Source of the DNA: a virus
Taxonomy: Duplodnaviria; Caudoviricetes
DNA length: 64,000 bases
Reading direction: 5' to 3' (one strand)
Virus record (IMG/VR): IMGVR_UViG_3300001580_000017
Coordinates: 1-64,000 of that record
In this document: in pieces, positions 1-64,000 of the stretch
Numbering within the stretch: position 1 is the stretch's first letter
Layout: each line of letters begins with the position of its first letter
Notes under the pieces: model-generated
What the model was told of the DNA's origin: nothing
Databases searched by the model: none
What the model saw: only the letters and a program-made list of their open reading frames with translations
Made by a program: the position numbers and the translations under genes

Positions 1-183
1 TTTTTGTATAATTTCTGGAATTTTTGATACATTATCCACTCCATATTTTTTTAAACATGTTTGTTTTGTTTTTTCTGATCTTTTTTTGTAAAATTCAACC
101 ACACATTTAACAGAACAGCAAAACATTCTTGGTTTGGTTGATGTAAATTCGTTAAAGCATATTTTACATATTTTATTAGTCAT
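1..183 (-). CDS. N-terminal part of a putative Hef-like homing endonuclease (runs off the window start; not in ORF track)
   Basis: ATG at 183 directly after the gp14 stop; reads MTNKICKICFNEF...CCSVKC...KTTCLKKYGVDNVSKIPE; Cys motif plus KYGVxNxS repeat typical of phage homing endonuclease N-termini. Confidence 0.7.
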   Translation of the reverse strand, partial: MTNKICKICFNEFTSTKPRMFCCSVKCVVEFYKKRSEKTKQTCLKKYGVDNVSKIPEIIQK

Positions 184-1221
184 TTATCTGCTAAATTTTG
201 ATTGTGGGCGGAATTGTGTATCCCTTTGTTCTGTCTCTGTTGTATTCAGAATATCAGTTATTTCCGTGTTTAACATCTCATTTGATATATCTAACACTAA
301 ATCATTCAAGTCCTCTAAATCAGCTAATTCTGGGGCTTGTTCAATAACCTGATCATTCACTTTGATATTTGTATTGTAACTGTATAATTTAACATTGAAT
401 GTATAACTCAAATTTCTGTTAAACATTAAATGCGGAGGAGTATCATTCACATATTCAATTTGATACAACTGTTCCAATTTCGGAATCCACAATATATCAC
501 CAATCCGAGGTTGAACTGTTACAATTTTTTGAATATGAACAGTAGCATTAACAGGAAACAATTCATCTATAATTGGAATTTCAGTTTCAACTTCATCTAT
601 CATTTCTGTGTTTGGAATTAAAGTTATCTCACTTCTCCAAATAAAAGTTCTTTCGGTTTTATCTTCACCGGTAAATAATTCTATTGTATTGTAAATTACA
701 GAATCAACAATAAAAGTGGCATTATTATCACCAGAGGTACAACCAGCCAATGTTACACTATCTCCTTCTTCAATATAACTGTATAATGAAGTTGCAGTTA
801 CATCAGTTTCATAGATATAAAGAACATTATCTTTAATAAAACTATCAGCATCGGTGTTTGTGAAATATCGTTCATCAATTATATTATTGTAAAAATAACT
901 CACGGGACAGTAATAGGTGATATCGCCCTCATTCAAAAAAGCAAATCCTGATTTAGCGAAAGCTGGTGTAACATTATCGGCATCAAGGTTAGGATTCCAT
1001 AATAAAACTGAAAATGCCCTATCCAAAACTTTTAGCCTACTCTCGCCAAAAAATTCGTCTGTGTTGAAATGCTCCACCTTTATAAAATACGCATCTTGGC
1101 CATAAAGCCGAATAATGTCCAAATATATTTCATTCATGAGATTGAAGTCTTTAGAATAATCTTGATTTCCGTTATCAAATCTAAAAATATTTTCAGAAGG
1201 TCTGAACGGGGAAGTTGTCAT
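184..1221 (-). CDS. gp14: Neck/head-closure protein, T4 gp14-like
   Basis: DIIRLYGQDAYFI...DEFFGES N-terminus and PRIGDILWIPKLEQLYQIEYV C-terminal motif. Confidence 0.8.
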   Translation of the reverse strand: MTTSPFRPSENIFRFDNGNQDYSKDFNLMNEIYLDIIRLYGQDAYFIKVEHFNTDEFFGESRLKVLDRAFSVLLWNPNLDADNVTPAFAKSGFAFLNEGDITYYCPVSYFYNNIIDERYFTNTDADSFIKDNVLYIYETDVTATSLYSYIEEGDSVTLAGCTSGDNNATFIVDSVIYNTIELFTGEDKTERTFIWRSEITLIPNTEMIDEVETEIPIIDELFPVNATVHIQKIVTVQPRIGDILWIPKLEQLYQIEYVNDTPPHLMFNRNLSYTFNVKLYSYNTNIKVNDQVIEQAPELADLEDLNDLVLDISNEMLNTEITDILNTTETEQRDTQFRPQSKFSR

Positions 1222-2415
1222 TTATCCTACCATATTCATTAATTCTTTTAAACTGTTGCTTTGCTCTTCTTTTTTATAAAATTCGTTTGGATTTACGCCA
1301 GACTGAACGAGTTTATTATATTTATTTGAATAAATTCTCCCATCGAGCCATTGTCCGCGTACCCATTCTCCACTATACCAATTACCATCATGCCAAATAT
1401 AAGCATCAAATGTTCCACCGAGCCATTCACCATATTTCCATTCAGCATAATCCCCTTCAAATGTTCCACCATCAAATGTTCCATCTTCCCAATCAGTATC
1501 TTCCAATACCCCAAACCATTCTTTTTTTTCATCTTCGCACAATAAAGATTCTTCTATATAGGTATCAAATAGTGTAGCTTCTTTGTGATCTAATCTTTCT
1601 GGATAAATAGTCCACAATGTATCTGATCCTTGTAAATAAAGGACTTTGCCGTAACAATTAATGAAGGTGCAATCATTGTATATTATATCTGTTCCTTTAT
1701 GTCTTCCTTCCTCGATTTCATTGGATATCTTTATTTCTTCAAAAATTTCGCTACTATAATAATCCTCTTCTGATTCATAATTCAACTCTATTATATCATC
1801 ACTTGCTTGTTGCAATAGTCGAGAATTTTTTCCTAAATATTCTACTATATCTATTCCAATTTGCTCTTCTAAATCTGTGGCTGATATCTGATCATCCTTC
1901 GCAGTAAATATTTCATAAGAATATTCAAAACTGGCATTTGGATTAGTTGCCACAGCATACTTAGTTTTATCAGTTATAATATAAATTAAAACTTTTCCGC
2001 TTTCCACACAATATTCATAAAAATAGTCATCGTCATCACTTTGAGCCGTACACCATTGTCCTTCGCTATTACCAATATAATGAGAAGCCAATTTTACACT
2101 GGCATCATGGGTCAAAGGAATAAATGCCGGATATTCTTGTATTGGAAATTTTAAATAATCATCCCCTTCGGTCATATCATCTAAACCGTGAATCTTAAAA
2201 CTTTTTTTCTTTTGAGTTTTAGATGGTTTCATCACATCAGAAAAATCAGAGAAAGTTAATTCCGTGTTGTTCCAATCAATTTTGCTTTCGAGATTGGGGC
2301 GATCTTTAAAGAAATTAATTAAAACTTCTTTTTGTTCATCAGTCAAATTATTTAATCTTTTGATGATATGATCTTTCTTTTCAAATAGAAGTTTATATTG
2401 TTCTTGTAGTTTCAT
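1222..2415 (-). CDS. Putative virion internal protein with WCT-motif domain and C-terminal Trp/Gly repeats
   Basis: Leader MKLQEQYKLLFE; GQWCTA motif; GxWxx repeats; paralog of 20708..22030; late operon. Confidence 0.6.
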   Translation of the reverse strand: MKLQEQYKLLFEKKDHIIKRLNNLTDEQKEVLINFFKDRPNLESKIDWNNTELTFSDFSDVMKPSKTQKKKSFKIHGLDDMTEGDDYLKFPIQEYPAFIPLTHDASVKLASHYIGNSEGQWCTAQSDDDDYFYEYCVESGKVLIYIITDKTKYAVATNPNASFEYSYEIFTAKDDQISATDLEEQIGIDIVEYLGKNSRLLQQASDDIIELNYESEEDYYSSEIFEEIKISNEIEEGRHKGTDIIYNDCTFINCYGKVLYLQGSDTLWTIYPERLDHKEATLFDTYIEESLLCEDEKKEWFGVLEDTDWEDGTFDGGTFEGDYAEWKYGEWLGGTFDAYIWHDGNWYSGEWVRGQWLDGRIYSNKYNKLVQSGVNPNEFYKKEEQSNSLKELMNMVG

Positions 2416-2841
2416 TTAAAACTCCATTGTTATTTCTTTATTTTTGCCGTCTATATTGACATCTACTGGTCTTAAAGATAAACTCTGGTCATTCGTCCAA
2501 TTTAAATCAAAAGATTGATTTATGGTGTATTCTGATGTTATTAAATCAAAACTTCCTTCTATCTGTTCATCTGACAGTTCTCCATTGAATTTATCTACCA
2601 ATATATCAACATCATACTGAGAAAGATTTTCTATATCATTTATAACATAGAAAATTTCAATAGAAACACTTTCAACATTAACACTTAAACCTTTTATTCC
2701 ATAAGAATTACCATCAATATCAATATCCCAAGTAATAACAGCATCAACTGAACCATCCATATCAACATCAGAATTTATTCCTGTTATATGTTTTAGATCA
2801 GAAGAATTTAAATAACCATTTTTTAAATTTGTGGTGTACAT
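2416..2841 (-). CDS. Hypothetical protein (acidic, beta-rich)
   Basis: 141-aa ORF abutting neighbours in a late operon. Confidence 0.6.
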   Translation of the reverse strand: MYTTNLKNGYLNSSDLKHITGINSDVDMDGSVDAVITWDIDIDGNSYGIKGLSVNVESVSIEIFYVINDIENLSQYDVDILVDKFNGELSDEQIEGSFDLITSEYTINQSFDLNWTNDQSLSLRPVDVNIDGKNKEITMEF

Positions 2842-2851
2842 AATTTTCCTT

Positions 2852-3430
2852 TTAAATTACATTCGGGGTTGCTGGGATACTTCCAGAAATTGTATTAACA
2901 GAAACATTTGCATCAGAAGCATCAGCGGTATATCCGGGAGCAATTCCTGTATATTTTCTTATTTTTTTCTTTTTATCTCTCGTCAAAACTTCAAACTCTT
3001 CATTAGTCACTCTGATAAAATTATTTCCAAAAGTCTGTTGATCAACTTCAATTTTTATTCCTTTCGGTTCTGTTGCAGAAACTAAAATTGTTTTTTCATC
3101 TTTATCTTTTGATAGAGCATAAAAGTATTCGCCTCTGTAAACATTATTTCCGTCTATTGTGATATCTTCTTTTGAAGCATATAAATTATTGGCTTCAGTT
3201 ATTACCGGATGATCCACCTTAGTTAAATCAGCAATAAGTTTGGAATCTGCTTTTGATACTTCATCATCAGGGAAATAATAAGTTTCCGGTTCTACACTAT
3301 TATTATCAATGTATTCCTTTAAATCTTTCAGTTGTTCAAGAGTCAAATTCTTTAAATAATTTTTGAGTTCTTCGGATATAAAAGAAAGTTTTTTGTGAAA
3401 TGTTTCTTTTATGTTATATTTATCTTCCAT
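2852..3430 (-). CDS. Hypothetical late protein, possible internal head protein
   Basis: 192-aa ORF with SD; IKE/ISEE motifs near N-terminus. Confidence 0.55.
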   Translation of the reverse strand: MEDKYNIKETFHKKLSFISEELKNYLKNLTLEQLKDLKEYIDNNSVEPETYYFPDDEVSKADSKLIADLTKVDHPVITEANNLYASKEDITIDGNNVYRGEYFYALSKDKDEKTILVSATEPKGIKIEVDQQTFGNNFIRVTNEEFEVLTRDKKKKIRKYTGIAPGYTADASDANVSVNTISGSIPATPNVI

Positions 3431-3442
3431 GTTGTTCCTTGT

Positions 3443-3709
3443 TTAATATTCTCTTTTCCAATCTCTGTAACCAACTTCAAATGCTATTGGATCATATTTT
3501 TTCATGGCTTCTCCATATAAACCATCTTTGGCATACCATTCTCGTCTTTTTCCTCCAAGTATCCATTCATCGCTTTCGTAATCGGGAGCAACATCATTTA
3601 AATATTCTATAAAATCATCTTCTGTTTTCTCATCTCTTTCTGATTCATTTATTGAATTTTCATAGCACTCAACCAAAGAATCTTTTTCGTTTATCATTTC
3701 TTTATTCAT
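3443..3709 (-). CDS. Hypothetical phage protein
   Basis: 88 aa; KKYDPIAFEVGY motif recalled from other phage hypotheticals; INES motif. Confidence 0.55.
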   Translation of the reverse strand: MNKEMINEKDSLVECYENSINESERDEKTEDDFIEYLNDVAPDYESDEWILGGKRREWYAKDGLYGEAMKKYDPIAFEVGYRDWKREY

Positions 3710-3712
3710 TTT

Positions 3713-4333
3713 CTATATCCTCATTGTATTATTATTCATTTTTATCCAGCACTCCATCCCAGTTCCAGCAGTAAATTCGTTGATGTAACCAAATTCTTTG
3801 CTTCTCAGACGATGCTTATTTCTTTTATCTCTTCCCAACATGTAAATATTAAAACATTCAGGATCATTACATTCTATAATAATTCTCCTGCTATCACTTT
3901 CATAGACCAATTTATTTTTAAAAACTGTTCCTTCGTTGTCCGTATTAATTAGAACATAATCAGTTTGACTTTCTCTAACGATGAAAGCACTACCCTCATT
4001 ATAGCTTGTGTTATATGCTTCTTTTAAATTCTTCGCATCTTCAACATTTATTACAGGAAAATTTGTGAAAAATTTATCCTGATACTTGTAATCAACTTGA
4101 CCGATATCAGAAAAAGCGTCATCAGCATTTTTCATACTTCTCGGATAATCTACAGTACTGTCAGCTTTCCAAAAATCTTCTTCATCGTAACCATCATCGT
4201 AATACTGTGTATATCTCTTTTCTTTTTTGGCTACTGTCTTTCCGGGAACAATCAGGGTATCATCCGTCTGTTGTTCTTCTTTCAGGGATGCAGAACTCGT
4301 TTCTTTTAATTTAATGTAATCTTTCATTTTCAT
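3713..4333 (-). CDS. Hypothetical late protein, possible internal head protein
   Basis: MKMKDYIKLKET leader directly downstream of a late promoter. Confidence 0.55.
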   Translation of the reverse strand: MKMKDYIKLKETSSASLKEEQQTDDTLIVPGKTVAKKEKRYTQYYDDGYDEEDFWKADSTVDYPRSMKNADDAFSDIGQVDYKYQDKFFTNFPVINVEDAKNLKEAYNTSYNEGSAFIVRESQTDYVLINTDNEGTVFKNKLVYESDSRRIIIECNDPECFNIYMLGRDKRNKHRLRSKEFGYINEFTAGTGMECWIKMNNNTMRI

Positions 4334-4354
4334 AGTAGTAAACCTTTTTCTTAT

Positions 4355-4362
4355 TATTTATA
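4355..4362 (-). promoter_or_regulatory. T4-type late promoter TATAAATA
   Basis: Exact octamer upstream of the 4333-to-184 gene block. Confidence 0.8.
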
Positions 4363-4372
4363 AAATTTCAAT

Positions 4373-5488
4373 TTAATTTTGTATAGATATAGAATTTATA
4401 TTTCTATACATATCATACAAAGCTGTTCCCATGAAATCAACCACATCGGTATTGTTATTCATCTTATAATCATATACAACTTCATTAGTTCCAAGATAAG
4501 AAAATGTAACTGGTCGGCTTAATGTATCTCTTGATTTCTGATCCAATGAATAATTCGGAACACCAGAGAGTTGAACATTTTTAAATATAGTTGATTTCAG
4601 GGTTAGATCAGCATTAAATTGTGTCATGTTTCCAAATCCGCCAGATATCATAGCAATATTAAAATCTGCTTCTGTGTTGTTTATATGAACAGGATTGAAA
4701 CTTGTAATTCTTATATCAATTTTTTTATCTTTTCCAATATCAAAGTATCTGGATTCTCCCATAAGATGTAATATCATTCTATCTATATTTCCTCGCATAT
4801 CAACTGAAAAAGTTATTGTTAAATCTCCGTTATAAGATAGATTGTTTATTAAATCCATACTTTGACCCAACCGGCTGAAAGAAGATTTTTTTGAAACTAT
4901 ATTTGGAAACTGAATATTATCTACCATATAATTTAATAATACTGCTTGCTGTTGAGTTAAATCCAAAGAAGCCCCCTTTACCTTTTCGCTTTTTCCTAAC
5001 CTGTTCCCCGATTTAGGAAAACCAGCAAGGGGATCATAATTTTCGTTTGTTCCTTTACTGAAAACTTTTTGTTTATTAAAATCATATAATGGATTTTCAA
5101 AAACATTATCATTTTCATGTAACAAAAATTCAACAAAGAATTTATTAGCATGAACAAATTCATTTCTAAATTCTCTGAAAAATATTTCCTTTGAAACCTT
5201 CGGATTATATACAATGTAATTTCCGCCCTCATACTTGACATCTGTTCCGAAACTTTCTGTTGTGGTAGTAAACAAGCTTCGGTATATCGCTTTCGCCCCT
5301 AGATGAGCCAAATAGCCGTTTAACGGAGGAATATAAGGTGATCCAGTCTTTTCGCTGATATTTCTCAGAATACTATCGGTTGCTCCTACCAAAAATCCGT
5401 AAGCTTTATCAGCTAAATGTTGAGCAAATCCTCTTCCAAATGCTGATCCGCTTCTTGTATATCCAAATTGTCCAAATATATCATCCAT
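4373..5488 (-). CDS. Baseplate tail-tube initiator, gp54-like
   Basis: MVDNIQFPN...YNGDLTITFSVD tube-fold motifs; start moved to ATG 5488 (GAGG SD, removes overlap). Confidence 0.6.
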   Translation of the reverse strand: MDDIFGQFGYTRSGSAFGRGFAQHLADKAYGFLVGATDSILRNISEKTGSPYIPPLNGYLAHLGAKAIYRSLFTTTTESFGTDVKYEGGNYIVYNPKVSKEIFFREFRNEFVHANKFFVEFLLHENDNVFENPLYDFNKQKVFSKGTNENYDPLAGFPKSGNRLGKSEKVKGASLDLTQQQAVLLNYMVDNIQFPNIVSKKSSFSRLGQSMDLINNLSYNGDLTITFSVDMRGNIDRMILHLMGESRYFDIGKDKKIDIRITSFNPVHINNTEADFNIAMISGGFGNMTQFNADLTLKSTIFKNVQLSGVPNYSLDQKSRDTLSRPVTFSYLGTNEVVYDYKMNNNTDVVDFMGTALYDMYRNINSISIQN

Positions 5489-5490
5489 GC

Positions 5491-5787
5491 CTAAACCTCG
5501 ATATTGTTTTTTAAAACCACGCCACTCCACCATCCGCTGTTCGGATTTCTTATTCCATTATTCGTTTTAAATTCCATTGTGACTTCATCATCTATATCAG
5601 GAATATCTCCAGCATGATATTTGGAAGCAGTTTTGTGATCACACCATATACCAAAAGTTTTATCTTTGAATCCATCAGAAATATCATGAACACCAAGTAC
5701 CCTTACAAACACTCTTTCTCTTGCAAGTGGATCAATGTTGTTCAATACCTTTGCTATAAATATTCCATCAAGTGTTACATCAGACAT
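5491..5787 (-). CDS. Stand-alone gp5-type N-terminal OB-fold protein
   Basis: GIFIAKVLNNIDPLARERVFVRVLGVH matches the gp5/VgrG OB-fold start; only 98 aa. Confidence 0.7.
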   Translation of the reverse strand: MSDVTLDGIFIAKVLNNIDPLARERVFVRVLGVHDISDGFKDKTFGIWCDHKTASKYHAGDIPDIDDEVTMEFKTNNGIRNPNSGWWSGVVLKNNIEV

Positions 5788-5810
5788 CCGAAATCCTCTT
5801 TGTTTATTTT

Positions 5811-5818
5811 TATTTATA
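5811..5818 (-). promoter_or_regulatory. T4-type late promoter TATAAATA
   Basis: Exact octamer upstream of 5787. Confidence 0.8.
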
Positions 5819-5846
5819 AAAAAAGAGAGAATAATTCCTCTCTTTT
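5819..5846 (-). terminator. Intrinsic terminator
   Basis: AAAAGAGAG/CTCTCTTTT stem followed by T-run on the minus strand. Confidence 0.6.
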
Positions 5847-5872
5847 GGATGTTAGTATGTATTTATTTGTTT

Positions 5873-6055
5873 TTAATTATTTATTATTTTTTCAATTAAT
5901 TTAAAATTCAGATAAGCCAACATTGATATGAATATTCCTCCAACTATCACGGTCATTTTATTTGGAGAGAGCATTGATTCAACAACAACCAAAAGCAAAT
6001 AAATATCAATAATAATACTTAATCCGAGTAGTATATAAAACCATTCTCTTTTCAT
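5873..6055 (-). CDS. Small two-helix membrane protein
   Basis: 60 aa with two hydrophobic stretches. Confidence 0.5.
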   Translation of the reverse strand: MKREWFYILLGLSIIIDIYLLLVVVESMLSPNKMTVIVGGIFISMLAYLNFKLIEKIINN

Positions 6056-6057
6056 TT

Positions 6058-7032
6058 TTAATTCTCCTTTACTATTTTTAGATTTTTAATTCCAATTTTT
6101 TCTTCAATTTCTTTTATAGTCATTGTTGTTTCTTTTGGTCTTATCTTATCCCAATATGAATATGGTTGAACCCATTCTGGGGTGTGACAAATATATTTGT
6201 TATTGTGCATCCCTATAAATGTAACATCGAACCAATTAGAAGCCTCATCCATTTTTGCTTGAATTTTTTCTCCATTCTTTGGAGTCCATTTTTCTTCATA
6301 ACGAACCAATTCATACATTTGTATGGTGTAAAAGAATTTCGTTCCACGATCATTCCAATAAATTTCACAACCGCCATCATCAAGCATTTTATGAATGTGT
6401 ACTACTTTTTCAAGCAAACTATATAATAAGTGACTGGTATGGCTCAATTCTTTTTCTGATAATTCAGCAACAGATATAGTAGTGAGACCATCTTTATAAT
6501 ATTTTATCATATACTCGCCGTTACCCATATACTTCCAAATCTTACCCAGTCTGTTGTGATTAAAATATTCAGGAATAACAACAGGTTCATTATCTTTGAA
6601 TTTTGGTTCATCTTGTTTAATATCACTCAAACTTCTAAATTCATTCCAATTTTTTGCCATCCGAACTGTTCCATTATATCCGCAAATTTCAATCAAATAT
6701 CTATGATTTCCTACATAATCAATAATTTTACCAATTGCGTTTCCATCTGTAGGTTCATTTAAAACTACTATATCTCCGGCATCGTAACCAACAATTTCTT
6801 TTTTCTTGGTATCTGCCACAAAATGGCAAAATACGGTATTGGTTCTATCATATGTAGCAATATAATGTTTGCAAAATTTACATGCACCAGAATTTACACA
6901 CCGCGAACTACTAAGATGTTTGTTATATGGACATGGTGTTAAGCAAGTACTACCATTCATCTGATATTTTATTTCTTCATAATTTGGATTAATAACTTTT
7001 CCATTGCGATCTATCATTTTTCTTTCCTCCAT
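6058..7032 (-). CDS. Hypothetical early protein (Cys-rich N-terminus, SH3/KOW-like segments)
   Basis: 324-aa ORF; start may be the second Met (GGAGG SD). Confidence 0.6.
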   Translation of the reverse strand: MEERKMIDRNGKVINPNYEEIKYQMNGSTCLTPCPYNKHLSSSRCVNSGACKFCKHYIATYDRTNTVFCHFVADTKKKEIVGYDAGDIVVLNEPTDGNAIGKIIDYVGNHRYLIEICGYNGTVRMAKNWNEFRSLSDIKQDEPKFKDNEPVVIPEYFNHNRLGKIWKYMGNGEYMIKYYKDGLTTISVAELSEKELSHTSHLLYSLLEKVVHIHKMLDDGGCEIYWNDRGTKFFYTIQMYELVRYEEKWTPKNGEKIQAKMDEASNWFDVTFIGMHNNKYICHTPEWVQPYSYWDKIRPKETTMTIKEIEEKIGIKNLKIVKEN

Positions 7033-7040
7033 TAAAGTTA

Positions 7041-7074
7041 TAGCCCCTACTCAGGGAGAGACCTTTCGGGGCTA
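7041..7074 (-). other. Intergenic hairpin with UCUCUC loop
   Basis: TAGCCCC/GGGGCTA outer stem, AGG/CCT inner stem. Confidence 0.6.
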
Positions 7075-7081
7075 ATTTCGG

Positions 7082-7957
7082 TTAAGCTGCTATTGTTCTT
7101 ATTGCATTAAAAGCATTCTTGCTCAGTTCATATCCTGATCCGAACAGGTTGCTGTATTCACGGTTTTCTTCGTTTCCTCTGTAGTGTGTTGTATATTCTG
7201 TAAATGAATTATACAAATCCCATTTCGTTCTTCCATTATTTCCTTGACCGCCAACGTAAAGATCAAGTATCTGTTCCTTGATGTTGATTGTTCTCGTCTT
7301 TGGAGTTCCATCCTCATTAACGGATTTTCCGATGATTGTATCAAGTATGTGATTTGTATAATCATTATTTATTTGTGTCTTGACCATTTCAAATGTCACC
7401 TGTTTCATTCCGTCAAAGTAGTCAAAAGCATTCTTCAAAGCGATCTCGGCAAACTGGACTTTCTGGGGCATTGTTATTGTGTGTCGGATATTCATTATAC
7501 TCTTATCAGTTGCCATAACCAGACCATTAGTGCAAACCAAGCGATACATTGTGAAGAACACTTGATAAGATTTACTTCCATCAAAGCTCTGTACAATATG
7601 CATCTTTGGTGTGAGTTTATCATTTTCTTGCACATCAAAACTTTGCAGATTTGATGTATATACAACTTTTTTTCCACCTTCAAACACTTTCAATGAATCC
7701 AGTGTTATTTTTTCTTCTCTGAGGAGGTTATCAAAGATGTCAAACGATTCCGTGAGTTCCATCGGTTGATAGTCCTTTCCGACAATTCCGAGACAAGCGT
7801 GGTTATCTTCTCTGACGATGGCTTTGTGTGTGGAGATTTTATTTCCGAACTGATCAAACAGAGTTGATTCAGTTGTTTTCCAGTTATTTCCTGTTACTTC
7901 CAATGCTTCCGCTGCTGATTTGCAGTTTTCGATTTTAAAGCTTTCAAGTGTTTTCAT
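7082..7957 (-). CDS. DUF932/DUF945-family phage protein
   Basis: AIVREDNHACLGIVGKDYQP, SFDGS, RLVCTNG, HT motifs. Confidence 0.85.
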   Translation of the reverse strand: MKTLESFKIENCKSAAEALEVTGNNWKTTESTLFDQFGNKISTHKAIVREDNHACLGIVGKDYQPMELTESFDIFDNLLREEKITLDSLKVFEGGKKVVYTSNLQSFDVQENDKLTPKMHIVQSFDGSKSYQVFFTMYRLVCTNGLVMATDKSIMNIRHTITMPQKVQFAEIALKNAFDYFDGMKQVTFEMVKTQINNDYTNHILDTIIGKSVNEDGTPKTRTINIKEQILDLYVGGQGNNGRTKWDLYNSFTEYTTHYRGNEENREYSNLFGSGYELSKNAFNAIRTIAA

Positions 7958-7978
7958 GGTTTCTCTCCTTTTTTTTAT

Positions 7979-8689
7979 TTATTCACAAACTTCTATAACT
8001 CGGCATTTAGAAAATCTCACTTTTCCTCTCTGCACAGTAATAATATCATTGATATTAACTTCTATATTAATTAAAGTATCTCCCTCGTTCCAATAATTAG
8101 GTGTTCCTCCATGTAATCCGTTGGCACAAGATACCGGATTGATATCGCTGTTTGGTTCTTCTGCAATTTCACCAATTTTATAAAGGAAATTTCTATCATA
8201 ACTGGATGTAAATATAGTGGGGTCATCAGTTTTATTTACTCTTTTTGATATTAATATGATTTTTTGATTATTATATAGATTCATGCCGAGTTGATTTTTT
8301 AATGTATCCTTTATTGTTTCGTTTTTTGTTATATATCCAGTGATTATAGTATTTTCATCTTTTACCTTAGCATTTCCATATACCTTAGCATCTCCATAGA
8401 CCTTAGCATTTCCATATACCTTAGCATTTCCATAGACCTTAGCATCTTCATCTACCTTAGCATTTCCATAGACCAGAGCATTTCCATAGACCTTAGCATC
8501 TTCATCTACCTTAGCATTTCCATAGACCTTAGCATTTCCATAGACCCAAGCATCTCCATCTTGACTTAGATTTTTCGCTGACTCAATCCATCCCCCGAGA
8601 TCACCTTCGATGACATTACCAAAACTCTTTAAAGCTATGATTTGACATAAACCATATTTCTTTGTTTGTGTTAATTCATATTTTTTCAT
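7979..8689 (-). CDS. Hexapeptide-repeat (LpxA-like beta-helix) phage protein
   Basis: GDLGGWIES..NLSQDGDAWVYGNAKV repeats; C-terminal CANGLH; start moved to ATG 8689 (GGAGAG SD, promoter upstream). Confidence 0.8.
   Translation of the reverse strand: MKKYELTQTKKYGLCQIIALKSFGNVIEGDLGGWIESAKNLSQDGDAWVYGNAKVYGNAKVDEDAKVYGNALVYGNAKVDEDAKVYGNAKVYGNAKVYGDAKVYGNAKVKDENTIITGYITKNETIKDTLKNQLGMNLYNNQKIILISKRVNKTDDPTIFTSSYDRNFLYKIGEIAEEPNSDINPVSCANGLHGGTPNYWNEGDTLINIEVNINDIITVQRGKVRFSKCRVIEVCE
8366..8545 (-). repeat. Ten in-frame 18-nt tandem repeats encoding VYGNAK-type units
   Basis: CCTTAGCATTTCCATAGA and variants on the plus strand. Confidence 0.9.
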
Positions 8690-8719
8690 TTTTCTCTCCG
8701 GATTTTGTTTGTTGAGGGA

Positions 8720-8748
8720 AATATACGAAATAAAAAAGGCAATGTCAA
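8720..8748 (-). promoter_or_regulatory. Early sigma70-like promoter
   Basis: TTGACA-N17-TATATT, with downstream sequence similar to the 19866 promoter. Confidence 0.85.
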
Positions 8749-8768
8749 GGAAAAAATTAAATAATAAT

Positions 8769-8835
8769 AAAAAAATCCTCTGGGGAGAGACCAAAGGATT
8801 TTTCGTTACAGAGATAAAAATGATTTATGAACTAC
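8769..8835 (-). ncRNA. Candidate ~67-nt small RNA ending in a terminator with UCUCUCC loop
   Basis: Own promoter at 8842..8870, no ORF, stem AAAAATCCTTTGG/CCAGAGGATTTTT plus U-tail; twin at 19767. Confidence 0.6.
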
Positions 8836-8841
8836 AATAGA

Positions 8842-8870
8842 AAGATAAACAAACTTTTTTATTTAGTCAA
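8842..8870 (-). promoter_or_regulatory. Early sigma70-like promoter
   Basis: TTGACT-N17-TATCTT. Confidence 0.75.
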
Positions 8871-8873
8871 CAC

Positions 8874-9746
8874 CTATTTTGCATAATTTAAAGGAACTTT
8901 ATCATAGCTCAATATTTTCAATGCTTGGATTCTATGATTTCCTTCTGAAATTTTTCCTTTTACAATGAATGGAGAATAAAACAAACCATTTTCTGCTATA
9001 CTTTTTAGAAAATGATAAAATTCTGCTAAGTACATATTACCAAATCTTGCTATTGGTTCACCATTTTTACCATATTCAACTGTAAAATTTCTTTTTTCAT
9101 TATTATATCCGGGAATAGAAAGAGCATCATCAATATCAACCCATTCATCTGGTTTAACTTTTAATTTCCATTCCGATATAGGCAAAGGATTTAAAGTTTG
9201 TTTAACATATCTCAAAAATTGATGCTTATCCATATTATTAAATTTATCATAGTCCTTGCTCCACTCATCATAAGAAACATATCCGTATTCATCAATAGAT
9301 TCTTTCATTAATTGTTTTTCATAATCTTGAGATTTTAACCAACTCATTTGTATAAATTTTATAGAATGATTGTTTTGTTCTGCTCTTTTAAATATTTGTT
9401 TTATATCCCAATTATATTCCATTTCAATTTCATTGTGACCGTAACTTTCTGCTAAGTATATATGTTTCGTATCTCCGTACTGCTGAATTAATATAAAATG
9501 TTCTATTGTATTACTCAAGTCATACATATCTTCAATCATCGGTAATATATTTTTACGAGCCAGATCATCATATATATCAGAATGAATTTTTTCGGTTGTA
9601 CACATAATCAATGTTCCGTCAACCAATATTACCCCTCTCGCATCTTCCGGTAATAAATTCCATTCTTTTGTTGTTCTCGGATTAACTATATAACCAAATG
9701 ATTCCAATAATTTCTTTTCATACAGTTTAATTAAAATCTTATTCAT
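8874..9746 (-). CDS. Putative internal protein with C-terminal ParB/Srx-like motif
   Basis: Leader ...KKLLES; ISEGNHRIQAL; N-domain resembles 22983..23462. Confidence 0.55.
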   Translation of the reverse strand: MNKILIKLYEKKLLESFGYIVNPRTTKEWNLLPEDARGVILVDGTLIMCTTEKIHSDIYDDLARKNILPMIEDMYDLSNTIEHFILIQQYGDTKHIYLAESYGHNEIEMEYNWDIKQIFKRAEQNNHSIKFIQMSWLKSQDYEKQLMKESIDEYGYVSYDEWSKDYDKFNNMDKHQFLRYVKQTLNPLPISEWKLKVKPDEWVDIDDALSIPGYNNEKRNFTVEYGKNGEPIARFGNMYLAEFYHFLKSIAENGLFYSPFIVKGKISEGNHRIQALKILSYDKVPLNYAK

Positions 9747-9749
9747 ACC

Positions 9750-11027
9750 CTACCACTTCATTATGTTATTATACTTATCGCTTTGTATTCCATCCGTGAT
9801 CAGTGTTAATTGCTGAGAATATGCCTTTGGTGTAAAGCTGTTTGTTATTCCTTTAATTAAATACTTCCCTGTATAAACTTCGTCAGGGGTGCTATATTCT
9901 TCATTCTCTTGGGTCACGGTCATTTGTGATGGTACCTCCATTGTTATGATTTGACCAAGCTTCCTATCTTCATATCCTTGAACAGTTGCAATACATTCAT
10001 ACATCATTGTGTTCATCTTCATTAATATAGTGTTCAAGTATCCCGTGTTAAATTGATTCTTATAATCACTCGTGGAATAAACCTGACTTATATTATTCTG
10101 ATAAACATTCAGCATATCCTCCGGAACATTTAAATAACCCGAAAGATGCTTATACATATTTTTCGTGTCATAAATATTTTTATTCGTTGTCACATACTGA
10201 TTTTTTTCCATGTCAAAATAAACCAAATTCGTTAGCGACATTCCATGTTGGATCATGTTGATATAATTCGGAACTCTAACAAAATGCAGTGTATAAATTT
10301 TATTCATATTTTTGTTCGTTGCCGTCAGACTATGATTTTCATTTATAATTGTCTGAGAACTATTATCAAAATATTTTGTGTTGGTATATTCACTTGTTCC
10401 ATTTTCAAATAAAGTCGGAAGTGTCACAAAATTTAATATTCCATTCATATCCTGATAGAACATGTAGCCCGATTTATTTTTATCTGAAACGGCATAATTT
10501 GAAATATCAGTAATAATTTTGATAGGTGACCATTGAGGAGAACAATAGGTTAATAAATTATTCAGAGAGGTGTCGAAGAATTTTGTTTTAACATCACATA
10601 AACGGCATAATTCCTGAGCAATATGTTGAAAACTTTTATTTGAAAACTGTTTGCTGATAGAAATATTGTAAGCATTTATTATATTCCCGGAAGTAAAATG
10701 AATTTCGAGATCACGGAACGGTCTTTTATTTAAATCAATTGGTGTCTGCAAGCTTTTAAATACATCAAAGGAATATGTTGTTACCGTATAATCAATATCT
10801 TCTTCTGTCTGTTTCTTTAGAGGAATAATCGGCTTATAAACCATGAGTTCAATTTTATCACCCTGTATCGGATTTAAAACCTGCCAACTGTCCCTGTCTG
10901 TTAATTTAATGTAACCTTGAAGTTGTGGATCAAATAAGTCCTGTGATATTCTGCACTCTGTATAATTAATTAGAGGAATATCAATTATGGTGTTATCTCT
11001 CTTTATGTATTTAATTCCTATTAGCAT
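9750..11027 (-). CDS. gp27: Baseplate hub protein, gp27-like
   Basis: SPQWSPIKII, YMFYQDMNGILNF, RKLGQII, YTGKYLIKGITNSF motifs. Confidence 0.7.
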   Translation of the reverse strand: MLIGIKYIKRDNTIIDIPLINYTECRISQDLFDPQLQGYIKLTDRDSWQVLNPIQGDKIELMVYKPIIPLKKQTEEDIDYTVTTYSFDVFKSLQTPIDLNKRPFRDLEIHFTSGNIINAYNISISKQFSNKSFQHIAQELCRLCDVKTKFFDTSLNNLLTYCSPQWSPIKIITDISNYAVSDKNKSGYMFYQDMNGILNFVTLPTLFENGTSEYTNTKYFDNSSQTIINENHSLTATNKNMNKIYTLHFVRVPNYINMIQHGMSLTNLVYFDMEKNQYVTTNKNIYDTKNMYKHLSGYLNVPEDMLNVYQNNISQVYSTSDYKNQFNTGYLNTILMKMNTMMYECIATVQGYEDRKLGQIITMEVPSQMTVTQENEEYSTPDEVYTGKYLIKGITNSFTPKAYSQQLTLITDGIQSDKYNNIMKW

Positions 11028-11028
11028 T

Positions 11029-12237
11029 TTATAACCGGTCTTTTAATTGTTTCATACAGTCCTTTGCTTCTTGTTTAGTGACCACCTTTATCATATCACT
11101 TCTGCTCACCCACCACAATTCTTCATAATCTCCATCATCGGTGTAAAAAGTTTTGGTATATAAATCATTCAGGGTTTTGCAATTTAAATCTTTTAAACAT
11201 TTATCGGTATTTCTTTTATCTTCATATATTACGTCATCATCGTCATCATCTGATTTAACTATATCCAATCTCGTTCTACTTAAATTATCATCAACATGTT
11301 TTACAACTGTATAAAAATCTATATATGGATATTTTTCTTTTAATTTTTCGTATTCCTTTTTTAGCCAATGAAGAAGTTTTTTAAATTTGGGATTTTCTAC
11401 AGTTTCTTTTCGGATTTTAATTAAATTTACATCCATTGTGATCTGATGTTTCTTGTTCACAAAGGTCAATGCAATATCATCAGATTTATAATAACCTGAT
11501 GTGGAATCATCGTAACCGTAATCAACTATATACATTTTATTGTTCCAAATTCCCCACTGTGATTCTCTGCCGATATCTCTACCGCGTATTCCTGTTCTAT
11601 CCATCAAGTCTATAAATTTTCCAATGTTATCGTGTACTTGCAAAAATTTTTCGGTTACTTCTTGTTTATTATTTTGTATATATATTCTTTGATTTCCATA
11701 TGTTTGTTTTAAATTATCATACAGCAAATTGCATGTTCCGAACATATCTATTAATTTTCTATCAAATTCTCCTCCACTCGGTTCAGGAGCAAATGGCATC
11801 TGAATCCAATTTGAAAGATTATTATCTCCCCAAGTTAAACCTTTATTATTTTCACTGTCATCTATAATAGGAAGAAAAAATTCACTATCTCCGAATTTTC
11901 TCCAGAAGTTTAATTCCGCTTTGTTCTGTGCTATTCCTTCTCCGTTCAATGCAAGTTTAATTACGGTAGTCACTTTATCTCTCTCGGCATTATATTCAAG
12001 ATCATATTTCTGTAATATTTCCGGTTTGAATTGTGAAACATCAACCATAACCTTAACAGCCATTCGAGATGATCCGCTTGCAATATAGTAGCCCATATCT
12101 TTTAATTTCTTTTTTAATTCATCAACTGATAATTCATAAGAACCAATGTGTTGTGGATCAAGAGCATCGGGATTATATTCTTTTGGGAGAGGAGTTTCGG
12201 TTAAAGAGAGGTATTTGTTTAGTAGGGTTTTATTCAT
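11029..12237 (-). CDS. Protein-kinase-like protein with internal-protein leader
   Basis: ASGSSRMA, VIKLA, QNKAE, RDI...QWG, IVDYGY in kinase order; leader ...YLSLTET. Confidence 0.6.
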   Translation of the reverse strand: MNKTLLNKYLSLTETPLPKEYNPDALDPQHIGSYELSVDELKKKLKDMGYYIASGSSRMAVKVMVDVSQFKPEILQKYDLEYNAERDKVTTVIKLALNGEGIAQNKAELNFWRKFGDSEFFLPIIDDSENNKGLTWGDNNLSNWIQMPFAPEPSGGEFDRKLIDMFGTCNLLYDNLKQTYGNQRIYIQNNKQEVTEKFLQVHDNIGKFIDLMDRTGIRGRDIGRESQWGIWNNKMYIVDYGYDDSTSGYYKSDDIALTFVNKKHQITMDVNLIKIRKETVENPKFKKLLHWLKKEYEKLKEKYPYIDFYTVVKHVDDNLSRTRLDIVKSDDDDDDVIYEDKRNTDKCLKDLNCKTLNDLYTKTFYTDDGDYEELWWVSRSDMIKVVTKQEAKDCMKQLKDRL

Positions 12238-12268
12238 TGGAGTATCTCCGACATCATAATATTACACT

Positions 12269-12276
12269 TATTTATA
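12269..12276 (-). promoter_or_regulatory. T4-type late promoter TATAAATA
   Basis: Exact octamer upstream of 12237. Confidence 0.8.
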
Positions 12277-12334
12277 ATTTTGAACGAATAAATAACCAAT
12301 TTTTGTTAATTACTATATTTATTTGTTTTATTTT

Positions 12335-12342
12335 TATAAATA
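12335..12342 (+). promoter_or_regulatory. T4-type late promoter TATAAATA upstream of tnpB-1
   Basis: Exact octamer 7 nt before the ATG. Confidence 0.7.
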
Positions 12343-12348
12343 TATTAT

Positions 12349-13739
12349 ATGAAGACAATTAAACTGCCGCACATAATGAGCAAAGAAAATAATGATCTTT
12401 TGTGTAAATATAGAAGAGAACAATCTTCAGCAATTCGTTTTTCTTTTAATAGATTGGCAGAAAATAAAACCGACAAAGAAATTAGATCATTAATTAAATC
12501 ACTAAATTATAATCATATAGATTCATGGCTCAGTGTATGTTCTATTTTGAAAGCCAAACAATTTTATTCTACAGCAAAACAGCAAAAACAAAACAAAGTT
12601 ATTTTTGCTCGTTCCTCGTTTATAGAATTAAATGCTAAAAAAATAACAAAAGAAGAATTTAAACAAAAAAGACTGTTTAATTTGTGTATAGATGGTGAGG
12701 CTCTGTACAAAGGAAACAGAAAAGTTAATTTAAACATAGAAAAAAATAATTCTATAACTATAAAATTATCAAAAAAAGACCACATAGAAATAAAATTACC
12801 GAAATTAAAGAAATCTTTCAAAAGACAGTTATTATTATTATTAGAAAAGTTGGCAAATAACAAAATAATTCCTTTTAAAATAGAGTTAAATGAAAATTTT
12901 ATTTATTTTTCTTTTGAGTCAAACGAAATACAACGAAAGAAAAATATGCTAAAAAAGCCGCGACAAAAACGGAAATTAGAAAAAAAATTAATGATGAGTT
13001 AAAACTAATAGAAAGTCATCAATCAAAATTTATACTCGGTATAGATATGAATCCAAATTATATTGGATTATCGGTTCTAAAATTCTATAACCCAAATGAT
13101 AAAGATAGTTTTAAAATTATAGAAAAACAAGTCATAGAATTTACGGAATTAAATCAAAGAAAAAATAAAACATCAACAGAAAATATTTCCATAAATAATA
13201 AGAAAAAATTTGAAATTATTCAAGTAGTTCATAAAATAATTAAATTGGCAAAACATTATAATTGTTCTAAGATTGCAATAGAAGACCTTAATATAAAATG
13301 TGGTGATAGCAGAAAAGGAAAGAACTTTAACAGATTTTGTAATAATATTTGGCACAGGGAATTATTCATAAACAAACTAAAAATGTTGTGTACAGAATTT
13401 GGTATAGAATTAGTGGAAGTTAATCCTGTATATAGTTCTACTATAGGCAATATAAATTATGGAAATGAATATACACCCGATATGGTAGCTTCAAGTATTG
13501 AAGTTGCTCGTAGAGGATTTAATAAATATATAAAAGGATGGTTCTACCCAAAACTGATGATTAGAAATAAGCTAAACCAATGGAAGGAAGAGGTTGATTT
13601 TAGTCGGGGTTGGGTTGCTATCCACGAACAAATTAAAAAATCTAAAGTGAAATATAGGTTTCCTCTTGTTCCTGAGTTATTCCGTGAGGTTTTTAGAAAT
13701 AGTTCTGCAAAGAGTAAAGTTTTGGTTTATAAAACTTAA
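12349..13739 (+). mobile_element. tnpB: TnpB-related RuvC nuclease gene (no Zn finger), split by a -1 frameshift
   Basis: ORFs 12349..13002 and 13047..13739; the -1 frame gives ILGIDMNPNYIG, IAIEDL, VNPVYSSTIGN, DMVASSIEVARR; A AAA AAG at about 12950. Confidence 0.8.
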
Positions 13740-13753
13740 ATAGATTTGTATGA

Positions 13754-15094
13754 TTATTTTATTTTAAACTCGCCCATCGCTATAAATTCACCCATTGCTG
13801 TGTTTATATCTCCAAAGAATTGTTTGATGTCGCTATAGTTCCAGTAATCTTTCTTTGGATTCAGTGTCAGACCATATTTAATTATCCGGTGTAAATAATT
13901 TTTAAAAGAATTAAATCCAAACATTATTTCAGAAGCAACTTGAAAATCTGCGGGACTGTTTCCACTTGATTTTAATTTCGGCAAGAATACATCTTTTATT
14001 TTCGTTCCAATTTCTATTCCACTATCACTCATATACAGTAATTGATTTGGATAAGCATCTTTTAGAAACCAATTTACAACTGATATAGATTTTTTAATAA
14101 ATTTATCCACTTTCTTTTCAAATGAAGGATGTTCAATATCGGTATTTAAAATATCCAAATTCAATTCATTTAATTCTTTTAATTTATCAACCAGCATTTT
14201 TCCATTTGGTGCAAGAGTTCCCATTGGATAATCAATTTCCCCGGTATCAACAAATGTTTTAATATCAACTGCCATTCTCGTCTGTGTATCATTTATCATA
14301 ATACTTGGATCAGGATTATAACCTTCATCCATCAAACTTTTAAATATCTGTCTGTAAATAGGAATATCTTTCTTTTCATAGATGTAATTGTTTCCCCAAA
14401 GAAATAAATGGAAGTAACCATTTGCAACTTTTAAATCATATAATAGATCATATCCGGTGTGGTGTTCATCTCCTCGTGCAATTGGAATAAATGTTTTATT
14501 TTTTAAGTTAAACATTATATAACCAACTTCTTGGAATTTTCCTTTATTACTCGGATCGGTGTTATTTGCTATAAGAACTTTTGCTTCCCATTTTCTGGTA
14601 TCGTTCCAATCATCATTCATCTTATAGTCCAAAGGATTTACTTTTGGATCAAGTTTCCAGATTGATTTTGGAGAAGATTCTTTTAAATTCTTTTTATTTT
14701 CTTTCATTCCAACATATCCATCAATTTCAGTTAAACCTAATTCTGCCAAAGCATTTGCTCGGTGTGATCCATCTATAATATCATATTTTGTATATCCATT
14801 ATCACCCACAACTATCGGCAAATAATTTTTTGTTTTATTATACATTTTTATAAATTGTTCAACTTTAAAATCATCAAGACTAAATTCATCCAAATTTAAT
14901 TTATTTAATGGAATTTTTTGTTTTATAAAGTAATCATATTTATCGCAGTTGAAATTGCAATCTTCAATTTCTTCATCATCATAAACAGAATCGTGAATTG
15001 ATTCAATGTAGTCAGTTATTTCGCCGGGTTGTAATTTTTTTCCAATTGGTTCATCTTTTAATTCAACCGCTAAATCAATTTTCCAATTATTCAT
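13754..15094 (-). CDS. Two-domain late protein: ParB/Srx-like N-domain, LKES site, unknown C-domain
   Basis: LPIVV...IIDGSHRANAL. Confidence 0.6.
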   Translation of the reverse strand: MNNWKIDLAVELKDEPIGKKLQPGEITDYIESIHDSVYDDEEIEDCNFNCDKYDYFIKQKIPLNKLNLDEFSLDDFKVEQFIKMYNKTKNYLPIVVGDNGYTKYDIIDGSHRANALAELGLTEIDGYVGMKENKKNLKESSPKSIWKLDPKVNPLDYKMNDDWNDTRKWEAKVLIANNTDPSNKGKFQEVGYIMFNLKNKTFIPIARGDEHHTGYDLLYDLKVANGYFHLFLWGNNYIYEKKDIPIYRQIFKSLMDEGYNPDPSIMINDTQTRMAVDIKTFVDTGEIDYPMGTLAPNGKMLVDKLKELNELNLDILNTDIEHPSFEKKVDKFIKKSISVVNWFLKDAYPNQLLYMSDSGIEIGTKIKDVFLPKLKSSGNSPADFQVASEIMFGFNSFKNYLHRIIKYGLTLNPKKDYWNYSDIKQFFGDINTAMGEFIAMGEFKIK

Positions 15095-15551
15095 TGCTCT
15101 TATCCTTTAATGCTTTTAAAAAATTTGTAAGATACGAGGGACTAATTATTTTAATGTTTCTTCTGTTATTGTAATATTCAAACAGCATATTCTGATAACA
15201 TCTCAAAGAATATATATTGTATTCGGTGTACAAGGTATTCGCAAGTTCTAATATTTCTTTATCATTTAAAATCCAATCAAAAGGATTATTGATATCATTC
15301 AACATTAAAAATATCCACCAGAACTCAGTATTACCATATAAATTATAACTCAATTTATCCAACCTGCTGTCTTGGGGTACAATATAATCAATTATCCAAG
15401 CATTGTCAATCACATTCTTCCAGTTTTTCATCGAACTTAATTCTTTCATATTTAGAACTTGTGATTGATAGTAGTCGAATTTAATTCCATTCGTTTTATT
15501 ATATTCCGTCAGGTCTATTGTATTTTCTTTGAATAAATCGAAATAGTTCAT
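15087..15551 (-). CDS. gp53: Baseplate wedge protein, gp53-like
   Basis: RLDKLSYNLYGNTEFWWIFLMLNDINNPFDW. Confidence 0.9.
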   Translation of the reverse strand: MNYFDLFKENTIDLTEYNKTNGIKFDYYQSQVLNMKELSSMKNWKNVIDNAWIIDYIVPQDSRLDKLSYNLYGNTEFWWIFLMLNDINNPFDWILNDKEILELANTLYTEYNIYSLRCYQNMLFEYYNNRRNIKIISPSYLTNFLKALKDKSNE

Positions 15552-16462
15552 TATATCACCTTCGTTTGATCTTTTGATACTGTTTCTTTCGTTCCATAAT
15601 TCACAATATCCAAAGCACTTTTTATTATTCCACTATTATCATCACCCAATGATCCGGTTGGTCTAACCATAGAGTGCATAGATTTAAATACAAGGGATAA
15701 TTCATAACCAAAAGCATTTGCACCATTGTCATCTTTATAGAATGGTGTATCTGATCTACTGCTATCATATATAAATTTAGCATTGATAGATACTAAATTC
15801 ATCCACGTATATTCCCTCATTAAAGAAAGATATGTTGATTGTTTTGTATAGTAACCAATATCAAAAATTAAAGGAGATTGCAAAATTGGATAAGCTTCAA
15901 AATCTTCTATTTTTCCTCCGAGTCTTTGTGGCAATCCTGCATATTTAAAAACATTTACGAGTAGAGATATTTTTTCTGCTTCATCTTTATCGTTTGGCAG
16001 TAAAGTAAAATTTAAAGTTTGATTTAAAAAGTCTGGTTCGCTATAAACATTAACCATACGCGGATCAACATATGCATCTAATCCTATACTACCTTGGTCT
16101 TTTATTGTTTTGTATGCTTGGTTTAGTCCCGTTCCCGTTGATATACCTTCTAATACGGTGTCAAGTCCACCCATCAATGCCTCACTTGCAGTACGAAACC
16201 ATCCCTGAGTTCGAGCATTATCATCAAATATTGCTCCAGTTAATCCTAATGTTTTTAATCCTTTATATTGCGGAGCATTTGAATAATTCGTATCTTTCGG
16301 AATGTGAGAAATAAAATGGAATCTATAAAGTTTATCAGCCATTTTCATATCTTCTGCATCTTTCTGTAGTTTAAATTTATAAGGAAAAGCAGATATAATA
16401 CAGTATGGAGAATTTCCGGTATCTATGTCACTTGGATATTTAAAAACATTATTTTTTGGCAT
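15551..16462 (-). CDS. gp48: Baseplate tail-tube cap, gp48-like
   Basis: FLNQTLNFTLLPNDKDEAEKI...FKYAGLP; position next to gp53. Confidence 0.75.
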   Translation of the reverse strand: MPKNNVFKYPSDIDTGNSPYCIISAFPYKFKLQKDAEDMKMADKLYRFHFISHIPKDTNYSNAPQYKGLKTLGLTGAIFDDNARTQGWFRTASEALMGGLDTVLEGISTGTGLNQAYKTIKDQGSIGLDAYVDPRMVNVYSEPDFLNQTLNFTLLPNDKDEAEKISLLVNVFKYAGLPQRLGGKIEDFEAYPILQSPLIFDIGYYTKQSTYLSLMREYTWMNLVSINAKFIYDSSRSDTPFYKDDNGANAFGYELSLVFKSMHSMVRPTGSLGDDNSGIIKSALDIVNYGTKETVSKDQTKVI

Positions 16463-16471
16463 ATTATTCCT

Positions 16472-18772
16472 TTATGCAAATTTAGGAAAATCTTTATCGT
16501 AAGGAACGGGAACATAAACAACTTTTACATTTCCATTACTTCCGATATTATTTATAGTATTGTTCAACATTGATACCTGCTGTTGAGATTTTTCATTCTT
16601 TTTTATTGCTGTATTTTTTTCCCATACCGAAACAGTTGCAACATATAATTCAAGAACAGTCTTTTTTATTTCATTTGGATCAATGTAGCTTGTTTCGGTT
16701 TTTAATTCTTTAAAAGCTTCCTTTAAAGATTTTATGAGGCTTTTATTACTGCTATCTTTATTTCCGGGAAGATTAGTTCCAATTACAACAAGATCATCTT
16801 TATCATAAGGAGTTACTTTATCACCATGAACAATTGCATCTTTGACTGTTGATCCGACTGATGGAACTTGAACCGGTGGCGGTGTTTTTGCTGAATTTGC
16901 CTCTCTTTCTCTTTTCCACTGTTCTTTTGATTTGGTTGGTTTTTTTAATTTTCCCTTGCTGTCAACGCCAGTTCTTATTATTTCTTGCATATCAGCATTA
17001 GCATCTGTGTATTTTATAGCAGCACCCTCTCCACCACTCATATCCCAAGTAGTATCCGTGGCTTCGTATTCTTTTGCGGCTTCATCTAATTGTGCTTTTG
17101 CTTGATCCACCAAATAAAGTTGTTCTTCAGAAAATTTGGAATAATCAACTGGTTCATCATTGCCAAATAAATTAAATGCATCTCTAATTACATCATATAT
17201 TGAATAGACTGTTCCGCCCAATATACCAACAGCCGTTCCTACTGTTGCTATACTTCCAGCAATTGCAGTTAATGGGGGCAAAAATTTCTTCATCAGCGGT
17301 TCAAGGGCTTTATATATAAGCAAATCATCAACAATGCTATTATTCTGAGAACCTTTTATATCATTTAATTTATCCAATAATAAAGAATTATCAGAAGAAG
17401 TTTTTTCAACTGTTTTGCCCGTTCCCTTTTCGCCTTTTTCTTTTCTTTGTAAATCTAAATCTTCATCTCTTTCCGTGTTGTATTTGAAAATATCTGTTAT
17501 TATTTTCTTTATATCAAATATATCCTTTCTCATTGCTAAGGTATGAATCAACATCGGGTCTTTCTTACTATCCTTTCCGACACCAAACATTCTTTGTAAA
17601 GCATTCATCCAATCAGAAGAATTTGATTTATTTCCTTCTGGAGTAAACACTTTGTTGTTTTTTACTATTTCTATTCCGTTTTCACCAACAATAGTTGCTT
17701 CATTCGGATTTATATCTCCGCCGTATTTTTTTGCTGGTGCAGTTTTGGCAGTTTTCTTATTCTGAGATTGGTCATATATATCAGTCCAAGATTTTTCTGT
17801 AAGTATTCCTTTATTAGATGCTATACTCTTGCTTGTGTTTGTTCGCATCCGGCTTTCAAAATCCAGCAACTCCCGTTCAAGCGAAGCTTCATCTAATCCT
17901 TGTGTTTCGAGTTCTTCTTTATATTTCTCGGTGTAGGTATCAATCATTGTTTCGTGGATAGGTAACACTTCGCCTCTGCCCATCTTTCTGCTCGTGAATT
18001 TCCTCATCCGTGTTCCGAGTTGTTCACCCCAAGAACCAAGTGCTTTATTTATTCCGAATATTCCTCCACTCTTTGAAAGAATTTGTTGGAATGATTGTTT
18101 CCCTTCTTCCTTTCTCTGATCCTTGAGGAAGCGATCAATCATTTTGTTTATGTCACCAGTTGATTTACCTGTTACATCTATTCCGAGTTTTATTCCAATT
18201 TTAGTTTTTAATTCTCTATCTGTTATATTAGCAGATGCTTCTTGATGTTGTGATAGTTTTTCATCAAGTTCTATTAATTTATTGACATCAACATCTCCAG
18301 TTTTTTTATCAACAACAATAACAGATTTTCTTTTATCTTCAATATCTTTTAATTGTTTTAATTCTTTTTTTACTTTATCTTGTAATCTTTTTAAATCAGT
18401 CTTTTTTCCCCAGTCAAGTTTAACATTAGTATTTTTTATTTCTTGTTCAAGTTTTTCTATGACAGCATGATATTTTTTAAATTCTTCATCAATACTATCA
18501 GTGGTTTTATCAAATTCATTTTTTAATATGTATATCCGATGTTCTATGGATCGGAGAATTGATGTTTTATATGTTTCTCTGCGTTTTTTTGCTTCGGTTT
18601 CATCAAATCCCATAAGCTTGAGATACAAGTTGATCTTTTTCATACCATCAGTATATATTATATCAACTTCTTTTAGAGTTTTTGCTTCTTTTATGCGTTT
18701 TTCAATTAAGTCTTTATCTTTTTTAAAGTCCCAAGTTCTTTTATATTTTTCCGATGGTGTTAATTCTGCCAT
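16472..18772 (-). CDS. Tape-measure/baseplate hub protein, gp29-like
   Basis: 766 aa, coiled-coil; YGGDI...IVGENGIE motif; lies between gp51 and gp48. Confidence 0.65.
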   Translation of the reverse strand: MAELTPSEKYKRTWDFKKDKDLIEKRIKEAKTLKEVDIIYTDGMKKINLYLKLMGFDETEAKKRRETYKTSILRSIEHRIYILKNEFDKTTDSIDEEFKKYHAVIEKLEQEIKNTNVKLDWGKKTDLKRLQDKVKKELKQLKDIEDKRKSVIVVDKKTGDVDVNKLIELDEKLSQHQEASANITDRELKTKIGIKLGIDVTGKSTGDINKMIDRFLKDQRKEEGKQSFQQILSKSGGIFGINKALGSWGEQLGTRMRKFTSRKMGRGEVLPIHETMIDTYTEKYKEELETQGLDEASLERELLDFESRMRTNTSKSIASNKGILTEKSWTDIYDQSQNKKTAKTAPAKKYGGDINPNEATIVGENGIEIVKNNKVFTPEGNKSNSSDWMNALQRMFGVGKDSKKDPMLIHTLAMRKDIFDIKKIITDIFKYNTERDEDLDLQRKEKGEKGTGKTVEKTSSDNSLLLDKLNDIKGSQNNSIVDDLLIYKALEPLMKKFLPPLTAIAGSIATVGTAVGILGGTVYSIYDVIRDAFNLFGNDEPVDYSKFSEEQLYLVDQAKAQLDEAAKEYEATDTTWDMSGGEGAAIKYTDANADMQEIIRTGVDSKGKLKKPTKSKEQWKREREANSAKTPPPVQVPSVGSTVKDAIVHGDKVTPYDKDDLVVIGTNLPGNKDSSNKSLIKSLKEAFKELKTETSYIDPNEIKKTVLELYVATVSVWEKNTAIKKNEKSQQQVSMLNNTINNIGSNGNVKVVYVPVPYDKDFPKFA

Positions 18773-18774
18773 AT

Positions 18775-18933
18775 CTACTCCGCTTGTTCATTCTGGATAC
18801 TGTTCGTGGTCATCATATACTCAATGTCAAATTCATAAGGAAACATATTATCTATTTCCGCGTGACTGTATCCGGCATGTTTCTTCATAACGAACCGTCT
18901 TTGTGTGAATTGTTCCAAAGTTAAATCAGTCAC
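18775..18933 (-). CDS. gp51: Baseplate hub assembly catalyst, gp51-like (52 aa, GTG start; not in ORF track)
   Basis: ...MKKHAGYSHAEIDNMFPYEFDIEY; GTG overlaps the gp26 TGA. Confidence 0.8.
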   Translation of the reverse strand: MTDLTLEQFTQRRFVMKKHAGYSHAEIDNMFPYEFDIEYMMTTNSIQNEQAE

Positions 18934-19682
18934 GCATTTACAAAAAAATACGGTTCATCCACAGTCAAAGGATATTCCTTGTTGCAATTCTTACAAGTTC
19001 TTTGATCTTCGATCCAGAATATTATTTTTTTATCACCCATGTATTTCAATAGTTGTTTATATTCCAAATCAGGATCAATGTTCTTGCCAATGAATTTTTT
19101 AATATCATCAATATCCACATCTTCATAAACAATATTTTTTATTACCAATTTTTTAATACTGTAGTGTAACATATCATTTGCTGTTTCAAAGAAGTTTTTA
19201 TCTTCCCTATCTTTAATTATTTCAAGTTCTTTGATATAAGGAATCTGTTGAAAAATTATTTTGTCTCCATTCGCTATTGTGTATTCATATTCTTCTTCAA
19301 AAGTGTCCGGATCATATTTGGTGTTATTCAGAATATTTATACTGTAAGCATCATATATCCAGTTGCAATGAGGACAGTAGTGAGGTCTGAATATACTTGG
19401 ATCATTTGACATGCTTCTGATAACACTCATCGCAAAAACAAAATCCGCCTTATGCATATTATCAACTGTGTTATGATCTTCCGGGTGAACACAAGCTTTG
19501 AATAATTTAAATGTTTCGATGTTCCTGTTGTATTCAGAATCTTGTGTGGTTATTGCGTGGAGATATTTTCTTATTTCCTGTGTCAAATACTTTCTCACTC
19601 TGATTATTTTTTTGGAAAACTTTAATTCCAAATCCTGATATGATTGATCATCTGTGTTAAATACTTCCTGTGGTAACTTCAT
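18930..19682 (-). CDS. gp26: Baseplate hub assembly protein, gp26-like
   Basis: MKLPQ...IRVRKYLTQE, CPHC, C-terminal CKNC; adjacent to gp51. Confidence 0.8.
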   Translation of the reverse strand: MKLPQEVFNTDDQSYQDLELKFSKKIIRVRKYLTQEIRKYLHAITTQDSEYNRNIETFKLFKACVHPEDHNTVDNMHKADFVFAMSVIRSMSNDPSIFRPHYCPHCNWIYDAYSINILNNTKYDPDTFEEEYEYTIANGDKIIFQQIPYIKELEIIKDREDKNFFETANDMLHYSIKKLVIKNIVYEDVDIDDIKKFIGKNIDPDLEYKQLLKYMGDKKIIFWIEDQRTCKNCNKEYPLTVDEPYFFVNA

Positions 19683-19705
19683 ATTAACTCCCTTTTGTTT
19701 TTATT

Positions 19706-19713
19706 TATTTATA
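19706..19713 (-). promoter_or_regulatory. T4-type late promoter TATAAATA
   Basis: Exact octamer upstream of gp26. Confidence 0.8.
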
Positions 19714-19731
19714 AAATTTTGAAAATAAATG

Positions 19732-19760
19732 TTGACAAGAATGAAAAGATTGTTTACCTT
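19732..19760 (+). promoter_or_regulatory. Early sigma70-like promoter
   Basis: TTGACA-N17-TACCTT followed by TCTATTGTAGTT, same as at the 8842 promoter. Confidence 0.8.
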
Positions 19761-19766
19761 TCTATT

Positions 19767-19835
19767 GTAGTTAAGTTTTCGGTTTTATGTTTTCATTTCC
19801 GAAAAATCCTGAGGCCTCTCCCCTTGGGATTTTTT
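19767..19835 (+). ncRNA. Candidate ~69-nt small RNA ending in a terminator with CCUCUC loop
   Basis: Stem AAAAATCCTGAGG/CCTTGGGATTTTT with G-U pairs and U-tail. Confidence 0.6.
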
Positions 19836-19865
19836 ATTTAATGAAGAAGATTTTAATCTTTTTCC

Positions 19866-19894
19866 TTGACAAATGAATTTTTATTTCGTATATT
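19866..19894 (+). promoter_or_regulatory. Early sigma70-like promoter
   Basis: TTGACA-N17-TATATT. Confidence 0.85.
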
Positions 19895-19922
19895 TCCTTC
19901 AACAATCAATCAGGAGAGAAAA

Positions 19923-20258
19923 ATGTTAAAAATTTATGGTAGAAGAACCAACGAAGCCAAAGCTCTGATGAAAGAATTGACAGAAGAGAACTATAAAGAA
20001 CAACTGATTGATAGAATAAACAAAAATGCAGAAAAACTCACAGAAGAAGTAAAAGCAAGAGATACACACGAAGAAATGATAAAGTGGTTTATTAAGGTAA
20101 TAGAACAGGATAAACAGCAAGTAACGCGGATGGTAGCAGAAGAAACTGGTGATATGTACTCTGCTTGCTGGGTGGTATTGGATGGAGAAAAAGACTTGAT
20201 AAAATTGTTAAACGATGATTATGGTTGGTATATCGAGGAACATCTCTCGCGAAAATAA
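19923..20258 (+). CDS. Hypothetical early protein
   Basis: GGAGAG SD and ATG at 19923; the track start at 19866 lies within the promoter. Confidence 0.7.
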   Translation: MLKIYGRRTNEAKALMKELTEENYKEQLIDRINKNAEKLTEEVKARDTHEEMIKWFIKVIEQDKQQVTRMVAEETGDMYSACWVVLDGEKDLIKLLNDDYGWYIEEHLSRK

Positions 20259-20711
20259 AGCGATCTCTCCATTGTCCTTATATATTTTTTTCAATATAGT
20301 TCTAACAACCATTCGTTTTTCTTTTCCCCCATCATCAAAGGAATCAACTATTATTTTAACATTATAGTTTTCAAGATGCAAACATATTTTGACATATCCG
20401 TTTGCTTGTCTCTTTTTTAATTTTTGATATGCTACTAAATTTATTTTATTTTTGATATGTGAAAGTTCGGAATCATCAGGTACACCAAGTTCATCAATGA
20501 GATGTTTTATTCCTGTAAGAACTCCAGCTTCATCCAAATCATTCATTGACCGATCATACCGAATATCATCAATATGAGTGGTTTTTCCCCAATCTCCGTT
20601 TCTGCTGAAGTAAATGTCCCATCCGCTGTAGTTTTCTTTATAGATAGCCTGTTTATAGTCTTTTGGATGTTCTAAAAGGAGATAGTATTGTTCCATTAGG
20701 ATTTTATTCAT
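20208..20711 (-). CDS. Putative internal protein, possible toxin-like RNase fold
   Basis: Leader MNKILMEQYYLLLE; H..R and C-terminal VVRTI only weakly suggestive. Confidence 0.4.
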   Translation of the reverse strand: MNKILMEQYYLLLEHPKDYKQAIYKENYSGWDIYFSRNGDWGKTTHIDDIRYDRSMNDLDEAGVLTGIKHLIDELGVPDDSELSHIKNKINLVAYQKLKKRQANGYVKICLHLENYNVKIIVDSFDDGGKEKRMVVRTILKKIYKDNGEIALFSREMFLDIPTIIIV

Positions 20712-22030
20712 AATAATATTCCTTCTCGTTGCTGTCTTTTGAATTTTGCTTCTTGTATTTCTGCTTCTGTAAAATCTACACCATTTCCACTCATAAAAAT
20801 ATAACCAGAAGCTCCCTGAAAATCATCCAATTCTGTCAAGTTTTCATTGTTCATACATTCAAAATCATTTACAACAAACGGTATTCCTTTTAATGATGTT
20901 ATATTACCACATCTCACTATGCTGATTTTACAACCATCTGTTTGAGATATTCCTTTCAATGACTGTAATTCATCACAGGTCGTTATATATATTTCTCCAC
21001 CATAAAGTAACTCAGAGCAACCTTCCAATGATTTTAAATTTTGGCAGTCTTGTATTTTTATTTTGTAGGGACTATATTTCGGCATACCTTTAAGATTTAT
21101 AAGAGAATTACAAGAAATAATATATAAGTACCGACCTTTCATTTTTTCTGGCAATCCTTCCAACGATTTTAAATTTTGGCAGTTTAGTATTGATATATCT
21201 CCCTCAACACTATTAATCTTAAAAGGAATTTGTTCAAAATCTTTACCATCCCATATTAAATTACTAAAAACATCAACTGATCCATCTGGAAGAACTTTAT
21301 AAGGAACATCCAAATATTTATAGTAAATATTAATATTAGACTCAGACTGTAATATTTTTCGAGCCTTTTCAATTATATTCATGTTTTTTGGATTACTAAA
21401 AATATCCTCTTGCATATCAATTTTTGTCCATTTATATAAATCCGATGTTCCCATTTCATCATCTTCTTCATTAAATATTTCAAATCTATCATTTTTTGGA
21501 TATATTGCTATGGCATATTTTGTTTTTAAATTGTTAAACAGTTTATCCGTCTTTATTATATAAATTAAAACTATTTCGCCTTTATATGTATAATTCTTCC
21601 AGTATTTATTATCGTTCATTGCTGTGCACCATTGTCCTTCACAACCACCGATATTTTTAGATGCTATAAGTTTACTTGCTTCATGGTTCAAAGGGATATA
21701 TCCATAAAGATCAAAATTTCTTTCACCGTTATATTTATCAACCCACAACTTATCTAATGGAAAAATTAAATAATCTTTTCCCTCAGTTAAACCCGCGATA
21801 CCAGAACTTTTAACCATTTTCTTTCTTTCTGTTTTGCTGGTTTCCATCACATCTTTGAAGTCATCGAATTTTAGTTCGGGATTCAACCAATCAATTTTAT
21901 TTTCGAGATTTGGTTTCCTTTTGAAGAAATCAATTAAAATATCTTTCTCTTCATGAGATAAGTTTTTTAACTTTTTAATTAAATGATCTTTCTTTTCAAA
22001 TAGAAGTTTAAATTGTTCTAATAAATTCAT
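20708..22030 (-). CDS. Putative internal protein: WCT-motif domain plus LRR-like C-terminus
   Basis: Leader MNLLEQFKLLFE; GQWCTA; LKSLEGLP-type repeats. Confidence 0.65.
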   Translation of the reverse strand: MNLLEQFKLLFEKKDHLIKKLKNLSHEEKDILIDFFKRKPNLENKIDWLNPELKFDDFKDVMETSKTERKKMVKSSGIAGLTEGKDYLIFPLDKLWVDKYNGERNFDLYGYIPLNHEASKLIASKNIGGCEGQWCTAMNDNKYWKNYTYKGEIVLIYIIKTDKLFNNLKTKYAIAIYPKNDRFEIFNEEDDEMGTSDLYKWTKIDMQEDIFSNPKNMNIIEKARKILQSESNINIYYKYLDVPYKVLPDGSVDVFSNLIWDGKDFEQIPFKINSVEGDISILNCQNLKSLEGLPEKMKGRYLYIISCNSLINLKGMPKYSPYKIKIQDCQNLKSLEGCSELLYGGEIYITTCDELQSLKGISQTDGCKISIVRCGNITSLKGIPFVVNDFECMNNENLTELDDFQGASGYIFMSGNGVDFTEAEIQEAKFKRQQREGILL

Positions 22031-22311
22031 TTCAAGTACCTTATTATTTCAGTTATTTTCTTATCAATGTTTTCAAATTTATCTGTATAAAACATTTTTT
22101 CTTCGTTCTCATTCAACACATGGAAATAGTATCTCATATCTCTTGATTCTTGATAAAATTCTATATAGGTGTTTTCATTCAACATACACAATGTTTCGCT
22201 ATCCTTGTGTGTTACAATAAATCCCTGTTCTTCAAATATATCCTGAATTTCGAGAATTTTATCTTTATTCATTATGTAACATTCCATGTATAGTTCCGTG
22301 AGATTATCCAA
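22027..22311 (-). CDS. Hypothetical protein
   Basis: 94-aa ORF overlapping both neighbours. Confidence 0.5.
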   Translation of the reverse strand: MDNLTELYMECYIMNKDKILEIQDIFEEQGFIVTHKDSETLCMLNENTYIEFYQESRDMRYYFHVLNENEEKMFYTDKFENIDKKITEIIRYLK

Positions 22312-22972
22312 CAGTTTTTTTCCTTAAAAATTCTTGATTCAATAAATTAACTGTTTGGGATTTTGTGACATGGTTAAATGGTCTGATCTGCTGTTCACTT
22401 AAATCTTTCATAACGATAAAACCTTTTCTTAATGCCATTTCGGTATAGAGCAATTGAGCGATGAAATAAGCATCTATGATATCTTCGTAAGGATGATCTG
22501 AAATATATTGTTCCGGAATATTTAGTTTATTTCCATCTGCTTTATAATATTTCAGCATTATATCTTTATCAGCATTTCCATTTCCGGAAGCAAACATTTT
22601 AATTACAGAAGGAGAATAAAGTCTTAATGTTTTATTATTGTTGTATAATCTCCATTTCAATACACCGGTTGTTTCTGCCAAATCGAATACACGCCCGGCA
22701 CTACTGTATGAATAATTTTCAATTCCAATATAATCACAATCTTTAACAAATTCAACAGCATTATCCGACATGATATTTATTTTTTCATAGTCATCCATAT
22801 CTTTATCACAAAATCTGATACAATGTTCGCCAATTGGAGGTTTTGGATTCTTTGCTTTGACTGCTGTTATTCCGAGATATTCTTTTTTGGTTATAGAAAA
22901 ATCTTTATCATCAATAAAAAATTTAACTATTCCGGGACTGTTCTTGCTGTAATCAATTCCTGCTATTATCAT
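22304..22972 (-). CDS. RuvC-like Holliday junction resolvase
   Basis: IAGIDYS, IGIENY, LAETTGVLK, GNADK, DIIDAYFI. Confidence 0.85.
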   Translation of the reverse strand: MIIAGIDYSKNSPGIVKFFIDDKDFSITKKEYLGITAVKAKNPKPPIGEHCIRFCDKDMDDYEKINIMSDNAVEFVKDCDYIGIENYSYSSAGRVFDLAETTGVLKWRLYNNNKTLRLYSPSVIKMFASGNGNADKDIMLKYYKADGNKLNIPEQYISDHPYEDIIDAYFIAQLLYTEMALRKGFIVMKDLSEQQIRPFNHVTKSQTVNLLNQEFLRKKTVG

Positions 22973-22982
22973 TTATCCTTCC

Positions 22983-23462
22983 TTATAATTTTCTTTTTTT
23001 ATGAAAATTAAGATGTGAATTTAATTCTTTTGCTTTGTTTAAAATTTTTTCTAAGTGAACAAAATTATTTATATCATTAGGATTTATACTTTCGCTCAGA
23101 TATATATCCATTGATTCTTTATATCTCTGAACAGGAATGATATCTGATTCTGGATCAATCCAACCAATCATGCCTTGATTAAAACGAAGTATATCTTTCC
23201 ATTGTTTATTTATTAGTTCTTTATTAAAAAGAACGGTCATTATTTCTTTGTGAATAGCATAATAAGGCATATCATCATTATTTAAATTAGAAAGAACAAA
23301 TAAATTTCCATCTTTATCAAGTATTCCCCTTGCGTTATCCTGAATATATTTCATTTCAGAAAAGGAAGGATTTTTATAGATTTCAAAAGTGGCATTAGAA
23401 GTTTTGATTGTATCCACTATTTCCTCTGTTAATAAAAATTTGTATTGTTCTTTTAGATTCAT
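22983..23462 (-). CDS. Putative internal protein
   Basis: Leader MNLKEQYKFLLTEE; domain shared with 8874..9746. Confidence 0.55.
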   Translation of the reverse strand: MNLKEQYKFLLTEEIVDTIKTSNATFEIYKNPSFSEMKYIQDNARGILDKDGNLFVLSNLNNDDMPYYAIHKEIMTVLFNKELINKQWKDILRFNQGMIGWIDPESDIIPVQRYKESMDIYLSESINPNDINNFVHLEKILNKAKELNSHLNFHKKRKL

Positions 23463-24173
23463 TTTATTCTTTTCCCATATTTTTTAAAATCAGTTGGATT
23501 TTTTTGCAATTTTTTAATGCTTTCTATATCAATAGGCATTTCCCATATTTCTGATATTTTGGCTTTGCCTTCCATTGATATACTTTTTCCAATTCTCATC
23601 AATATATATTTTAATTCGGTATTCATTTTTTTTGAGCAAACTCTTTCCTACCTTTGTTCCCCAACCATAATCATCCATCGCTTTTCTCAAAGTTGACAAG
23701 TTTACATTATATTTAATAAAATGAGTAATTGTTATTTCATCATCGGATAATGTTAAATCAGTTTTTACATCACCTTTGTAATTAAATTTATTTTGAATTA
23801 ATGATGCTATTATATCTTCATCCGGTTCAATATCGGTTAAATCTGATCCATTAACCACACAAATTAATGGTGATTCATTTTTATTATTCAAAAAATAATT
23901 AAAAAAAGAATCAGCAGAATTACCACCCAAACCACTAAACAATCCGCCATAAGCATAAGTCAAGGCATATTCAATATCTGTCGTTAAATATGATCTGTTA
24001 TACATTGGAGTAAACATTTTCGTAGATTTTTCATCGTGTAAGTTTCCGGGATTAATATATTCTGATTTTAATATTTCTTTATTTCTTGTACCATGATAAT
24101 ATACTTTATTTTTGTGGATTTCCAGTGGCGGAGGAGTTTCCATCAACTTTTTAAATTGTTCACTCAATTTCAT
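23459..24173 (-). CDS. ADP-ribosyltransferase-like internal protein, frameshifted at an A8 run
   Basis: YYHGT, YLTTDIEYALTYA, EPDED; removing one A at 23626..23633 extends the ORF to a TGA overlapping the next ATG. Confidence 0.6.
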
Positions 24174-24860
24174 CTATTGCCCCTTTCCGTTGGTTAAATA
24201 TAATTTTTCAAAACTCGCGCTCACATTTTTTAGTTGAATATCGCTTTTATTTCCACTTAAATCAAAATCCCAATCATCAAAAGATCGGAACATGCAATTT
24301 TCAGCAACAATAACCCCCTCTTGAGAATTTATTTCTATTGCTGATCCATCATTTTTATATTTTAATGGAAACACATAAACATTAAATTTTAAATCATTCG
24401 GATAACATTTAATATAACCGCCATTATAATCATTGGAAGAATGGAAGTAGTTATTCAGAAATAAAGATAAATCAAAAGAAGCCGATTCAATTATACGGAA
24501 CTGAATTAAATTCTTGCTACTGTTATCTAAACCAGACGGATGGCTTTTTATTATATTGAATATATTCTGTTCAACAACATTTAAACCTTTTCCGGGAATA
24601 GATATATCCATACAGTTGATAGATAATAGTTGGTCAATTGTAGAAGCAATTTCTGTGGTATCTTTTCTGTTGGTGTATAGTTTGTTGTATATATTCTTTA
24701 TATGATCTTTTTCAATATCAAACCGAACATAAGTTAATTCAGATATTAAACGATTTTTGATGTGACTATATTTCAAGAAATCATTATTATTTCTAAAAAC
24801 TTCTAAATCAGCTCTATCCGGTTTATTCGCTTGTATTCTATCTTCCAATTTATTTGCCAT
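24174..24860 (-). CDS. Tail-tube-fold (gp19/gp54-like) protein
   Basis: CMDISIPGK...FRIIES...ENCMFRSF pattern; follows gp13. Confidence 0.45.
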   Translation of the reverse strand: MANKLEDRIQANKPDRADLEVFRNNNDFLKYSHIKNRLISELTYVRFDIEKDHIKNIYNKLYTNRKDTTEIASTIDQLLSINCMDISIPGKGLNVVEQNIFNIIKSHPSGLDNSSKNLIQFRIIESASFDLSLFLNNYFHSSNDYNGGYIKCYPNDLKFNVYVFPLKYKNDGSAIEINSQEGVIVAENCMFRSFDDWDFDLSGNKSDIQLKNVSASFEKLYLTNGKGQ

Positions 24861-24864
24861 ATCG

Positions 24865-25599
24865 TTAACCTACTATAAAGTTAGCTGGTTCATTGTATGT
24901 TTTATCGAGTTCTTCTTTTAATTCTGTTTGAAGTTCTCTGCCCATACTTAAAGCGAAATCAGCATCAAATTTCATACCACCCGGAAGAGGGGTATCACCA
25001 TAAAGTTTTAAGTTTGTTCCTACCCTGATCCACGCCAACGCCAACACATATTGTCTTAACCAAGGATGATTATACATTCCGTTGTCATCATCGGCAACAT
25101 CATATAAATATTTGTAGCCCTGAATGATTGTTACATAACTTGCTTCCGGGGGAGAGACCAATTTTAATTTCTGATCCATTTCATTGTAATCAAAATCCAA
25201 TTCTTTTACAATCATTTTTCTCATTGACTGCATCCATCCTCTCGCCAAATAAATATCAAGCATACTAAATGTTCCATAAGTTCCAGATAACCTTGAAGGA
25301 TTGCTCATTATCATGTTGTCTGCTATAAACCTATCTATACTCATTATATCATACGGATTAGCACTATACAACACCGCAATAATGCTTCTTGCTCTGACAG
25401 GTAATGTATATTCTTTTGCCCCCATTGTCAAGGATAAAGATGCAAAAAATTCTTGAACTGCCATACTGGAATGTTGTTCAAAATACTGTATAGCATCTTG
25501 GATGATGTAATCAAGCTGCGCCTCTGTGAGATAAACCTGCCGAATTTGTATTCCCAATTGATTAAAAATATACTCTATTAATTCTGTTTTAGCACTCAT
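24865..25599 (-). CDS. gp13: Neck protein, gp13-like
   Basis: LTEAQLDYIIQDAIQYF; WLRQYVLAL...GTNLKLYGDTPLPGG. Confidence 0.9.
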   Translation of the reverse strand: MSAKTELIEYIFNQLGIQIRQVYLTEAQLDYIIQDAIQYFEQHSSMAVQEFFASLSLTMGAKEYTLPVRARSIIAVLYSANPYDIMSIDRFIADNMIMSNPSRLSGTYGTFSMLDIYLARGWMQSMRKMIVKELDFDYNEMDQKLKLVSPPEASYVTIIQGYKYLYDVADDDNGMYNHPWLRQYVLALAWIRVGTNLKLYGDTPLPGGMKFDADFALSMGRELQTELKEELDKTYNEPANFIVG

Positions 25600-25651
25600 T
25601 ATTATCCTCTTTTTATTTTAATTAAATTATTCATACTAATTCTTTTATTAT

Positions 25652-25659
25652 TATTTATA
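25652..25659 (-). promoter_or_regulatory. T4-type late promoter TATAAATA
   Basis: Exact octamer upstream of gp13. Confidence 0.8.
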
Positions 25660-25676
25660 ATTTTAAATCTTTTTAC

Positions 25677-25705
25677 TTGACATTTAAACAAAGTTTGTGT
25701 ATATT
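25677..25705 (+). promoter_or_regulatory. Early sigma70-like promoter
   Basis: TTGACA-N17-TATATT. Confidence 0.85.
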
Positions 25706-25733
25706 TACTTCAATAGCAAAATAGGAGAGAAAA

Positions 25734-26045
25734 ATGTTGATAATAACTGATAAAACAAAGTTTGAAGAGGAAAGAGAAAGATTATCAAGAATAGATTGTT
25801 TGTCTTGTATGATTGATGAATTAGTTGAAATGGCGGATGAAAGCACAAAATCAATTAAAAAAGTATCAGAGAAAGAATGTTGGAAAATTATCAATAGAAA
25901 GAAAAATTATATGATAAAGAAAAATCCGGTATTAAAAACTGATTTGGAAGAATTTATAGAATTTATCAAGAACGAAAAACTTGAATTGAAAACTCTGAGA
26001 GAAATAGCTACACACATCACACGATACTACAAATCGGTATTATAA
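25734..26045 (+). CDS. Hypothetical early protein
   Basis: GGAGAG SD and promoter upstream. Confidence 0.7.
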   Translation: MLIITDKTKFEEERERLSRIDCLSCMIDELVEMADESTKSIKKVSEKECWKIINRKKNYMIKKNPVLKTDLEEFIEFIKNEKLELKTLREIATHITRYYKSVL

Positions 26046-26049
26046 CACA

Positions 26050-26490
26050 CTATTCATACTTTATCCATTTTCCATCTACCAGTCGCGAATGTAGTTCCAA
26101 ATGAGGATAATCGTAGAAATTATCATTATATTCAAAATCCCCATTAAAATCCATTCCCACTCTGAGTTTAATATTATATTTTGCTAAAGCATATCCCTGA
26201 ATGAATCTCACCAAATCACCAAATCTTCTTGCATCTTTCCATTCAATAGGATAGGGAGTTATATCAACAGCCAAAGACGGTTGTTTATTATGTTTTCCGT
26301 TGGGGAATTTTACTTTTGATTTACCTTCAGCGAATGCTTTGTTCTGATCTATTTCGTTTCTATAACCACAAAGTATAGAAAAATCTCTGTACTGAATTAC
26401 ATCATTCATTATCATCTGGATATCAGGATGGCAGGTCAATAATTCTGATGCTGATTTTTTTCCAAATTTATAAGGCTTTTCGTTAAACAA
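26050..26490 (-). CDS. Endolysin, L-Ala-D-Glu peptidase (M15 family)
   Basis: GYRNEIDQ, KHN...AVDI, DYPHLEL; TTG start. Confidence 0.9.
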   Translation of the reverse strand: MFNEKPYKFGKKSASELLTCHPDIQMIMNDVIQYRDFSILCGYRNEIDQNKAFAEGKSKVKFPNGKHNKQPSLAVDITPYPIEWKDARRFGDLVRFIQGYALAKYNIKLRVGMDFNGDFEYNDNFYDYPHLELHSRLVDGKWIKYE

Positions 26491-26512
26491 TTTGAACCTC
26501 TTCGTTTTTATT

Positions 26513-26520
26513 TATTTATA
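26513..26520 (-). promoter_or_regulatory. T4-type late promoter TATAAATA
   Basis: Exact octamer upstream of the endolysin. Confidence 0.8.
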
Positions 26521-26550
26521 AAAAACAAAGAGATTTTATTGGCAGTGGAG

Positions 26551-26799
26551 TTATATTATAATCTTTGCTGTTGATCCTTTCATTTGATCGTTCACTAAAA
26601 CTTTTATACTACCATACGGAGAATAATGAATATTGTGACAAGTAAAGTCTTTAGGATCGGCTTCTGGGGTTTCCAACTGCAATCGTTCATATACATTTCT
26701 GCTTACTTCGATTGCTTTAATATTTCGATTGCCTATCCATTTTTTAATCCTTCTTACTTCTCTTGATTCTTTAGAAAAGTATCTAAAAATTTTCCACAT
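26551..26799 (-). CDS. Hypothetical protein
   Basis: 82-aa ORF with SD. Confidence 0.55.
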   Translation of the reverse strand: MWKIFRYFSKESREVRRIKKWIGNRNIKAIEVSRNVYERLQLETPEADPKDFTCHNIHYSPYGSIKVLVNDQMKGSTAKIII

Positions 26800-26801
26800 T
26801 A

Positions 26802-27287
26802 TTATCCTTTCTTATTAATTTCTTCCAACTTTCTGATTTCTTTTGCTATATTTTCACAGATACTTAAAATCTGATCATACTTCTCTTTATCTTCCTCAGT
26901 AACAGCACACTGCATTCCGTAACCACCATTCGGATTTAAACTTTCGGAGTAGTATAATTTTTCCGTTTTAATAGTCAGATCATCAGTGAAAGGATCATGG
27001 ATATCAATTGTATAACGAACTACAGGTTGCTTGATATATCCCTGTTCTTTTGCTCGTTTGTATGCTTCTCTGTAATACTCAGGAATCAACCCGCCTTCTT
27101 TAATGTCATTTTTCAATAAACTAACACATATTGAATTAAAATTTTCATCTTCTATTGCACCCTCATCTTTAAATCCAATAATGATTTCTGATTCGTCTGG
27201 GCAATAGAACAAATCATATTCATTAAATTGACCGAGAAATTTGCAGTGAGGACAGGCAATTGTTTCAAATCTGATTTTATCTTTCAT
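26802..27287 (-). CDS. Hypothetical protein with CxxC motif
   Basis: Start moved to MKDKIRF (ATG 27287). Confidence 0.6.
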   Translation of the reverse strand: MKDKIRFETIACPHCKFLGQFNEYDLFYCPDESEIIIGFKDEGAIEDENFNSICVSLLKNDIKEGGLIPEYYREAYKRAKEQGYIKQPVVRYTIDIHDPFTDDLTIKTEKLYYSESLNPNGGYGMQCAVTEEDKEKYDQILSICENIAKEIRKLEEINKKG

Positions 27288-27288
27288 T

Positions 27289-27691
27289 TTATTTCTTCTC
27301 CATTTTATTATATTTTCCCAATACTTCTTCCATGAATGCAATTCTTTTTTGAATAGCATCAAAAAGTTCGCCAGAAGAAGCAGCGCTGGAAATGTTTTTG
27401 TATGTGTTGTTTACGCAAGGATATGCCACCCCACATATAGAATATTGAATAAAGACAACAATCACAATAAAATCCATCCTTACATAGTTTGTTCGCTTCA
27501 ATACAAAGAGAACAATCCTCTGTATGACCAAATCCAGTAAGCTTGCTCATTACTTCCGCGCCGACATAAGAATATGTGTATGCCTCATCATCAAAAGGAA
27601 TTGATTTAATTGTTTTTTCTAATTTTTCTTTTGTTAATGATTTATATTTTTTGATCAGTTTTTTAAATTCTTTGATGTTGTATTTGTTCAT
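27289..27691 (-). pseudogene. Cys-rich hypothetical gene split by a one-base frameshift near 27430
   Basis: ATG 27691 with SD; span of 403 nt is 134 codons plus 1; track ORFs 27359..27763 and 27289..27531 join. Confidence 0.55.
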
Positions 27692-27701
27692 TTTATTTCT
27701 C

Positions 27702-27941
27702 CTATATCCATTTATCAACAATTTCATCCAATTCTTTTCCACCGAGAAATACCAAATAATCACTCATTGATCCATTGATATCCTCATCATATCCCATTTT
27801 GTGTAGATGAGTGTCTAATGCAACAATATCTAATGCAAATTTTTTGGACATCGCTGTTAGTAGTCCGTCCTGAAATCTCGTTATATCTTTGCCTATGAAT
27901 TTTTTGAAAATTGCGTTTTCTTCTGCTGTTGGTTTATTCAT
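27702..27941 (-). CDS. Hypothetical early protein
   Basis: GGGAGAG SD. Confidence 0.65.
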   Translation of the reverse strand: MNKPTAEENAIFKKFIGKDITRFQDGLLTAMSKKFALDIVALDTHLHKMGYDEDINGSMSDYLVFLGGKELDEIVDKWI

Positions 27942-27952
27942 TTTCTCTCTCC

Positions 27953-28252
27953 CTAATCTTTAAATATCTTAATTGGATTTCTCGGATGACCTTCCACCTC
28001 TCGTCCTATTATTTTTCTTAATTCCAAAAAAGTGTGATAACTGCCAACGAGTCCAGTAAATTCAGAATAAATATTTTGAATTAAAGTTCGCACTTCATCT
28101 TCAGAAAAAGTTGGAGGAGAAACCTTTTTAAAAACAGTACCATCTAAACCCAAGTATTCTTCGATTAAGCTATCAAGTCCACATTCATCCATATTTGTGA
28201 TCCAATCGTGTAGTCTGTATATTTTTTCGTTTTTATCCATCTTATACTCCAT
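27953..28252 (-). CDS. Hypothetical early protein
   Basis: ORF in early operon. Confidence 0.55.
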   Translation of the reverse strand: MEYKMDKNEKIYRLHDWITNMDECGLDSLIEEYLGLDGTVFKKVSPPTFSEDEVRTLIQNIYSEFTGLVGSYHTFLELRKIIGREVEGHPRNPIKIFKD

Positions 28253-28259
28253 TTTATTT

Positions 28260-28472
28260 TTAATCGTATATACCAGTTACACCAAAACGACCACCACCAA
28301 TTTCAACAATCACACAAACATCATATACTTCCATTATTATTCTTCCTGATGGAGTATTTAGTCTGCAAAATTCAAAACCTTTTTCTTCAAGATATTTTTG
28401 GATATTACATGACATCGTAATTTTTCCTTCTATTTCTTTTTTTATGGCTTCATATAATTCTGGCATTATCAT
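28260..28472 (-). CDS. Hypothetical early protein
   Basis: GGAGAG SD. Confidence 0.6.
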   Translation of the reverse strand: MIMPELYEAIKKEIEGKITMSCNIQKYLEEKGFEFCRLNTPSGRIIMEVYDVCVIVEIGGGRFGVTGIYD

Positions 28473-28497
28473 TTTGTTCTCTCCTGTTTAAAAATTT

Positions 28498-28620
28498 TAG
28501 TTTAGTGGAAAGGTTTCATCTGCTACCAGAAAATTCTCTTTTGATTTTATGATTGTTTGCCATACGAACTGGTTATCTTCTTACTCATCAATTCCTTATT
28601 ATCAGTAAACCACTAAACTA
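28498..28620 (-). ncRNA. Candidate structured leader RNA
   Basis: Perfect 11-bp inverted repeat TAGTTTAGTGG/CCACTAAACTA enclosing 101 nt, just downstream of a promoter. Confidence 0.45.
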
Positions 28621-28637
28621 TTTCAACGAACAGAGGA

Positions 28638-28666
28638 AATATAACACAATTTTATTCCAATGTCAA
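28638..28666 (-). promoter_or_regulatory. Early sigma70-like promoter
   Basis: TTGACA-N17-TATATT. Confidence 0.85.
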
Positions 28667-28684
28667 GTAAAATCTTCATAAAAT

Positions 28685-28710
28685 AAAAAAGGGGCAATAA
28701 TAGCCCCTTG
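28685..28710 (-). terminator. Intrinsic terminator
   Basis: AAGGGGC/GCCCCTT stem plus T-run. Confidence 0.8.
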
Positions 28711-28727
28711 ATAGAAATTGATAAACA

Positions 28728-29054
28728 TTATTTCTTGTCTTTCAACACCTTTTCCAAATCTTCTTTTTTCATTCCACTGGTATTTATTCCCATATCAGCC
28801 ACTTTTTTCTTCATTTCAAGAAATTCTGCCAGACCGGTTCTTTTGGTTTCAGTCTTTTCGGTTTTCTCGACTTTCACTTCTTTTTTTGTTTCTTCCTTTA
28901 CTCTTGTGAAATACTGACCGAAATCATTCATGATTTTTTCATCTATTTCAATTTCTTGTCCCGGAATGAGATGATATGTTTTTCCGAGAGCCATGAAATA
29001 AAAAGCTCCGGGCTTCCCTGTTCGTTTGTTTACTGTTACTTTGATTTTCGCCAT
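28728..29054 (-). CDS. Small basic protein with possible C-terminal HeH/Rho-N-like motif
   Basis: GINTSGMKKEDLEKVL; Lys/Glu-rich linker. Confidence 0.45.
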   Translation of the reverse strand: MAKIKVTVNKRTGKPGAFYFMALGKTYHLIPGQEIEIDEKIMNDFGQYFTRVKEETKKEVKVEKTEKTETKRTGLAEFLEMKKKVADMGINTSGMKKEDLEKVLKDKK

Positions 29055-29275
29055 GTTTTTGAATCTCCTTCTGTTTTATTTTTGATTGAATAATACGATC
29101 CTTTTGTCACCAAACTGTCTAATGCAGTTCCATTTTTGTCGTGTGTTCCTGAAATAATGAAATCATCATCATCCCACACTTTAATTTTGCCTCTCAGTGT
29201 TACACCATTTTTTAGAAAAACTTCCAGAACACTATTTTCGTGATCTCGGAAGAAAACATCTCGAACAGCACTCAT
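29036..29275 (-). CDS. hfq: Hfq/Sm-like RNA chaperone
   Basis: RDVFF helix, Sm1 LEVFLKNGVTLRGKIKVWD, divergent Sm2 LVTKGSYYSI. Confidence 0.7.
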   Translation of the reverse strand: MSAVRDVFFRDHENSVLEVFLKNGVTLRGKIKVWDDDDFIISGTHDKNGTALDSLVTKGSYYSIKNKTEGDSKTWRKSK

Positions 29276-29289
29276 TCACACTCCCACCT

Positions 29290-29673
29290 TTATTTTTTCT
29301 TAGTTTTTAATTTTTTGACATTTTCATTCATAATGTCAATTTGTTCTTTATAAATTTTTTTAAACTTTTTTAATTCTCGGATAAGACTGTTTATTTTGTA
29401 CATATTGTTTTTGATATATGTTTGTGTTTCTGAACTATCCCCATCTATATCAAAATCAAATTTTAATTGAGTATTACAATCTTTCATTTCAATGTGTGCA
29501 TCTATTCTTTTCATCTTGTAATCACTGCATTTGTCTTTGCATTTTTTACAATTAAAATTGTTTTCACACAAATCAATGTCACTTTTCCAAGCGATGTATG
29601 CTGTTTTTTCACCAAGCATATTGTTTAAGAATCCTCTTTTAGTTTGTTTATATCTCCGATAACCATTTTTCAT
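29290..29673 (-). CDS. Hypothetical protein
   Basis: 127-aa ORF with SD. Confidence 0.55.
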   Translation of the reverse strand: MKNGYRRYKQTKRGFLNNMLGEKTAYIAWKSDIDLCENNFNCKKCKDKCSDYKMKRIDAHIEMKDCNTQLKFDFDIDGDSSETQTYIKNNMYKINSLIRELKKFKKIYKEQIDIMNENVKKLKTKKK

Positions 29674-31090
29674 CTGCGGTGTTCCTTACTGAATCCAACA
29701 CTTTATTGACTTCTGCATCCACTACAGTATTATTTATATTTTTCATAATGTCAATGTTGTCAGTTTTTAATTCAATAAGTCTTTGTTTCAATTTTGATAC
29801 ACCAACCATGCTTCGTGTTCCCGTCTCAATATGATTTCTGCTTTTAATTAATCTCCATAAATAGCAAGAAACCATATCTCCACTTAATTGACCCTGAACA
29901 GCTTGCTTAATTTCTACCTGTGAAATATAAGTATCAAGATTATGTGGAACACCATAGGAATCTGCTGTATCGGAACTGCTTACCTCTACCTGTTTTCCTT
30001 TGCTCTTGATTTTATCTTCTACTGCTCTGTTACTCTGCATACTTGTGATCACTGGAATACCCATATCAATACAAATATGTTGACGAATTTCTCTTGAAAT
30101 TTCTTTAAAAGTCACATAAGTATTACTTCTGTCTCTCACTGTTATTCCACTCATCAATCCCATGTAATCAATTATCACAACATCTGGGATAAATTTTTTC
30201 TCGATGTAAAGATTTTTGAGCCACATTTTGATATGAATTACGGTTGCTTCTGAGAACTGATGAACTTCAATTTTTCCATGTTTTTGATATTTTTTATCCC
30301 AATTATTAAAATGTTGCATAAGTTCTGCTTCATTTTTTTGCAACATATCTCTTGTGGAAATATCCAGCATATTAGCATCAATTCTTTGTAGGTATTCCGA
30401 TGGTGTAATTTCAAGTGATGCAATTGCTACATTATAACCCTGCAACATTAAGTAAGAAGCGAGATGAGCTTTTGTTAAGGTTTTTCCGTGATTTGTTGGA
30501 GCCAATAAACATGTAAGTGTTCTTGGTCTCAATCCACCAGTGAGATCATCGAAAGGTTTAAATCCTGTCATTATACAATTTTCTGCTCTGAGTTCTCTTA
30601 TTCGTTTTTTTCTATCTTCCTCATCATCGAAAGACATCGAATATTCATCATCTTCTTTCAAATTGATATTAAAACCATTTTCAATAATGCCCATGACCTT
30701 TTGAAAACTCTCGTTGCTCTTATCCTTATTCAGAACCAACATACTCTCATACCAAGCATTTTTGAAGGCATTAAATTTTGCCCACTTCTCTGTTTGTTGC
30801 ATAAGAATTTTTGGAGCAACATCAACTGCAACATTTCGTATAGAATTAATGTAATCAATTAATTCTTTTTTAGAATCATCAGTCTTTTTAATGTCATTGT
30901 TTATGAGCATGGTTATAGTATCGTAGGTATAAGGAGAATCATTGTTTGAACAATGTTTCATGTATCTGAATATTTCTTGTGGAAAATAATTCTCAAAGAA
31001 ATACTCTTTCATTTTTAGAAAAACTTTTGCAGAAAATTCCGGATTAGTTACTAAGCTTATTATCATATAATCTTCGTGTTTCAAATTCAT
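29648..31090 (-). CDS. gp41: Replicative DnaB-family helicase, gp41-like
   Basis: APTNHGKT, SLEI, VIIDYM, QSNR, ADSYGVP. Confidence 0.92.
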   Translation of the reverse strand: MNLKHEDYMIISLVTNPEFSAKVFLKMKEYFFENYFPQEIFRYMKHCSNNDSPYTYDTITMLINNDIKKTDDSKKELIDYINSIRNVAVDVAPKILMQQTEKWAKFNAFKNAWYESMLVLNKDKSNESFQKVMGIIENGFNINLKEDDEYSMSFDDEEDRKKRIRELRAENCIMTGFKPFDDLTGGLRPRTLTCLLAPTNHGKTLTKAHLASYLMLQGYNVAIASLEITPSEYLQRIDANMLDISTRDMLQKNEAELMQHFNNWDKKYQKHGKIEVHQFSEATVIHIKMWLKNLYIEKKFIPDVVIIDYMGLMSGITVRDRSNTYVTFKEISREIRQHICIDMGIPVITSMQSNRAVEDKIKSKGKQVEVSSSDTADSYGVPHNLDTYISQVEIKQAVQGQLSGDMVSCYLWRLIKSRNHIETGTRSMVGVSKLKQRLIELKTDNIDIMKNINNTVVDAEVNKVLDSVRNTADEKWLSEI

Positions 31091-31302
31091 TTTTTCACCT
31101 TATACGATTTATAATTGATTGCTGTCACGATTATAAGAACTATGTTCATAAACACCACCTGATTAAGTGAATAATACACCGCATAAAGTGACCACAATAT
31201 ACACCCCATGATTTGAGCATCGGGCGCGTGGTTATGTTTTCTGTTGTATAAGTATATTGAAATAAATGTAACACAAACGGCAATCCATCCTATATATTCC
31301 AT
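31087..31302 (-). CDS. Small membrane protein, PnuC/PQ-loop-like half unit
   Basis: 71 aa, three short hydrophobic helices, IGW...W..Y pattern. Confidence 0.45.
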   Translation of the reverse strand: MEYIGWIAVCVTFISIYLYNRKHNHAPDAQIMGCILWSLYAVYYSLNQVVFMNIVLIIVTAINYKSYKVKK

Positions 31303-31329
31303 ATTTCCTCTTTTTATTGTGTGATCAAG

Positions 31330-32253
31330 TTACAACATATCCGATATTTTTTCCACCACTTTAATGAGTTCTATTGTATCTTCTGATGTTCTTTTGGTTA
31401 TTTCTTGTTCTTTTAAATAATTTGAAAATTTTTCAAAGAACTTAACCATAACTTTAAAGCTTTCTTTCGTGGTTTTATTTCTTATTTTATATTCCACTGT
31501 TTCTGTTTCGTCATAATACCATTCGAGTATTTCTGTACTTTCACACAAGGATATCAGATCAAATTGCTTATCAAACAACCTATCAAGGATGAGAGCATTT
31601 CTTTCACCATATTTTTGTGCAATGAAATCACCAAAATCTTCCGCCATATAACTTTTAAATTCTGGATTTTTTGATTTAAGTTTGCTTGGTGGAGAAATTT
31701 CTTCCTCTTCCTCTTCATATATAGGTTCTTCTTCCTCTGGTTGATCTCCATAATCATAATCGTCTTCCGTCATCATACCGTATGTTTCTTCAAGCTTGGG
31801 AGAATTTGCTTTTCTGTTGGGGTTCTTTTCAAGTATTTTATCAAACCCATCTTCTAATGCATCAGTGTAGCAATCCAAATCATCATCCGTCAATTCATAT
31901 TCTTTTAATTTTTCGTTGGATGAATTAGTATTTGCTGGTATATTTTCTGTTAATTGTTGAATATCAGATGATGTAGCATATCCAGTATCGTTTAAGCTCG
32001 ACATATAATCATCAGTCAACGATTTTATTTTTTGCGCTTCATCTGTTGATATTTCCTGTTTTGCTGGTTGTTGAACTATTTGCTGCCGTTTTTCTTCATT
32101 CATTTTTGGTATAACCGGTTCTTTTTGCGGTTGAACTGCTGGTACAACTTTTTGGCTTAAAACCTCTGTCACCCCAAGATACATATTCATATCATCATCG
32201 GTGAGCGCATATTCTTTTAACCCCTGCTCTTGTGGCAAATTATTATTTTCCAT
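31330..32253 (-). CDS. Acidic hypothetical protein
   Basis: 307 aa; LKEYxLTDDD occurs twice. Confidence 0.6.
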   Translation of the reverse strand: MENNNLPQEQGLKEYALTDDDMNMYLGVTEVLSQKVVPAVQPQKEPVIPKMNEEKRQQIVQQPAKQEISTDEAQKIKSLTDDYMSSLNDTGYATSSDIQQLTENIPANTNSSNEKLKEYELTDDDLDCYTDALEDGFDKILEKNPNRKANSPKLEETYGMMTEDDYDYGDQPEEEEPIYEEEEEEISPPSKLKSKNPEFKSYMAEDFGDFIAQKYGERNALILDRLFDKQFDLISLCESTEILEWYYDETETVEYKIRNKTTKESFKVMVKFFEKFSNYLKEQEITKRTSEDTIELIKVVEKISDML

Positions 32254-33430
32254 CGGTATCCTCTGTTAAAATTTCACTATCAAGTTCAGCTTCAATATCA
32301 GCATTCGTATCATTCTCATTCTTGTAACTGAATTTATCTGAAAGAAGCTCGTTTATTTTGTGTTTTTTTATTACTTCATCATAAAATTCGGGATTAGATA
32401 ATAAATCTTTGAGAGCATATTTTTCTCCATCAATTTCAAATCCATTTCCTGTTCCGATTTTAATTTTTTTGGCGATGTTGTATTCAAACAAAAGCTCGTC
32501 AATTCCCCAGTGTCTTGAAATACCGCTTTTGTGGAATATTGCAAATGTTACTACTTTACCTTCAATAGCAAGTCTGTTCTTGGGGGTTTTTGCTCTGATT
32601 TTAATTCCTACAACAGTTTCACCGATCTTCAACTGAGACTTAGAAAATTCCACGATTGTTGTAGAAGCTAATCTGCTTCCTTTACCACCGGAAACTATTT
32701 TCTGTGGAATAAATCCCTGTGATTCATATTCGTGGTTAATCAATATAAGAGGTATTCTTTTGTCAAATGCTCTCGGAAGAATTATCCTGAACATACTCTT
32801 TAAATCTCTTTCTCTTGATCTATCCTGTGTGTCCTTTCCATCTACAGCATTATTGACTTCTTGAGTTGATGATAGGTTTCCAATACTATCAATGTTAATT
32901 AACCATTTTGGTTCTGGATTTGCTTCTGTGACTATTGCTGTCAACTTGTGAATAACTTTCTTTGTGGTATCAACATCTTCGACCATGAGAATCCTTGAAA
33001 TATCCATATTGGCTCTTTCATAATCTCCGATATCAGCATCACCCTCAGTTATGAAATTGAATATTTTCCAACCGGTTTTCATGGCACTGTTCATAATTTT
33101 TCTTGTGATATATGTTTTTGCTGAAGATTGATCTCCAACAAATTGTGTTATCCTGTTATCTGGAACACCTCTATACATATCGCCGGAAATTAGTAGATTA
33201 AGAACCATACTTCCCGTGTCAAACCATTCTTTGACTACATACTTATCTTTGTTGTCCGCCAGCATTTTACTACCCTTTAAAACACCTTTTAAGAGGGCAT
33301 CTAATTTTTCATCTTTGGTTTGAACGGCGGTTTCTGCGCTGGTGATTTTTTTGGTAGGTTTTGTAACAATCTCATCACTGTTATTGTTTTCTACCACATT
33401 TTCCTTTTTTGGTGGTCTTCCTCTTCCCAT
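32243..33430 (-). CDS. uvsX: RecA-like recombinase
   Basis: DTGSMVLNLLISG, GDQSSAKT, IDSIG, SGGKG, KNR. Confidence 0.92.
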   Translation of the reverse strand: MGRGRPPKKENVVENNNSDEIVTKPTKKITSAETAVQTKDEKLDALLKGVLKGSKMLADNKDKYVVKEWFDTGSMVLNLLISGDMYRGVPDNRITQFVGDQSSAKTYITRKIMNSAMKTGWKIFNFITEGDADIGDYERANMDISRILMVEDVDTTKKVIHKLTAIVTEANPEPKWLINIDSIGNLSSTQEVNNAVDGKDTQDRSRERDLKSMFRIILPRAFDKRIPLILINHEYESQGFIPQKIVSGGKGSRLASTTIVEFSKSQLKIGETVVGIKIRAKTPKNRLAIEGKVVTFAIFHKSGISRHWGIDELLFEYNIAKKIKIGTGNGFEIDGEKYALKDLLSNPEFYDEVIKKHKINELLSDKFSYKNENDTNADIEAELDSEILTEDTDGK

Positions 33431-33448
33431 ATTTTCCTCTTTTTTGTT

Positions 33449-33922
33449 TTATTTATTTTTATTTAACATCTGAGAATCTGAGCTATTTTCATCCTTTATT
33501 TTTAATTTATAGAATAATGGCATTCCTGTATTATCTTTTTGTGTTAAGCTCATAAAGTATTCTTCATCATTCACATTAGATGTTTCCATAACCCATCCAC
33601 CAGAGAAATTTATAGCTTTGTTACGCATAAACAGCAAAGAGAAGGCATAACCAACAGATTTATAGTCACTCGGTTGTTTTTCTTCATCCTTTGCGTGAAT
33701 AGCCACTTGTTTGAATATGGTTTTAATATCTTCTGATTGTTCAGAAACATTTATCAATTCACCATTCGGAACAAATTCTTTTGGTTCATCTTTTTTATCT
33801 TCCTGAGTTGATAAAGGTTCATCTCCATTTATATTGGATAGAACATCAGCATTTACATGGTTTTCCATATTTTCTTTGATCTTTTTATTTTTGGCTTTGA
33901 ATAAACTTGTTAGGGTCGGCAT
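33449..33922 (-). CDS. Hypothetical late protein
   Basis: TATAAATA at 33942..33949 upstream. Confidence 0.6.
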   Translation of the reverse strand: MPTLTSLFKAKNKKIKENMENHVNADVLSNINGDEPLSTQEDKKDEPKEFVPNGELINVSEQSEDIKTIFKQVAIHAKDEEKQPSDYKSVGYAFSLLFMRNKAINFSGGWVMETSNVNDEEYFMSLTQKDNTGMPLFYKLKIKDENSSDSQMLNKNK

Positions 33923-33941
33923 ACGGTCTCCGTTTTACTTT

Positions 33942-33949
33942 TATTTATA
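33942..33949 (-). promoter_or_regulatory. T4-type late promoter TATAAATA
   Basis: Exact octamer. Confidence 0.75.
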
Positions 33950-33972
33950 AAATTTTAATGGAAAGGAGAAAA

Positions 33973-34440
33973 TTATTTCTTCACACCTCGCACTATATAA
34001 CCATACTGTATATAATTTTTTCCTGTTTCATCTGGTTCTGGGCTTAATGCGTAGTATTCTTGTAAGTAGTAAATGAATTTATATCTTTTCTTTTTTATTT
34101 CTTTTACGAGTTTGTTCATTATTTTTTTCTGTTCAGTTTTATTGATCTCAAAAATTGATGAACAACTTCTTTCTTTAGCTTCGAGCAAATTACAATAATG
34201 AATTAATGCCCCCTTCATATCATTGGTTTTTTCTGATGGTTCAGGAACATCAATATAAACTTTTCGATGGCAGGATGATAATTTTTCGTTTAAACAATAA
34301 CAAAAAACACCGCAAACTTCAAAGTTGGGTTTATCCACAAAAATAAAATCTTCTCCGCTATAACCCATTTCTTGTAGTGAAAAACGATTATCTTTTCTTT
34401 TTTTGTATGCATCATTTATTGCTGCTATTGTGTTTAGCAT
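33973..34440 (-). CDS. Hypothetical protein
   Basis: 155-aa ORF with GGAG SD. Confidence 0.6.
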   Translation of the reverse strand: MLNTIAAINDAYKKRKDNRFSLQEMGYSGEDFIFVDKPNFEVCGVFCYCLNEKLSSCHRKVYIDVPEPSEKTNDMKGALIHYCNLLEAKERSCSSIFEINKTEQKKIMNKLVKEIKKKRYKFIYYLQEYYALSPEPDETGKNYIQYGYIVRGVKK

Positions 34441-34583
34441 TTATTCTCCTTTTTAATCATTAAATTCCTCTGGTGGAGTGTGATAAAAACACCATCCTTC
34501 AAAAGCTGGAGGATATATAACCATTAAAACAAAAGCAATAAAATAATGCCATTTCCACCAAATAAATTTACGAATATTTTTCA

Positions 34584-34991
34584 TTATTTATCCCACACCA
34601 TTGTTCTCATATATTTTTCAAAATAAAATTCAACAGTATCACATTGATTGAAATTTATCAAACCATATTGTTCAAGCAGTTTGATATTGCTACTTTTTAT
34701 TCGTTCAACTTTCTTCTGAATTTCGTTTATAAATTCTTCTAAACTGAAGGTGTGCTTATGATAGTTACATAATCGGCAAGAGGGCATTTTGTTTTCAAGT
34801 GTATCATGTTCAGGAAAATAACAGCCATCAGCTTTAACAGATTTTCCGTTTTGATATATTGATTTTCTCATAATAGGTTTAAGGTGATCAACTTGCATAG
34901 TTTTTAATACAAGTTCGCGACCACAATAAGCACACCGTTGTCCGTATTTGTTTAATATTAATTCTCGTTCAGCTTTTGATGCTTTGGGCAT
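34584..34991 (-). CDS. HNH endonuclease
   Basis: CAYCG, QVDH, ENKMPSCRLCNYHK. Confidence 0.9.
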   Translation of the reverse strand: MPKASKAERELILNKYGQRCAYCGRELVLKTMQVDHLKPIMRKSIYQNGKSVKADGCYFPEHDTLENKMPSCRLCNYHKHTFSLEEFINEIQKKVERIKSSNIKLLEQYGLINFNQCDTVEFYFEKYMRTMVWDK

Positions 34992-35018
34992 CTACTCTTT
35001 TCCTCGTCAGTTAATGCA

Positions 35019-35047
35019 AAGATAAAGATAAAAAATTATTTTGTCAA
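35019..35047 (-). promoter_or_regulatory. Early sigma70-like promoter
   Basis: TTGACA-N17-TATCTT. Confidence 0.8.
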
Positions 35048-35050
35048 CAA

Positions 35051-35329
35051 TTATTTCAGCTTTATTCCATCAAATTCAATTAAATTATCTTTTATGAAAG
35101 TTCTCCATTCTCCGATATCCAAATCAAAGTAGGACACAACGCTCTCATTTACTTTTCTCGGTTTGTAATCTGGATCAGCTTCATTCTGAATTTTCGGATA
35201 TTTTTCTGAAGGAACATAAGTTAAATTCGTGGTTCCTCTCACCATTCTTTCACTTCCATCTTTTTTGAGGAATGTAAACTTGACTTCTCTTTCGTTTAAA
35301 ATTTCTTTATAGTTCATTACTATCTCCAA
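35051..35329 (-). CDS. WYL_2-like (SH3-type) protein
   Basis: VKFTFLKKDGSERMVRGT...YFDLDIGEWRTF. Confidence 0.75.
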   Translation of the reverse strand: MEIVMNYKEILNEREVKFTFLKKDGSERMVRGTTNLTYVPSEKYPKIQNEADPDYKPRKVNESVVSYFDLDIGEWRTFIKDNLIEFDGIKLK

Positions 35330-35501
35330 CGGTTTTATTTAATTCTTCATTATCAATTTCTATTACATCTATGCTGTTGCAGAATGGGCACAAATATTCT
35401 TGTGCGAGTGGATCATAAATTAATTCCAAGAAATCAACCATCTGTGCTCCGCAATGCTGGCATATGAACATGTTCATCGCAAATCCTCCGTTAATTTCCA
35501 T
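35307..35501 (-). CDS. Small zinc-ribbon protein
   Basis: CQHC...CPFC. Confidence 0.55.
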   Translation of the reverse strand: MEINGGFAMNMFICQHCGAQMVDFLELIYDPLAQEYLCPFCNSIDVIEIDNEELNKTVGDSNEL

Positions 35502-35779
35502 GTATTACATTTTTTACCGTAGTCACCCTTCACCTGATTATTTGTTTTTTTCAACATTCCACATTTTGTGAGATTCGTTATTCCTCTGCGAATGCTTGTT
35601 AGTGGTGCAGTTCTGAGTTCATCAATGTTTTCGTGAACTTGAAAGGGGCTGAGTTCTCTGTTCGGATATTTTAGGAATAATGCGAGAATTAAATTCTCCT
35701 GAGCATTTGCTTTTCTGATTGATCTTTGTAATTCTTCTCCGTGTTCCTGATTTGTGTTATGATACATTTTAGCCTCCAA
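35474..35779 (-). CDS. Winged-HTH protein
   Basis: LSPFQV...TSIRRGITNLTKCGML. Confidence 0.6.
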   Translation of the reverse strand: MEAKMYHNTNQEHGEELQRSIRKANAQENLILALFLKYPNRELSPFQVHENIDELRTAPLTSIRRGITNLTKCGMLKKTNNQVKGDYGKKCNTWKLTEDLR

Positions 35780-35788
35780 TTATTTACT

Positions 35789-36166
35789 TTAGTTTTCGTA
35801 CTTTTGAAGTTGTTCAAGTTGTTCTTGTGTAATTCTGTTTCCCGTTATGATGATATTATCAATCCTATTGTTTTTGGGGTTTCCATCAACATAACCAAAC
35901 CTTATATATTTGGTATCTTTACATAAACCAAATGTTTTGGCCACAATGTGGGTTATACCACAATACTTATACTTTCCTGTGACTTCATTCATAATTAACA
36001 CATATTGTGTATTACTTCTGCCATTCTGCTTTTGTGTTAGAGTTCTGCCATTTTTTTTGTTTATGACTTCCCCATAAGTTGATACTTGATAATCTGGATT
36101 TATTTCCAAATCTCGCCATACCCTTGTTGTTTCTGCTACTATATTTTCTTTTTTGTCTCCAAACAT
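35789..36166 (-). CDS. NUMOD4 plus degenerate HNH protein
   Basis: WRDLEINPDYQVSTYGEV; YVDGNPKNNRIDNI lacks the HNH His. Confidence 0.7.
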   Translation of the reverse strand: MFGDKKENIVAETTRVWRDLEINPDYQVSTYGEVINKKNGRTLTQKQNGRSNTQYVLIMNEVTGKYKYCGITHIVAKTFGLCKDTKYIRFGYVDGNPKNNRIDNIIITGNRITQEQLEQLQKYEN

Positions 36167-36167
36167 T

Positions 36168-38150
36168 TTATCCTCCTATTATTTTTTTTAATTCTTCTTC
36201 TGTTATCATTTTCACATTATTCATTTTTGCCTTCGTTGTTTTATCTTCTCCGGGGCTTGATCCGACCAATAAGTAATCAGTCTTTTTGCTCACACCAGAA
36301 GCAGGTATTCCTCCATGTTGTTTTATTATGTTTTCATAAGATTTTCTGTCTTTGGTTAATGTTCCGGTAATACAGATTTTTTTATCTTTAAGTTTGTCTG
36401 ATAAAAATTCCTGTTTCTTTGGTTCAGTTATTCTTATCACATCGTTCATCTCGTTGTAAAAATTTCTGATATTGTTTTTATTTTGAAGAACAATCATCGC
36501 CGTTTCTTCTCCGATTCCATCTATCTGCTCCAAGTTATCATATGTAGCAAAAGTCAATAAAGATGGAATGTTTCCAAATTTGTTTAACAGAATTTCAACC
36601 GTTTTTTCTCCGATATCCTCTATATTACATCCCATCAAAATATGCCAATGATTTAGATCAACAGAATTTTTCATTATCGCTGTTATAATATCATTCGCAG
36701 ATTTTACCCCATAACCGTCAAGAGCGGAAATATCATAATCATTCAATGTATAAAAATCTTTCGGATGTTTTATGAGTTTGTTGTTATACAGGTCTAATAC
36801 CGTTTTATCCGATATTCCTTTAGCATTGATGACCTTTATCCACTTATTCAACTTGCCGAGTTCTCTTGAGCTACAATCATTGTTTGGACACCTTAGAAAT
36901 GATCCCTCAACTTTTCCATCAGGAGAATTTATTAGATTTTTAATTAATTCTGATCCACACAATGGGCAATTTTTTGGTGGTGTATATTCGCCATTCTGAA
37001 CAATAGTGACTTCGTGTTTCGGAATAACATCTCCTGATCTCGTAATTCCTATGATAGCACCAACATTAACATGATGTTCTTTTATGTACTCAATATTATG
37101 AAGTGTTACTCTACTAATTGTTGCTCCATCTACCTCAACCGGTTCAATCAAAGCTACAAAAGACATTCTGCCGTTTCCTGATATTTCCGTTACTATATCT
37201 ATTACTGGTGTAGCAACAATATCTCCTTTTATTTTAAATGCAACTTTGTGTTCCGGATCGCTATCGGTATATTGATGAGTCGATGTATCATCCAAACAAA
37301 AAACAAGTCCATCACATTTTATATCAAATGAATCTTTTTTTGATTTAAAATATTCTATGGCTTCAATTATATGTTCATCTGTTATACAATATTCGACGGC
37401 GGGAACATCAAAATTCATATTTTCGAGTAGGCAGAATTTATCAATTTCTTTTATGAGTGTGTGATTCAAAATATCATAAGCAATGAATTGTGTATAAGCA
37501 ATTAAATCATGATCAGCTTTTCTTTGTGGATTTATGAGACCGGGAATTATATTTCTTTCTGACTTTGGAATTTTTAAATTTCTTTTTTTCATTTCCTCTT
37601 TAAGTAATTCAAAATTTTTTGAACTTATAACAATTTCTCCTCTGATCTCTGTTCTTTGATTTGGAAAATTTGCTCTTATTGAACGAGGAAGGTATTGAAT
37701 ATATTCGGTGGCATGAATTATATTTTTTCCTTTGAAACCGTCTCCTCTTGTGGAAGCTTCTATTAATTCTCCATTCACATATATAAGAGAGCAGGAACAA
37801 CCATCAAGTTTATTGGAAGCAACAACGGCTTTATTTGCGGTGTAATGAGTTTTGCTTGTTCTCCATTCCAGTAATTCGTTTATATTATCTTTTCCATTTT
37901 TTTTGTCTTTTATTTTATGCAGACTCATCATCGGTGTAGAGTGATTTATTTCCAAATCTTTTTCCAAACCAACAATTGAAAATACTTTGCTGTGAGGAAA
38001 TAAATGTTTTCCGAGTTCTTCAAAAGCATCAAATTCTTCATCAGTTATTAATGGTTCTTCGTTATCGTATGCTTCTTTGTATTCAATATACTTTTTTTCA
38101 AATTCTTCTAAACTTAGTGAATACTGATTCTGAATTGCTGTTGTTATCAT
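36168..38150 (-). CDS. ligA: NAD-dependent DNA ligase
   Basis: KLDG, EIRGE, DGLV, RSGDVIP, Zn finger, HhH repeats, BRCT. Confidence 0.95.
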   Translation of the reverse strand: MITTAIQNQYSLSLEEFEKKYIEYKEAYDNEEPLITDEEFDAFEELGKHLFPHSKVFSIVGLEKDLEINHSTPMMSLHKIKDKKNGKDNINELLEWRTSKTHYTANKAVVASNKLDGCSCSLIYVNGELIEASTRGDGFKGKNIIHATEYIQYLPRSIRANFPNQRTEIRGEIVISSKNFELLKEEMKKRNLKIPKSERNIIPGLINPQRKADHDLIAYTQFIAYDILNHTLIKEIDKFCLLENMNFDVPAVEYCITDEHIIEAIEYFKSKKDSFDIKCDGLVFCLDDTSTHQYTDSDPEHKVAFKIKGDIVATPVIDIVTEISGNGRMSFVALIEPVEVDGATISRVTLHNIEYIKEHHVNVGAIIGITRSGDVIPKHEVTIVQNGEYTPPKNCPLCGSELIKNLINSPDGKVEGSFLRCPNNDCSSRELGKLNKWIKVINAKGISDKTVLDLYNNKLIKHPKDFYTLNDYDISALDGYGVKSANDIITAIMKNSVDLNHWHILMGCNIEDIGEKTVEILLNKFGNIPSLLTFATYDNLEQIDGIGEETAMIVLQNKNNIRNFYNEMNDVIRITEPKKQEFLSDKLKDKKICITGTLTKDRKSYENIIKQHGGIPASGVSKKTDYLLVGSSPGEDKTTKAKMNNVKMITEEELKKIIGG

Positions 38151-38175
38151 TTATCTTTCTCCCTTATTTGTAAGT

Positions 38176-38343
38176 TTATTTCTTTGATTGTTCGTATATA
38201 TTTAAAACTGCAAATGGTGTGTATATTATCCAAAAAATCATATCCATAGCATTATATCCAGTTAGATATGTTATCGCCAGCGTAACTGCAATTAAATATA
38301 TTAAACCATACAACATTGTTATTATTCCTTCAACATGTTTCAT
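38176..38343 (-). CDS. Small membrane protein (55 aa; not in track)
   Basis: GAGGGG SD; two hydrophobic segments. Confidence 0.5.
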   Translation of the reverse strand: MKHVEGIITMLYGLIYLIAVTLAITYLTGYNAMDMIFWIIYTPFAVLNIYEQSKK

Positions 38344-38421
38344 TTTTATCTTTCCCCTCTTAATTGTAATTTAAATTTTTCGTTGTATTTTCCGCCACTA
38401 CAATTTCCCAGAACAGAAGGA

Positions 38422-38450
38422 AATATACATAATTTTTATTCAAATGTCAA
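38422..38450 (-). promoter_or_regulatory. Early sigma70-like promoter
   Basis: TTGACA-N17-TATATT. Confidence 0.85.
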
Positions 38451-38468
38451 GTAAAAAGATTAAAATTT

Positions 38469-38476
38469 TATAAATA
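38469..38476 (+). promoter_or_regulatory. Late promoter TATAAATA upstream of tnpB-2
   Basis: Exact octamer 6 nt before the ATG. Confidence 0.7.
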
Positions 38477-38481
38477 AAGAT

Positions 38482-39706
38482 ATGATAAGAACAAGCAAGC
38501 ATATATTAAAATTCGCTAACAAAAATAAATTAGATATGCTTGAACAAATTTATTCTGATTGCAAGAAACAAATTGAAGTTTATATTGATCAAATTGTATC
38601 CGATAAACTTGAATTAAAAAAGATGATGAGTAGTAAGTTATTATCAAATGAATATATCGAGCAATCTAAATGGAAACAAATGTGTTATGAACAAACATCA
38701 GAAATAATAAGAAGTCAGTATAAAAAAGCATCAAATAAAAGATTTAATGTTTACAAAAAGATTTATGCTAAATTAAAAGAACAAAATAGATATAATAAAT
38801 TTATATCAAAGAAATTCTCCGAGTTAAATTTAAAACCAATTCAAACCACGAAATACTTAACTAAACCGAAATTAAATAATATCAGTATTATTATTCATCC
38901 GGAATTACTAAATTTTACATCTGACTCCAACAACTTTGATTCTTTTGTGAGATTAACTGCACCATATAAAAAGAAAACAAATAAAATAAGAAATCACTAT
39001 CAAACCATCAATCTTCCAATCAAGTATCATTCTCAATCAAATAAATTTAGAACTTCTGGTTGGAAGTTAAAGAACTCTATTTCTTTGATCAAAGTCAATA
39101 ATAATTTCTATTTTGATCTATTTTGGGAGAAGGAAGAAGTTGTGAAGAAAGTAAAAGGAAAGCAAATAGGATTAGATTGCGGTTACAAAAAATTACTCAT
39201 TTCATCGGATAATAAAATTTATGATTTGGGTTTAGAAAAAATCTATGAGAAGTTATCAAGAAAGAAACAAGGATCAAAGAATTTTAAACAAGCTTTAACC
39301 GAAAGAGATAATCTAATAAATCAAAGTATAAACAAACTCGAAACAGAAGAAATAAAAATAATTGTAGTTGAAGATTTAAAGAATGTAAAGGCAGGAAGTA
39401 AGTTTAGTAAAAAATTTAACAATAAGCTACAGAGATGGAGTTATCCAAAGGTTTTGAATAAACTATCTATGATTTGTGAGGAACAAGGTATTAATTTAGT
39501 TAGAGTTGATCCTGCTTATACAAGTCAAACATGTAGTGGGTGTGGATTTAAAGATAAAGACAATCGTAAAGCCGAGAAGTTTTTATGTTTGGGTTGTGGA
39601 TATGAAACTGATAGTGATTATAATGCTTCAGTGAATATTCTACATAGAGGCATATATAGTTCCTCTACCGAGAATAATAAAGCTAATTTAAAGGTTAGCT
39701 GACTGT
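38482..39706 (+). mobile_element. tnpB: TnpB-only element (CDS 38482..39702) with right end at GACTGT
   Basis: GLDCG, VVEDL, CxxC..CxxC, DSDYNA; 3' end shared with tnpB-3 up to 39706. Confidence 0.9.
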
Positions 39707-39792
39707 GAATCAAAATCGAATTTATAATTTTCAGATGATAAATACTGCTCGATGAGTGCTGTTGCTAAATTTCTTGCATCAATTAGATTCAT
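39688..39792 (-). pseudogene. Truncated SprT-like gene start interrupted by the tnpB-2 element
   Basis: MNLIDARNLATALIEQYLSSENYKFDFDS then runs into element sequence. Confidence 0.5.
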
Positions 39793-39973
39793 GAAATGCC
39801 TCTATTGCTGTATTATTTATCCAGTCAACATACCAATATAATTTTCCATTGATATAGCTGCTATCGGATTTCGCGAGTTTAGTTGAACATTTGGGGCAAT
39901 TAAAATTTATATTCGCATGTTCTGGTTCGGGTAGTTCTGATATAGTATCACATATTAAACATTTTATTTTCAA
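39779..39973 (-). CDS. Small zinc-ribbon protein
   Basis: CLIC...CPKC. Confidence 0.55.
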   Translation of the reverse strand: MKIKCLICDTISELPEPEHANINFNCPKCSTKLAKSDSSYINGKLYWYVDWINNTAIEAFHESN

Positions 39974-39974
39974 T

Positions 39975-40190
39975 TTAGTTTCCTTGCAGGTTAAACATTT
40001 CTTTTATTTTTGCAATTATCTTTATAGCTTCTGATTCAGTCATAGACATTGATGACCACTGATATCCGTTGTGGGTGATAGACAATATTTTTTGATCAGA
40101 TGATAGTTTGTTGTGTTCAATTTCTTCTCTGACAGCAAATGACTTCTCTCTGTGTTGTTTCATTTCTTCTTTAAAATCTTGGTCTATCAT
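39975..40190 (-). CDS. Hypothetical early protein
   Basis: GGAGAG SD, ATG 40190. Confidence 0.65.
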   Translation of the reverse strand: MIDQDFKEEMKQHREKSFAVREEIEHNKLSSDQKILSITHNGYQWSSMSMTESEAIKIIAKIKEMFNLQGN

Positions 40191-40218
40191 TTTTCTCTCC
40201 TGTTTTAAATTCAATAGT

Positions 40219-40247
40219 AATATAAGAATAATTTGATTAAATGTCAA
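40219..40247 (-). promoter_or_regulatory. Early sigma70-like promoter
   Basis: TTGACA-N17-TATATT. Confidence 0.85.
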
Positions 40248-40269
40248 ATAAATAATTAATCAATTTTAA

Positions 40270-40461
40270 CTATTTATTATAATGCATAGGACACCAAATA
40301 ATTACATCCTTCTCGTTTCTTTCTATTGGATGTACTTTTTTTAATTCAATAATTTCTTCATCGGGGTATAAATCAAACATTGGGCATGTAAATTGATCTT
40401 TACATGTAAAACAAATTCCATTCTGAGACCACATTTCAATTTTTAATTTATGAGTTTTCAT
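40270..40461 (-). CDS. Small Cys-containing early protein
   Basis: GGAGAG SD. Confidence 0.6.
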   Translation of the reverse strand: MKTHKLKIEMWSQNGICFTCKDQFTCPMFDLYPDEEIIELKKVHPIERNEKDVIIWCPMHYNK

Positions 40462-40478
40462 TTGTTCTCTCCTTTAAG

Positions 40479-40712
40479 TTAAATTACGCTACTCATACTA
40501 TCCACTATTAAAACTTTTGTTTCTTTACTTTTATTTTTCAACATGACATCTGCTATTATTTTATCACAATAATCTTTTGTTGCTATCATGTTTTTTGGAA
40601 TTATTGTCTTTGGTTCTCCTCCAGTCAGATTAACAATCAAATCGCCATATTGTTCTACTTCATAAATTACAGTATCGCCATTATCGTTTTGTTCTGCTAC
40701 CATTTTTATCAT
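40479..40712 (-). CDS. Hypothetical early protein
   Basis: GGAG SD. Confidence 0.55.
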   Translation of the reverse strand: MIKMVAEQNDNGDTVIYEVEQYGDLIVNLTGGEPKTIIPKNMIATKDYCDKIIADVMLKNKSKETKVLIVDSMSSVI

Positions 40713-40740
40713 TGTTTTCTCCTTGCTGTTGATTTACGGT

Positions 40741-40769
40741 AATATACATAATATTTTTTCAGATGTCAA
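40741..40769 (-). promoter_or_regulatory. Early sigma70-like promoter
   Basis: TTGACA-N17-TATATT. Confidence 0.85.
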
Positions 40770-40786
40770 GCTTTTTGTTGAGAAAA

Positions 40787-40813
40787 ATAAAAACCCATCG
40801 AAAAAGATGGGTT
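40787..40813 (-). terminator. Intrinsic terminator
   Basis: AACCCATC/GATGGGTT stem plus T-run. Confidence 0.8.
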
Positions 40814-40845
40814 GTAGAGTAGTGATGCTAAATAAATTTTATTTA

Positions 40846-41346
40846 TTATTCTTTATGATATGTATCCAACCCAGTTTTAAGTTCATCTTGAAGTTCTTCC
40901 AGATACTCTTTTTCAAATTCTAAATTAAAATCTCGCAAATGGCGCAAGGAAGTACCATGTTTTTTGAAATCTATGATGTCATTTTGAATTTCTTCAATTT
41001 CATCTTTTATAGAATCTTCTTTTAATTTTAAAAGTTTTTTCAAAAAACTCAAGTCAGATTGTGAAACTTTTCTTCGTTTCGCTTGTTCTACCCAATCTCT
41101 ATATTCTTTTAACTGAGCATCTGATCCCAGCATTGCTTCTTCAATTGTATCTTGAATTTCTTGTATATCATCTTCACTTGTCCATCCTATATATTTAGCA
41201 ATTTGTGATATAGTTTTACCATTCAAAAAACTATCTACTATTGCTCCAGTAAAATCATGTTCATCAGTGTATTCATCATAGTATTTATCATAAAAATCAC
41301 TTTCAAGAACTATGTCAGAATATGCTTCTATTAATTTGTTACTCAT
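40846..41346 (-). CDS. Putative internal head protein
   Basis: Leader MSNKLIEAYSDIVLES; own late promoter at 41365..41372. Confidence 0.55.
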   Translation of the reverse strand: MSNKLIEAYSDIVLESDFYDKYYDEYTDEHDFTGAIVDSFLNGKTISQIAKYIGWTSEDDIQEIQDTIEEAMLGSDAQLKEYRDWVEQAKRRKVSQSDLSFLKKLLKLKEDSIKDEIEEIQNDIIDFKKHGTSLRHLRDFNLEFEKEYLEELQDELKTGLDTYHKE

Positions 41347-41364
41347 TTTAAATCCTTTTCTCTT

Positions 41365-41372
41365 TATTTATA
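41365..41372 (-). promoter_or_regulatory. T4-type late promoter TATAAATA
   Basis: Exact octamer overlapping the upstream stop codon. Confidence 0.7.
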
Positions 41373-42270
41373 AAATATCCAAAAAAGTTTCTTTGGTTGG
41401 TTCGCCATCTAATATATATGGTATGATTTCTTTGTAATTTAATTTATCCATACAGTAATCATAAATTTTTGGATGAGTAGTTTTCATTTTATCAAACCTG
41501 TTGGGGCAACCATCTTTTTGTAAGCCGTATAAACACCACATACAGCCAGTTCTCGTGTATCCCTTATCGTAAATAGAAGAATATTTTAAATTATATTTTT
41601 TAATATATTCCCATATATCTGTTTCATTCCAAAACGACAACGGTGCACTCGTGGCTCTTTTCTTGTCAAAGGCATTACACCCATATTTGATCCATTGCAT
41701 TTTTCTCATTTCTGATTCTGATGCCATTGTTCCAATAATAGGATGAACTTCGTTTTCTTTTTCATAATTTTTCAGTGGATTTTTCTTTAAATAATCACAG
41801 CATTTATCGCTGATTTTGAATGGAGCATCTAAAAGAAACATCCATTTTTTTGAAACTGATCCTCTTCCACCATTAGTTCTGTATAATCTTAATTTTTCAC
41901 TTTTGGTGTTTCTTGCTTCATCAATATAATTAGATTGTTCCTTACTCACAACGGGATATCCATATTTTTCTATTATTTTGTTGAATGGTACTTTCGGTTT
42001 AATTATATCAACATTTGGAACGGTATTAACAAATTCCACTATTTCTGGAAATTCTAATCCCGTGTTACAAAAAACTGCTTTCATGTTTGGATAAATTCTT
42101 CGACATAAATGTAGCAGAACAGTAGAATCTTTTCCTCCAGAGAAAGAACAGTAAACATCTCCCTTGAAATGTTCATAAAACTCTCTTATTCTTAATAAAG
42201 TTTTTTGTTCTTTTATTTCTAATGGAAGCTTAAACATCCACTGATTACTACTTTTTTCTGTTGCCATCAT
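41368..42270 (-). CDS. PAPS-reductase-family (PP-loop, Fe-S) protein
   Basis: SFSGGKDS, NTGLEFPE, CCDYLKK, RTGCMWC; ends TFLDIL. Confidence 0.88.
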   Translation of the reverse strand: MMATEKSSNQWMFKLPLEIKEQKTLLRIREFYEHFKGDVYCSFSGGKDSTVLLHLCRRIYPNMKAVFCNTGLEFPEIVEFVNTVPNVDIIKPKVPFNKIIEKYGYPVVSKEQSNYIDEARNTKSEKLRLYRTNGGRGSVSKKWMFLLDAPFKISDKCCDYLKKNPLKNYEKENEVHPIIGTMASESEMRKMQWIKYGCNAFDKKRATSAPLSFWNETDIWEYIKKYNLKYSSIYDKGYTRTGCMWCLYGLQKDGCPNRFDKMKTTHPKIYDYCMDKLNYKEIIPYILDGEPTKETFLDIL

Positions 42271-42277
42271 TTTTCCA

Positions 42278-44587
42278 TTAACTACATTTAGAATTTCCGC
42301 ATTGTGGGCATAAACTACAACCAGATTGAAAAATTAACAAGCTTCCACAAGATTCACATTTTTCACCCGTCAGAGTATTTTCTGGAAGATATTCACCCAA
42401 TAATTTTTTTATTTGAAATATAAAAGAATAAATCGGGGGATTAATTATCTCAATTGTTTTTATTATTTCTATTATCGGAACACGATGTCTCAACAACATT
42501 CCGAGTACTCTGGCTATTTTTACCACATTTGGTTGTTTATTGGCAGCATTTTCTAATAATTTTTCAAGATGACCATTCTTGATATATTTTTTCGCAAGTT
42601 TAATTAAATGATCCAACACATCTTCAGTTAATATGGTTGTTTCTGTATTATTCGTATTTACAAACAACGCATTCGGCAATTTTGTCTCTGGATCAATGGT
42701 GTAAGTGATATACCACTTTTTGCCTTCTGATCTAATAACTTTTAATTTTGCATCACTATTATCAGGGAATTTGTAATCATCTAATATTTGCCATTCTCTT
42801 TTATCTTTTTCTGTGGCATTTAATACACCCTCACGACAACCATCTCTATAAATCGTAATTCCTTTTAATTCTTTTTCATGAGCATATTTGTATATATCAG
42901 AAATAGTTTCTTTTGTGGTTTCTTTTGGTAAATTTATGGTACTTGAAATTGCGGAACTTATATATTGCTGAAGAATTGCTTGAATATCTACTCTATCTTT
43001 CCAATTAATATCTTTTGAAGTTATAAAATTTGGATTCTCAAAATGAGCATTTTCTCCAAAAATTTTATTATACTCCAACACGAGAGGATGATAGATTGTA
43101 TATTTTTCTTTTTGACCGGTCTTTCCAGCTTGATGTATCGTTCTATCATAAGACAACATGAATATTGGTTCTATTCCAGAAGAAGTTTGTAGTACTATAG
43201 AAATTGATCCGGAAGGAGCACAAGTAGTATAACCGATGTTTCTTGTTCCATATTTTTTTAGTTCCGAAAGTATGTCCATTGTCAAGTTTTTAAAATAAGT
43301 ATGATTAGTCCATAGTTCAATTTCTTCTGTATTTTCGTATTTTTTTAATATTTGGCATTTTCCTCTTTCTTTGGATAAATTCACACTTGCTTTAATAGAG
43401 TGTAGATATAGAATTTTACCAATTTTATTCAAGACTATTTTTGAAGTTTCACTTCCATAAACTATATTTAATCTTATGAAACAATCCGCTAATCCGGTAA
43501 TACCTAAACCGATTTTATTCCCCATTAATGTCGCTTCTTTGTTGATGTCCAGAGGCTCTCTATCTAAATTTAAAATATTTACATTATCAAGAAATCTTAT
43601 AGAATTTTCAATTATTTCTCCAAACAAAGTATAATCAAATTCGGCTGTATCAGTAAAAGAATTTTTTACAAATTTGTTTAAATCTATACTACCGAGACAA
43701 CAGCTACCACCATTATTGAGTGGTAATTCTCCACACGGATTTGTACTGACTGGGCGAGTTTCATCAAAAACCGATGCGGGTTCTTTTAATACATTATTCC
43801 AAAAAAGTATTCCGGGTTCAGCCCCCGCCCAATTTGACTCCACAAATAAATCCCATATAATAGAAGCTTTTTCTTTTTTGGTAATATATGTTCCATTTTT
43901 TAATTTAAATGACATTTCCCATTCTTCATCATTTTTTAAAGCTTGAATAAATTCATCTGATATTTTAACAGATATATTCGCGAATTGAACTTTACTTTTA
44001 TCGCCTCCCCCTTTAACTTTTATGAAATCTATTATATCTGGACTTTTTATATCCATAGTTAACATCAAAGCTCCTCGCCTTCCATATTGCCCTATCAATC
44101 CAGTAACCATAGAATATAAATCCATGAATGAAACCGCGCCAGTTGTGGTTTTTGCTGAATTGTTCACTGGTGCTCCTTTTGGTCTCAGAGTAGAAATATC
44201 AAAACCAACTCCTCCACCCTTACTAAATAATTTTGCTTGTCTTTTTGCTGTTTCAAATATGCCATCTATGCTATCTTCATCTATTTGAATAACATAACAA
44301 TTTTTTAAAGTTGCAGTCATATCATTTGGATTTCCGAGAGCATATAAAATTCTTCCGCCCGGTGTAAAATAATCTAATGTTTTTCTAAATTTACCCAACC
44401 ATAAATTTTGATTTTCAAATGTTTCTGCTTTTATTATTGCTGTCGCTAATCTGTCTCTCATATCATCTAACGAAAATTCTAATAATTCTCCAGTTTCTTC
44501 ATTCTTGGTTGCATATTTTTTCATAAACACATCAGTTGCGAGTTCATCATTATTAAAATTTTTCAAAACTTTCTTTCTTTGTTCCAT
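42278..44587 (-). CDS. nrdJ: Class II (B12-dependent) ribonucleotide reductase
   Basis: PGGR, NCYV, TNPCGE, APSGSIS, C-terminal Cys cluster; no beta subunit in window. Confidence 0.85.
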   Translation of the reverse strand: MEQRKKVLKNFNNDELATDVFMKKYATKNEETGELLEFSLDDMRDRLATAIIKAETFENQNLWLGKFRKTLDYFTPGGRILYALGNPNDMTATLKNCYVIQIDEDSIDGIFETAKRQAKLFSKGGGVGFDISTLRPKGAPVNNSAKTTTGAVSFMDLYSMVTGLIGQYGRRGALMLTMDIKSPDIIDFIKVKGGGDKSKVQFANISVKISDEFIQALKNDEEWEMSFKLKNGTYITKKEKASIIWDLFVESNWAGAEPGILFWNNVLKEPASVFDETRPVSTNPCGELPLNNGGSCCLGSIDLNKFVKNSFTDTAEFDYTLFGEIIENSIRFLDNVNILNLDREPLDINKEATLMGNKIGLGITGLADCFIRLNIVYGSETSKIVLNKIGKILYLHSIKASVNLSKERGKCQILKKYENTEEIELWTNHTYFKNLTMDILSELKKYGTRNIGYTTCAPSGSISIVLQTSSGIEPIFMLSYDRTIHQAGKTGQKEKYTIYHPLVLEYNKIFGENAHFENPNFITSKDINWKDRVDIQAILQQYISSAISSTINLPKETTKETISDIYKYAHEKELKGITIYRDGCREGVLNATEKDKREWQILDDYKFPDNSDAKLKVIRSEGKKWYITYTIDPETKLPNALFVNTNNTETTILTEDVLDHLIKLAKKYIKNGHLEKLLENAANKQPNVVKIARVLGMLLRHRVPIIEIIKTIEIINPPIYSFIFQIKKLLGEYLPENTLTGEKCESCGSLLIFQSGCSLCPQCGNSKCS

Positions 44588-44630
44588 AAATGAATTTCCT
44601 TATCTACAATATTATTTTATTTAATTTTTA

Positions 44631-45269
44631 TTAACTATTCAGTTTTTGAAGTGCCACCATCTTTAAAGCTCGTATTTCTGTTGGTGTAAATTCAGAAATA
44701 ATCTCCGTTGTGTTGATATCCGGAGTTTTAAAAATAAAAGGTCTGTTTCTCACTGTGCTATAAAATTCTCCATCTTTTCCGAACATCGGTGATCCCAATT
44801 TAACTTCCACCCCAATTTCACCGAATCCCGGATAAGCTCCGCATTTATTTGTACTGATGAGATAATATTCTCCACTCGCTTTTGCATAGGTAATACTGTC
44901 TTGCCAATTCATTGTTCCGAGTACAATTAAATGGTTTTTTAATTTTCCTGTATCTTTTATATCAACCACAAATAAACTTTTTTCTCTTACACGAATTTCT
45001 GGTAAAGTTTCATGTTTAAAAATTTCAATATAGAAACCATCAATATCAGTTACAGAATACCCCAAACCAATTAAAATTGCTCTCAGTTCTCGGTGATTAT
45101 CCATTTTCTTTTTATATGGTATTCTTATTTTATCTTCGCCACATCCTTCATAAGTTCTAAAAGCACTTATAGTTCCACAATCAGGGTTCTTTGCAAAATC
45201 ATCCAATCTTCTGAGACTGCTTTCTTTAATACTTTTGCTACAATACATTTTTAACAATTTTTCATTCAT
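44631..45269 (-). CDS. Putative internal protein
   Basis: Leader ...SKSIKES; GTISAFR...QDSI pattern. Confidence 0.55.
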   Translation of the reverse strand: MNEKLLKMYCSKSIKESSLRRLDDFAKNPDCGTISAFRTYEGCGEDKIRIPYKKKMDNHRELRAILIGLGYSVTDIDGFYIEIFKHETLPEIRVREKSLFVVDIKDTGKLKNHLIVLGTMNWQDSITYAKASGEYYLISTNKCGAYPGFGEIGVEVKLGSPMFGKDGEFYSTVRNRPFIFKTPDINTTEIISEFTPTEIRALKMVALQKLNS

Positions 45270-45283
45270 TCATTTGTTCTCCT

Positions 45284-46300
45284 TTAAAAAATCAATTTCT
45301 CGTATCTGTTGTAAGATAAACCCAATGTATTCATTAAAACCATTATTTCCCACAAACATTGCTTATCTTCTGCTCCACCAATTATAGTTGCTCCATCAAA
45401 ATCTTTTAAAATATTAAAATCAAAATTTGGAAGTGCTATAACGATATCTTCATTTTTTAATTCTGTTTTTATTTTATCGGGAAGTTCCATGTTTTGAATA
45501 TCTTCATCAGTCAATTCATCAGTGGAGAAATGATAGTTATTCATCAGATACAATAATATAGCTTGAATGTATTCCTCTGCTACATTATTATCAAGATCAC
45601 GAATAAATCCATAACCCTTTTCAACCCAAATAATCCTATTCAAAAATTCATCCATTTCTTCACTGAAATCATTCGCAGAATTTTTTATCCAGTTTTTGAT
45701 ATCATGTTCTTTATCCAAATTCATCAAAGTTCCATTATAGAAGTAAATAATATCGCCCTTGAATTTTTTCAAAGATAAAGCGAACTGCTCTGGGGTAAAT
45801 CCAAATCCTTTCGTGTATTGAGGTTGAATATCCACAACAATTAGTTTATCGCCGGTTATCTTGAAATAACTGTTTCCGTGAATAATGTTTTGATCCTTGG
45901 CAAAACGAATTATATCAATGTAATCTTTTGCTATTTTTGATTCCATTATTTCTTGAGCGATTGGAGAATAAAATCCATTTTGCGCTTTACCATGAAAATC
46001 CAAAGGTGTGATTGTATATCCATCCCAATTAAAATCTTTTTCCACTATATCAGGAAGATAGCCAAAACATTTTTCTATATCAGGTATTCCATAGCCAGTG
46101 ACCAAGTATAAATTTCCGTTATTTGTGTTGAACATAAACCTGCCACTATTTCCTATGAATATTTTTAGATAAATATTTCCGGGGATAACCTGAATGGTGT
46201 CTGGAGATTTATCGATGTTTGTGTCTTTCTCATTATACTTTAATATTTTTTGAGAAAGCTGGGTTATAAATTTATCAAACTCGGATTTAAACTTCATCAT
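45284..46300 (-). CDS. Two-domain late protein with internal IMES site
   Basis: 338 aa in late operon. Confidence 0.55.
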   Translation of the reverse strand: MMKFKSEFDKFITQLSQKILKYNEKDTNIDKSPDTIQVIPGNIYLKIFIGNSGRFMFNTNNGNLYLVTGYGIPDIEKCFGYLPDIVEKDFNWDGYTITPLDFHGKAQNGFYSPIAQEIMESKIAKDYIDIIRFAKDQNIIHGNSYFKITGDKLIVVDIQPQYTKGFGFTPEQFALSLKKFKGDIIYFYNGTLMNLDKEHDIKNWIKNSANDFSEEMDEFLNRIIWVEKGYGFIRDLDNNVAEEYIQAILLYLMNNYHFSTDELTDEDIQNMELPDKIKTELKNEDIVIALPNFDFNILKDFDGATIIGGAEDKQCLWEIMVLMNTLGLSYNRYEKLIF

Positions 46301-46481
46301 TTGTGTAGGTTTTATTCTCCATATAATTTTTCATAGCTTTCATCCAGTTGTCTGCTATATCATTTATTACTTTAGCATCATAATCTGTAACAAACAACCC
46401 GCCAGTATATTCTTCCCAAAAAAGAGAATTTTGGGCTTTTATTTTTGTTGTTGGAGATTGTTTGCTTGGCTTAGTTTTCAT
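46287..46481 (-). CDS. Small late protein
   Basis: Start moved to MKTK, downstream of TATAAATA at 46487..46494. Confidence 0.45.
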   Translation of the reverse strand: MKTKPSKQSPTTKIKAQNSLFWEEYTGGLFVTDYDAKVINDIADNWMKAMKNYMENKTYTNDEV

Positions 46482-46486
46482 ATCAT

Positions 46487-46494
46487 TATTTATA
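46487..46494 (-). promoter_or_regulatory. T4-type late promoter TATAAATA
   Basis: Exact octamer. Confidence 0.7.
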
Positions 46495-46511
46495 ATAATT
46501 TCTTCCATAAT

Positions 46512-47480
46512 TTACAAAAATTTAAGATTATTCGCCAAATGTACCAAACAAGCTCGAAGTATAATTAATGAGTCTGTACATATTCCATTATCAGCTACAT
46601 ATTTTCCAAGTATTAAAGTTGCTTTGGATATGTTTTCGTCATCAGATTGAATTATGTTATACATTATACTATCGAACTCTCGGAAGAATGTGTTGGCATC
46701 TGTATCTATTGCAATTTTTCTCAGTTCTTTTATATTTTTTGATTTCAGGGCAGAAACCAGTTCATCTGTTACACCCTTTCCCATATCAAGAATTTTGGCA
46801 TCAACTTTTGACCGATTATACATTATGCTATACTGATGAAGGGTTGCAATTGTCTTTCTGAAATCTGGAAATTTTTGAATAATTAGTTTTTGAATTACAT
46901 CTTCGTCATATTCAATGTTTTCATTTTGCAGAATATAAAATAATCTTTTTCTGAATGCCAAAGCAAGCTGTCCACGTTCTTCTCTGTTAGCTGGTATCAG
47001 ATTGAATAATCCTTGAGATAATCTTGATCTGAGTGGTTCTATGATAGCAGATTCATTGTTTGTACTCAATATGAATCTTGCCACATGTTCAAGTTCCTCT
47101 ATTGTAACTTTAAGGGACATCTGCAAAGCTGGTGTCATTTGCTCCGCTTCATCAATGTAAATGAGTTTGTATTTGAATGTTTTATCGGCATCGGCGTAGG
47201 TACTGGCATATTTAATAATTTTATCCAGATTGGCTATTCCTCTATCTTCCCTGCTTGATCCGTTTAGATACATCATATCAGCATTTAATTCTGTTTGAAG
47301 CACTTTGACAAGTGTAGTTTTTCCTGTTCCCGAATTTCCATATAAGAGCATGTTCGGAAGATTTTGTTCTTTGATACAACTCTCAAAATAATTTCTGATA
47401 TTGTTTGTGAGTATGCAGTCCTTTAGTGTTGGTGGTCTCCATTTCTCTACCCATATGCTTGTGTCAGTTGTTTCTTTCAT
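46512..47480 (-). CDS. gp44: Clamp loader ATPase subunit, gp44-like
   Basis: WVEKWRP, GNSGTGKTT, IDEAE, PLRSR, FPDFRK. Confidence 0.93.
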   Translation of the reverse strand: MKETTDTSIWVEKWRPPTLKDCILTNNIRNYFESCIKEQNLPNMLLYGNSGTGKTTLVKVLQTELNADMMYLNGSSREDRGIANLDKIIKYASTYADADKTFKYKLIYIDEAEQMTPALQMSLKVTIEELEHVARFILSTNNESAIIEPLRSRLSQGLFNLIPANREERGQLALAFRKRLFYILQNENIEYDEDVIQKLIIQKFPDFRKTIATLHQYSIMYNRSKVDAKILDMGKGVTDELVSALKSKNIKELRKIAIDTDANTFFREFDSIMYNIIQSDDENISKATLILGKYVADNGICTDSLIILRACLVHLANNLKFL

Positions 47481-47490
47481 AATTATCCTT

Positions 47491-47838
47491 TTAAAATTTT
47501 TGTAAATATATTGTTTTGTTTAAGTTTTCTGCGAGTTTCAGTGAATGTTCTGTTCCTTTAGACCCGCCGATCCAAAAAGCGAAAACCACATCACAATTTT
47601 CTATGATATCTTTATTTCTAACAAAACCCGCCCGTCTTCCAAATTTTTCCCATTCCGGTTTGAATATAAGTTTTTTTATTTTAAACTCATTCGCAAAAAT
47701 TTCACCAAGTGTATCTGCTCCATTTGCTCCACCAGAAATAATTAATTCTATCTCATTTACATTAACATTTTTTTGAATGAAATCTTTTAGTTTCTGATAA
47801 TCATTAAAATTTCTTGATCCGATAATAGCAACTTTCAT
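47491..47838 (-). CDS. SLOG-family (YspA/DUF2493-like) protein
   Basis: IIGSR, SGGANGAD, AGFVRN. Confidence 0.85.
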   Translation of the reverse strand: MKVAIIGSRNFNDYQKLKDFIQKNVNVNEIELIISGGANGADTLGEIFANEFKIKKLIFKPEWEKFGRRAGFVRNKDIIENCDVVFAFWIGGSKGTEHSLKLAENLNKTIYLQKF

Positions 47839-48282
47839 TTAAAAATCCTCCCCCGCAAGATATCTCAAATAATCTAATTTGTTCTTAATATCAAATCTCT
47901 GATCATTTAATAAGCCTTGTATTCTATGAACGAATGTAGTTGTTAAATCCACTGCATCCATAAAATTTTTATAGCTTATCATAACTGCATCACTATCCAG
48001 CTTTTTTTCTATTTCTTTTTCACTCATGGTATAAACATTTACGTCTTTTATTGAAAAATATTTTATGCTACGAATTTTTTTATATTCAGTATCGAGTGCA
48101 GTCTGAATCTTTTTCCATTTATTATAGTGAGTTAACCAATTTTGAATTTTTGAACAGTTGTTAAAATTTTCTTCCATATCAGAATTTATAACCAAATCTT
48201 GAATAGCTTGTTGCTCAAGTTTTTTTAATTCGGTGTATATCTGTTCGATTTTTTCTGTTGGAATTGCCTTTATTTCTTGCAT
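47839..48282 (-). CDS. uvsY: Recombination mediator
   Basis: Helical protein ending LRYLAGE; lies near uvsW. Confidence 0.7.
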   Translation of the reverse strand: MQEIKAIPTEKIEQIYTELKKLEQQAIQDLVINSDMEENFNNCSKIQNWLTHYNKWKKIQTALDTEYKKIRSIKYFSIKDVNVYTMSEKEIEKKLDSDAVMISYKNFMDAVDLTTTFVHRIQGLLNDQRFDIKNKLDYLRYLAGEDF

Positions 48283-48309
48283 TTTCCCTTCCTTTTTGTT
48301 TGTAATGCT

Positions 48310-48338
48310 AAGTTAATACTAATTTTTATTTTTGTCAA
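48310..48338 (-). promoter_or_regulatory. sigma70-like promoter
   Basis: TTGACA-N17-TAACTT. Confidence 0.75.
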
Positions 48339-48354
48339 GAGTTTTTTAGCTTTT

Positions 48355-48675
48355 CTACATATAATCTTCTTCCAAAACTTCTTCCATATCCCTATTTGTT
48401 TTCCATAAAACTTTTCCGGATGAATCTTTTAATGAAATGAAATAATCAAAATCTTCTGTTCCATTAAGAGCGTCAATATAGTCCAATAATTTAATAGTTT
48501 CACTTTCCGGTGTTAAATTAAAATCAAGATAAAATCTGTCTATATATGCATAACCATAGAATAAACTACACATCATCAAAATTGCTTCATTATCGGTATC
48601 AGCTTCAAATAAAATATTATCAACCATATCTTCCATATTACATTCAAATGGAACTATTTCTAAAACATATCTCAC
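48355..48675 (-). CDS. Acidic hypothetical protein
   Basis: GTG start overlapping the uvsW stop. Confidence 0.5.
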   Translation of the reverse strand: MRYVLEIVPFECNMEDMVDNILFEADTDNEAILMMCSLFYGYAYIDRFYLDFNLTPESETIKLLDYIDALNGTEDFDYFISLKDSSGKVLWKTNRDMEEVLEEDYM

Positions 48676-50150
48676 AGCAAATTGACCTCTTTTATTTCTA
48701 CAGGATAACCCTCTGTTTCGTATATATGCAATCTTTCTTTATGATGTTTCATTATGTAGTTTGTATAGTGTTTTTCGCTTAAACAAAGATCATCATTGAT
48801 ATCCCATACAGTTAAACGATCCTTTTTCTCGTGCATCCTTAATCCTCTACCTATGGTCTGAATAACTCTTATAAAACTTTTTGTGCTATGAGCCAAGAAT
48901 ATATGATGAATATTTTTTATATTTATTCCTGTGCTGAATGTTCCATAAGAAGCAAGTATAATTAAGTTATCTTCTTTTTCCGCAACAAATCTCGATTGTT
49001 CTCTTATATCAATATCAACGCCACCATCAATATACAGTATCTTTTTATCTGGAAATCGTTGTTTAAATAAATCTAATAAAACTTTTCCATGCTTTTCTAT
49101 ATACTGAAATAGAACCAATGTATTTTGCGTTCCACAATTTTCTTTTATTGTGTTTACAAGATACTCATTTCTGCGATCACTCTTCATCAAATAATCTATT
49201 TCATCATGATAATTTCTGCTAAATTCATCAGCAGCCATAACTCTTTCAGAATGGGGATATCTTAAAATAACAGAATAAACCATCATATCTGCTAATATTT
49301 TTGCTTCTTTTAATTCTTCATAAGTTCTATAGAATACCGGTTCTCCGATGTAACCAACAGCAGAATAATAATCAATGTTTTTATTTTGCGGAAGTGTTCC
49401 TGTAGTTCCTATCCGATATTCCGCTTTTTTTAGTTTTGAAAGAATTTCGGCTATTATTTTTGAATTTACTTTTGCTTTATGAACTTCATCAACAATCACA
49501 CAATCAAATTTATCTAATTCTTCCTCTGATAACCGGTGAATACTTTGCCATGTGGAAATTATAAGAGGATATTCACCAAAACTTTTTTCTACCCCACCAG
49601 AGATACATTTTAAATTATCTCCATCATATCCATAGCTTATGAGATCAGATTCCATTTGTTTTATCAGACCAAGTTCTGATACAATCAATAAAGTTTTTTT
49701 GTTTAAATAGTTCATAAAAAAATTTATGAAGTGGATAATTGCAGATTTTCCTGTGCCTGTTTTTGAAATTATACATATATTTCTTTTCTTGATTGCATCA
49801 AAAAATGCTTCTATCTGAAAATCGTGGGGCTCCCAAGGAAAGGGAACGGTATCAAGAAATTCCAGAAGTTTATCTTCATTAATTTTTCTTTCAATTAAAA
49901 AATCTATAGTGTAACTGTAATTGTTTTTTGTTATAAAATCCAATAGTCTGGGAGTAAAACCAATCGGAAGTTTTCCTTGCTTGAATAGGGTAATTTTTCC
50001 ATCCCATATTCCTTGCTTATATTTAGGAGAAAACCAATATTTGTCGGTAATAAAACTGAAATGGTTTTTTATTCCTTCATAGATATTAACATCAAAGGTT
50101 TTAATTGCTATTTCAGCATGATTTATTTTAGTTATGGTTATGTCTGACAA
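48672..50150 (-). CDS. uvsW: SF2 DNA helicase
   Basis: TGTGKS, DEVH, GTTGT, STGIN, QTIGRGLR. Confidence 0.93.
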   Translation of the reverse strand: MSDITITKINHAEIAIKTFDVNIYEGIKNHFSFITDKYWFSPKYKQGIWDGKITLFKQGKLPIGFTPRLLDFITKNNYSYTIDFLIERKINEDKLLEFLDTVPFPWEPHDFQIEAFFDAIKKRNICIISKTGTGKSAIIHFINFFMNYLNKKTLLIVSELGLIKQMESDLISYGYDGDNLKCISGGVEKSFGEYPLIISTWQSIHRLSEEELDKFDCVIVDEVHKAKVNSKIIAEILSKLKKAEYRIGTTGTLPQNKNIDYYSAVGYIGEPVFYRTYEELKEAKILADMMVYSVILRYPHSERVMAADEFSRNYHDEIDYLMKSDRRNEYLVNTIKENCGTQNTLVLFQYIEKHGKVLLDLFKQRFPDKKILYIDGGVDIDIREQSRFVAEKEDNLIILASYGTFSTGINIKNIHHIFLAHSTKSFIRVIQTIGRGLRMHEKKDRLTVWDINDDLCLSEKHYTNYIMKHHKERLHIYETEGYPVEIKEVNLL

Positions 50151-50157
50151 AATTTTC

Positions 50158-50898
50158 CTAATTGTTTAATTTTGTGACTAATTCTCTCCCCAATGGAATA
50201 ACTTTTATAATATCCTCATCTTTTGCTTCGCCCCAGTAAGTAGCATATCCATTTATAGGATTAAAAATGAAATCCGTAGCCTTATCCCATTCTCTGTATG
50301 CTTCATTGTTTCCGCTTCCCCATATCGCACTTTCAATATCTCCAACAATTTTTGTGAGTTCACTGTGTGATTGCTGTTCTTCGTTTATAAAATCCTGATA
50401 TTCTTTTATTGTGTTGTTGCTTTCTCTTAAAGATTTGAAGTCAATATATTTTATTTTATATTCAACACTTTCATTGAACAATACATCTTGACTGATATCT
50501 TTTAATGTTGTGGGCTGAATTGAATCTTTCGTAGTTATCCTCACCTGATATTTTCCATTTTCTTTATTTTTTAGCATTTCATTAGCAAAGTGAAACAGAT
50601 AATCTTTTATTTTTTTAGTTAATTTGGAAGTCTGAATTGACAAGACCATTTCTCTTCCATACTTTCTGATCCTAACCCAACCTTTATTCATTAAATCTTT
50701 TACAAGAATTTCTCGCGCTTTTCCATCCCAACCGAGAGGCTCTTTATATTTTTTGAATAAACCTTGAACATAATCAGAATCAAAACCAAAGTATTCAGGA
50801 TTTGATACAATATCTCCGACATGGCGACTACTTTCAACGGCAGTCACCACACCAAAGGGAGAAATCCAATATGCATCTGCCGTGTTATTGAATGTCAT
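50158..50898 (-). CDS. Putative internal protein
   Basis: AYWISP...GWVRIR domain; FNES, LRES, INEE sites. Confidence 0.55.
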   Translation of the reverse strand: MTFNNTADAYWISPFGVVTAVESSRHVGDIVSNPEYFGFDSDYVQGLFKKYKEPLGWDGKAREILVKDLMNKGWVRIRKYGREMVLSIQTSKLTKKIKDYLFHFANEMLKNKENGKYQVRITTKDSIQPTTLKDISQDVLFNESVEYKIKYIDFKSLRESNNTIKEYQDFINEEQQSHSELTKIVGDIESAIWGSGNNEAYREWDKATDFIFNPINGYATYWGEAKDEDIIKVIPLGRELVTKLNN

Positions 50899-50900
50899 TG

Positions 50901-51305
50901 TTATTCCGGATAGACACTATTTGCCATATCGGAACTATAAATTGATCCAGCAGAAGCTATTACATAATCTTTTAAATATGTTTCGTTTTCCGTGAATAAT
51001 TCTTCTGCTTCTTCTTGTGTTAGACCATCAACATGTACCAATTTATATATTACAGCTTCCATAAAATCATAAATCATGTTCTCATAAATGCCATCTTCCA
51101 AGTATTCAAATGTCTGATTACTTCCAAGTGCAGGTGCACCATCACTTTCTGGGTCTAATTCCGGATAATTTAGATAGATTACTTTAACATCAACTAAATC
51201 TTCGTTTGAATATGTTTTGATCATATATGGATATCTTTCAGAATTTTCATTCTCAGTAACCATGTTCTCGTAAATTTTCAAAACATCTTTTTCTTTCGTT
51301 GTCAT
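50901..51305 (-). CDS. Putative internal protein
   Basis: Leader ...IYENMVTE. Confidence 0.5.
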   Translation of the reverse strand: MTTKEKDVLKIYENMVTENENSERYPYMIKTYSNEDLVDVKVIYLNYPELDPESDGAPALGSNQTFEYLEDGIYENMIYDFMEAVIYKLVHVDGLTQEEAEELFTENETYLKDYVIASAGSIYSSDMANSVYPE

Positions 51306-52244
51306 TTAGTTCTCCACGGGAAATATTAATTTATACATGTATTCTTCATCTTTTTCTTCAGTTGGATACCAGACTTCTTCGATATCACCACCATCATCAT
51401 ACTTCACATAAACATCATTTGCGGGGCTATAACCAGTTATGAGTGCTTTGAACATAACTTTTTTAACATCATCATATTCTTCAACTCTGGTGTATTCCTT
51501 GCCAAATTCTTCTTCTGCTTTGATTGTCTCGACTTCTCCGAAAGTTTTATTTCTTTCATCATAATCTTCGGTTGTCAATTCTTCATAATTTTTTATATAT
51601 TCACCTGATCCGAGATATGGAGTTTCTGTATCGTATAACAATCTTTCTTCAAGTTCTATCATATTATCGGCAGTAGTCAACAGAAGAAATTCTAATACAG
51701 TTCCGAGCATGTGTCTGTGAGTTAAAAAAGCATCATCAACCAACCATTCATCACTATCATCGGAATATCCGGGAATAAATCCTGATCGGCTTTTGTAAGT
51801 TTCTTTTATATATTCAGCAAATTCTTCTGAATACTGATCAAGCATACTTTTAATTTTTTCGATATTCGCTGGTTCTAAATGAATATCAACATCAATGGAA
51901 TCATTTGCGAAATTATACTCTTTGGGAGAAACTAATTTGGTAAACATTACTTTTTTAACTAAACCTTGTTCTTGCAGCATTACTTCTACTGTATCTACCA
52001 AATTTGAAGCATAATCATTTTTATACTTAGTGTAATCATAATCAATTAAATCGTCATCAATTTTTCCGATTAGATCATTCTGTTTTCTGATAGCGTTTAT
52101 ATCATTTGCAATTTCTTTGTAATCTTCATCACTTGTTTCAAATGATGTGTTATAAAATCCGGGAAAGACCGGAAGCCATGATTCAACTACAAGAAATTTT
52201 CCCATATCCATTGCGTCTTCTTTTACGAGTTTGTTTTTTTTCAT
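51306..52244 (-). CDS. Putative internal protein
   Basis: Leader MKKNKLVKE; SPKEYNF motif. Confidence 0.55.
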   Translation of the reverse strand: MKKNKLVKEDAMDMGKFLVVESWLPVFPGFYNTSFETSDEDYKEIANDINAIRKQNDLIGKIDDDLIDYDYTKYKNDYASNLVDTVEVMLQEQGLVKKVMFTKLVSPKEYNFANDSIDVDIHLEPANIEKIKSMLDQYSEEFAEYIKETYKSRSGFIPGYSDDSDEWLVDDAFLTHRHMLGTVLEFLLLTTADNMIELEERLLYDTETPYLGSGEYIKNYEELTTEDYDERNKTFGEVETIKAEEEFGKEYTRVEEYDDVKKVMFKALITGYSPANDVYVKYDDGGDIEEVWYPTEEKDEEYMYKLIFPVEN

Positions 52245-53674
52245 TTTCTCTCCCCAACACTTCCGGCAAATTTTAAAAATTTATATTTTCTTTTCCATTC
52301 ATCCAGCATTCCTTGTAATTCTTCTGATGTAAATTCGTTTGATATGCCATAAGAATCTGATATATTTTTTTCTCTTGGTATTTTACTATTGGAACAATAA
52401 TCCGATCCTACCCATACACGATTGTTAAATTTTTCAAATTCGGCTATCAAATTATCTGATACTTTGCTATATACTTCAACAAATTGCCCATGACTTTGTT
52501 TTTCATATGCCGATTCTTCATCAAATATTGATTCTTTTATTTTTTTCTTTGTCTCCATGAAATCATATTCTTGATTCGCAAAGGCATCTTCAAAATCTTG
52601 TGCCAGCAGTTTACAAGCTTCGTCTTTAACTTCTTTTGTTACTGCTTTAACTATGCTCTTACCGTCATCTGCCCATTTTACGGTCTCATCATACCAAAAT
52701 TTAGCCGCATTATTTACAACAGTTTTGAATATGATCGGAGCTTTTGCTTTATCATAAATATCGCTTTTCTTTTTTCTTGTGAGAGATTTAAAACAAGCAA
52801 TTTTGGTGTCGTAGAATTTTTTTGTATTATCAACAACCAGTACGACATCATCAGCATCGGCAACATAAGTGTCAAATCCTTTTTCTTCTTTCAGGAGAGT
52901 AGTCAGAATTTCTTTTTGTTCTTTTATGTTTTTTGACAGTGATTCTTTTACTGATGGAGTTGATTCTTCCAAATTATATTTATCAGCATTATGATTATGA
53001 ACTCTTTCAAAGGTCTTATCATCAAAATAAGTACTCGATTTCAGATTGCCGTTAACTGGTCTTTTTCTATAAAGTTCATAAACACCCTTTTCTTTCAGAT
53101 GTCTCATTCCATAGTTAGACATTGAATCACCAAAGAATTTCATTGTTTTGTGATCAAAGAAATGTGAACCAGTTAAACCCACATTGTATTTTAAATCAGC
53201 AACGGTTCTTACTGGATAAAAATCAATTGTTTTTTCTTCGTTTATTGCATCACTTTTCCATATAGGACTTCCAGTGTTACCCCAACTACTGCCATCTTTG
53301 TCTTTTTCCCATACTTCTACATAAACATCTTCCATTTGATTCTCTGCATATCTTTTTGCCATTCTGATAGCACTTTCTGGTGTTCTTGCATATTCGGTGT
53401 TTATACATTCATCTCCATCTACTGTATAAACAAATACACCGTATTTATAGTAATCAAAATCGCCGTCTTTTGCTTCATCGCCATGCTTAGATTCTTCATT
53501 CAGCTTAGAATAAAATTCTCTTTTTCTCGTCACATTCAGTTCATTTACATTCTTAACACCGAAACTTCTAAGTAGCGATGTATATTTATCAGAATAAGTA
53601 TCTTTGACCTGTTCCGATTCGTTCAATTTATCAACAACGCGGTAGTAATCTTGTAAATCTTTGTTTTGTTCCAT
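52241..53674 (-). CDS. Multi-domain internal polyprotein-like protein
   Basis: LNES, LNEE, INEE, LEES, VKES, LKEE, IKES sites separate segments. Confidence 0.6.
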   Translation of the reverse strand: MEQNKDLQDYYRVVDKLNESEQVKDTYSDKYTSLLRSFGVKNVNELNVTRKREFYSKLNEESKHGDEAKDGDFDYYKYGVFVYTVDGDECINTEYARTPESAIRMAKRYAENQMEDVYVEVWEKDKDGSSWGNTGSPIWKSDAINEEKTIDFYPVRTVADLKYNVGLTGSHFFDHKTMKFFGDSMSNYGMRHLKEKGVYELYRKRPVNGNLKSSTYFDDKTFERVHNHNADKYNLEESTPSVKESLSKNIKEQKEILTTLLKEEKGFDTYVADADDVVLVVDNTKKFYDTKIACFKSLTRKKKSDIYDKAKAPIIFKTVVNNAAKFWYDETVKWADDGKSIVKAVTKEVKDEACKLLAQDFEDAFANQEYDFMETKKKIKESIFDEESAYEKQSHGQFVEVYSKVSDNLIAEFEKFNNRVWVGSDYCSNSKIPREKNISDSYGISNEFTSEELQGMLDEWKRKYKFLKFAGSVGERK

Positions 53675-53699
53675 TTTTCTTTGTCCTTTTAATTTATTT

Positions 53700-53754
53700 A
53701 TTATTATTTATAAAAGTCATACCCCAAATATACCATTATTATTTATAAAAGTCA
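53700..53754. repeat. 20-bp direct repeat ATTATTATTTATAAAAGTCA, each copy containing a minus-strand late promoter
   Basis: Copies at 53700..53719 and 53735..53754. Confidence 0.8.
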
Positions 53755-53815
53755 AGAATAATTTAATTTATTTTGAAAATAGTTAAAATAATTTTATGAC
53801 CCCCATCAAAAATTT

Positions 53816-53823
53816 TATAAATA
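53816..53823 (+). promoter_or_regulatory. Late promoter TATAAATA upstream of the IS607-like element
   Basis: Exact octamer. Confidence 0.7.
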
Positions 53824-53839
53824 AGGTTATAGAATAATT

Positions 53840-54052
53840 ATGGAAGAAATTATGAAAAAATTATCAGAATATGCAACTGAACACAACATCACATATCGTA
53901 CCGCATGGAATCATTTTGCGCGAGGATTAATTAGTGGAGCATATCAGCTATCAAATGGCACAGTAGTTATACCGGACAGCAATACTGCCGATTTAGAAAA
54001 AGCTATACATGATTTAAAAAATATAATTACAGAATTAAAAAAAGATAAATGA
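53840..54052 (+). CDS. IS607 TnpA-type HTH domain only (no serine recombinase domain)
   Basis: KLSEYATEHNITYRTAWNHF..G....AYQLSNGTVVI; ATGA overlap with tnpB. Confidence 0.8.
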   Translation: MEEIMKKLSEYATEHNITYRTAWNHFARGLISGAYQLSNGTVVIPDSNTADLEKAIHDLKNIITELKKDK

Positions 54053-55252
54053 TAAGAAGAAGCAAACACATACTAAAATTCGCGAACAAAAATAAATTGA
54101 GTATGCTTGAACAAATTTATTCGGATTGCAAGAAACAAATTGAAGTTTACATTGATCAGATAATATCAGGGAAATTAGAGTTAAAGAAGATGCCGAGCAG
54201 TAGGTTGTTGAGTAATGAATATATCGAACAATCTAAGTGGAAAGAAATGTGCTATCAACAAATGACAGGAATGATTGGAAGTCAATATAAACGCGCATCC
54301 AATAAAAGATTTAATTCTTATAAAAAAGTTTATGCTAAACTAAAAGAACAAAATAGATATAATAAATTTACTTCAAAAAAATTCTCGGAATTAAATTTAA
54401 AACCAATCTATCAAACAAAATATTTTACTAAACCAAAATTAACTGGTGTAAATATAATAGTACACAAAGATTTATTTAATTTTGCATCGGATTCTAAAAA
54501 TTTTGACTCCTTTGTTAGATTAACTACTCCATATAAAAAATCAGCAGGAAGATACAAAACAATAAATCTTCCAATTAAATATCATTCTCATTCCAATAAA
54601 TTTAGAACGAGTGGTTGGAAATTAAAGAACTCTATTTCTTTGATCAAAGTCAATAATAATTTCTACATTGATTTGTTATGGGAAAAAGAAGTCCCCAAGA
54701 AGATTGAAGGAGAATCCATCGGATTAGATTGTGGTTACAAGAAGCTACTTATTTCATCAGAGAACAAAATTTATGATTTGGGTATGGAAAAAATTTATAA
54801 CAAACTAAACAGAAAGAAACAAGGAAGCAAAAACTTTAAGCAAGCATTAACCGAAAGAGATAATTTAATAAATCAGAGTATAAACAAGATTGAAACAGAA
54901 AATATAAAAACAATCGTAGTCGAAGATTTAAAAAATGTAAAGTTAGGAAGTAAGTTTAGTAAAAAATTTAATAACAAGCTACAGAGATGGAGTTATCCAA
55001 AGGTTTTGAATAAACTATCTATGATTTGTGAGGAACAAGGAATAAACTTGGTTAGAGTTGATCCGAGTTATACAAGTCAAACATGTAGCAAATGTGGACA
55101 CAAAGATAAGAAAAACCGTTCTGGTGAACGGTTTTTGTGTTTGAGTTGTGGAATGGAGATGGATGCTGACTATAATGCATCTATAAACATTTTACATAGA
55201 GGCATATATAGTTCCTCTACCGATAAAGCTAATTTAAAGGTTAGCTGACTGT
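54049..55252 (+). mobile_element. tnpB: IS607-like TnpB (CDS 54049..55248) with right end at GACTGT
   Basis: GLDCG, VVEDL, CSKC..CLSC, DADYNA; close paralog of tnpB-2. Confidence 0.9.
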
Positions 55253-55265
55253 AAAGTTTGACGGT

Positions 55266-55294
55266 AATATAACCTTTTAATTCCTGAATGTCAA
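55266..55294 (-). promoter_or_regulatory. Early sigma70-like promoter firing into the tnpB-3 right end
   Basis: TTGACA-N17-TATATT. Confidence 0.75.
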
Positions 55295-55297
55295 GAC

Positions 55298-56548
55298 TTA
55301 TTTTTTATATTGTGCAAGTTCAGACTGTAATTTTTTAATTGTCTGCTGCTGAGTTATGAGTTGTTTTCTCTGTGAATTAACTCTATTTTCTGAATCGGAT
55401 GGTTTATATTCCTGTTTTATCGTCAGGGTATCTTCTGGTTTGGAATCAGGAACATTGTCTATAATATCACTATCAGCACCGGAAGTTGATAATTCTTTCA
55501 CTGGTGTAGGAGGAATAAAAGCATCAGCATTGTTGTTTGGTCTCTTTTCAAAATTCTGAACAAGATTATCTATTTGGTCTTTTAAATCTTCCAATTCTTT
55601 TTTTACTTTATCATCCGGTTGAGTTAGACGATTCATTGCCTGTTCTTTTGCTTCTTCTTCCGCGTTCTCTTTGACTGGAGATTTTCCATGATATTTTTCA
55701 TCAATAGCAATAAGTTTCTGAATTGCTTCTTTAAACAAATCTCTTCTATCAATTGCTTCCTGAATATCAGATGGCATAACTATTTTCGGGTCTCTTTTTG
55801 GTTCTTCACCTTGCATATTCGGATCAGTTGAAACTTGTGATTGACCCTCCATTCCTTCTTGCCCTTCCATTCCTTGTACATTCTGTGATTGACCTTGCTG
55901 TTCAACATCATCAACTCTTTTCTGTAATTTGGACTGCTCATCTTCAACATTCTGTAATTCGTCTGGAAGAACTGAATCTTCAAACTGTTTTAACTGTAAT
56001 ATGGTAGTGTTAAGAGCTTTAAGTTGTGTCATTATATCATTAAGAACTTCTGTTGCATCTCTCTGTTCTTCTGTTTCTGGCTGTGTCTGCTCATCGTTAT
56101 CGGCATTTTCATCGCTTTCCTGATTCTGTACACCTTCCGCTCCACTCGTGATTTCTCCTTGCTGTGACTGCTGTTGAGCTTGTGGAATAATATTTTCGGG
56201 TTGTTCGGGAATTATCGGTTCTTCATCAGGGGTTTCATACAGATAATAATTTATGATACTGTCCCAGCCTTTCATGCTTTCTACGAGTTTAACCAAATCA
56301 GGATCAAATTCTATATTTTTGCTTTCTACTACAGCCGAAGAATTTTTCTCAGTTATTTTTTTATTTCTTTTTCTACGAATTTTTGCTACCTGCATCTGCA
56401 ACATTGCTTGTTTTTTCTGAATCCTTTTGAGAGGATTTTCATTTATTTCAGTTTTTTCTTCTGTGCTTCCTTCCGATAACAATGCTTCCTGTTTTTTGAG
56501 TTGTTCCAGTCTTGCTTTGTATTCCTGTCTTTCTTTTTCTGTCAACAT
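55298..56548 (-). CDS. Acidic coiled-coil late protein, possible prohead core/scaffold
   Basis: E/Q-rich; LSE, INE, VES, VKE sites; late promoter at 56591..56598. Confidence 0.45.
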   Translation of the reverse strand: MLTEKERQEYKARLEQLKKQEALLSEGSTEEKTEINENPLKRIQKKQAMLQMQVAKIRRKRNKKITEKNSSAVVESKNIEFDPDLVKLVESMKGWDSIINYYLYETPDEEPIIPEQPENIIPQAQQQSQQGEITSGAEGVQNQESDENADNDEQTQPETEEQRDATEVLNDIMTQLKALNTTILQLKQFEDSVLPDELQNVEDEQSKLQKRVDDVEQQGQSQNVQGMEGQEGMEGQSQVSTDPNMQGEEPKRDPKIVMPSDIQEAIDRRDLFKEAIQKLIAIDEKYHGKSPVKENAEEEAKEQAMNRLTQPDDKVKKELEDLKDQIDNLVQNFEKRPNNNADAFIPPTPVKELSTSGADSDIIDNVPDSKPEDTLTIKQEYKPSDSENRVNSQRKQLITQQQTIKKLQSELAQYKK

Positions 56549-56590
56549 TTTTGTGTCCTTATTTTTTAATTTTTGTAATTGCTTTATTCT

Positions 56591-56598
56591 TATTTATA
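56591..56598 (-). promoter_or_regulatory. T4-type late promoter TATAAATA
   Basis: Exact octamer. Confidence 0.75.
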
Positions 56599-56628
56599 AA
56601 AATTCTTTTTTATTATAGTGAAATAAAT

Positions 56629-56664
56629 AAAAAACCCACTATATTATTTATAAAGTGGGTTTTT
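56629..56664 (-). terminator. Intrinsic terminator (possibly bidirectional) with TATAAATA in the loop
   Basis: AAAAACCCACT/AGTGGGTTTTT stem. Confidence 0.75.
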
Positions 56665-56684
56665 GTGTTATTGATTTTGTTTAA

Positions 56685-56906
56685 TTAATCTTTTGGTTCA
56701 AACAATTTTCCTATAAGTCCGCATTTACCACATGTTTGAGAATATGAATTTGAACTATCAAATCTCTGGAAATGACACAAATCAGCAGAACCATCAACGG
56801 GATTTGCCGCTTGTGGATGATTACACATATGATTATCTTGCCCTTCTTCTACATCGGTAACTATAGAATGATATTTACAGTCAATACACAGTTTTTGTTT
56901 TTCCAT
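56685..56906 (-). CDS. Small Cys/His-rich protein
   Basis: CIDCKY...CNHP...CGKCG. Confidence 0.55.
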   Translation of the reverse strand: MEKQKLCIDCKYHSIVTDVEEGQDNHMCNHPQAANPVDGSADLCHFQRFDSSNSYSQTCGKCGLIGKLFEPKD

Positions 56907-56924
56907 TACTGCTCCTTTTTATTT

Positions 56925-57902
56925 TTACAAAGAATCAATAAATTCTTTTTCTTTATCGGTCATTGTTCCCTGTTCTTTATCCGTAACAACTGCTGATGCT
57001 GTTGTTTCTACTCCGCCAGTTGTTGGTACTGTTGCACTTTTTTCCCAAGGAGGAGTATCAGATACGGTATGATTTGGGGGAGTAGCTTTAAATGTATCTA
57101 CACCATTTCCCATATCAAGAATATATCCGACTTCTGATCTTATTCTTTCAGGAGTTAAATAATTCAAATTATCAATATGCTCTTGAAGATTATATGTTTG
57201 CAACATTATTTTTTCTATTTCAGCATTATCATTGGCTATTGCGGAAACAGCATTGTTGAAATCTGATCCGTCATAGTTTGGCTGAAATATTTCTTTTCCG
57301 TTCTTTGTCATCTTTTTCACGATAACACTTAGAATAAAATCTCCACCTTTCAGGATATCAAACGGATTATACTGTTTGAATCTTGGATCATTTTTCTGTG
57401 CACTGTCGGGATTATTTCTTTTCAGAATTTTGTTCATAACCTGAATACCATACTCAAATTTGAAAACTTTTCCGTTGTTTTCCGGTTTGTTTGGATCATT
57501 TATAACGAGTATATTTGATACCCATTTTCTCTGAGGAATCCACCCACCATCTTTTGCTTTATCCATCAGAGCTTCGATCTTGGAATTTTTCATTGGCCAA
57601 CCGTAAGCACAAGCGGGGCAACTATTTTTGTTTTTCATGTTACTGCAATAACCACCAAGAAACTTTTTTTCTGTTCCGGGGAAATGATTGATCCCGTGAT
57701 AGTAGGTTTCGATGAAGTTAATTTTTGTGTACACATCAGGAACAAATCTGATGACATAAGTTTCCGATTTGTCTTTTGCAGGTTTCCAGAGGGTTTTGTC
57801 TTCCGCAAAAGAGCTTGGTTTCTGATCCACTTTTAGCTGATTATCAACACTATCTCCAGAATAGTTGTTGACATCAAATTTCACATCAATGTTTCCGTTC
57901 AT
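56925..57902 (-). CDS. gp32: Single-stranded DNA-binding protein, gp32-like
   Basis: VIRFVP, CPAC, NILVINDP..PENNGKVF, YNPFD..GGDF. Confidence 0.92.
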   Translation of the reverse strand: MNGNIDVKFDVNNYSGDSVDNQLKVDQKPSSFAEDKTLWKPAKDKSETYVIRFVPDVYTKINFIETYYHGINHFPGTEKKFLGGYCSNMKNKNSCPACAYGWPMKNSKIEALMDKAKDGGWIPQRKWVSNILVINDPNKPENNGKVFKFEYGIQVMNKILKRNNPDSAQKNDPRFKQYNPFDILKGGDFILSVIVKKMTKNGKEIFQPNYDGSDFNNAVSAIANDNAEIEKIMLQTYNLQEHIDNLNYLTPERIRSEVGYILDMGNGVDTFKATPPNHTVSDTPPWEKSATVPTTGGVETTASAVVTDKEQGTMTDKEKEFIDSL

Positions 57903-57973
57903 TTGTTACTCCTATAGTTATAAAGCATTTTCGTGTAAAACCCGAACCTATTGTTCTTTTACACCTTTTCGCT

Positions 57974-58591
57974 TTAATTTAAATTCAACATTTTTAACAT
58001 AACTTTGTGCAATTTTATAGTCATCTGCACATCACACAAAGCATTATGAGCTTGCAAAGAATTATCATCAGGGAAGAAACATTTATACATATCTTCCAAT
58101 TTATGACTTTTATAAACATTTTTGATTTTTCTTTCAATCAAAGGAACAAGTTGCATCACATCAATATTCCTATTCTGAAAATGTTTATAGTATTCTTTAT
58201 AATATACGGTGTAGTCCCCCGTCAACGAATGATCAGGATTATAAACTCTTGCAAAAAAATTTAATAGTTTGTGAACATCGAAATTCACATTGTATCCAGC
58301 CACACACAAACGATTAAAATATCCATTATTACTGAATGGAGAAATAATTTGTAAAAATTCTTTCATAACTTTTTCACCATCATCATAAGTTGAAATTTCT
58401 TCCAAAGTACAACCATTCACTTTCAATGCTTCGTCCTTTATAACAGAAAAATCATAAGGTTTGATTTTGAATTGAAACCAATAATCAAATTTATCGGGTT
58501 CATATTCAATGCAACCAGCCATTTGTATAATTTCTCCTTCGTGCCAGACGGAAGTAGTTTCTGTGTCTAAGTACATAACAGGGATATGCAT
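57974..58591 (-). CDS. DEDDh 3'-5' exonuclease (DnaQ-like)
   Basis: LDTET, GYNVNFD, HNALCD. Confidence 0.9.
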   Translation of the reverse strand: MHIPVMYLDTETTSVWHEGEIIQMAGCIEYEPDKFDYWFQFKIKPYDFSVIKDEALKVNGCTLEEISTYDDGEKVMKEFLQIISPFSNNGYFNRLCVAGYNVNFDVHKLLNFFARVYNPDHSLTGDYTVYYKEYYKHFQNRNIDVMQLVPLIERKIKNVYKSHKLEDMYKCFFPDDNSLQAHNALCDVQMTIKLHKVMLKMLNLN

Positions 58592-60082
58592 TTAATTCAT
58601 TCCTTTTAGTAATTTATCTATTTCGTGTATAACCAATTCCAGTTCATTTGCTTTCTTTTTTGCATCTTTTCTGATATTGAACATGTCCTTTACTCTTTTC
58701 GGTAAGATTCCTTTCTTATCTTGCTTATAAAATTCTCCGTTGGGTGTCATCGTGAGATTATGAGATTTTAATACACCACTGAAATTTGTTCTAAAACTTT
58801 CATCATTTGCGAATTTATCCAAAAGAATAGTGAGCATATCCAAAGTGTTTTGTTTTCCTCCACCAGCATAGTTTATAGCTTTTCTTATTTCCCATAGATC
58901 AGGTGTAAGTTCGTTATCTTTTACTATAGTTTCCGGAGAAATATTTGACTGCATAATTTGATGGGGATGAGCAGAGATTATATCTGGGATGATAACATTA
59001 AAATATCTTCCTCTAACAAATCTTCCAACATGACCACCAGCAATTCCAACACGAGGATATTTTTCTTGTGGGATCATTTCGCCATTGTTTAAACAGTAGT
59101 TGTATAAATCGCCACTCCAAAGTTTTATGGCACTCGTGCAATCAGAGGGAAGAACCATCATACTATTAGACAGAAGCATAACCATATCGAGAATGTGTCG
59201 TTTCTTTTCTATGTTGACCATTAAACGAACATCGTGAATATTATAATCAATGAAATGTTCAAAATCATTTTCATATAGATCATGTAATGTTCCGTCATAT
59301 TCAATTTTTTTCTCTCCAAGCTCCGCACTTGCTGCGTCATTTAAAGAATAAAATACTGTATTATTTATTCCTGAAAAATGCATATACAGTTTCATGTAAT
59401 CAAGAATTTGAATCGTATAAATTTTCTTCGTGTATTGATTTATGTTCCCGTCACACCAATTTCTTATTATAGGAGAAATGTTATAGTATTTATTCAACAT
59501 TCTTGTGGTCAAATAGGTAATATCAAAATCATCACTGTTCCAACCAATCAACATCTGAATTTGTTTTTGTTCTAAAAGTTTACACATCAGTTCCAAAAGA
59601 TGTTGTTCATCTACCGCTTCTCTGTAAACTGATTTATTGTTTTTCGGTTTATAATCTTTTAGAGAAAAAGTGATATAAACATCTTTATCGAATGTGTAGA
59701 ATGTTATAGCATTTACGGGGTATAAAGCATCTTTCGGTTTGGGAAATTTATCAGGTGTGTCAACCTCAATATCAAAAAACCAAGCATCTGGTGTTGATAC
59801 AATTTGTTCGTTTTTTCCAAATTTGTGACTAATGAATTGATATTTTGGGGCTATAACTCCGCTCAAATTAGAATGTTCTTTGATGTACTTATTGTATTCA
59901 TAAGAATTATTAAATTCTAATTTATCTACGGCTTTACCATAAATATCTTTTAACTGACCGATTGGTGAATGTTCTCCAACTATGGGTTTAAATCTTTCGC
60001 TTGAGAGTATAGTTTTGTTTAAGTTTTCATCCTTATAACTATACCACATTCTACCATTTTTTTCATATACATTTAAATAAAT
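58592..60082 (-). CDS. gp43: Family B DNA polymerase, N-terminal half (gp43A-like); possible AUU start at 60082, first ATG at 60049
   Basis: DIE, WNSDDFD, YNIHD exonuclease motifs; motif A DIISAHP; ends in the fingers, with no KxxxNSxYG or YxDTDS. Confidence 0.85.
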   Translation of the reverse strand: MYLNVYEKNGRMWYSYKDENLNKTILSSERFKPIVGEHSPIGQLKDIYGKAVDKLEFNNSYEYNKYIKEHSNLSGVIAPKYQFISHKFGKNEQIVSTPDAWFFDIEVDTPDKFPKPKDALYPVNAITFYTFDKDVYITFSLKDYKPKNNKSVYREAVDEQHLLELMCKLLEQKQIQMLIGWNSDDFDITYLTTRMLNKYYNISPIIRNWCDGNINQYTKKIYTIQILDYMKLYMHFSGINNTVFYSLNDAASAELGEKKIEYDGTLHDLYENDFEHFIDYNIHDVRLMVNIEKKRHILDMVMLLSNSMMVLPSDCTSAIKLWSGDLYNYCLNNGEMIPQEKYPRVGIAGGHVGRFVRGRYFNVIIPDIISAHPHQIMQSNISPETIVKDNELTPDLWEIRKAINYAGGGKQNTLDMLTILLDKFANDESFRTNFSGVLKSHNLTMTPNGEFYKQDKKGILPKRVKDMFNIRKDAKKKANELELVIHEIDKLLKGMN

Positions 60083-60108
60083 TTTAAACCTCCATCATTT
60101 ACAAACCA

Positions 60109-60137
60109 AAGTTAAAGCAAATTTTTATCTTTGTCAA
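60109..60137 (-). promoter_or_regulatory. sigma70-like promoter
   Basis: TTGACA-N17-TAACTT. Confidence 0.75.
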
Positions 60138-60146
60138 TAGTTATTT

Positions 60147-61712
60147 TTACAATAAATCCAAAAAAGTTGGTTTGGCTACCGAATCAATGAAAGATAAAAT
60201 ATGAGAAATAACTTTTATAGTCCATCCGTTTCCCATCAATTTGTATCTGTTAGTTTCTGCCACATTAGCTATAACATAATCAGTAAAATACATATCATAG
60301 AAACCATATAGAGCTTCATTATCTTCTCTTGGTATGATAAACTTCTTTGATGGTTTTTTATCAGTATAAACACCATATAAAGTATAATTATCAGGAACAG
60401 TTTGCAATCTTTCACATTCAAGGGGTGTTAATCTTCTAACTGATTTATTTTGAATAACAGATTGACCCGCTATAGATGTACGACAATGAGGAGTAGTTCC
60501 CAAAGTTTTTGCTTTCTCATCATCTTTTATTGTGTTATTATAATGATCAATTACATTTGCTTTGTTGTCATCATCTAATATTAAATGATTACATCTTGGT
60601 GACATAGCATGAAGTGTAGGATATTTATCTTCTTCTGTTATTTTTTCTTCTTTGTATCCATGAGGAATATGATATAAACCGGTCTTAGCACCCATTCCAC
60701 CAGCAGTTCCAATTAAAGTAACACTTTTTTCTTCTATATCATAAACACGACACCCCTGACTGTTTTTATGTGTCATTATCAGATTGTCTTTTGTTATCGT
60801 TGTCAAAGCATTTGTTTTTTCATCAAAGCGAGGTTCAAGCTGTTGTATATTTTTTCTTTGTTCTTGAATTTCTCCACTTTCATGGGCTTTTCTTATTTCT
60901 TTTCCATATAATGTTCTTTTCGGAGATAGACAAGCTTGTTCTCTTCCTCTGCTTGCTACACAGATGGCATCTTCTTCTCTATTGGTACAAATCAAATCAG
61001 CCGTTCCTCCACCACCAATTTTTAAGGTATCCATTTTATCAGTGTTATCAACATCTCGGAATTTTGCAGAAAATCCCCTGCTGTTTTCAACTTGTCTTTC
61101 GTTGTATTTGAATAATGCATTTAAAGTTTTATCACTCAAATAATATCTATCATCAGCATTCTGTTCAAGTATATCTTTTAATTTTATTCCCTGATCTTCC
61201 GGTTGCTGAATATTTGGGATATTTGTCCAGTAGAGTCGCTGCCTATTTTGTGCGCTTAAATTTGAACTGTTTATCAAAATGGGTTCTACTCCCATATAAT
61301 CGGTTATTTGCTGTTCCCATTCCTTTTTCATTTTGACATTTTCTAATAAAAAATATTTGGGTTTTAATTCTTTTAATAATCGGAGATATTCAAAGAATAA
61401 ACTACTATCTTTTCCTTCTAATCCTCCACCAAGAGAATTGGCATTTGAAAGCTGCGTGCAAGGCGATCCCCCCATCAGCAGGTCAATTACAGGAAGATTT
61501 TCAGCATTTAATTTTGTAACATCACCAAGTTGAACAGTTTCGGGAAAATTAAAATTTGTTACCGCTATTGCATGGGTATCAATTTCCGAAGCATAGTATT
61601 TACAATATTTTATTCCAAGATCATTTAGTGCAAGTTGACCCCCGGAACAACCATCAAATAAACTCAGAACATTTCTTACATAAATTTTATCAATTTTTTC
61701 TACTTCAATCAT
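60147..61712 (-). CDS. C5-cytosine DNA methyltransferase with long variable region
   Basis: SLFDG, GSPC, ENV, QNRQR, RRLTPLECERLQ, GNGW; ends TFLDLL. Confidence 0.93.
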   Translation of the reverse strand: MIEVEKIDKIYVRNVLSLFDGCSGGQLALNDLGIKYCKYYASEIDTHAIAVTNFNFPETVQLGDVTKLNAENLPVIDLLMGGSPCTQLSNANSLGGGLEGKDSSLFFEYLRLLKELKPKYFLLENVKMKKEWEQQITDYMGVEPILINSSNLSAQNRQRLYWTNIPNIQQPEDQGIKLKDILEQNADDRYYLSDKTLNALFKYNERQVENSRGFSAKFRDVDNTDKMDTLKIGGGGTADLICTNREEDAICVASRGREQACLSPKRTLYGKEIRKAHESGEIQEQRKNIQQLEPRFDEKTNALTTITKDNLIMTHKNSQGCRVYDIEEKSVTLIGTAGGMGAKTGLYHIPHGYKEEKITEEDKYPTLHAMSPRCNHLILDDDNKANVIDHYNNTIKDDEKAKTLGTTPHCRTSIAGQSVIQNKSVRRLTPLECERLQTVPDNYTLYGVYTDKKPSKKFIIPREDNEALYGFYDMYFTDYVIANVAETNRYKLMGNGWTIKVISHILSFIDSVAKPTFLDLL

Positions 61713-62008
61713 TTATCTGTGCTCCCAATTCCACCGGTTCTTTCTTCTACTGTTTCGTCACCATCAGCCACTAAATACTTCTCAAAAACTCCTTGAGCTA
61801 TTTTTTCTCCTTTGGTTATTAATCTTGGACATTTACCAAAATTATGTAATGCTACGGCGATGTTCCCGTTGTTATTTTCGTTGTTATGATAATCACAATT
61901 ATGCAGACATAAATTATTTCCAAAAAAATTGTGATTTTTATCAACATTAATGTGATAAATTGGTTCAGTTGTCGTTTGTTTAATTTCTTTGATTTTCACA
62001 AATTTCAT
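61709..62008 (-). CDS. dut: Split-intein C-fragment (37 aa) fused to dUTPase C-extein (62 aa)
   Basis: MKFVKIKEI...NHNFFGNNLCLHN|CDY...KIAQG...RTGGIGST. Confidence 0.9.
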   Translation of the reverse strand: MKFVKIKEIKQTTTEPIYHINVDKNHNFFGNNLCLHNCDYHNNENNNGNIAVALHNFGKCPRLITKGEKIAQGVFEKYLVADGDETVEERTGGIGSTDK

Positions 62009-63032
62009 TTATTTTCTCCTTTAATTTAATTATGTATTCTTCTTTTTCTTCAAAATCATTTTCCCATAAGACTAATACTATATATCCCATATTTTGTAAA
62101 AATAATTTTTTCTGATTATCGTATTCCCAAATATCTGATGCGGTCTTTTGTATTTTAGAATGAAAATAACTCGCATCATATATTACCGGATTACAATGCC
62201 AATAATCACCATTACATTCAATAATAATTTTTTTATCTAACAAACAAATATCAACAAATAATTTTCGAGTTTCATTTTTAACACACATCTCTACCTCAAC
62301 ATTGAATCCGTGCTCTTTTAATTTATCAAATATATATTTTTGCCATTTTGATATTCTTTTTGCACCAAATCTCTTATTGCTACACACAAGAGAACAATAT
62401 GTATGATTTTCACATTTTGTAGTTGTAAATTCATTATTACATGTTGGGCAAATTTTAATCAATCTTCCGATATCGTGTTTACATTTTTTAGAACAAAAAC
62501 TTACATTTTTTCTATATGGGTGAACTTCAAAAATATTTTTACACACTATACACACTTTTTTTATTAATCTCTTTTCTTGGTTTGATTGAAATTTTAAATC
62601 CTTGTGTTTTTGCCTGTATGCTGACCAACAAGCAATTGAGCAACATCTTTGATTTGCATTTTGTGAATATACAGTAAATAGATTACCGCAGTTAATACAA
62701 TTTCTTTTAACTGGAGGAACACGGTTGTTTTTGCCACTACAGATTTTGCTACAAAATTTTTTATTTTTAGTTTCTTTGCCACATTTATAACAGAATCGTG
62801 TTTTGCTGCGGTTATAACACGAGACGGAACAATATTTTTTAGATTTATCCCATTCTGTAACTTTGAACATGGTATCACAAAATAAACATTTTTTAATTTC
62901 ATTGTGTGGAGATTTGTGTTCCCAATAACACGCGGTTGAACAATAATTTGCTGTGTTTTTTCTGTATAACGGCACATAAAATTCATTTCCACATCCAATA
63001 CAAGATTTTGTTACTCCATTTTTCGCACTCAT
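61980..63032 (-). CDS. Free-standing homing endonuclease: Cys repeats plus Vsr/DUF559-like nuclease
   Basis: Repeated CxxC...[FY]CSxxC; VDI...IIECNGDYWH...GYIVLVLWE. Confidence 0.85.
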   Translation of the reverse strand: MSAKNGVTKSCIGCGNEFYVPLYRKNTANYCSTACYWEHKSPHNEIKKCLFCDTMFKVTEWDKSKKYCSVSCYNRSKTRFCYKCGKETKNKKFCSKICSGKNNRVPPVKRNCINCGNLFTVYSQNANQRCCSIACWSAYRQKHKDLKFQSNQEKRLIKKVCIVCKNIFEVHPYRKNVSFCSKKCKHDIGRLIKICPTCNNEFTTTKCENHTYCSLVCSNKRFGAKRISKWQKYIFDKLKEHGFNVEVEMCVKNETRKLFVDICLLDKKIIIECNGDYWHCNPVIYDASYFHSKIQKTASDIWEYDNQKKLFLQNMGYIVLVLWENDFEEKEEYIIKLKEKINEICENQRN

Positions 63033-63065
63033 ATATTTCCTTTATTTTTAATATTATAACAATAT

Positions 63066-63073
63066 TATTTATA
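63066..63073 (-). promoter_or_regulatory. Late promoter TATAAATA for the endonuclease and IntC
   Basis: Exact octamer between dut-N and the endonuclease. Confidence 0.75.
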
Positions 63074-63092
63074 AAAGAAATATAGCGGTAAA

Positions 63093-63683
63093 CTAAAATT
63101 TTAAAACTTTATCGCAAATTGTCAAATTTTTAATTTTTATCCATCCTCGTTCTGTATATATTTCTTTGTTCTCTGGTAATTTTATTTTGTCACCTTCTTC
63201 TGTTTCTATTTCTATTAGCGGCAAATCATTAACTATCCATATATCAGTTATCATATCTTCTTCTACTTCTTTTTCCTCCTCATTAAAAGAAAAAATTATC
63301 TCAGGGACATTACTATCAAAAATATCTTCTATTTTTTTATTTCCGTTGGGTGTGGTTATATTTGTTCCTTTCGGTACACAATCCACTATACCAGTGCCAT
63401 TGGCAAGTCTCAATTGTCTCTTGATTCCCAAAGAACTTCTCGAATAAATTTTAAGAACTTCATCATCTTGCATTTTACAACAAACATCTGTCCAAGTTAT
63501 AACTGTTTCACCCGGAGGAATTTCAATATCTTCCACAAGGAAAAAATCATATCCAGCGGAATTTTTACTTCCTCTTTTCGGTAGAATTATTTCCGCATTT
63601 GGAAATTTTCTAAATTTATCCGAAACCACATAAAATTTTCTATTAATTTGTTTGTATATTTCTTTTTCGCTCATATACGCCAT
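63093..63683 (-). CDS. dut: dUTPase N-extein (101 aa) fused to split-intein N-fragment (95 aa)
   Basis: AGYDF, SRSS, GIVD|CVPKGTNITTPNGNKKIEDI...TERGWIKIKNL. Confidence 0.9.
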   Translation of the reverse strand: MAYMSEKEIYKQINRKFYVVSDKFRKFPNAEIILPKRGSKNSAGYDFFLVEDIEIPPGETVITWTDVCCKMQDDEVLKIYSRSSLGIKRQLRLANGTGIVDCVPKGTNITTPNGNKKIEDIFDSNVPEIIFSFNEEEKEVEEDMITDIWIVNDLPLIEIETEEGDKIKLPENKEIYTERGWIKIKNLTICDKVLKF

Positions 63684-64000
63684 CCATTAATTTAGTTATA
63701 CTGAATTTATTTTCATCTTCTTTTCCAACGACCAAATAACCAAAAACGAGTATTCTGTTATCTGGATCATATACACATTTTTCTTGTACGGAATAAACCT
63801 CAACCATATCAGAATAATCTAATCTTTGATTTATTTTATTAATCCAAAAATTTCTTTCTTCTTCCGGTAAATTATGAAGTTTATCTGATTCCAAAAAATT
63901 CTTGTCTATCCATTTTTTTAATCTTTTTTCTTCTCTATCTGTTGCTGTGAAGATATCTATCTTTTTGTCATATCTTCTTATTTTACTAGGATAACGATTT
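63643..64000 (-). CDS. Hypothetical protein, partial (starts beyond the window end)
   Basis: Frame of the track ORF stays open to position 63999. Confidence 0.6.
   Translation of the reverse strand, partial: NRYPSKIRRYDKKIDIFTATDREEKRLKKWIDKNFLESDKLHNLPEEERNFWINKINQRLDYSDMVEVYSVQEKCVYDPDNRILVFGYLVVGKEDENKFSITKLMDGVYERKRNIQTN

Follow-up and report, generated by a model that had tools for sequence, protein, structure and literature searches.

Two PeSL-type cassettes with an additional promoter in a distant T4-like phage: candidate short early RNAs with an anti-Shine-Dalgarno loop

Introduction

At two sites in the genome of an uncultured phage, an early gene is preceded by a terminator hairpin whose loop could pair with the Shine-Dalgarno sequence (SD) of that gene, and ahead of each hairpin lies a further putative promoter with no coding sequence to serve. 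The question raised by this locus is whether the two cassettes encode short RNAs that would mask ribosome-binding sites in trans, or whether such RNAs are a by-product of the way in which early promoters are packaged in T4-type genomes. We know of almost no functions assigned to small RNAs in virulent phages; the transcriptome maps of LUZ7 and phiKZ reportedly list candidate small RNAs without a mechanism.

The phage and its genomic context

The window, that is, the whole stretch of 64,000 nt that was analysed, comprises positions 1-64,000 of the 75-kb IMG/VR record IMGVR_UViG_3300001580_000017 (Duplodnaviria; Caudoviricetes; GC content of the record, 30.7%), which represents about 40% of the phage genome. 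Counts for the whole phage cover ~122 kb, namely the 75-kb record and 47 kb of adjacent sequence fetched stepwise. Judged by its gene content, this uncultured phage belongs to the T4-like phages as a distant member: the family-B polymerase that it encodes shows 28% identity to gp43 of T4-type phages, genes for T4_baseplate, gp53-like and tail proteins are located between the two cassette copies (A and B), gp13- and gp15-like genes (T4-like markers) are close by, and a T4-type late promoter, TATAAATA, is present at 19706-19713 (minus strand), 24 nt ahead of the baseplate gene. No tRNA or tmRNA genes were found in the sequence analysed. Upstream of copy A lies a late baseplate/tail operon of ~11 kb that ends at 8874.

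Single small early genes driven by promoters of the type called P2 below (19923-20258 and 25734-26045) form plus-strand islands in the minus-strand late arrays, and the first of them shares 51 nt with the convergent gene 20208-20711. In relatives the baseplate gene is instead flanked by neighbours on the same strand, and for this reason the island looks like an insertion.

Anatomy of the two cassettes

The cassette is present in two diverged copies of ~220 bp, copy A at 8680-8900 (minus strand) and copy B at 19700-19925 (plus strand), both with the same order of features: promoter P1, an ORF-less stretch of 66-68 nt, a terminator, promoter P2, a leader and GGAGAGAAAAATG. The twin layout that the initial annotation had described at 8720-8870 and 19732..19920 is thus confirmed. 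The features are the following:

8842..8870, minus strand: P1 of copy A (TTGACT at 8865-8870, 17 nt, TATCTT at 8842-8847; -35, -10 and spacing are kept in copy B)
8830-8841, minus strand: conserved block TCTATTGTAGTT of copy A, identical in copy B
8769..8835, minus strand: predicted RNA of copy A, 66-67 nt from about G8835 to the U-tract, without an ORF (99.8 bits with covariance model R1)
8771..8803, minus strand: terminator of copy A, a 13-bp stem (8791-8803 with 8771-8783) and the loop UCUCUCC (8784-8790)
8720-8748, minus strand: P2 of copy A (TTGACA at 8743-8748, 17 nt, TATATT at 8720-8725)
8687..8748, minus strand: PeSL-type unit of copy A from P2 to the start codon (SD GGAGAGA at 8693-8699, ATG at 8687-8689)
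7979..8689, minus strand: gene A, the downstream early gene (236-aa hexapeptide beta-solenoid protein, phrog_5070)
19732..19760, plus strand: P1 of copy B (TTGACA, 17 nt, TACCTT)
19767..19835, plus strand: predicted RNA of copy B, ~68 nt, ORF-less (102.7 bits with covariance model R1)
19802..19834, plus strand: terminator of copy B, 13 bp with two wobble pairs and the loop CCUCUCC (19815-19821)
19866..19925, plus strand: P2, leader, SD (GGAGAGA at 19913-19919) and ATG (19923-19925) of copy B
19923..20258, plus strand: gene B, the downstream early gene (111 aa, without a family match)

Over ~220 nt the two copies share 84% of alignment columns (74% by BLAST), and the duplication took in everything between P1 and the ATG as a single unit. 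The consensus of P1 is GTTGAC(T/A), a 17-nt spacer and TA(T/C)CTT, followed by the identical block TCTATTGTAGTT, ~25 unconserved bases, CG, AAAAAUCCU..GG, the loop (U/C)CUCUCC, CC..GGAUUUUUU(U) and a variable spacer; P2 reads TTGACA-17-TATATT and is followed by the leader and by GGAGAGAAAAATG, which is identical in A and B. In copy A, P1 begins 4 nt past the stop codon of the last tail-module gene and the U-tract of the terminator extends to 8769. Copy B has no gene upstream on the same strand, and its terminator would therefore serve P1 alone.

The proposal that the RNA is non-coding also held, since neither copy contains a conserved ORF. A small ORF within the RNA was considered and rejected: copy A has no ATG and the ATG frame of copy B is not conserved.

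Eleven in-register tandem units of 18 nt in gene A (8319-8588) encode the hexapeptide beta-solenoid (YdcK-type), which gave weak Hexapep and bactofilin-like matches and hits to phrog_5070 and phrog_7964 at 1e-41. Homologs of gene A are common in phages and occur without the cassette; none of the 25 loci with such homologs that were inspected has a cassette upstream.

A known part and a new part

According to two reports, T4-type phages carry mobile elements named PeSL (promoter-early stem-loop), composed of a stem-loop terminator and a strong sigma70 early promoter, AT-rich on its upstream side, with an SD and ATG at the 3' end, to which recombination and the formation of mini-circles are ascribed, that are present in many copies per genome beside small ORFan genes and of which degraded halves have been recorded near indels (Arbiol et al., 2010, PMC2839356; Comeau et al., 2014, PMC4122927). 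The same traits are found here. In both copies P2 is preceded, at a distance of 20-30 nt, by a 13-bp hairpin with a U-tract, P2 itself is a strong sigma70-like early promoter (TTGACA, 17 nt, TATATT), and GGAGAGAAAAATG, which supplies the SD and start codon, recurs behind other early promoters. The record holds at least 7 promoters of the P2 type and the 47 kb beside it more than 10, and copies beside small ORFans are represented by the repeat families D7, I3 and I4. By its sequence, the terminator-P2-SD-ATG part fits a PeSL-type cassette, a known kind of element, which the initial annotation had missed although the layout that it gave was correct. What is new is P1 and the short RNA that it would feed into the PeSL terminator.

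This ancestry is enough to explain why there are two copies, why a second promoter follows and, in large part, why they share an SD, with no need of a small RNA (sRNA); the last of these points counts against an anti-SD function. In the simplest account of this kind, the PeSL terminator insulates P2 from upstream transcription (at copy A, that of the late baseplate/tail operon), P1 is a leftover or an auxiliary promoter (e.g. what remains of an adjacent cassette that lost its ORF), the RNA has no function in trans, and the match between loop and SD is a coincidence or the trace of a gene start that underwent inverted duplication. This account, rated as somewhat unlikely, agrees with the fact that a terminator directly before a P2-type promoter, the defining layout of PeSL, recurs at 28681/28666 and 40784/40769, and with the degraded half-PeSLs described there (PMC2839356, PMC4122927). 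It is at odds with copy B, which has no same-strand upstream gene to terminate.

Promoter P1

Taken by itself, P1 matches the consensus at 9/12 positions, which is the chance level in AT-rich DNA (71 sites found vs 75 expected), while P2 matches it at 11/12 and is among the top matches of the promoter scan. P1 is regarded as a promoter because the copies have kept it and because a pair of promoters sharing its type (AAAAT..TGTTGAC, 17 nt, TATCTT or TATATT) lie immediately ahead of genes, at 35019-35047 (minus strand) and 68162-68190 (plus strand). The cassettes probably yield real short early transcripts from P1. The P1 class is distinct from the P2 class (CTTGACAT.., TATATTTCC or TATATTAC), and the two classes may differ in timing.

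Hairpin, strand and pattern of conservation

The hairpins of copies A and B fold with -16.2 and -18.0 kcal/mol (z of -3.4 and -3.1, respectively), have stems of 13-14 bp and end in U-tails of 7 (copy A) and 6 (copy B) residues; the loop (U/C)CUCUCC is unpaired in both the MFE and the centroid folds. In spite of five substitutions, 13/13 pairs are intact in A and B, with compensation at two of them and a change from U-A to U-G at one, although with n=2 sequences the covariation test is weak (105/500 shuffles). The strand is fixed by the U-G pairs, since they turn into C-A mismatches on the other strand; the strand call that the initial annotation had based on these wobbles was therefore upheld. 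Transcription from the opposite strand was rejected, as the stems would be mismatched and the T-tracts shorter.

These hairpins are two of the ~8 perfect terminators in the 75 kb. A CU-rich loop is present only in these two, both of them fed by P1, the loops of other strong terminators being ATTA, TATTATT, TTTTTC, ACCA and AAAT; this restriction of CUCUCC to P1-fed terminators speaks against a by-product of PeSL architecture.

The divergence between the copies is uneven. The neutral identity of A and B, measured on flanks, RNA body and spacer, is 46%, which is near saturation, and the RNA body is identical at 12/27 positions against 49/54 in the remaining RNA (Fisher p=1e-5). The start block is identical at 12/12 positions (p=9e-5 against the neutral 46%), the outer stem at 10/10 and the loop at 6/7 (p=0.04 against the neutral 46%). 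Such a pattern argues that P1, the 5' end of the RNA and the hairpin, and probably the sequence of the loop too, have been maintained by selection over the long time that followed the duplication. A defunct promoter would be expected to decay like the near-random RNA body, and the retention of the P1 -35 and -10 elements, the 12-nt start block and the hairpin therefore argues against a relic and against the reading of the RNA as a by-product.

Considered as a seed, the 12-nt start block gave no good complementary site in the phage. An octamer of this block, ATTGTAGT, is shared with two related untranslated leaders (UUCUGUUC..GAAAU(U)GU(U)UAGUGG) that follow P2-type promoters (28473-28666 and 38344-38450, minus strand) and extend over ~60-160 nt before the first gene.

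The early Shine-Dalgarno sequence and its pairing with the loop

The 75-kb record contains the sequence GGAGAGA 16 times, in 9 cases at a distance of 2-5 nt before an ATG. Its use as an SD by early genes, as claimed at the outset, was borne out for 9 genes in the record, including all those for which it had been proposed and one at 52253. Over the 122 kb it accounts for 23 of the 99 GGAG-type sites and is enriched directly behind early promoters (11/18 vs 12/81 elsewhere; p=1.3e-4), most of the 12 sites elsewhere belonging to later genes of early units. The AGA extension of the SD is not required for pairing with the 3' end of 16S rRNA.

The loop of copy A is the exact complement of GGAGAGA (7/7), as had been suggested, and that of copy B complements it at 6/7; the duplex of the copy A loop with the SD comprises 7 bp with -10.1 kcal/mol. 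Considering the complementarity together with the conservation of P1 and the hairpin, the reading of the locus that ranks first is an anti-SD riboregulator, which is itself less likely than not and is preferred, tentatively and by a narrow margin, over the by-product or insulator account. Besides the ancestry of the SD, a point of timing stands against this preference: an early-type P1 would act at the same time as the promoters of the supposed targets.

An antisense stretch in copy A and the possibility of a cis-acting leader

Pairing of 6+8+9 bp is possible between nucleotides 2-28 of the copy A RNA and the start of gene A (7979-8689), where it would cover the SD, the AUG and codons 3-6. The duplex of this 5' part with gene A reaches -20.7 kcal/mol, compared with -8.3 +/- 2.3 for dinucleotide shuffles (0/1000), and in a duplex scan limited to gene start regions (n=100) the start of gene A was the top partner of the copy A RNA; 2 of 30 shuffles reached the copy A energy against any of the 100 regions. 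In alignments at the sequence level the top match of copy A was not significant (15/200 shuffles), and no extended antisense stretch was detected in copy B (p=0.45). As a separate candidate, the body of copy B was considered as an antisense to the start of a DUF932 gene and rejected, since its 9+13/14 match is at chance level (132/200 shuffles).

Read on the opposite strand, copy A (8805-8841, plus strand) gives AGAGATAAAAATG ATT TAT GAA CTA CAA TAG (MIYELQ*). This looks like a decayed version of the start of gene A, with its SD and initial codons (MKKYELTQ). Because of this resemblance, the antisense stretch may have originated by inverted duplication, a history that would suit the account of the RNA as a by-product.

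That the best partner of copy A is the gene on its own transcript is also compatible with a cis-acting leader. Under this alternative, read-through from P1 would give a long 5' UTR in which the anti-SD loop folds onto the SD and AUG, with the anti-start stretch of copy A contributing, so that the mRNA derived from P1 is translationally silent and the one derived from P2 is active. The duplication of the block from P1 to the ATG as one unit fits such a leader, and in the consensus fold of RNA that reads through the terminator, UUUUUCC, located upstream of P2, can also pair with GGAGAGA. It is nevertheless quite unlikely, considering that the terminator is strong (13-14 bp and 6-7 U), that the 5' part of the RNA has no conserved antiterminator alternative, that the predicted cis helix shows no covariation and that copy B lacks the antisense stretch. 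The anti-SD reading in trans remains preferred.

A putative Hfq-like protein

The suggested link of the RNAs to a phage Hfq is weak, as it comes down to a sub-threshold match and a low-confidence model. A 79-aa ORF (29036-29275, minus strand) gives a weak Hfq/Sm1 signal (Pfam, 17.1 bits vs a cut-off of 27) and E values of 0.07-0.13 against Hfq chains in the PDB. Its single-sequence AlphaFold model contains a helix and five strands in an Sm-like order with low confidence (pLDDT 58), and no match to this model was found with Foldseek.

The short RNAs combine a hairpin with a tail of 6-7 U and an AU-rich 5' part, as Hfq clients do. These features, together with the weak signal in the 79-aa ORF, could be accommodated by a decoy or sponge, that is, a short abundant early RNA that titrates the Hfq-like protein, S1 or another protein, or that occupies the host RNA polymerase. 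Such a role is considered very unlikely, since the Hfq match falls below the family cut-off, with neither a confident model nor a structural neighbour, and since it leaves the exact complementarity between the loop and the early SD unexplained, which the anti-SD reading accounts for.

Antitermination and the late switch

The succession of a promoter, a short terminated transcript and a gene, with a -10-like TATTGT within the conserved start block, recalls the antitermination module that lambda has in PR'/6S RNA, in which a constitutive short RNA would later be extended by read-through with the help of a phage factor. In T4-type phages the switch to late genes proceeds via TATAAATA promoters, not via Q, and one such promoter is present at 19706-19713. 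Moreover, genes A and B are each served by a consensus P2 placed after the terminator and ahead of the SD, unlike the genes of Q units, which depend on read-through, and no antiterminator was found; this explanation is thus highly improbable.

Search for homologs and short units in relatives

No homolog of the cassette RNA was found by blastn against GenBank phages. An exact 15-mer of the start block retrieved only chance matches in IMG/VR, and a degenerate terminator pattern gave 0 matches in IMG/VR and 5 unrelated high-GC matches in JGI metagenomes. Covariance model R1 detected only copies A and B in ~122 kb and nothing in the relatives, and the comparison with Rfam was negative both at the gathering score and with the limit relaxed to E<=1. 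The lack of homologs and of further copies counts against the anti-SD reading. Scans of IMG/VR with single baseplate and tail proteins yielded no close relatives. At copy B, the further assemblies of this phage show 100% identity, and hence provide no micro-variation to use.

In relatives with ~52% amino-acid identity, units consisting of an early promoter, 63-83 nt without an ORF, a terminator and a late promoter TATAAATA are present at another site, where relative L147 has only a terminator:

L148, 6880-6985: short unit, between the helicase-module genes and TATAAATA
L149, 7055-7175 (same unit in L150, ~425-545): short unit, between the helicase-module genes and TATAAATA
L147, 6270-6320: terminator without a promoter at the equivalent site

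Judged from these units, short early terminated transcripts may be recurrent in this phage group, a point in favour of the anti-SD RNA. The loops of the units are GAACA and GAGA, not anti-SD sequences, which is a point against it, and the promoterless terminator of L147 is in line with the view that the short RNA is incidental to a PeSL terminator.

In the window, a consensus early promoter at 55266-55294 (minus strand) is followed ~150 nt on by a perfect bidirectional terminator (55106-55141). The RNA expected from this unit (55106-55294) would be short and run antisense to the 3' end of a TnpB-like gene (54049-55248), of which a paralog with ~82% identity is encoded at 38482-39702. The guide RNA of TnpB-like genes is normally located at the 3' end of the gene.

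Proposed mechanism and its implications

Based on the evidence discussed above, the following sequence of events can be hypothesized for the preferred anti-SD reading. The sigma70-type P1, added before a PeSL-type cassette, would fire and make only a non-coding RNA of 66-68 nt that ends at the terminator of the cassette. The accumulated RNA would act in trans, its loop pairing with the extended SD GGAGAG(A) of at least 23 mostly early phage mRNAs, and in copy A a further 23 bp could form with the SD, AUG and codons 3-6 of gene A. Pairing would hinder the binding of the 30S subunit, so that early protein synthesis is damped or shut off, and the outcome would be an RNA counterpart of the functions of T4 RegA and RegB. 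In its most extended form, two immediate-early sRNAs of 67 nt, each grafted onto a mobile PeSL cassette, would use a perfect 7-nt anti-SD loop in the terminator to silence a PeSL-driven ORFan regulon (at least 23 GGAGAGA mRNAs), with the antisense arm of copy A and possibly the help of an Hfq-like protein, replacing RegA/RegB; as a whole this scenario is speculative and rated as unlikely.

If the hypothesis is true, a single 7-nt loop would be the counterpart of a class of early ribosome-binding sites in use throughout the phage, and a directly testable model of RNA-mediated shut-off of early genes would be available. It would also assign a new role to PeSL, so far regarded as promoter/terminator and recombination modules, in that the terminator of a mobile cassette becomes an sRNA by the addition of a promoter. 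If it is wrong, the locus is an ordinary pair of PeSL with a relic promoter.

Comparison with known systems

In common with PeSL, the present cassettes have a stem-loop terminator upstream of an early promoter, an SD and start codon at the 3' end and many copies in a T4-like genome. They differ in that two of them have an extra promoter, so that the stem-loop would also end a 67-nt ORF-less transcript, and in that the loop of only these two is complementary to their own SD. A term search of PMC2839356 ('small RNA', 0 occurrences) and PMC4122927 retrieved no such RNA.

Among bacterial sRNAs, the multicopy LhrC RNAs bind SD regions through CU-rich terminator loops (PMC4132741), which sets a precedent for the anti-SD reading. 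The predicted phage RNAs resemble LhrC1-5 (Listeria), RsaE, RNAIII, SprD and FsrA of low-GC bacteria in being multicopy with their own promoter and terminator, both predicted here and conserved between the copies, and in having CU-rich unpaired loops, including that of the terminator, which in the UCCC-loop sRNAs block translation at G-rich SDs (PMC4132741). As in anti-SD sRNAs, the C/U-rich motif is located in a loop and is complementary to SDs. Conversely, the bacterial RNAs are chromosomal, stress-induced and contain several motifs each, while those described here are phage-encoded, have one loop motif (plus the body stretch of copy A) and their pairing is a prediction; with neither sequence nor Rfam similarity to LhrC, RsaE or RNAIII, they would be analogs at most, not members of the group.

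The c4 antisense RNA of phages P1 and P7, of ~77 nt, is encoded upstream of icd-ant in the same orientation and masks a ribosome-binding site via short segments; it arises by processing of an operon transcript in a temperate phage, whose immunity it controls. In contrast, the RNAs proposed here would have their own promoter and terminator, belong to a T4-like phage and have many potential targets.

In T4, RegA is a translational repressor of early mRNAs and RegB an endonuclease that cuts GGAG in early SDs. No Pfam match to RegA or RegB was found in the 75-kb record (~40% of the genome). Those regulators are proteins and the ones proposed here would be RNAs, yet the proposed outcome would be alike, early mRNAs being silenced at the ribosome-binding site, and in both cases the early SDs form a distinct sequence class.

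Follow-up and report, generated by a model that had tools for sequence, protein, structure and literature searches.

The window analyzed here is the whole stretch of 64,000 nucleotides, part of a 75-kb contig from an uncultured T4-like phage (T4 superfamily; genome size, ∼200 kb). This phage carries eight TnpB genes in total, three of them inside the window, referred to here as E1, E2, and E3 (Table 1). Almost all genes on the contig other than the TnpB-type units lie on the minus strand. A sequence-only reading had placed the motif TATAAATA on the plus strand at 12335, 38469, and 53816, opposite to most genes, and had described three TnpBs directly behind it. The motif is found at all three sites, each of which is intergenic and has neighbors encoded nearly exclusively on the minus strand. 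A TnpB-type unit follows directly at 12335 and 38469, but at 53816 the motif precedes a transposase remnant. Likewise, E2 and E3 are intact TnpB genes, but E1 is split by a 1-nt frameshift and belongs to a different family. Codons for the RuvC D-E-D triad occur in each of the three units, as had been claimed, with those of E1 lying in its C-terminal open frame.

Table 1. Features of the three TnpB-type units (distances run from the motif to the first ATG of the plus-strand unit)
Feature	Position	Strand	Remarks
E1 late-promoter-type motif TATAAATA	12335..12342	+	6 nt before ATG; no Shine-Dalgarno sequence
E1 N-terminal ORF, 217 aa	12349..13002	+	aligns with residues 1-207 of intact 465-aa P0122
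E1 C-terminal open frame	12918..13739	+	ATG annotated at 13047; no zinc finger
E1 frameshift site CTA AAA AAG	12949..12957	+	1-nt deletion relative to intact relative
Sigma-70-type early promoter TTGACA-17-TATATT	38422..38450	-	back to back with E2 late motif
E2 late-promoter-type motif	38469..38476	+	5 nt before ATG; no Shine-Dalgarno sequence; leaderless mRNA predicted
E2 tnpB, 406 aa, intact	38482..39702	+	RuvC D232/E297/D379 and zinc finger
E2 predicted guide-RNA (omega RNA) scaffold	39417..39706	+	overlaps tnpB 3' end; right-end boundary at ...GCTGACTGT
E2 predicted guide	39707..39726	+	copy-specific flank
E3 late-promoter-type motif	53816..53823	+	16 nt before first ATG
TnpA remnant, 70 aa	53840..54052	+	IS607-type serine transposase; helix-turn-helix head and C-terminal tail
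E3 tnpB, 399 aa, intact	54049..55248	+	start overlaps stop of remnant (ATGA)
E3 predicted guide-RNA scaffold	54963..55252	+	from comparison and consensus fold
E3 predicted guide	55253..55272	+	flank after right end

E2 and E3 are paralogues (82% identical) that match PF07282 with E values of 2e-19 and 7e-22 and carry the Cas12f1-like TNB domain. The RuvC residues of E3 are D227, E292, and D374, and E2 contains two CxxC pairs; across 14 sequences, D232, E297, and D379 as well as C351/C354/C369/C372 (E2 numbering) are invariant. A profile of the clade matches solved Cas12f/TnpB chains in the PDB at an E value of 2e-22. In the tree, E2 and E3 fall into one clade of seven copies, which occupy seven different loci over the ∼200-kb phage and share ∼80% nucleotide identity. 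Purifying selection is evident in all 21 pairs (dN/dS, 0.10 to 0.17; dS, 0.7 to 1.3).

E1 consists of two ORFs (12349-13739), one of 217 aa and one, in another frame, of 230 aa. If a 1-nt deletion is allowed, the unit aligns end to end with P0122, an uninterrupted relative. The RuvC codons lie at 13044-13046 (D), 13281-13283 (E), and 13479-13481 (D), so that the first aspartate precedes the ATG that begins the second ORF. The family is of the PF27229 SSO2105_N type, a TnpB/Cas12f-like group that lacks the zinc finger and is distinct from the family of E2 and E3. A family model (pLDDT 75) matches structures of Cas12f, Cas12k, and TnpB along its full length (Foldseek E values of 7e-10 to 4e-5), and on this model, E1 has the TnpB/Cas12f fold in addition to the RuvC triad. 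E1 belongs to a separate phage-borne TnpB/Cas12f-like family and, by alignment, is currently frameshifted, not an intact gene. The frameshift site also creates an in-frame slippery heptamer, A_AAA_AAG (12951-12957). The 230-aa downstream product recurs as a gene call on six contigs. Among E1 relatives, TATAAATA occurs in E1 and in its closest relative, L008, where it lies 5 nt before the ATG; the relatives in other phages have a sigma-70-type −10 box 6 to 7 nt before the ATG.

The motif had been interpreted as a phage late promoter, and its distribution bears this out. The window contains 25 copies, compared to 13.9 ± 3.6 in shuffled sequences. Of the 30 copies on the contig, 19 lie entirely in intergenic DNA, which makes up only 5.7% of the contig (binomial P = 6e-17); shuffled intergenic DNA would be expected to yield 3.2 ± 1.8. 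The intergenic copies have in common an extended form, AAATTTTATAAATAA. Copies upstream of the gp23 capsid protein gene and other minus-strand genes lie 18 to 33 nt away from them, with a Shine-Dalgarno sequence. The contig also encodes a gp55-type late sigma factor (phrog_234, E value of 1e-25; T4 gp55, E value of 4e-11). As in T4-type late promoters, the motif sits near −10, a −35 box is absent, gp55 is encoded by the phage, and late genes lie downstream. Because of the intergenic enrichment, the copy before gp23, and the encoded gp55-type factor, we consider that TATAAATA behaves as a genuine late-promoter signal, from which late transcription is inferred. A second promoter class on the contig, of the early type (TTGACA-17-TATATT), is separate from the late motif.

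Within the seven-copy clade, the motif lies 5 to 7 nt before ATGATAAGA in all five short copies, and in both stub-bearing copies (E3 and C5), TTTTATAAATAAGG stands ahead of the stub ORF; in E3, the motif is 28 nt from the conserved MKKLS start (53852). It is kept in 7/7 paralogues and in three outgroup relatives from other metagenomes (64 to 70% identity), which show the same spacing and are likewise alone and antisense to their neighbors. Because both motif and spacing are kept across paralogues and outgroup relatives, the late promoters are, on this comparative evidence, part of the elements themselves. With the promoter only 5 to 7 nt before the ATG, the short copies are predicted to produce leaderless late mRNAs. 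Since a distance of 5 to 6 nt leaves no ribosome-binding site, protein yield may be low.

The early promoter beside E2 reads outward into a ligase operon, and copies C2p and C4 show the same arrangement. The plus-strand motif of E2 lies inside the A/T-rich upstream region of this minus-strand promoter, and a TTGACA box occurs just downstream of the reverse complement of the motif at E2, 25652, and 67151. A back-to-back late/early double promoter is also present at a site without TnpB, 25600-25733, so part of the resemblance around the E2 motif is due to a shared promoter consensus and not to common descent. In copies C6 and C7, the late motif occurs without a divergent early promoter.

The claim that the TnpBs lack an intact transposase also held. 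Neither the Y1 transposase domain (PF01797) nor the serine recombinase domain (PF00239) was matched in the contig and the second record of the phage, a search of 163 kb that took in all but ∼13% of the estimated genome in the JGI records. What remains is a TnpA stub of 68 to 70 aa in two copies (E3 and C5), namely, a DNA-binding head and the tail without the catalytic domain. In E3, this domain has been deleted in frame, and both stubs lack the YARVSS catalytic-serine region. Over the aligned part, the stub ORF is 65 to 81% identical to the N-terminal head of an IS607-type TnpA of ∼190 aa. Intact IS607 units (a 194-aa TnpA plus TnpB) exist on other phage-like contigs, with a TnpA head 81% identical to the stub over the aligned part. 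The other five copies have no stub and are missing most of the left end. Judged by sequence homology, the E2/E3 clade is IS607-derived, with its serine transposase reduced to a DNA-binding stub or lost entirely. E3 and C5 share the same catalytic-domain deletion but are not sisters in the tree.

At the other end of the elements, all seven copies terminate in GCTGACTGT and then diverge completely, so that unique flanking DNA starts exactly there. The preceding ∼300 nt, which are common to the seven copies, covary and contain blocks that are invariant across them. Synonymous identity peaks at 0.89 in codons 311 to 330, compared to ∼0.65 elsewhere. In a consensus fold of 10 sequences, pairing amounts to 95%, with 15 compensatory pairs versus 7.3 ± 1.8 in shuffles (0/500 reach this number); pairing falls to ∼40% when the partners are slid. 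These features are those of a structured guide RNA, which we predict at the 3' or right end of the E2/E3-clade elements. The scaffold has no match in Rfam to RAGATH-18 or any other family. Each predicted guide lies in phage backbone DNA and matches its own flank only, which is the setup required for cutting an empty allele. The predicted guide of E3 overlaps the −10 hexamer (55271-55266) of a minus-strand sigma-70-type promoter (55294-55266) and the stretch just downstream.

The anatomy of the modules, the selection on protein and RNA, the conserved promoter, and the absence of a transposase domain are observed in the sequence, whereas late timing, cleavage, and homing are inferred. In the reading that we prefer—and whose chances of being correct we consider evenly balanced—the TnpB modules persist as RNA-guided homing nucleases that are driven by late promoters and dispense with a working transposase. 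The gp55 sigma factor would read the T4-type late promoter belonging to each module, and transcription would occur late, at a time when numerous genome copies are undergoing replication and recombination. Transcripts of short copies would start at or beside the AUG. The 3'-terminal ∼300 nt of the transcript would fold into the scaffold and run on for ∼20 nt into neighboring phage DNA, yielding the guide RNA. In a co-infecting relative without the insertion, the TnpB-RNA complex would then cleave this same locus, into which the element would be copied through T4-type recombination repair, a "non-restorative homing" analogous to that of the free-standing homing endonucleases Seg and Mob. Homing between co-infecting phages is plausible. 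The sequence-only reading had further proposed that the modules spread by recombination rather than transposition. This does not suffice as the whole story: because one clade occupies seven loci, moves to new sites are required at some time, and homing alone does not account for them. No close backbone relatives were found for a comparison of empty alleles (identity of at most 38% over the full length, and 56% on one 225-residue fragment), and contigs from four runs contained no joints that cleanly skip E2 or E3. Among the listed sequencing runs in which this phage occurs, none is registered as RNA.

The dispersal of one clade over seven loci would also be expected if the modules were ordinary insertion sequences mobilized in trans by a serine transposase located elsewhere, whether in the rest of the phage, in the host, or in a co-infecting phage. 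The stub and ends would then serve that transposase, and the late promoter would be incidental to mobility. The deletion shared by the non-sisters E3 and C5 suggests that spread went on after the deletion, and the intact IS607 units on other phage-like contigs, with their similar TnpA head, also fit this view. In addition, several left ends perhaps fall right after GG, the IS607 target rule (PMC13565253), although the similarity region has a GG ahead of it in some copies only (E2, C2p, and C4), the left-end boundary is ambiguous, and this reading was made after the fact. However, no two copies are similar, so none of them has moved recently. The right end lacks a terminal GG, five copies are missing the stub along with most of their left end, and no transposase domain was matched in the 163 kb searched; on balance, we regard mobilization in trans as distinctly unlikely.

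Alternatively, the TnpB set might have been domesticated by the phage as a multiguide weapon against insertion-free competitor phages, with exclusion rather than copying as the main payoff. With an RNA scaffold that hardly varies among the seven proteins, each of them could take up any of the guides. Strong and long-lasting purifying selection, the invariant scaffold blocks, and guides situated in phage backbone DNA all fit this proposal, and a second role in killing competitors is known for homing endonucleases (PMC13565253). Its predictions are, however, identical to those of selfish homing, no competitor genomes with targets were found, and the frameshifted E1 indicates that copy loss is tolerated; we therefore rate domestication as unlikely. 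The modules could also be inert passengers, the motif placement having no function for the TnpB genes and TATAAATA-like strings being common in intergenic DNA of 30% G+C and in upstream regions of early promoters. The motif in reverse complement just upstream of TTGACA at E2, 25652, and 67151 would agree with this, as would the broken state of E1 and the absence of a ribosome-binding site in E1 and E2. Against it, seven paralogues and three distant relatives have preserved the motif and its 5- to 7-nt spacing even though the DNA around it is diverged, and C6 and C7 retain the motif without a divergent early promoter. By our own estimate from the shuffle frequency, the probability that the motif would lie by chance within 25 nt of three given ATGs amounts to ∼2e-8, and the dN/dS values exclude inert genes, which leaves this explanation highly improbable.

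The E2/E3 clade resembles the IS607 family in its TnpA-then-TnpB order with overlapping stop and start (E3), its Cas12f1-like TNB domain, and its predicted right-end guide RNA. IS607 elements end in GG and insert at or after GG (PMC13565253). In contrast, the right end here finishes in CTGACTGT, the scaffold is without an Rfam match, the catalytic domain is deleted or tnpA is gone, the promoter is of the phage late type, and the copies, which occur only in phage genomes, are old and diverged. With IS200/IS605 TnpB, the modules share the RuvC nuclease and a guide taken from the right-end flank, such that the occupied allele would be immune and the empty allele cut. Studies by Karvelis (2021) and Meers (2023) reportedly described this TnpB as an RNA-guided homing nuclease in ISDra2 and Geobacillus elements. 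Those elements have a sister chromosome or plasmid copy as their partner and usually a TnpA, whereas the setting here would consist of co-infecting phage genomes, with late timing programmed by the phage and without any TnpA. IS200/IS605 TnpB homing is reviewed in PMC13565253, and TnpA-independent TnpB drive has been shown in plasmids, the IS605 drive working with a dead TnpA (doi 10.1101/2025.02.20.638934). Among the literature searched, TnpB homing between co-infecting phages appears as a theoretical proposal only (PMC13565253).

Like the modules described here, TldR proteins are transposase-free TnpB relatives residing in phages. TldR proteins lack the RuvC catalytic residues. They are TnpB-derived, nuclease-dead, RNA-guided repressors, some of them phage encoded (doi 10.1101/2023.11.30.569447). 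Because D-E-D is, in contrast, invariant in the E2/E3 clade, a repressor role is not favored.

The modules offer a concrete natural case. There are eight of them, their guides are predicted and their right end is defined, the promoter is phage specific, and the transposase has been caught in mid-decay. They suggest a route by which RNA-guided nucleases may settle in viruses, toward phage-encoded Cas12-like systems, and they are a potential source of compact TnpB/guide-RNA pairs, with 10 natural variants. A further-reaching proposal, which we regard as doubtful, is that the TnpB lineage has become a permanent phage resident: gp55-wired leaderless promoters would drive it, new loci would be reached without a cis transposase, given that the catalytic deletion appears to predate the radiation of the seven copies, the pooled seven near-identical proteins and scaffolds with their seven guides would act as a dispersed, array-free, RNA-guided weapon and drive in phage-phage competition, and the stub would be kept as a DNA-binding regulator.

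T4 homing endonucleases are expressed late, as is the case for I-TevI. The modules are similar to Seg, Mob, and I-TevI in being selfish nuclease genes placed between phage genes under late-promoter control, but their target recognition would depend on RNA instead of protein, and self would be distinguished from nonself by the presence or absence of the insertion rather than by sequence polymorphism. In this respect, they could bridge T4 homing endonucleases and OMEGA nucleases. A classical homing-endonuclease-like gene also lies on the plus strand of the contig (68270-69970), behind the same late motif.

The sequence-only reading had placed three TnpB-type units (E1, E2, and E3) directly behind phage late promoters, and this feature is real and coherent. 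The window covers positions 1 to 64,000 of a virus record of 75,065 bp with a G+C content of ~30%, in which the minus strand carries almost all genes. This contig encodes a Gp23-type major capsid protein, a tail protein, replication genes, and a 253-residue homologue of gp55, the T4 late sigma factor (E values of 4e-11 to T4 gp55 and 1e-25 to phrog_234). On the basis of these genes, we place the phage as a distant member of the T4 superfamily without a close cultured relative. A second JGI record (G001; 87.7 kb) and two ENA contigs (128 and 71 kb) come from the same phage and put its genome size at about 200 kb. A nucleotide search of the phage collection gave no match to it. Backbone relatives sought through the ligase reached at best 28% identity (IMG/VR), while those sought through the helicase reached ≤38% over full-length matches and 56% on one 225-residue fragment (metagenome contigs). 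Since no close backbone relative was found, there were no empty sites for comparison. The real plus-strand genes of the contig are only the three TnpB units, a 103-amino-acid gene preceded by an early promoter, and a homing-endonuclease-like gene. The last of these (566 amino acids; DUF7487, phrog_3339) lies beyond the window, between the gp55 and gp23 genes, and has a late motif ahead of it and a normal Shine-Dalgarno sequence.

Coordinates of the features discussed (window and contig positions coincide; L-numbers denote DNA pieces)
Feature	Position	Strand	Remark
Late motif ahead of E1, E2, E3	12335, 38469, 53816	+	TATAAATA
E1	12349-13739	+	
E1 frameshift site	12949-12957	+	CTA AAA AAG
E2 tnpB	38482-39702	+	406 aa
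E3 tnpB	54049-55248	+	399 aa
E3 conserved start (MKKLS)	53852	+	second ATG
Small ORF	39688-39792		34 aa
Promoter cassettes	25600-25733, 38344-38481, 19683-19925		
Hairpin inside E3 tnpB	55111-55136	-	terminator-like
Promoter at right flank of E3	55266-55294	-	sigma-70 type
Late-type motif downstream of gp55 gene	67151 (contig)	+	TTTTTATAAATAAAGATAT
gp55 homologue	67232-67993 (contig); L001:3232-3993	-	
Late motif ahead of homing-endonuclease-like gene	68227 (contig)	+	
Homing-endonuclease-like gene	68270-69970 (contig); L001:4270-5970	+	
C6 predicted guide and its near-repeat	L006:10971, L006:11091		
Intact IS607 units	L009:6001-7765, L009:11317-12585		
E2-E3 contig joins	38623/54301, 39360/54903		

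The three motif positions named beforehand were borne out. TATAAATA is a genuine signal, because 19 of its 30 copies in the contig are fully intergenic versus 5.7% intergenic DNA (p = 6e-17); shuffled intergenic DNA gives 3.2 ± 1.8 copies. The intergenic copies have a longer form, AAATTTTATAAATAA, in common. Those on the minus strand stand 18 to 33 nt ahead of an ATG with a clear Shine-Dalgarno sequence between, and one precedes gp23. Early-type promoters form a second, distinct class, TTGACA-17-TATATT. A promoter cassette recurs at three sites in the window, each with a strong early-type promoter and a shared upstream part (GATTTTAATCTTTTTACTTGACA-17-TATATT); at 25600 and 38344, the late TATAAATA stands back to back with it on the opposite strand. 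The plus-strand TTTTTATAAATAAAGATAT points into the gp55 homologue from downstream, with no plus-strand gene behind it.

The E2 and E3 proteins are 82% identical and share a TNB domain, zinc-finger cysteines, and an invariant RuvC D-E-D triad, as had been claimed for them; their profile matches solved Cas12f/TnpB structures. Five further copies (C4, C7, C2p, C5, and C6) are located elsewhere in the same phage, and all seven IS607-derived copies group in a single, well-supported clade whose interior is star-like. For every pair, dN/dS is 0.10 to 0.17, with dS of 0.7 to 1.3, and we read the copies as old paralogues, each kept functional. C7 had been suspected of being absent from one assembly and present in another (JGI versus ENA), which was ruled out, as the ENA contig also has C7. 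Five sequencing runs contain the phage (those of a 2013 hydrocarbon metagenome, plus one from 2025), none listed as RNA. In contigs of four runs over positions 37000 to 56500, comprising short pieces and chimeric joints only, no joint cleanly skipping E2 or E3 was seen. Public short-read contigs join E2 with E3 at two points; these joins appear to be chimeras that assembly created through the paralogous tnpB copies, and they call for caution with assemblies of this phage.

Comparison of these copies with their relatives shows the late promoter to be part of the elements. Each of the five short copies has TATAAATA 5 to 7 nt ahead of ATGATAAGA, and the same distance is kept in three outgroup relatives, each of which stands alone, antisense to all neighbours and with no transposase gene called beside it. 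The remaining two copies, E3 and C5, bear a transposase stub, whose ORF is preceded by TTTTATAAATAAGG; E3's conserved start lies 28 nt from the motif, an ordinary late-gene spacing. In T4, the late-promoter motif spans -13 to -6, and by this rule the transcripts of the short copies would start at the AUG or no more than 2 nt from it, giving leaderless mRNA. A minus-strand early promoter abuts the left end at E2, C2p, and C4, where it could restart transcription of downstream phage genes. As the double-promoter cassette is also present at 25600-25733, a site without TnpB, travel of the cassette with the element cannot be claimed.

The stub is a 70-amino-acid ORF that, at E3, lies upstream of tnpB and overlaps its start. 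Over the aligned part, it is 65 to 81% identical to the N-terminal head of ~190-residue serine recombinases with a Resolvase domain; an in-frame internal deletion removes the entire catalytic domain, including the catalytic-serine region, and leaves the C-terminal tail. C5 has the same stub architecture, its frame still open at dN 0.34 and saturated synonymous sites relative to E3, and the other five copies lack the stub. Resolvase and Y1 transposase domains were not detected in the 163 kb of the contig plus G001, which CheckV rates as 40% and 47% of a genome; the earlier claim that an intact transposase is lacking agrees with the finding of stubs only, in E3 and C5. Intact IS607 units occur on other phage-like contigs, with TnpBs just 31% identical to E2. 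One such contig, L009, seen in many samples, holds two of them (TnpA of 194 and 191 amino acids plus TnpB) within 12 kb.

The presence of one clade at seven loci, with the catalytic deletion shared by non-sister copies, implies that the lineage moved to new loci once its own catalytic domain had been lost. It could have done so by a transposase acting in trans, by gene conversion between copies, or by another route. The same observations make spread "by recombination rather than transposition," as the sequence-only reading had put it, only part of the history.

All seven copies share the right end ...GCTGACTGT, 4 to 10 nt past the stop codon, and diverge completely after it. Synonymous conservation is high in the last third of tnpB (0.89 in codons 311 to 330 versus about 0.65 elsewhere), and the scaffold region of the seven copies contains invariant blocks of >50 nt. 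When aligned with three relatives (64 to 70% identity) from other metagenomes, the terminal 290 nt show a shared fold, in which 95% of cells are paired versus about 40% with partners slid. Compensatory pairs number 15 versus 7.3 ± 1.8 in shuffles (reached by 0/500), a contrast inflated by the derivation of the structure from the sequences tested. Because covariation and synonymous constraint occur together, a guide-RNA scaffold is the best reading of this region. Neither the window nor the 3' regions of E2 and E1 matched any Rfam family, RAGATH-18 included, whether gathering or E-value thresholds were applied. The 20 nt past each right end, the predicted guide, match their own locus only; no second target with ≤4 mismatches was found in the rest of the genome except a near-repeat by C6, where a 394-nt intergenic region holds the guide and, 120 nt downstream, a second version of it with one mismatch. 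Orphan right ends were absent from the window and, in IMG/VR, were found only in the second record of the phage. Upstream of the left ends, no common target-adjacent motif could be made out with confidence, and the 34-amino-acid ORF had no Pfam match even at an E value of 10. On the right flank of E3, a minus-strand early promoter (11/12 matches) overlaps the predicted guide with its -10 hexamer and the bases immediately following. It would produce antisense transcripts of E3, running from the flank into the element, within which a terminator-like hairpin lies on the same strand.

This anatomy fits transposase-independent homing, which we infer to be the most likely mode of action of the TnpB modules. 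Nuclease and guide would be made late from the phage-specific promoter, the guide matching backbone DNA that flanks the insertion. Cleavage would strike a co-infecting genome lacking the insertion, and the recombination-dependent replication typical of T4-type phages would then mend the break with the occupied copy as template. Most copies lie antisense, an orientation that would protect them from early read-through transcription. In the literature searched, homing by TnpB is established for bacterial IS605 and IS607, with spread between co-infecting phages considered a theoretical possibility (PMC13565253), and TnpA-independent TnpB drive is established for plasmids (doi 10.1101/2025.02.20.638934). 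The same literature yielded no account, for T4-like phages, of TnpB modules that lack a transposase and stand behind a late promoter.

E1, unlike E2 and E3, stands outside the clade of paralogues. It belongs with a large family of proteins (430 to 465 amino acids; PF27229, SSO2105_N) that occur mainly on large phage contigs, frequently with several in one genome, and the family model has a Cas12f/Cas12k/TnpB fold. A short loop replaces the zinc finger. The RuvC D, E, and D codons are present, in keeping with the claim of three intact triads, but the gene is split by a frameshift: E1 aligns full length with P0122, an intact 465-amino-acid relative (70% identity over the C-terminal query), only with a -1 shift. 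As the ATG of the second ORF comes only after the first RuvC Asp, neither ORF alone would be a nuclease. Programmed -1 frameshifting was considered and rejected; the in-frame heptamer is of canonical form, but loss of 1 nt from an A7 run makes an identical sequence. No convincing downstream stimulator was seen by eye, and another family member (L114) is also frameshifted. We regard the E1 frameshift as an inactivation that is recent and possibly leaky; in comparison with the intact relative, dN/dS is 0.27 in the N-terminal part and 0.16 in the C-terminal part. E1 and its closest relative, which adjoins the portal gene in another T4-like contig, both have TATAAATA 5 to 6 nt ahead of the ATG. 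Since distant members in other phages carry a sigma-70-type -10 box 6 to 7 nt ahead of the ATG, the promoter-at-the-ATG design is, on this comparison, a family trait, with the promoter class following the resident phage. Four E1-family genes of other large phage contigs are open only with an in-frame stop codon read as a residue—TGA in L113 and L124 (one IMG/VR contig) and TAG in L115 and L116—which suggests stop-codon-recoded phages.

Follow-up and report, generated by a model that had tools for sequence, protein, structure and literature searches.

Gene content of the locus and assembly of the phage genome

The window (the whole 64-kb stretch of DNA that was analysed) comes from the viral IMG/VR record G000, which is 75 kb long and has an estimated completeness of about 40%. 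The gene under study codes for a PAPS-reductase-like enzyme and starts 7 nt after the RNR gene, inside a block of replication and nucleotide-metabolism genes. The genes of the window that bear on the analysis were the following.

40846-41346: ORF of 166 aa, downstream neighbour of the PAPS-reductase-like gene, no family assignment
41368-42270, minus strand: PAPS-reductase-like PP-loop/Fe-S enzyme, 300 aa; PF01507 (PAPS_reduct), E 2.9e-29; phrog_424, E 3.3e-59
46512-47480, minus strand: gp44-type clamp-loader ATPase; phrog_168, E 1e-72; PF21328 Gp44_lid
56925-57902, minus strand: gp32-type single-strand DNA-binding protein (SSB); PF08804, phrog_224; ends ...KEFIDSL
58592-60049, minus strand: N-terminal half of the family B DNA polymerase (PolB), 485 aa; exonuclease domain and start of the palm; phrog_262 positions 25-488 of 856
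60147-61712, minus strand: C5 cytosine DNA methyltransferase, 521 aa; PF00145, E 4.8e-39; TIGR00675; ends ...VAKPTFLDLL

A T4-type late-promoter motif, TATAAATA (41365-41372, minus strand), precedes the 166-aa ORF and shares sequence with the PAPS-reductase-like gene only at the latter's final Leu codon and stop.

The phage genome had a G+C content of 30% and contained a T4-type replication and recombination module which, besides gp44 and gp32, included UvsW, UvsY, a RecA/UvsX-like protein, a class-II-like RNR and an NAD-dependent ligase. Identity to the nearest cultured phages was 36% for gp44 and 28% for PolB, and by this comparison the distance between this phage and the T4-like phages in culture is very large. 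An ORF of 212 aa upstream of the RNR gene (44631-45269, minus strand) produced a sub-threshold match to an S-adenosylmethionine lyase family (PF23780, E 4e-5), which is odd in a phage that itself encodes two SAM-dependent methyltransferases.

A 128 kb ENA contig carried a copy of the target protein that was 100% the same, and the final 49 nt of G000 matched a second IMG/VR record, G001 (87.7 kb). As G001 showed 100% identity to the ENA contig across an overlap of 40,140 bp, it was assigned to the same phage, and it contributed an extra 47.6 kb of phage sequence. ENA ERZ27315072 is among the samples in which the phage is present. Joining of the overlapping contigs gave about 170 kb in total, with 262 non-redundant ORFs and 54,352 residues. 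No closer relatives of the phage were obtained when loci were searched with the target protein and gp44; the matches were only 34-48% identical, so the C-terminal tag described below could not be tracked through close relatives. The joined contigs added further genes of interest, among them the following.

L021:1246-2460 (= G001:81692-82906), minus strand: C-terminal half of PolB, 404 aa; phrog_262 positions 493-846; ends ...ERIDDFLDNL
L021:260-1246, minus strand: FEN/T4-RNase-H-like nuclease, adjoining the C-terminal half of PolB; PF02739, PF01367, PF09293; ends ...RIVDDFLDNL
L005:15275-16039, minus strand: N6/N4 DNA methyltransferase; PF01555; ends ...NSLFLDNL

PolB is therefore encoded by two separate genes, which lie far apart and on opposite strands of the assembled map. 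The N-terminal half aligned with residues 19-500 of T4 gp43 in tblastn, and PHROGs 2062 and 1918 represent the same PolB split in other phages.

The C-terminal peptide and its distribution

The PAPS-reductase-like enzyme ends in ...GEPTKETFLDIL, that is KETFLDIL, and the C5 methyltransferase in KPTFLDLL; both endings had been read in the first-pass annotation and were verified. Its statement that no other ORF of the window ends in this way held for the strict form TFLD[IL]L but failed for a looser one, since the gp32-type SSB ends in ...KEFIDSL. The two appended tails were delimited as follows.

41371-41412, minus strand: appended C-terminal tail LDGEPTKETFLDIL of the PAPS-reductase-like enzyme, residues 287-300; core tag FLDIL at 41371-41385
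60150-60185, minus strand: appended tail DSVAKPTFLDLL of the C5 methyltransferase

Alignments of homologs to the PAPS-reductase-like enzyme end at about residue 286 of 300, some 14 residues before its terminus. The AF2 model had a pLDDT of 58 over the last 10 residues versus more than 90 elsewhere, with a short helix at 295-298 (FLDI). By these alignments and this model, the conserved fold ends before the tag, which is an added piece carried on a flexible tail. Homologs of the C5 methyltransferase end at a conserved ...HI[FL]SFI, so the tail DSVAKPTFLDLL is an extra in this protein too, and a few of those homologs add ...QDDLF or ...QDELF at that place. The stretch SFIDSV was considered as a second copy of the motif in the C5 methyltransferase and rejected, as it is the conserved end of the fold (HI[FL]SFI).

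Across the joined contigs the pattern F[LI]D.L, which was defined after the data had been seen, occurred 8 times in the 54,352 residues, and 6 of the 8 occurrences were at the exact C-terminus of a protein against 0.01 expected from the internal rate, with ORFs de-duplicated across overlapping loci. The C-terminal enrichment is far beyond chance. The six proteins were the PolB C-terminal half, the FEN-like nuclease and the N6/N4 methyltransferase together with three proteins of the window, namely the C5 methyltransferase (FLDLL), the PAPS-reductase-like enzyme (FLDIL) and gp32 (EFIDSL). All six act on DNA, although for the PAPS-reductase-like enzyme the DNA substrate is inferred. One of the only two internal occurrences lies in a giant ORF of 2,459 aa, probably structural (G001:55230-62609, minus strand). 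An unassigned ORF of 167 aa (20208-20711, minus strand) ends in ...SREMFLDIPTIIIV and has FLDI six residues before its C-terminus; it was excluded from the six.

At the nucleotide level the tails of the FEN-like nuclease and PolB share the same 21-nt 3' end (GATGATTTCTTGGATAACTTA), and this identity is suggestive of copying or gene conversion of the tail module from one neighbour to the other. The FLDNL of the N6/N4 methyltransferase has the same residues as that of PolB with 3 synonymous differences in 15 nt, which points to selection on the peptide and not to recent copying.

The first-pass annotation had named LDFL endings for three T4 proteins, and these were present on the T4 record (gp43 ...ASLDFLFG, gp55 ...PSLDFLYEAND and gp33 ...NTLDFLL); T4 gp32 ends in ...DLDDLLNDL. 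Alignment of the last 90 residues of PolB and T4 gp43 placed DFL under DFL at the extreme end (...IDDFLDNL / ...ASLDFLFG). As in T4 and RB69, the peptide is short, hydrophobic/acidic and carried on a flexible linker at the extreme C-terminus of unrelated proteins that include the polymerase, and its LD-hydrophobic-L core (LDIL and LDLL here) matches the T4 LDFL. The register differs, being F-L-D-x-L-COOH here and S/T-L-D-F-L-F/Y/L in T4/RB69. Among clamp clients, polymerase and flap nuclease are the two that are universal. The T4 and RB69 proteins gp43, gp55 and gp33 each bind the clamp through a hydrophobic/acidic peptide at the very C-terminus, these peptides can replace one another, and for RB69 a co-crystal of the clamp with the gp43 peptide has been obtained (PMC2988020, PMC3012046). 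A clamp motif at the C-terminus is the classical arrangement in FEN-family nucleases; T4 RNase H departs from it with an N-terminal peptide, unlike the nuclease of this phage (PMC3012046). Because the phage's own PolB and FEN-like nuclease end in the same peptide, at the position of the T4 gp43 clamp tail, the tag was assigned to the clamp type. This supports the earlier proposal of a clamp-type tag, as does the presence of genes for a gp44 loader and a gp45-fold clamp, with binding itself inferred.

The putative clamp, P0271, is a 252-aa ORF on G001 directly upstream of the C-terminal half of PolB and was found only through this position and its fold. Its ESM Atlas model (pTM 0.78) matched viral gp45-clamp clusters with a TM of 0.79/0.86 over 227 residues, and 45-84% of the members of those clusters carry the gp45 clamp domain PF09116. 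On this model P0271 is a gp45-fold clamp by a fold-level match only, and in this it is unlike T4 gp45, to which no sequence similarity was detectable. No sequence homolog of P0271 was found among 5.8 billion proteins. The gp45 Pfam models PF02916 and PF09116 gave no match in G000, PF02916 gave none in G001, and a phmmer query with T4 gp45 returned nothing in 211 ORFs. A single-sequence AF2 model of P0271 was unusable (pLDDT 34). Complex prediction with three copies of the native clamp and residues 256-300 of the enzyme gave a median of 0.33 versus a mark of 0.34, a value that by the rules of the method speaks neither for binding nor against it.

Conservation of the tag in homologs had been proposed as a check, and its outcome was a switch of clamp type, many homologs having a bacterial beta-clamp motif (QRELF, for instance) at the same place. 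This motif, QL[SD]LF, occurs on Pol II/IV/V, Hda, MutS and others. Among the 120 nearest homologs (54-73% identity), 41 carried Qxx[LMI]F in the tail beyond the domain, while the domain bodies of the 120 had 0 occurrences in 34,619 residues. The tails took at least 8 distinct forms, for example QPSLFDEVENE, QLDLFDNLG, SQLKLF, RQLDLF, QMSLFKD and QISMFDL. In 135 representatives that were at most 50% identical to one another, with tails set by pairwise domain ends, the strict motif was found 5 times in 2,949 tail residues versus 3 times in 42,232 body residues (odds ratio 24, Fisher p = 5.6e-5), and about 10 more tails had near variants. In sequence terms, the homolog tail motif is the bacterial beta-clamp-binding consensus. 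Since homolog tails carry the beta-clamp motif and this phage has the gp45 type, the enzyme family has acquired clamp-type tails repeatedly, of the beta type with the host clamp and of the gp45 type here, although binding is inferred in both cases. One beta-motif homolog sits in a phage-like context. Only one homolog reached 73% identity, P0002 on a contig of 1 kb, and its ending is ...NTGLLDL. The clamp tail is not universal, as about half of the homologs have no tail, and the cultured-phage homologs (Tyrion and phiCP34O) have short acidic tails without a clamp motif.

The distribution of the peptide suggests that the tagged enzymes travel with the sliding clamp of replication and have nascent DNA as their target, with clamp binding inferred. 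Another replisome hub is still possible, though unlikely, because gp32 is tagged, which T4 biology would not lead one to expect; to our knowledge T4 gp32 is not a clamp client. Under this alternative the tail would mimic the gp32 tip and, instead of the clamp, bind what that tip binds, be it the helicase loader, the gp32 core or the primase. In this phage gp32 has the ending ...KEFIDSL, in T4 it has ...DLDDLLNDL, and the acidic C-terminal domain of T4 gp32 is a known protein-interaction module (PMC3012046). Also on this side is the homolog of the late sigma factor gp55 (phrog_234; L001:5232-5993, minus strand, = G000 67232-67993), which would be expected to bind the clamp, as it does in T4, and yet ends in ...DSSLSINDSAE without FLDxL; its tail is long and Ser/Asp-rich and only loosely resembles T4 gp55 SPSLDFLYEAND. 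No gp33 homolog was found in the approximately 170 kb by tblastn. Against a gp32-type hub, the extreme C-terminus of the T4/RB69 polymerase is a clamp-binding element and aligns with this tail, FEN-family nucleases use C-terminal clamp motifs (PMC3012046), and the homologs of both the enzyme and the C5 methyltransferase carry beta-clamp QxxLF tails, not tails of the SSB-tip type. Docking on the sliding clamp remains the preferred reading of the tag.

Fold and predicted chemistry of the PAPS-reductase-like enzyme

The AF2 model of the enzyme, built on a 108-sequence alignment, had a domain pLDDT of 95.1. Two groups of conserved residues were located in the gene.

42124-42141, minus strand: PP-loop ATP-pyrophosphatase motif S44-G-G-K-D-S49
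41533-41802, minus strand: five family-invariant cysteines C157, C158, C198, C243 and C246 (CC...C...CxxC)

The PP-loop was invariant in the 120 near homologs; in a diverse set of 151 sequences each of its positions was conserved in 144 or more, with K47 (128 of 151) as the exception. The nearest solved folds were APS and PAPS reductases (2goy and 1sur; TM about 0.5/0.65, 19% identity); next came TtuA, NcsA and LarE, which are PP-loop sulfur-transferases. The APS reductase of P. aeruginosa (2goy) was the best structural and sequence match among solved structures and has the same CC...CxxC at its [4Fe-4S] site. The CxxC of the enzyme aligned with the [4Fe-4S] ligands of 2goy, and from this alignment the enzyme very probably holds a [4Fe-4S] cluster through CC...CxxC. 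Unlike APS reductase, the family has C198 as a further invariant cysteine.

Annotation routinely places phage 'PAPS reductases' among the auxiliary genes of sulfur metabolism, and an ordinary auxiliary metabolic gene was weighed here, namely a CysH-type PAPS/APS reductase that boosts sulfur assimilation in the host and has a tail unrelated to DNA. The Pfam and PHROG names, the nearest solved folds and the APS-reductase-like cysteine pattern all agree with such a role. The enzyme nevertheless scored far under the cutoff of every CysH, APS-reductase and CysD model. The CysH/APS-reductase models gave 73.9 bits versus a cutoff of 154 (NF002537), 65.4 versus 165.1 (TIGR00434), 51.6 versus 235.3 (TIGR02055) and 39.6 versus 254.2 (TIGR02057). 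The catalytic ECGLH motif was absent from the sequence after the CxxC, where the conserved residues are T265-H266-P267 and Y272-C273. The gene is located directly after RNR in the replication and nucleotide-metabolism block, its tail is common to a polymerase, a FEN-like nuclease and two methyltransferases, and its homologs carry beta-clamp motifs. A sulfur-assimilation role is thus very improbable; as far as the scores and motifs can tell, the enzyme is not a sulfate-assimilation CysH, in line with what the first-pass annotation had inferred.

Models of DNA phosphorothioation proteins gave weak matches, with BrxP at 72 bits (7.7e-21), SspD at 35 bits (2.9e-9) and DndC at 16 bits (about 1e-3). 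The BrxP match covered only part of the 779-position model, and its 72 bits are no better than the 74 bits obtained with CysH, so the chemistry is left open. Like DndC, SspD and BrxP, the enzyme has a PP-loop PAPS-reductase domain with conserved cysteines, while its action on DNA is inferred. It differs from them as a standalone, phage-encoded protein of 300 aa with a clamp tail and without a DndE or a DUF4007 domain. All known phosphorothioate systems require an NTPase partner (DndD, SspC or BrxC) for synthesis (PMC12914056), and no NTPase of the DndD/SspC/BrxC type was found beside the enzyme gene, whose neighbours are RNR and the 166-aa ORF. Our best guess is an ATP-activated, Fe-S-dependent and probably sulfur-transferring reaction on DNA, of which both the DNA substrate and the chemistry are inferred.

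Proposed mechanism and relation to known systems

The last alternative, that the shared ending is due to chance, to a late-promoter/stop overlap or to a common C-terminal degradation tag, has hardly any weight left: the AT-rich genome makes F, L, I, D and N codons common and TATAAATA does extend over the stop and the final Leu codon of the gene under study, but pure chance is refuted by 6 C-terminal occurrences versus 0.01 expected, the overlap touches only one codon of one gene out of six, the same FLDNL is encoded with synonymous differences and so points to the peptide as the target of selection, and a degradation tag would implausibly be shared by the replicative polymerase and the SSB.

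Taken together, we consider it probable that the enzyme is a clamp-docked PP-loop enzyme that modifies new phage DNA, a reading in which binding, DNA substrate and chemistry are all inferred. The last five or six residues of the enzyme, TFLDIL, would be the sliding-clamp docking peptide of this phage, and a single C-terminal motif, F-[LI]-D-x-L-COOH, would serve PolB, the FEN-like nuclease, the two methyltransferases, the PAPS-reductase-like enzyme and the SSB. By inference, the tail, carried on a short flexible linker, occupies the hydrophobic/basic pocket of the gp45-type clamp in the manner of the RB69 gp43 peptide (structure 1B8H); a clamp that stays behind on DNA just replicated would then let the enzyme travel along the duplex. 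The most likely activity there would be an ATP-dependent, probably sulfur-transferring, modification of the new phage DNA, and the enzyme may join 5mC and N6/N4 methylation in a clamp-coupled modification toolkit of three.

The set of tagged proteins differs from that of T4/RB69, as it includes two methyltransferases, a PP-loop enzyme, a FEN-like nuclease and gp32, while the gp55 homolog is untagged. The 'tool-belt' logic of the tether is like that of the bacterial beta-clamp system, and the beta motif stands at the same C-terminal position in homologs of both the enzyme and the C5 methyltransferase; unlike the bacterial case, the phage has its own clamp and its own motif type, and the clients in question are DNA-modifying enzymes and not repair or replication factors. 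In eukaryotes the DNA methyltransferase DNMT1 is recruited to new DNA by PCNA through an N-terminal PIP box, whereas the phage peptide is C-terminal and of the gp45 type, and no homology is implied. Coupling of a DNA methyltransferase to a clamp is thus known from eukaryotic maintenance methylation, but no open-access description was found for phages. Nor did the open-access literature yield a paper that connects clamp motifs with phage methyltransferases or with phage enzymes of the PAPS-reductase-like kind.

We know of no established function for the phage 'PAPS reductases'. A tail whose type goes with that of the clamp (gp45-type here, beta-type among the homologs) offers a concrete hint, cheap to test, at an activity on replicating DNA, and it would extend the clamp 'tool-belt' to phage enzymes of DNA modification, with binding inferred. 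Through the tag, a large enzyme family whose function has not been established becomes open to direct tests. If confirmed, the mechanism would account for the way in which a lytic phage keeps the marking of its entire genome abreast of rapid replication to escape restriction, and it could lead to a new DNA modification. A wider and more speculative proposal, which we put forward only tentatively and hold to be rather doubtful, is that phrog_424 with its thousands of members consists of clamp-coupled enzymes that install an undescribed sulfur-containing or other ATP-activated mark on nascent DNA, that the clamp replaces the DNA tracking of DndD/SspC/BrxC, and that a three-enzyme toolkit is tethered in this phage.

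Two further observations were made on the genome. At least six TnpB (Cas12f1-like_TNB) copies were present across it, with a DNA identity of 77-84%, at the following positions.

38482-39702, plus strand, and 54049-55248, plus strand: TnpB copies in the window
25.5, 50.2, 65.5 and 72.5 kb of G001: TnpB copies outside the window

Early-gene proteins of the phage were identical on a Logan contig (L017) of SRR942941, an unrelated public run, and the phage or a near relative is therefore present in more than one data set.

Follow-up and report, generated by a model that had tools for sequence, protein, structure and literature searches.

Organization of the locus

The window, the 64,000-nt stretch of DNA that was analyzed, derives from an uncultured phage with AT-rich DNA (31% G+C) and T4-like late-promoter motifs. 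Three open reading frames follow each other on its minus strand (Table 1). The first encodes a protein of 196 aa, in which dUTPase motifs I, II and part of motif III are followed by the N-terminal half of an intein (IntN), starting at Cys102. The third encodes a protein of 99 aa, in which a C-terminal intein half (IntC) of 37 aa ending in HN precedes Cys+1 and motifs IV and V. Between the half-genes lies an intact open reading frame for a 350-aa protein resembling Vsr-like (EDxHD) homing endonucleases, which overlaps ORF3 by 29 nt. The coordinates and features given in the preliminary description of this DNA (reading frames, Cys1, IntN, IntC, Shine-Dalgarno sequence and junction) agree exactly with the sequence. 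In a public gene call, ORF1 starts instead at Met4 (63674), which would give a joined product of 160 aa. The stop codon of the C-extein overlaps the start of a downstream C5-methyltransferase gene.

Table 1. Genes and features of the dUTPase locus, with positions in the window.
Feature	Positions	Strand	Evidence or landmarks
ORF1	63683..63093	(-)	
dUTPase N-extein, ORF1 residues 1-101	63381..63683	(-)	PF00692 residues 31-106; NF010561 positions 11-86; motif I SAGYDF, motif II SRSS, first half of motif III GIVD
IntN, 95 aa, Cys1 to Phe95, and stop	63093..63380	(-)	TIGR01445; HMMER alignments to 4o1r, 1mi8 and 7cfv; block A CVPKGT; block B P-E-N-K
Cys1 codon	63380..63378	(-)	Follows ...NGTGIVD
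Stop codon of IntN	63095..63093	(-)	
RNA hairpin, ORF1-ORF2 spacer	63032..63084	(-)	Predicted fold; shuffle test
TATAAATA, T4-late-promoter-like motif	63066..63073	(-)	Motif match; 34 nt before endonuclease ATG
ORF2	63032..61980	(-)	
Endonuclease zinc-ribbon array, six CxxC...CxxxC modules, residues 11-217	62382..63002	(-)	Homologue alignment and AF2
Endonuclease catalytic domain, residues 229-350, and stop	61980..62348	(-)	Foldseek and invariant residues
ORF3 Shine-Dalgarno AAGGAG	62016..62021	(-)	7 nt before ATG; within 3' end of endonuclease ORF
ORF3	62008..61709	(-)	
IntC, 37 aa	61898..62008	(-)	Block F IYHINVDKNHNFF; block G LCLHN
Asn codon of IntC	61900..61898	(-)	
dUTPase C-extein	61709..61897	(-)	NF010561 positions 79-147; DY (rest of motif III), motif IV KIAQGVF, motif V GGIGSTDK, stop
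Cys+1 codon	61897..61895	(-)	

The dUTPase exteins and the predicted joined product

The Pfam dUTPase score was 35.6 bits, as compared to a cut-off of 22, and the five motifs of the trimeric dUTPases (PF00692) are found in order in one chain only once the two halves are joined. The segments of the NF010561 profile covered by ORF1 and ORF3 have their boundary at positions 85 and 86, and the exteins thus abut exactly, with residue 101 meeting Cys+1 without gap or overlap. The intein is an in-frame insertion at a conserved site of the host protein, and the flanking exteins are colinear with the profile. Joining of GIVD to CDY is predicted to restore all five motifs in a normal dUTPase of 163 aa (18.4 kDa) from half-proteins of 22.7 kDa and 11.2 kDa, in agreement with the preliminary description. 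Unsplit dUTPases read GIID(S/F/C)DY at the insertion site, and GIIDCDY is present in many unsplit viral dUTPases, showing that Cys+1 is a natural residue at this position. Since the record is only about 40% complete, a second, intact dUTPase may be encoded elsewhere in the genome.

The intein halves and their relatives

The intein HMM search suggested in the preliminary description placed the N-terminal half above the cut-off of TIGR01445 intein_Nterm (31.7 versus 24.5 bits). The nucleophile at position 1 is Cys both in ORF1 and in 53 of 53 aligned IntN relatives hosted by dUTPases. IntC contains His F:13, the penultimate His and the terminal Asn, followed by Cys+1 (NHNFF...LCLHN/C). Residues 25-37 of IntC are almost invariant in 10 loci, and HN/C is invariant across these and in the unsplit relative P0073, described below. 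The net charge is -10 for IntN and +2 for IntC.

Block B departs from the class 1 pattern of Thr B:7 and His B:10. The T-x-x-H positions are occupied by P-E-N-K in the HMMER alignments, and IntN contains no histidine at all. PxxK is found in block B of 41 of the 53 dUTPase-hosted relatives, whereas related inteins in other hosts retain TxxH. The place of Asp F:4 is taken by His19 of IntC. The halves do not show the class 3 pattern, which requires no nucleophile at position 1 and includes a WCT triplet (Trp in block B, Cys F:4 and Thr in block G): they have Cys1 and a His at F:4, and in block G (LCLHN) Leu precedes the penultimate His. His B:10 has been termed the most conserved residue of inteins and is essential in many of them (PMC4031507, PMC6333167); a review from 2014 counted only two inteins without it, one of which was a pseudogene. 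Two candidate accounts of the substitution were weakened by the alignments. His19 of IntC is not a strictly conserved substitute for His B:10, with Tyr found in locus L061, and PxxK as an adaptation to Asp at position -1 is at odds with three relatives at an IDN/C site that also have Lys and with one D/C relative that retains TxxH.

Among the best 150 relatives of IntN (clustered at 50% identity), 54 are N-terminal halves of dUTPases. At least 10 diverged loci from metagenomes show the same layout of N-half, endonuclease and C-half. It is complete in L005, L006/L001, L051, L052, L055, L057, L059, L061 and L063, and the contigs of L054, L056 and L065 stop within the endonuclease gene. No record with a split-intein dUTPase was found among deposited phages (50,697 genomes). 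A blastn search of these with the locus gave zero matches, and tblastn with ORF1 and IntN retrieved only unsplit dUTPases and remote inteins, the latter in terminase, portal and helicase genes. A candidate split dUTPase in Erwinia phage pEa_SNUABM_1 ("hypothetical protein x2") turned out to be a single gene of 178 aa.

Word-based searches identified no longer, unsplit forms of the intein. An exhaustive profile search subsequently identified P0073, a contiguous mini-intein of 129 aa at the same D/C site in a dUTPase. Both intein halves align to it on either side of the break point, which was mapped on P0073 and on 7cfv. The Hint fold was modeled for this unsplit relative only, which is 40% identical in IntN. 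The model displays a Hint domain inside a dUTPase (mean pLDDT 82), with TM-scores of 0.87-0.88 to gp41-1, 0.84 to Npu DnaB and 0.76 to the S. mutans dUTPase 3h6x; residues 3-90 and 221-283 match residues 5-86 and 88-148 of the latter. Aligned by structure, P0073 is 19-22% identical to gp41-1 and NrdJ-1.

The lack of the block B histidine throughout the clade would also fit intein halves that are splicing-dead and dock non-covalently, yielding a two-chain dUTPase that carries a Hint domain at motif III. Such an arrangement would resemble that of the fragmented ribonucleotide reductases, whose pieces come together through interaction domains rather than by splicing, and split phage genes that work without splicing have been described (PMC3045599). 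However, dozens of diverged clusters all retain Cys1, Cys+1 and the penultimate His and terminal Asn of the intein, which argues against this explanation since docking alone needs none of these residues. Moreover, motif III would still be broken by about 130 residues beside the active-site aspartates, and the natural Tko CDC21-1 clade splices without His B:10 (PMC4031507). We consider docking without splicing to be unlikely.

The endonuclease and its predicted control elements

The catalytic domain of the endonuclease was placed by fold search only. A sequence search against the PDB gave nothing significant, and the match to Vsr from sequence was weak (E 7e-4 in one search and 1.1 in another). 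With Foldseek, the domain matched both Vsr (1vsr/1cw0) and I-Bth0305I (3r3p) with a probability of 1.00, the latter with a TM-score of 0.72. D261, E272, G-D-Y-W-H279 and D305 do not vary among 10 homologues, and neither do the Cys quartets of the zinc ribbons; the homologues carry 4-6 of these modules. In the AF2 model, each module consists of a beta-hairpin and a helix. The array is presumed to be the DNA-recognition part of the protein.

The spacer hairpin has a predicted energy of -17 kcal/mol (z -3.2), and an equally good fold was obtained for 1 of 200 shuffled sequences. Its 3' arm pairs with the Shine-Dalgarno sequence of the endonuclease gene (AAAGGAAAU) and with the A of its AUG, while TATAAATA overlaps both the inner stem, in its 5' arm, and the 3' end of the outer 5' arm. 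Equivalent hairpins of other sequence were observed in L051, L056, L052 and L059, and TATAAATA is present in the corresponding spacer of L005 and L061. The window contains 25 copies of TATAAATA, as compared to 13.9 expected, and the minus strand carries 20 of them. The promoter-like motifs were recognized by their match to a consensus, in DNA with 31% G+C. A scan for sigma-70 promoters gave results not above chance, and a TTGACA-16-TAAAAT site at 63125..63098 was for this reason given no weight. In the classic T4-type arrangement, to which the predicted hairpin and the motif correspond, a hairpin over the ribosome site of the endonuclease gene restricts its translation to late transcripts. TATAAATA lies within the hairpin that hides the ribosome site of the nuclease, and these elements probably gate the nuclease rather than the assembly of the dUTPase.

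This placement refines the preliminary description, in which a late promoter sits upstream of IntC, and does not support its suggestion that the assembly of active enzyme may be temporally gated. The motif precedes the endonuclease gene, approximately 1.06 kb upstream of IntC rather than directly before it, and the hairpin covers the start of the endonuclease gene. A deliberately timed splicing reaction, in which the C-half is produced only late from TATAAATA so that active dUTPase appears late in infection, would be consistent with the location of the motif upstream of both ORF2 and ORF3 and with the overlap of ORF3 with the end of ORF2. However, the coding strand showed no terminator-like site from ORF1 to ORF3, and read-through transcripts should therefore include ORF3. 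The start of ORF3 is not masked by the hairpin, shows no RNA structure (z +0.97) and has a strong Shine-Dalgarno sequence of its own, such that it should be translatable from read-through transcripts. Furthermore, dUTPase is a nucleotide-metabolism function that is normally needed during replication. We find timing of this kind improbable, slightly more so than docking.

Selection on the halves and the proposed mechanism

Synonymous sites are saturated among the loci (pS 0.45-0.8). The pN values are 0.14-0.28 for IntN, 0.07-0.25 for IntC and 0.24-0.42 for the exteins, and by this sequence measure purifying selection on the intein halves is at least as strong as on the exteins. Across dUTPase subfamilies, the identity is 40-58% in IntN, as compared to 21-35% in the exteins, which suggests horizontal spread of the intein. 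It is hardly credible that the gene was inactivated by a mobile element and is decaying with neither half functional: not every phage needs a dUTPase, and another copy could exist given the incomplete record, but the three open reading frames have stayed intact in this locus and in at least nine others whose synonymous sites are saturated, the exteins and the intein halves alike show little non-synonymous change, and all five dUTPase motifs are retained.

The evidence from sequence, family, fold and conservation thus agrees with the preliminary description of a fractured dUTPase gene, and we think it likely that the locus encodes a trans-splicing split intein with a homing endonuclease between the halves. 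IntN, which is acidic, and IntC, which is slightly basic, would associate into a Hint fold, and class-1-type trans-splicing through Cys1, the terminal Asn and Cys+1 would join GIVD to CDY, yielding a normal dUTPase subunit of 163 aa with motif III restored. With Pro-x-x-Lys in place of Thr-x-x-His, activation of the N-terminal scissile bond must depend on something else, most plausibly on Lys B:10, perhaps with help from the IntC histidine that replaces Asp F:4. The most likely role of the endonuclease is to carry the whole cassette from one dUTPase allele to another, with a cleavage site that may lie close to motif III or within an allele that has the unsplit intein, and its translation is probably limited to late transcripts by the hairpin. 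As a broader reading, plausible but not quite probable, we suggest that a separate clade of naturally split inteins without His B:10 resides in the dUTPases of many uncultured phages, in which the lysine substitutes catalytically in combination with Pro B:7 and a His at F:4 that is usually supplied in trans by IntC. Points against this interpretation are the missing His B:10, the Hint model that covers only the unsplit relative P0073, the promoter motifs recognized by consensus, with a sigma-70 scan not above chance, and the possible second dUTPase.

Comparison with known systems

The fractured-gene organization, with a split intein and a free-standing endonuclease, was described by Dassa, London, Stoddard, Schueler-Furman and Pietrokovski in 2009 (PMC2677866), and the locus conforms to their definition. 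Shared features are the three-gene layout (N-extein with IntN, free-standing endonuclease, IntC with C-extein), the break between blocks B and F, where an endonuclease is canonically inserted, the Vsr-like endonuclease, the predicted hairpin and promoter-like element preceding its gene, and the phage origin with an enzyme of nucleotide or DNA metabolism as the host. Their hosts were gp41, IMPDH, DnaE, NrdA, NrdJ, ligase and terminase, and inteins characterized from fractured genes include gp41-1, gp41-8, NrdJ-1 and IMPDH-1. Our locus differs in the dUTPase host with its D/C site in motif III, in the PxxK of block B as compared to TxxH, and in the six zinc-ribbon modules as compared to NUMOD motifs. 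A split intein in a dUTPase was not found in the literature searched. Thus, the layout was known and the block B chemistry is a variant, whereas the dUTPase host, suspected to be new in the preliminary description, is new within the literature searched and was not found among the deposited phage genomes either. With a break at an active-site motif, dUTPase joins the short list of enzymes fractured by split inteins, and the split and unsplit forms at one site correspond to the intermediate proposed by the gene-breaking model.

Natural inteins without the block B histidine are known from Tko CDC21-1 and its orthologues (Tori et al. 2012, as cited in PMC4031507 and PMC6333167). According to these citing articles, the Tko intein is likewise of class 1 type, with Cys1, without His B:10 and with a lysine proposed to act at the N-terminal junction. 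It differs in that Lys58 is located outside the conserved blocks, whereas the dUTPase inteins have Lys at B:10 and Pro for Thr at B:7, and in being archaeal, contiguous and hosted by a helicase rather than split in a phage dUTPase. The replacement of Asp F:4 by His is a further difference. The dUTPase inteins form a large natural clade without His B:10, to be set against the two such inteins counted in 2014. Since related inteins in other hosts retain the histidine, the clade is a ready comparative set for the N-S acyl shift without His and, if our interpretation is correct, would represent a separate, widespread way of catalyzing the first step of splicing. With their D/C junction, the compact halves (95 and 37 aa) are a candidate for a new orthogonal trans-splicing pair, and on the same premise the pair is likely to be orthogonal to gp41-1, NrdJ-1 and DnaE.

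The dCTP deaminase of cyanophage vB_AphaS-CL131, which belongs to the dUTPase superfamily, contains an intein that self-excises (PMC6293099). Both are phage inteins in enzymes of the same structural superfamily and pathway, but the CL131 intein is contiguous (351 aa), contains an HNH endonuclease and has a canonical block B (T-P-D-H). It is inserted in a motif II-like region (...STYAR/CGI) rather than in motif III, and was rejected as an allele of the dUTPase intein on account of its site and block B.

The endonuclease is similar to I-Bth0305I, an EDxHD (Vsr-like) homing endonuclease (PDB 3R3P; PMC3239194), in its catalytic fold (22% identity), its acidic and His residues and its separate N-terminal DNA-binding part. 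The gene of I-Bth0305I lies within a group I intron of recA, whereas the ORF2 enzyme is free-standing between intein halves and carries the six CxxC...CxxxC modules. A nuclease with such a modular zinc-ribbon array is a further potential tool.

Anatomy of the fractured dUTPase gene

Three consecutive open reading frames, ORF1, ORF2 and ORF3, were identified on the minus strand of the window. The ORF and profile analysis confirmed all coordinates in the preliminary description of the dUTPase and intein features, as well as its proposal that a dUTPase gene is fractured and carries the halves of a split intein. ORF1 and ORF3 match the N- and C-terminal intein regions, respectively (IntN, 95 aa, and IntC, 37 aa), with a TIGR01445 score of 31.7 bits for the ORF1 region (cut-off 24.5). 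The dUTPase profile NF010561 was matched at positions 11-86 by ORF1 and at positions 79-147 by ORF3. Extein residue 101 falls at profile position 85 and Cys+1, the first C-extein residue, at position 86, showing that the dUTPase exteins abut exactly. The locus is a genuine fractured dUTPase gene. The joined chain was computed to be 163 aa (18.4 kDa), with the junction NGTGIVD/CDYHNNEN (slash, splice junction). Since GIIDCDY is found naturally at this place in many unsplit viral dUTPases, Cys at the +1 position counts among the normal motif III variants. As judged from sequence, trans-splicing is very likely. The net charges of IntN (-10, acidic) and IntC (+2, slightly basic) resemble those of other natural split inteins.

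Features of the fractured dUTPase locus and the adjacent gene
Feature	Coordinates	Strand	Description
ORF1	63683..63093	-	196 aa; dUTPase match at residues 26-106; Cys102 to the C-terminus, intein N-terminal splicing region
Spacer hairpin	63084..63032	-	Predicted; -17 kcal/mol, z -3.2
TATAAATA copy	63073..63066	-	In the 60-nt spacer before ORF2
ORF2	63032..61980	-	350 aa; intact; putative Vsr-like endonuclease gene between the halves
ORF2 zinc-ribbon array	62382..63002	-	Six tandem CxxC...CxxxC modules; N-terminal two thirds
ORF3	62008..61709	-	99 aa; residues 1-37, C-terminal intein region ending His-Asn, then Cys-Asp-Tyr and the remaining dUTPase
C5 cytosine methyltransferase gene	60147..61712	-	521 aa; directly after ORF3, its ATG overlapping the ORF3 stop

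The Pfam match of the methyltransferase spans residues 14-447 on a 324-position profile, which implies that it contains a large insertion; its target-recognition domain may be enlarged, or it may have several.

Relatives in metagenomes and comparison with known systems

A word-based protein search identified the dUTPase-N and IntN build in seven metagenomic proteins (49-58% identity), and their contigs were compared together with twelve further JGI loci. The order N-half, endonuclease, C-half was observed wherever the contig was long enough (L005, L006/L001, L051, L052, L055, L057, L059, L061 and L063). When IntN alone was used in an exhaustive profile search of 1.84 billion cluster representatives, 1405 matches were obtained at E <= 0.001. 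Among the best 150 of these 1405, 54 were short proteins with IntN after dUTPase motif III; their junctions were mostly G-x-[IV]-D/C, and three were IDN/C. The fractured dUTPase is a family and not an accident. Blastn and tblastn searches of 50,697 deposited phage genomes found no record of the arrangement. In the dUTPase N-halves P0040, P0063 and P0069 the intein lies one residue further on (IDN/C versus ID/C), at a neighbouring motif III site.

In one relative, P0073 (284 aa), the intein is unsplit at the D/C site used by the split dUTPases, and the split-gene IntN and IntC align to the parts of it that flank a linker of eight residues. In its model (pLDDT 82), a dUTPase fold is interrupted by a Hint domain; TM scores were 0.87-0.88 with gp41-1, 0.84 with Npu DnaB and 0.76 with dUTPase 3h6x.

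In pairwise comparisons of five loci, synonymous sites were saturated (pS 0.45-0.8). Non-synonymous difference was lower in the intein halves (pN 0.14-0.28 for IntN, 0.07-0.25 for IntC) than in the exteins (0.24-0.42) or the endonuclease (0.25-0.46). Cys1 was invariant in the 53 aligned dUTPase-hosted IntN relatives, as were Cys+1, the terminal Asn and the His preceding it in ten IntC loci and P0073. Across dUTPase subfamilies, identity to the window was 40-58% for IntN but fell to 21-35% for the N-exteins, a gap that would fit cassette transfer between diverged dUTPase alleles.

The layout is identical in kind to that of the fractured genes of Dassa et al. 2009, whose hosts do not include dUTPase. 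No report of a split intein in dUTPase was found in the literature searched or in wider searches, which agrees with the earlier suggestion that the insertion site may be new. Within the superfamily, the nearest published case is an intein in the CL131 dCTP deaminase (PMC6293099), which is contiguous and contains an HNH endonuclease; it differs from the window's intein in its insertion site and its canonical TPDH block B. We conclude that the fractured dUTPase adds a new host, whose intein has a variant catalytic make-up, to an already known kind of fractured-gene system.

IntN relatives were also observed at the end of short N-fragments of other enzymes (P0082, P0091, P0092, P0098, P0100, P0102 and others). 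Several of these stop right after CxxxCx[FY], so that with Cys at +1 the sequence would become a CxxxCxxC motif of radical-SAM type. P0112 is the N-part of a SAM synthetase with an IntN relative, and P0119 has a B12-binding domain. Such proteins may extend the set of fractured-gene hosts given in Dassa et al. 2009.

Block B without histidine

The window's IntN contains no histidine anywhere in its sequence, and three independent HMMER alignments with solved DnaB and DnaX mini-inteins placed its Pro-Glu-Asn-Lys onto the Thr-x-x-His of block B. We counted block B types in 53 aligned dUTPase-hosted relatives from the best 150 of the 1405 matches. PxxK was found in 41 and A/SxxK in 4, TxxQ in 5, TxxE or TxxS in 2, and TxxH in a single protein (P0108, TPEH). 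TxxH is kept in 72 of 83 related IntN sequences of other hosts, comprising DnaE, DE/C helicases, NP/C ribonucleotide reductases, terminase, SAM synthetase and radical-SAM-like CxxxCxx/C proteins. The second dUTPase-hosted group, with Thr at B:7 and Gln (or Glu/Ser) at B:10 (P0106, P0115, P0131, P0145, P0149, P0096 and P0117), suggests that loss or replacement of the histidine took more than one route in dUTPase hosts. Of 11 IntC sequences, 10 have His and one (L061) has Tyr in place of Asp F:4.

In a 2014 review, His B:10 is described as the residue most conserved among inteins (PMC4031507), and two inteins without it are counted, one a pseudogene (PMC4031507; also PMC6333167). The other, Tko CDC21-1, is described as using a lysine that lies in none of the conserved blocks (PMC4031507; PMC6333167). 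In the window's intein, we infer that Lys B:10 would stabilise the first-step splicing intermediate.

The predicted endonuclease between the halves

At the sequence level, the C-terminal third of ORF2 matched Vsr, DUF559 and MTES_1575 weakly. Foldseek with an AlphaFold model (ten homologues as input, mean pLDDT 83) retrieved Vsr (1vsr, 1cw0) and the catalytic domain of I-Bth0305I, a homing endonuclease (3r3p, TM 0.72), each with probability 1.00. Residues D261, E272, H279 and D305 were invariant across the ten homologues. Each zinc-ribbon module was modelled as a beta-hairpin and a helix, and homologues carry four to six modules. The array is presumed to be the DNA-binding part, and its combination with a Vsr-like nuclease resembles a zinc-finger nuclease of natural origin. 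The modules weakly resemble YacG and MYM/FCS-type fingers in sequence.

At L001 5544-5807 / L006 4538-4801, the IntN and endonuclease genes are separated by an additional ORF of 87 aa that belongs to no known family. Near the fractured dUTPase on the 135-kb L001 contig, a small ORF (9869-10093, minus strand) has a Cas12f1-like/TnpB zinc-ribbon domain.

Timing of expression

The motif TATAAATA occurs 25 times in the window against 13.9 expected, a count reached in 0 of 100 shuffles, and 20 of the 25 copies are on the minus strand. In this phage of 31% G+C, the enrichment and strand bias would fit a T4-like late promoter. In the predicted hairpin, the 3' arm is paired with the endonuclease SD and with the A of the AUG. 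TATAAATA overlaps the inner stem and the end of the outer 5' arm; a transcript begun just downstream of the motif would thus be without that arm. Such an arrangement is known from T4 intron endonucleases. It is also noted for fractured genes by Dassa et al. 2009 (PMC2677866).

It had been proposed that a late promoter may gate dUTPase assembly. This proposal was not upheld, as TATAAATA lies before ORF2 and the hairpin covers the ORF2 start, while ORF3 has its own AAGGAG and a start without RNA structure. No terminator-like site was found between ORF1 and ORF3 on the coding strand. Taken together, these features suggest that timing by this element most likely applies to the endonuclease and not to dUTPase assembly. 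Before the endonuclease in L051 (z -6.8), L056 (z -3.7), L052 and L059, hairpins are predicted that share the design but not the sequence.
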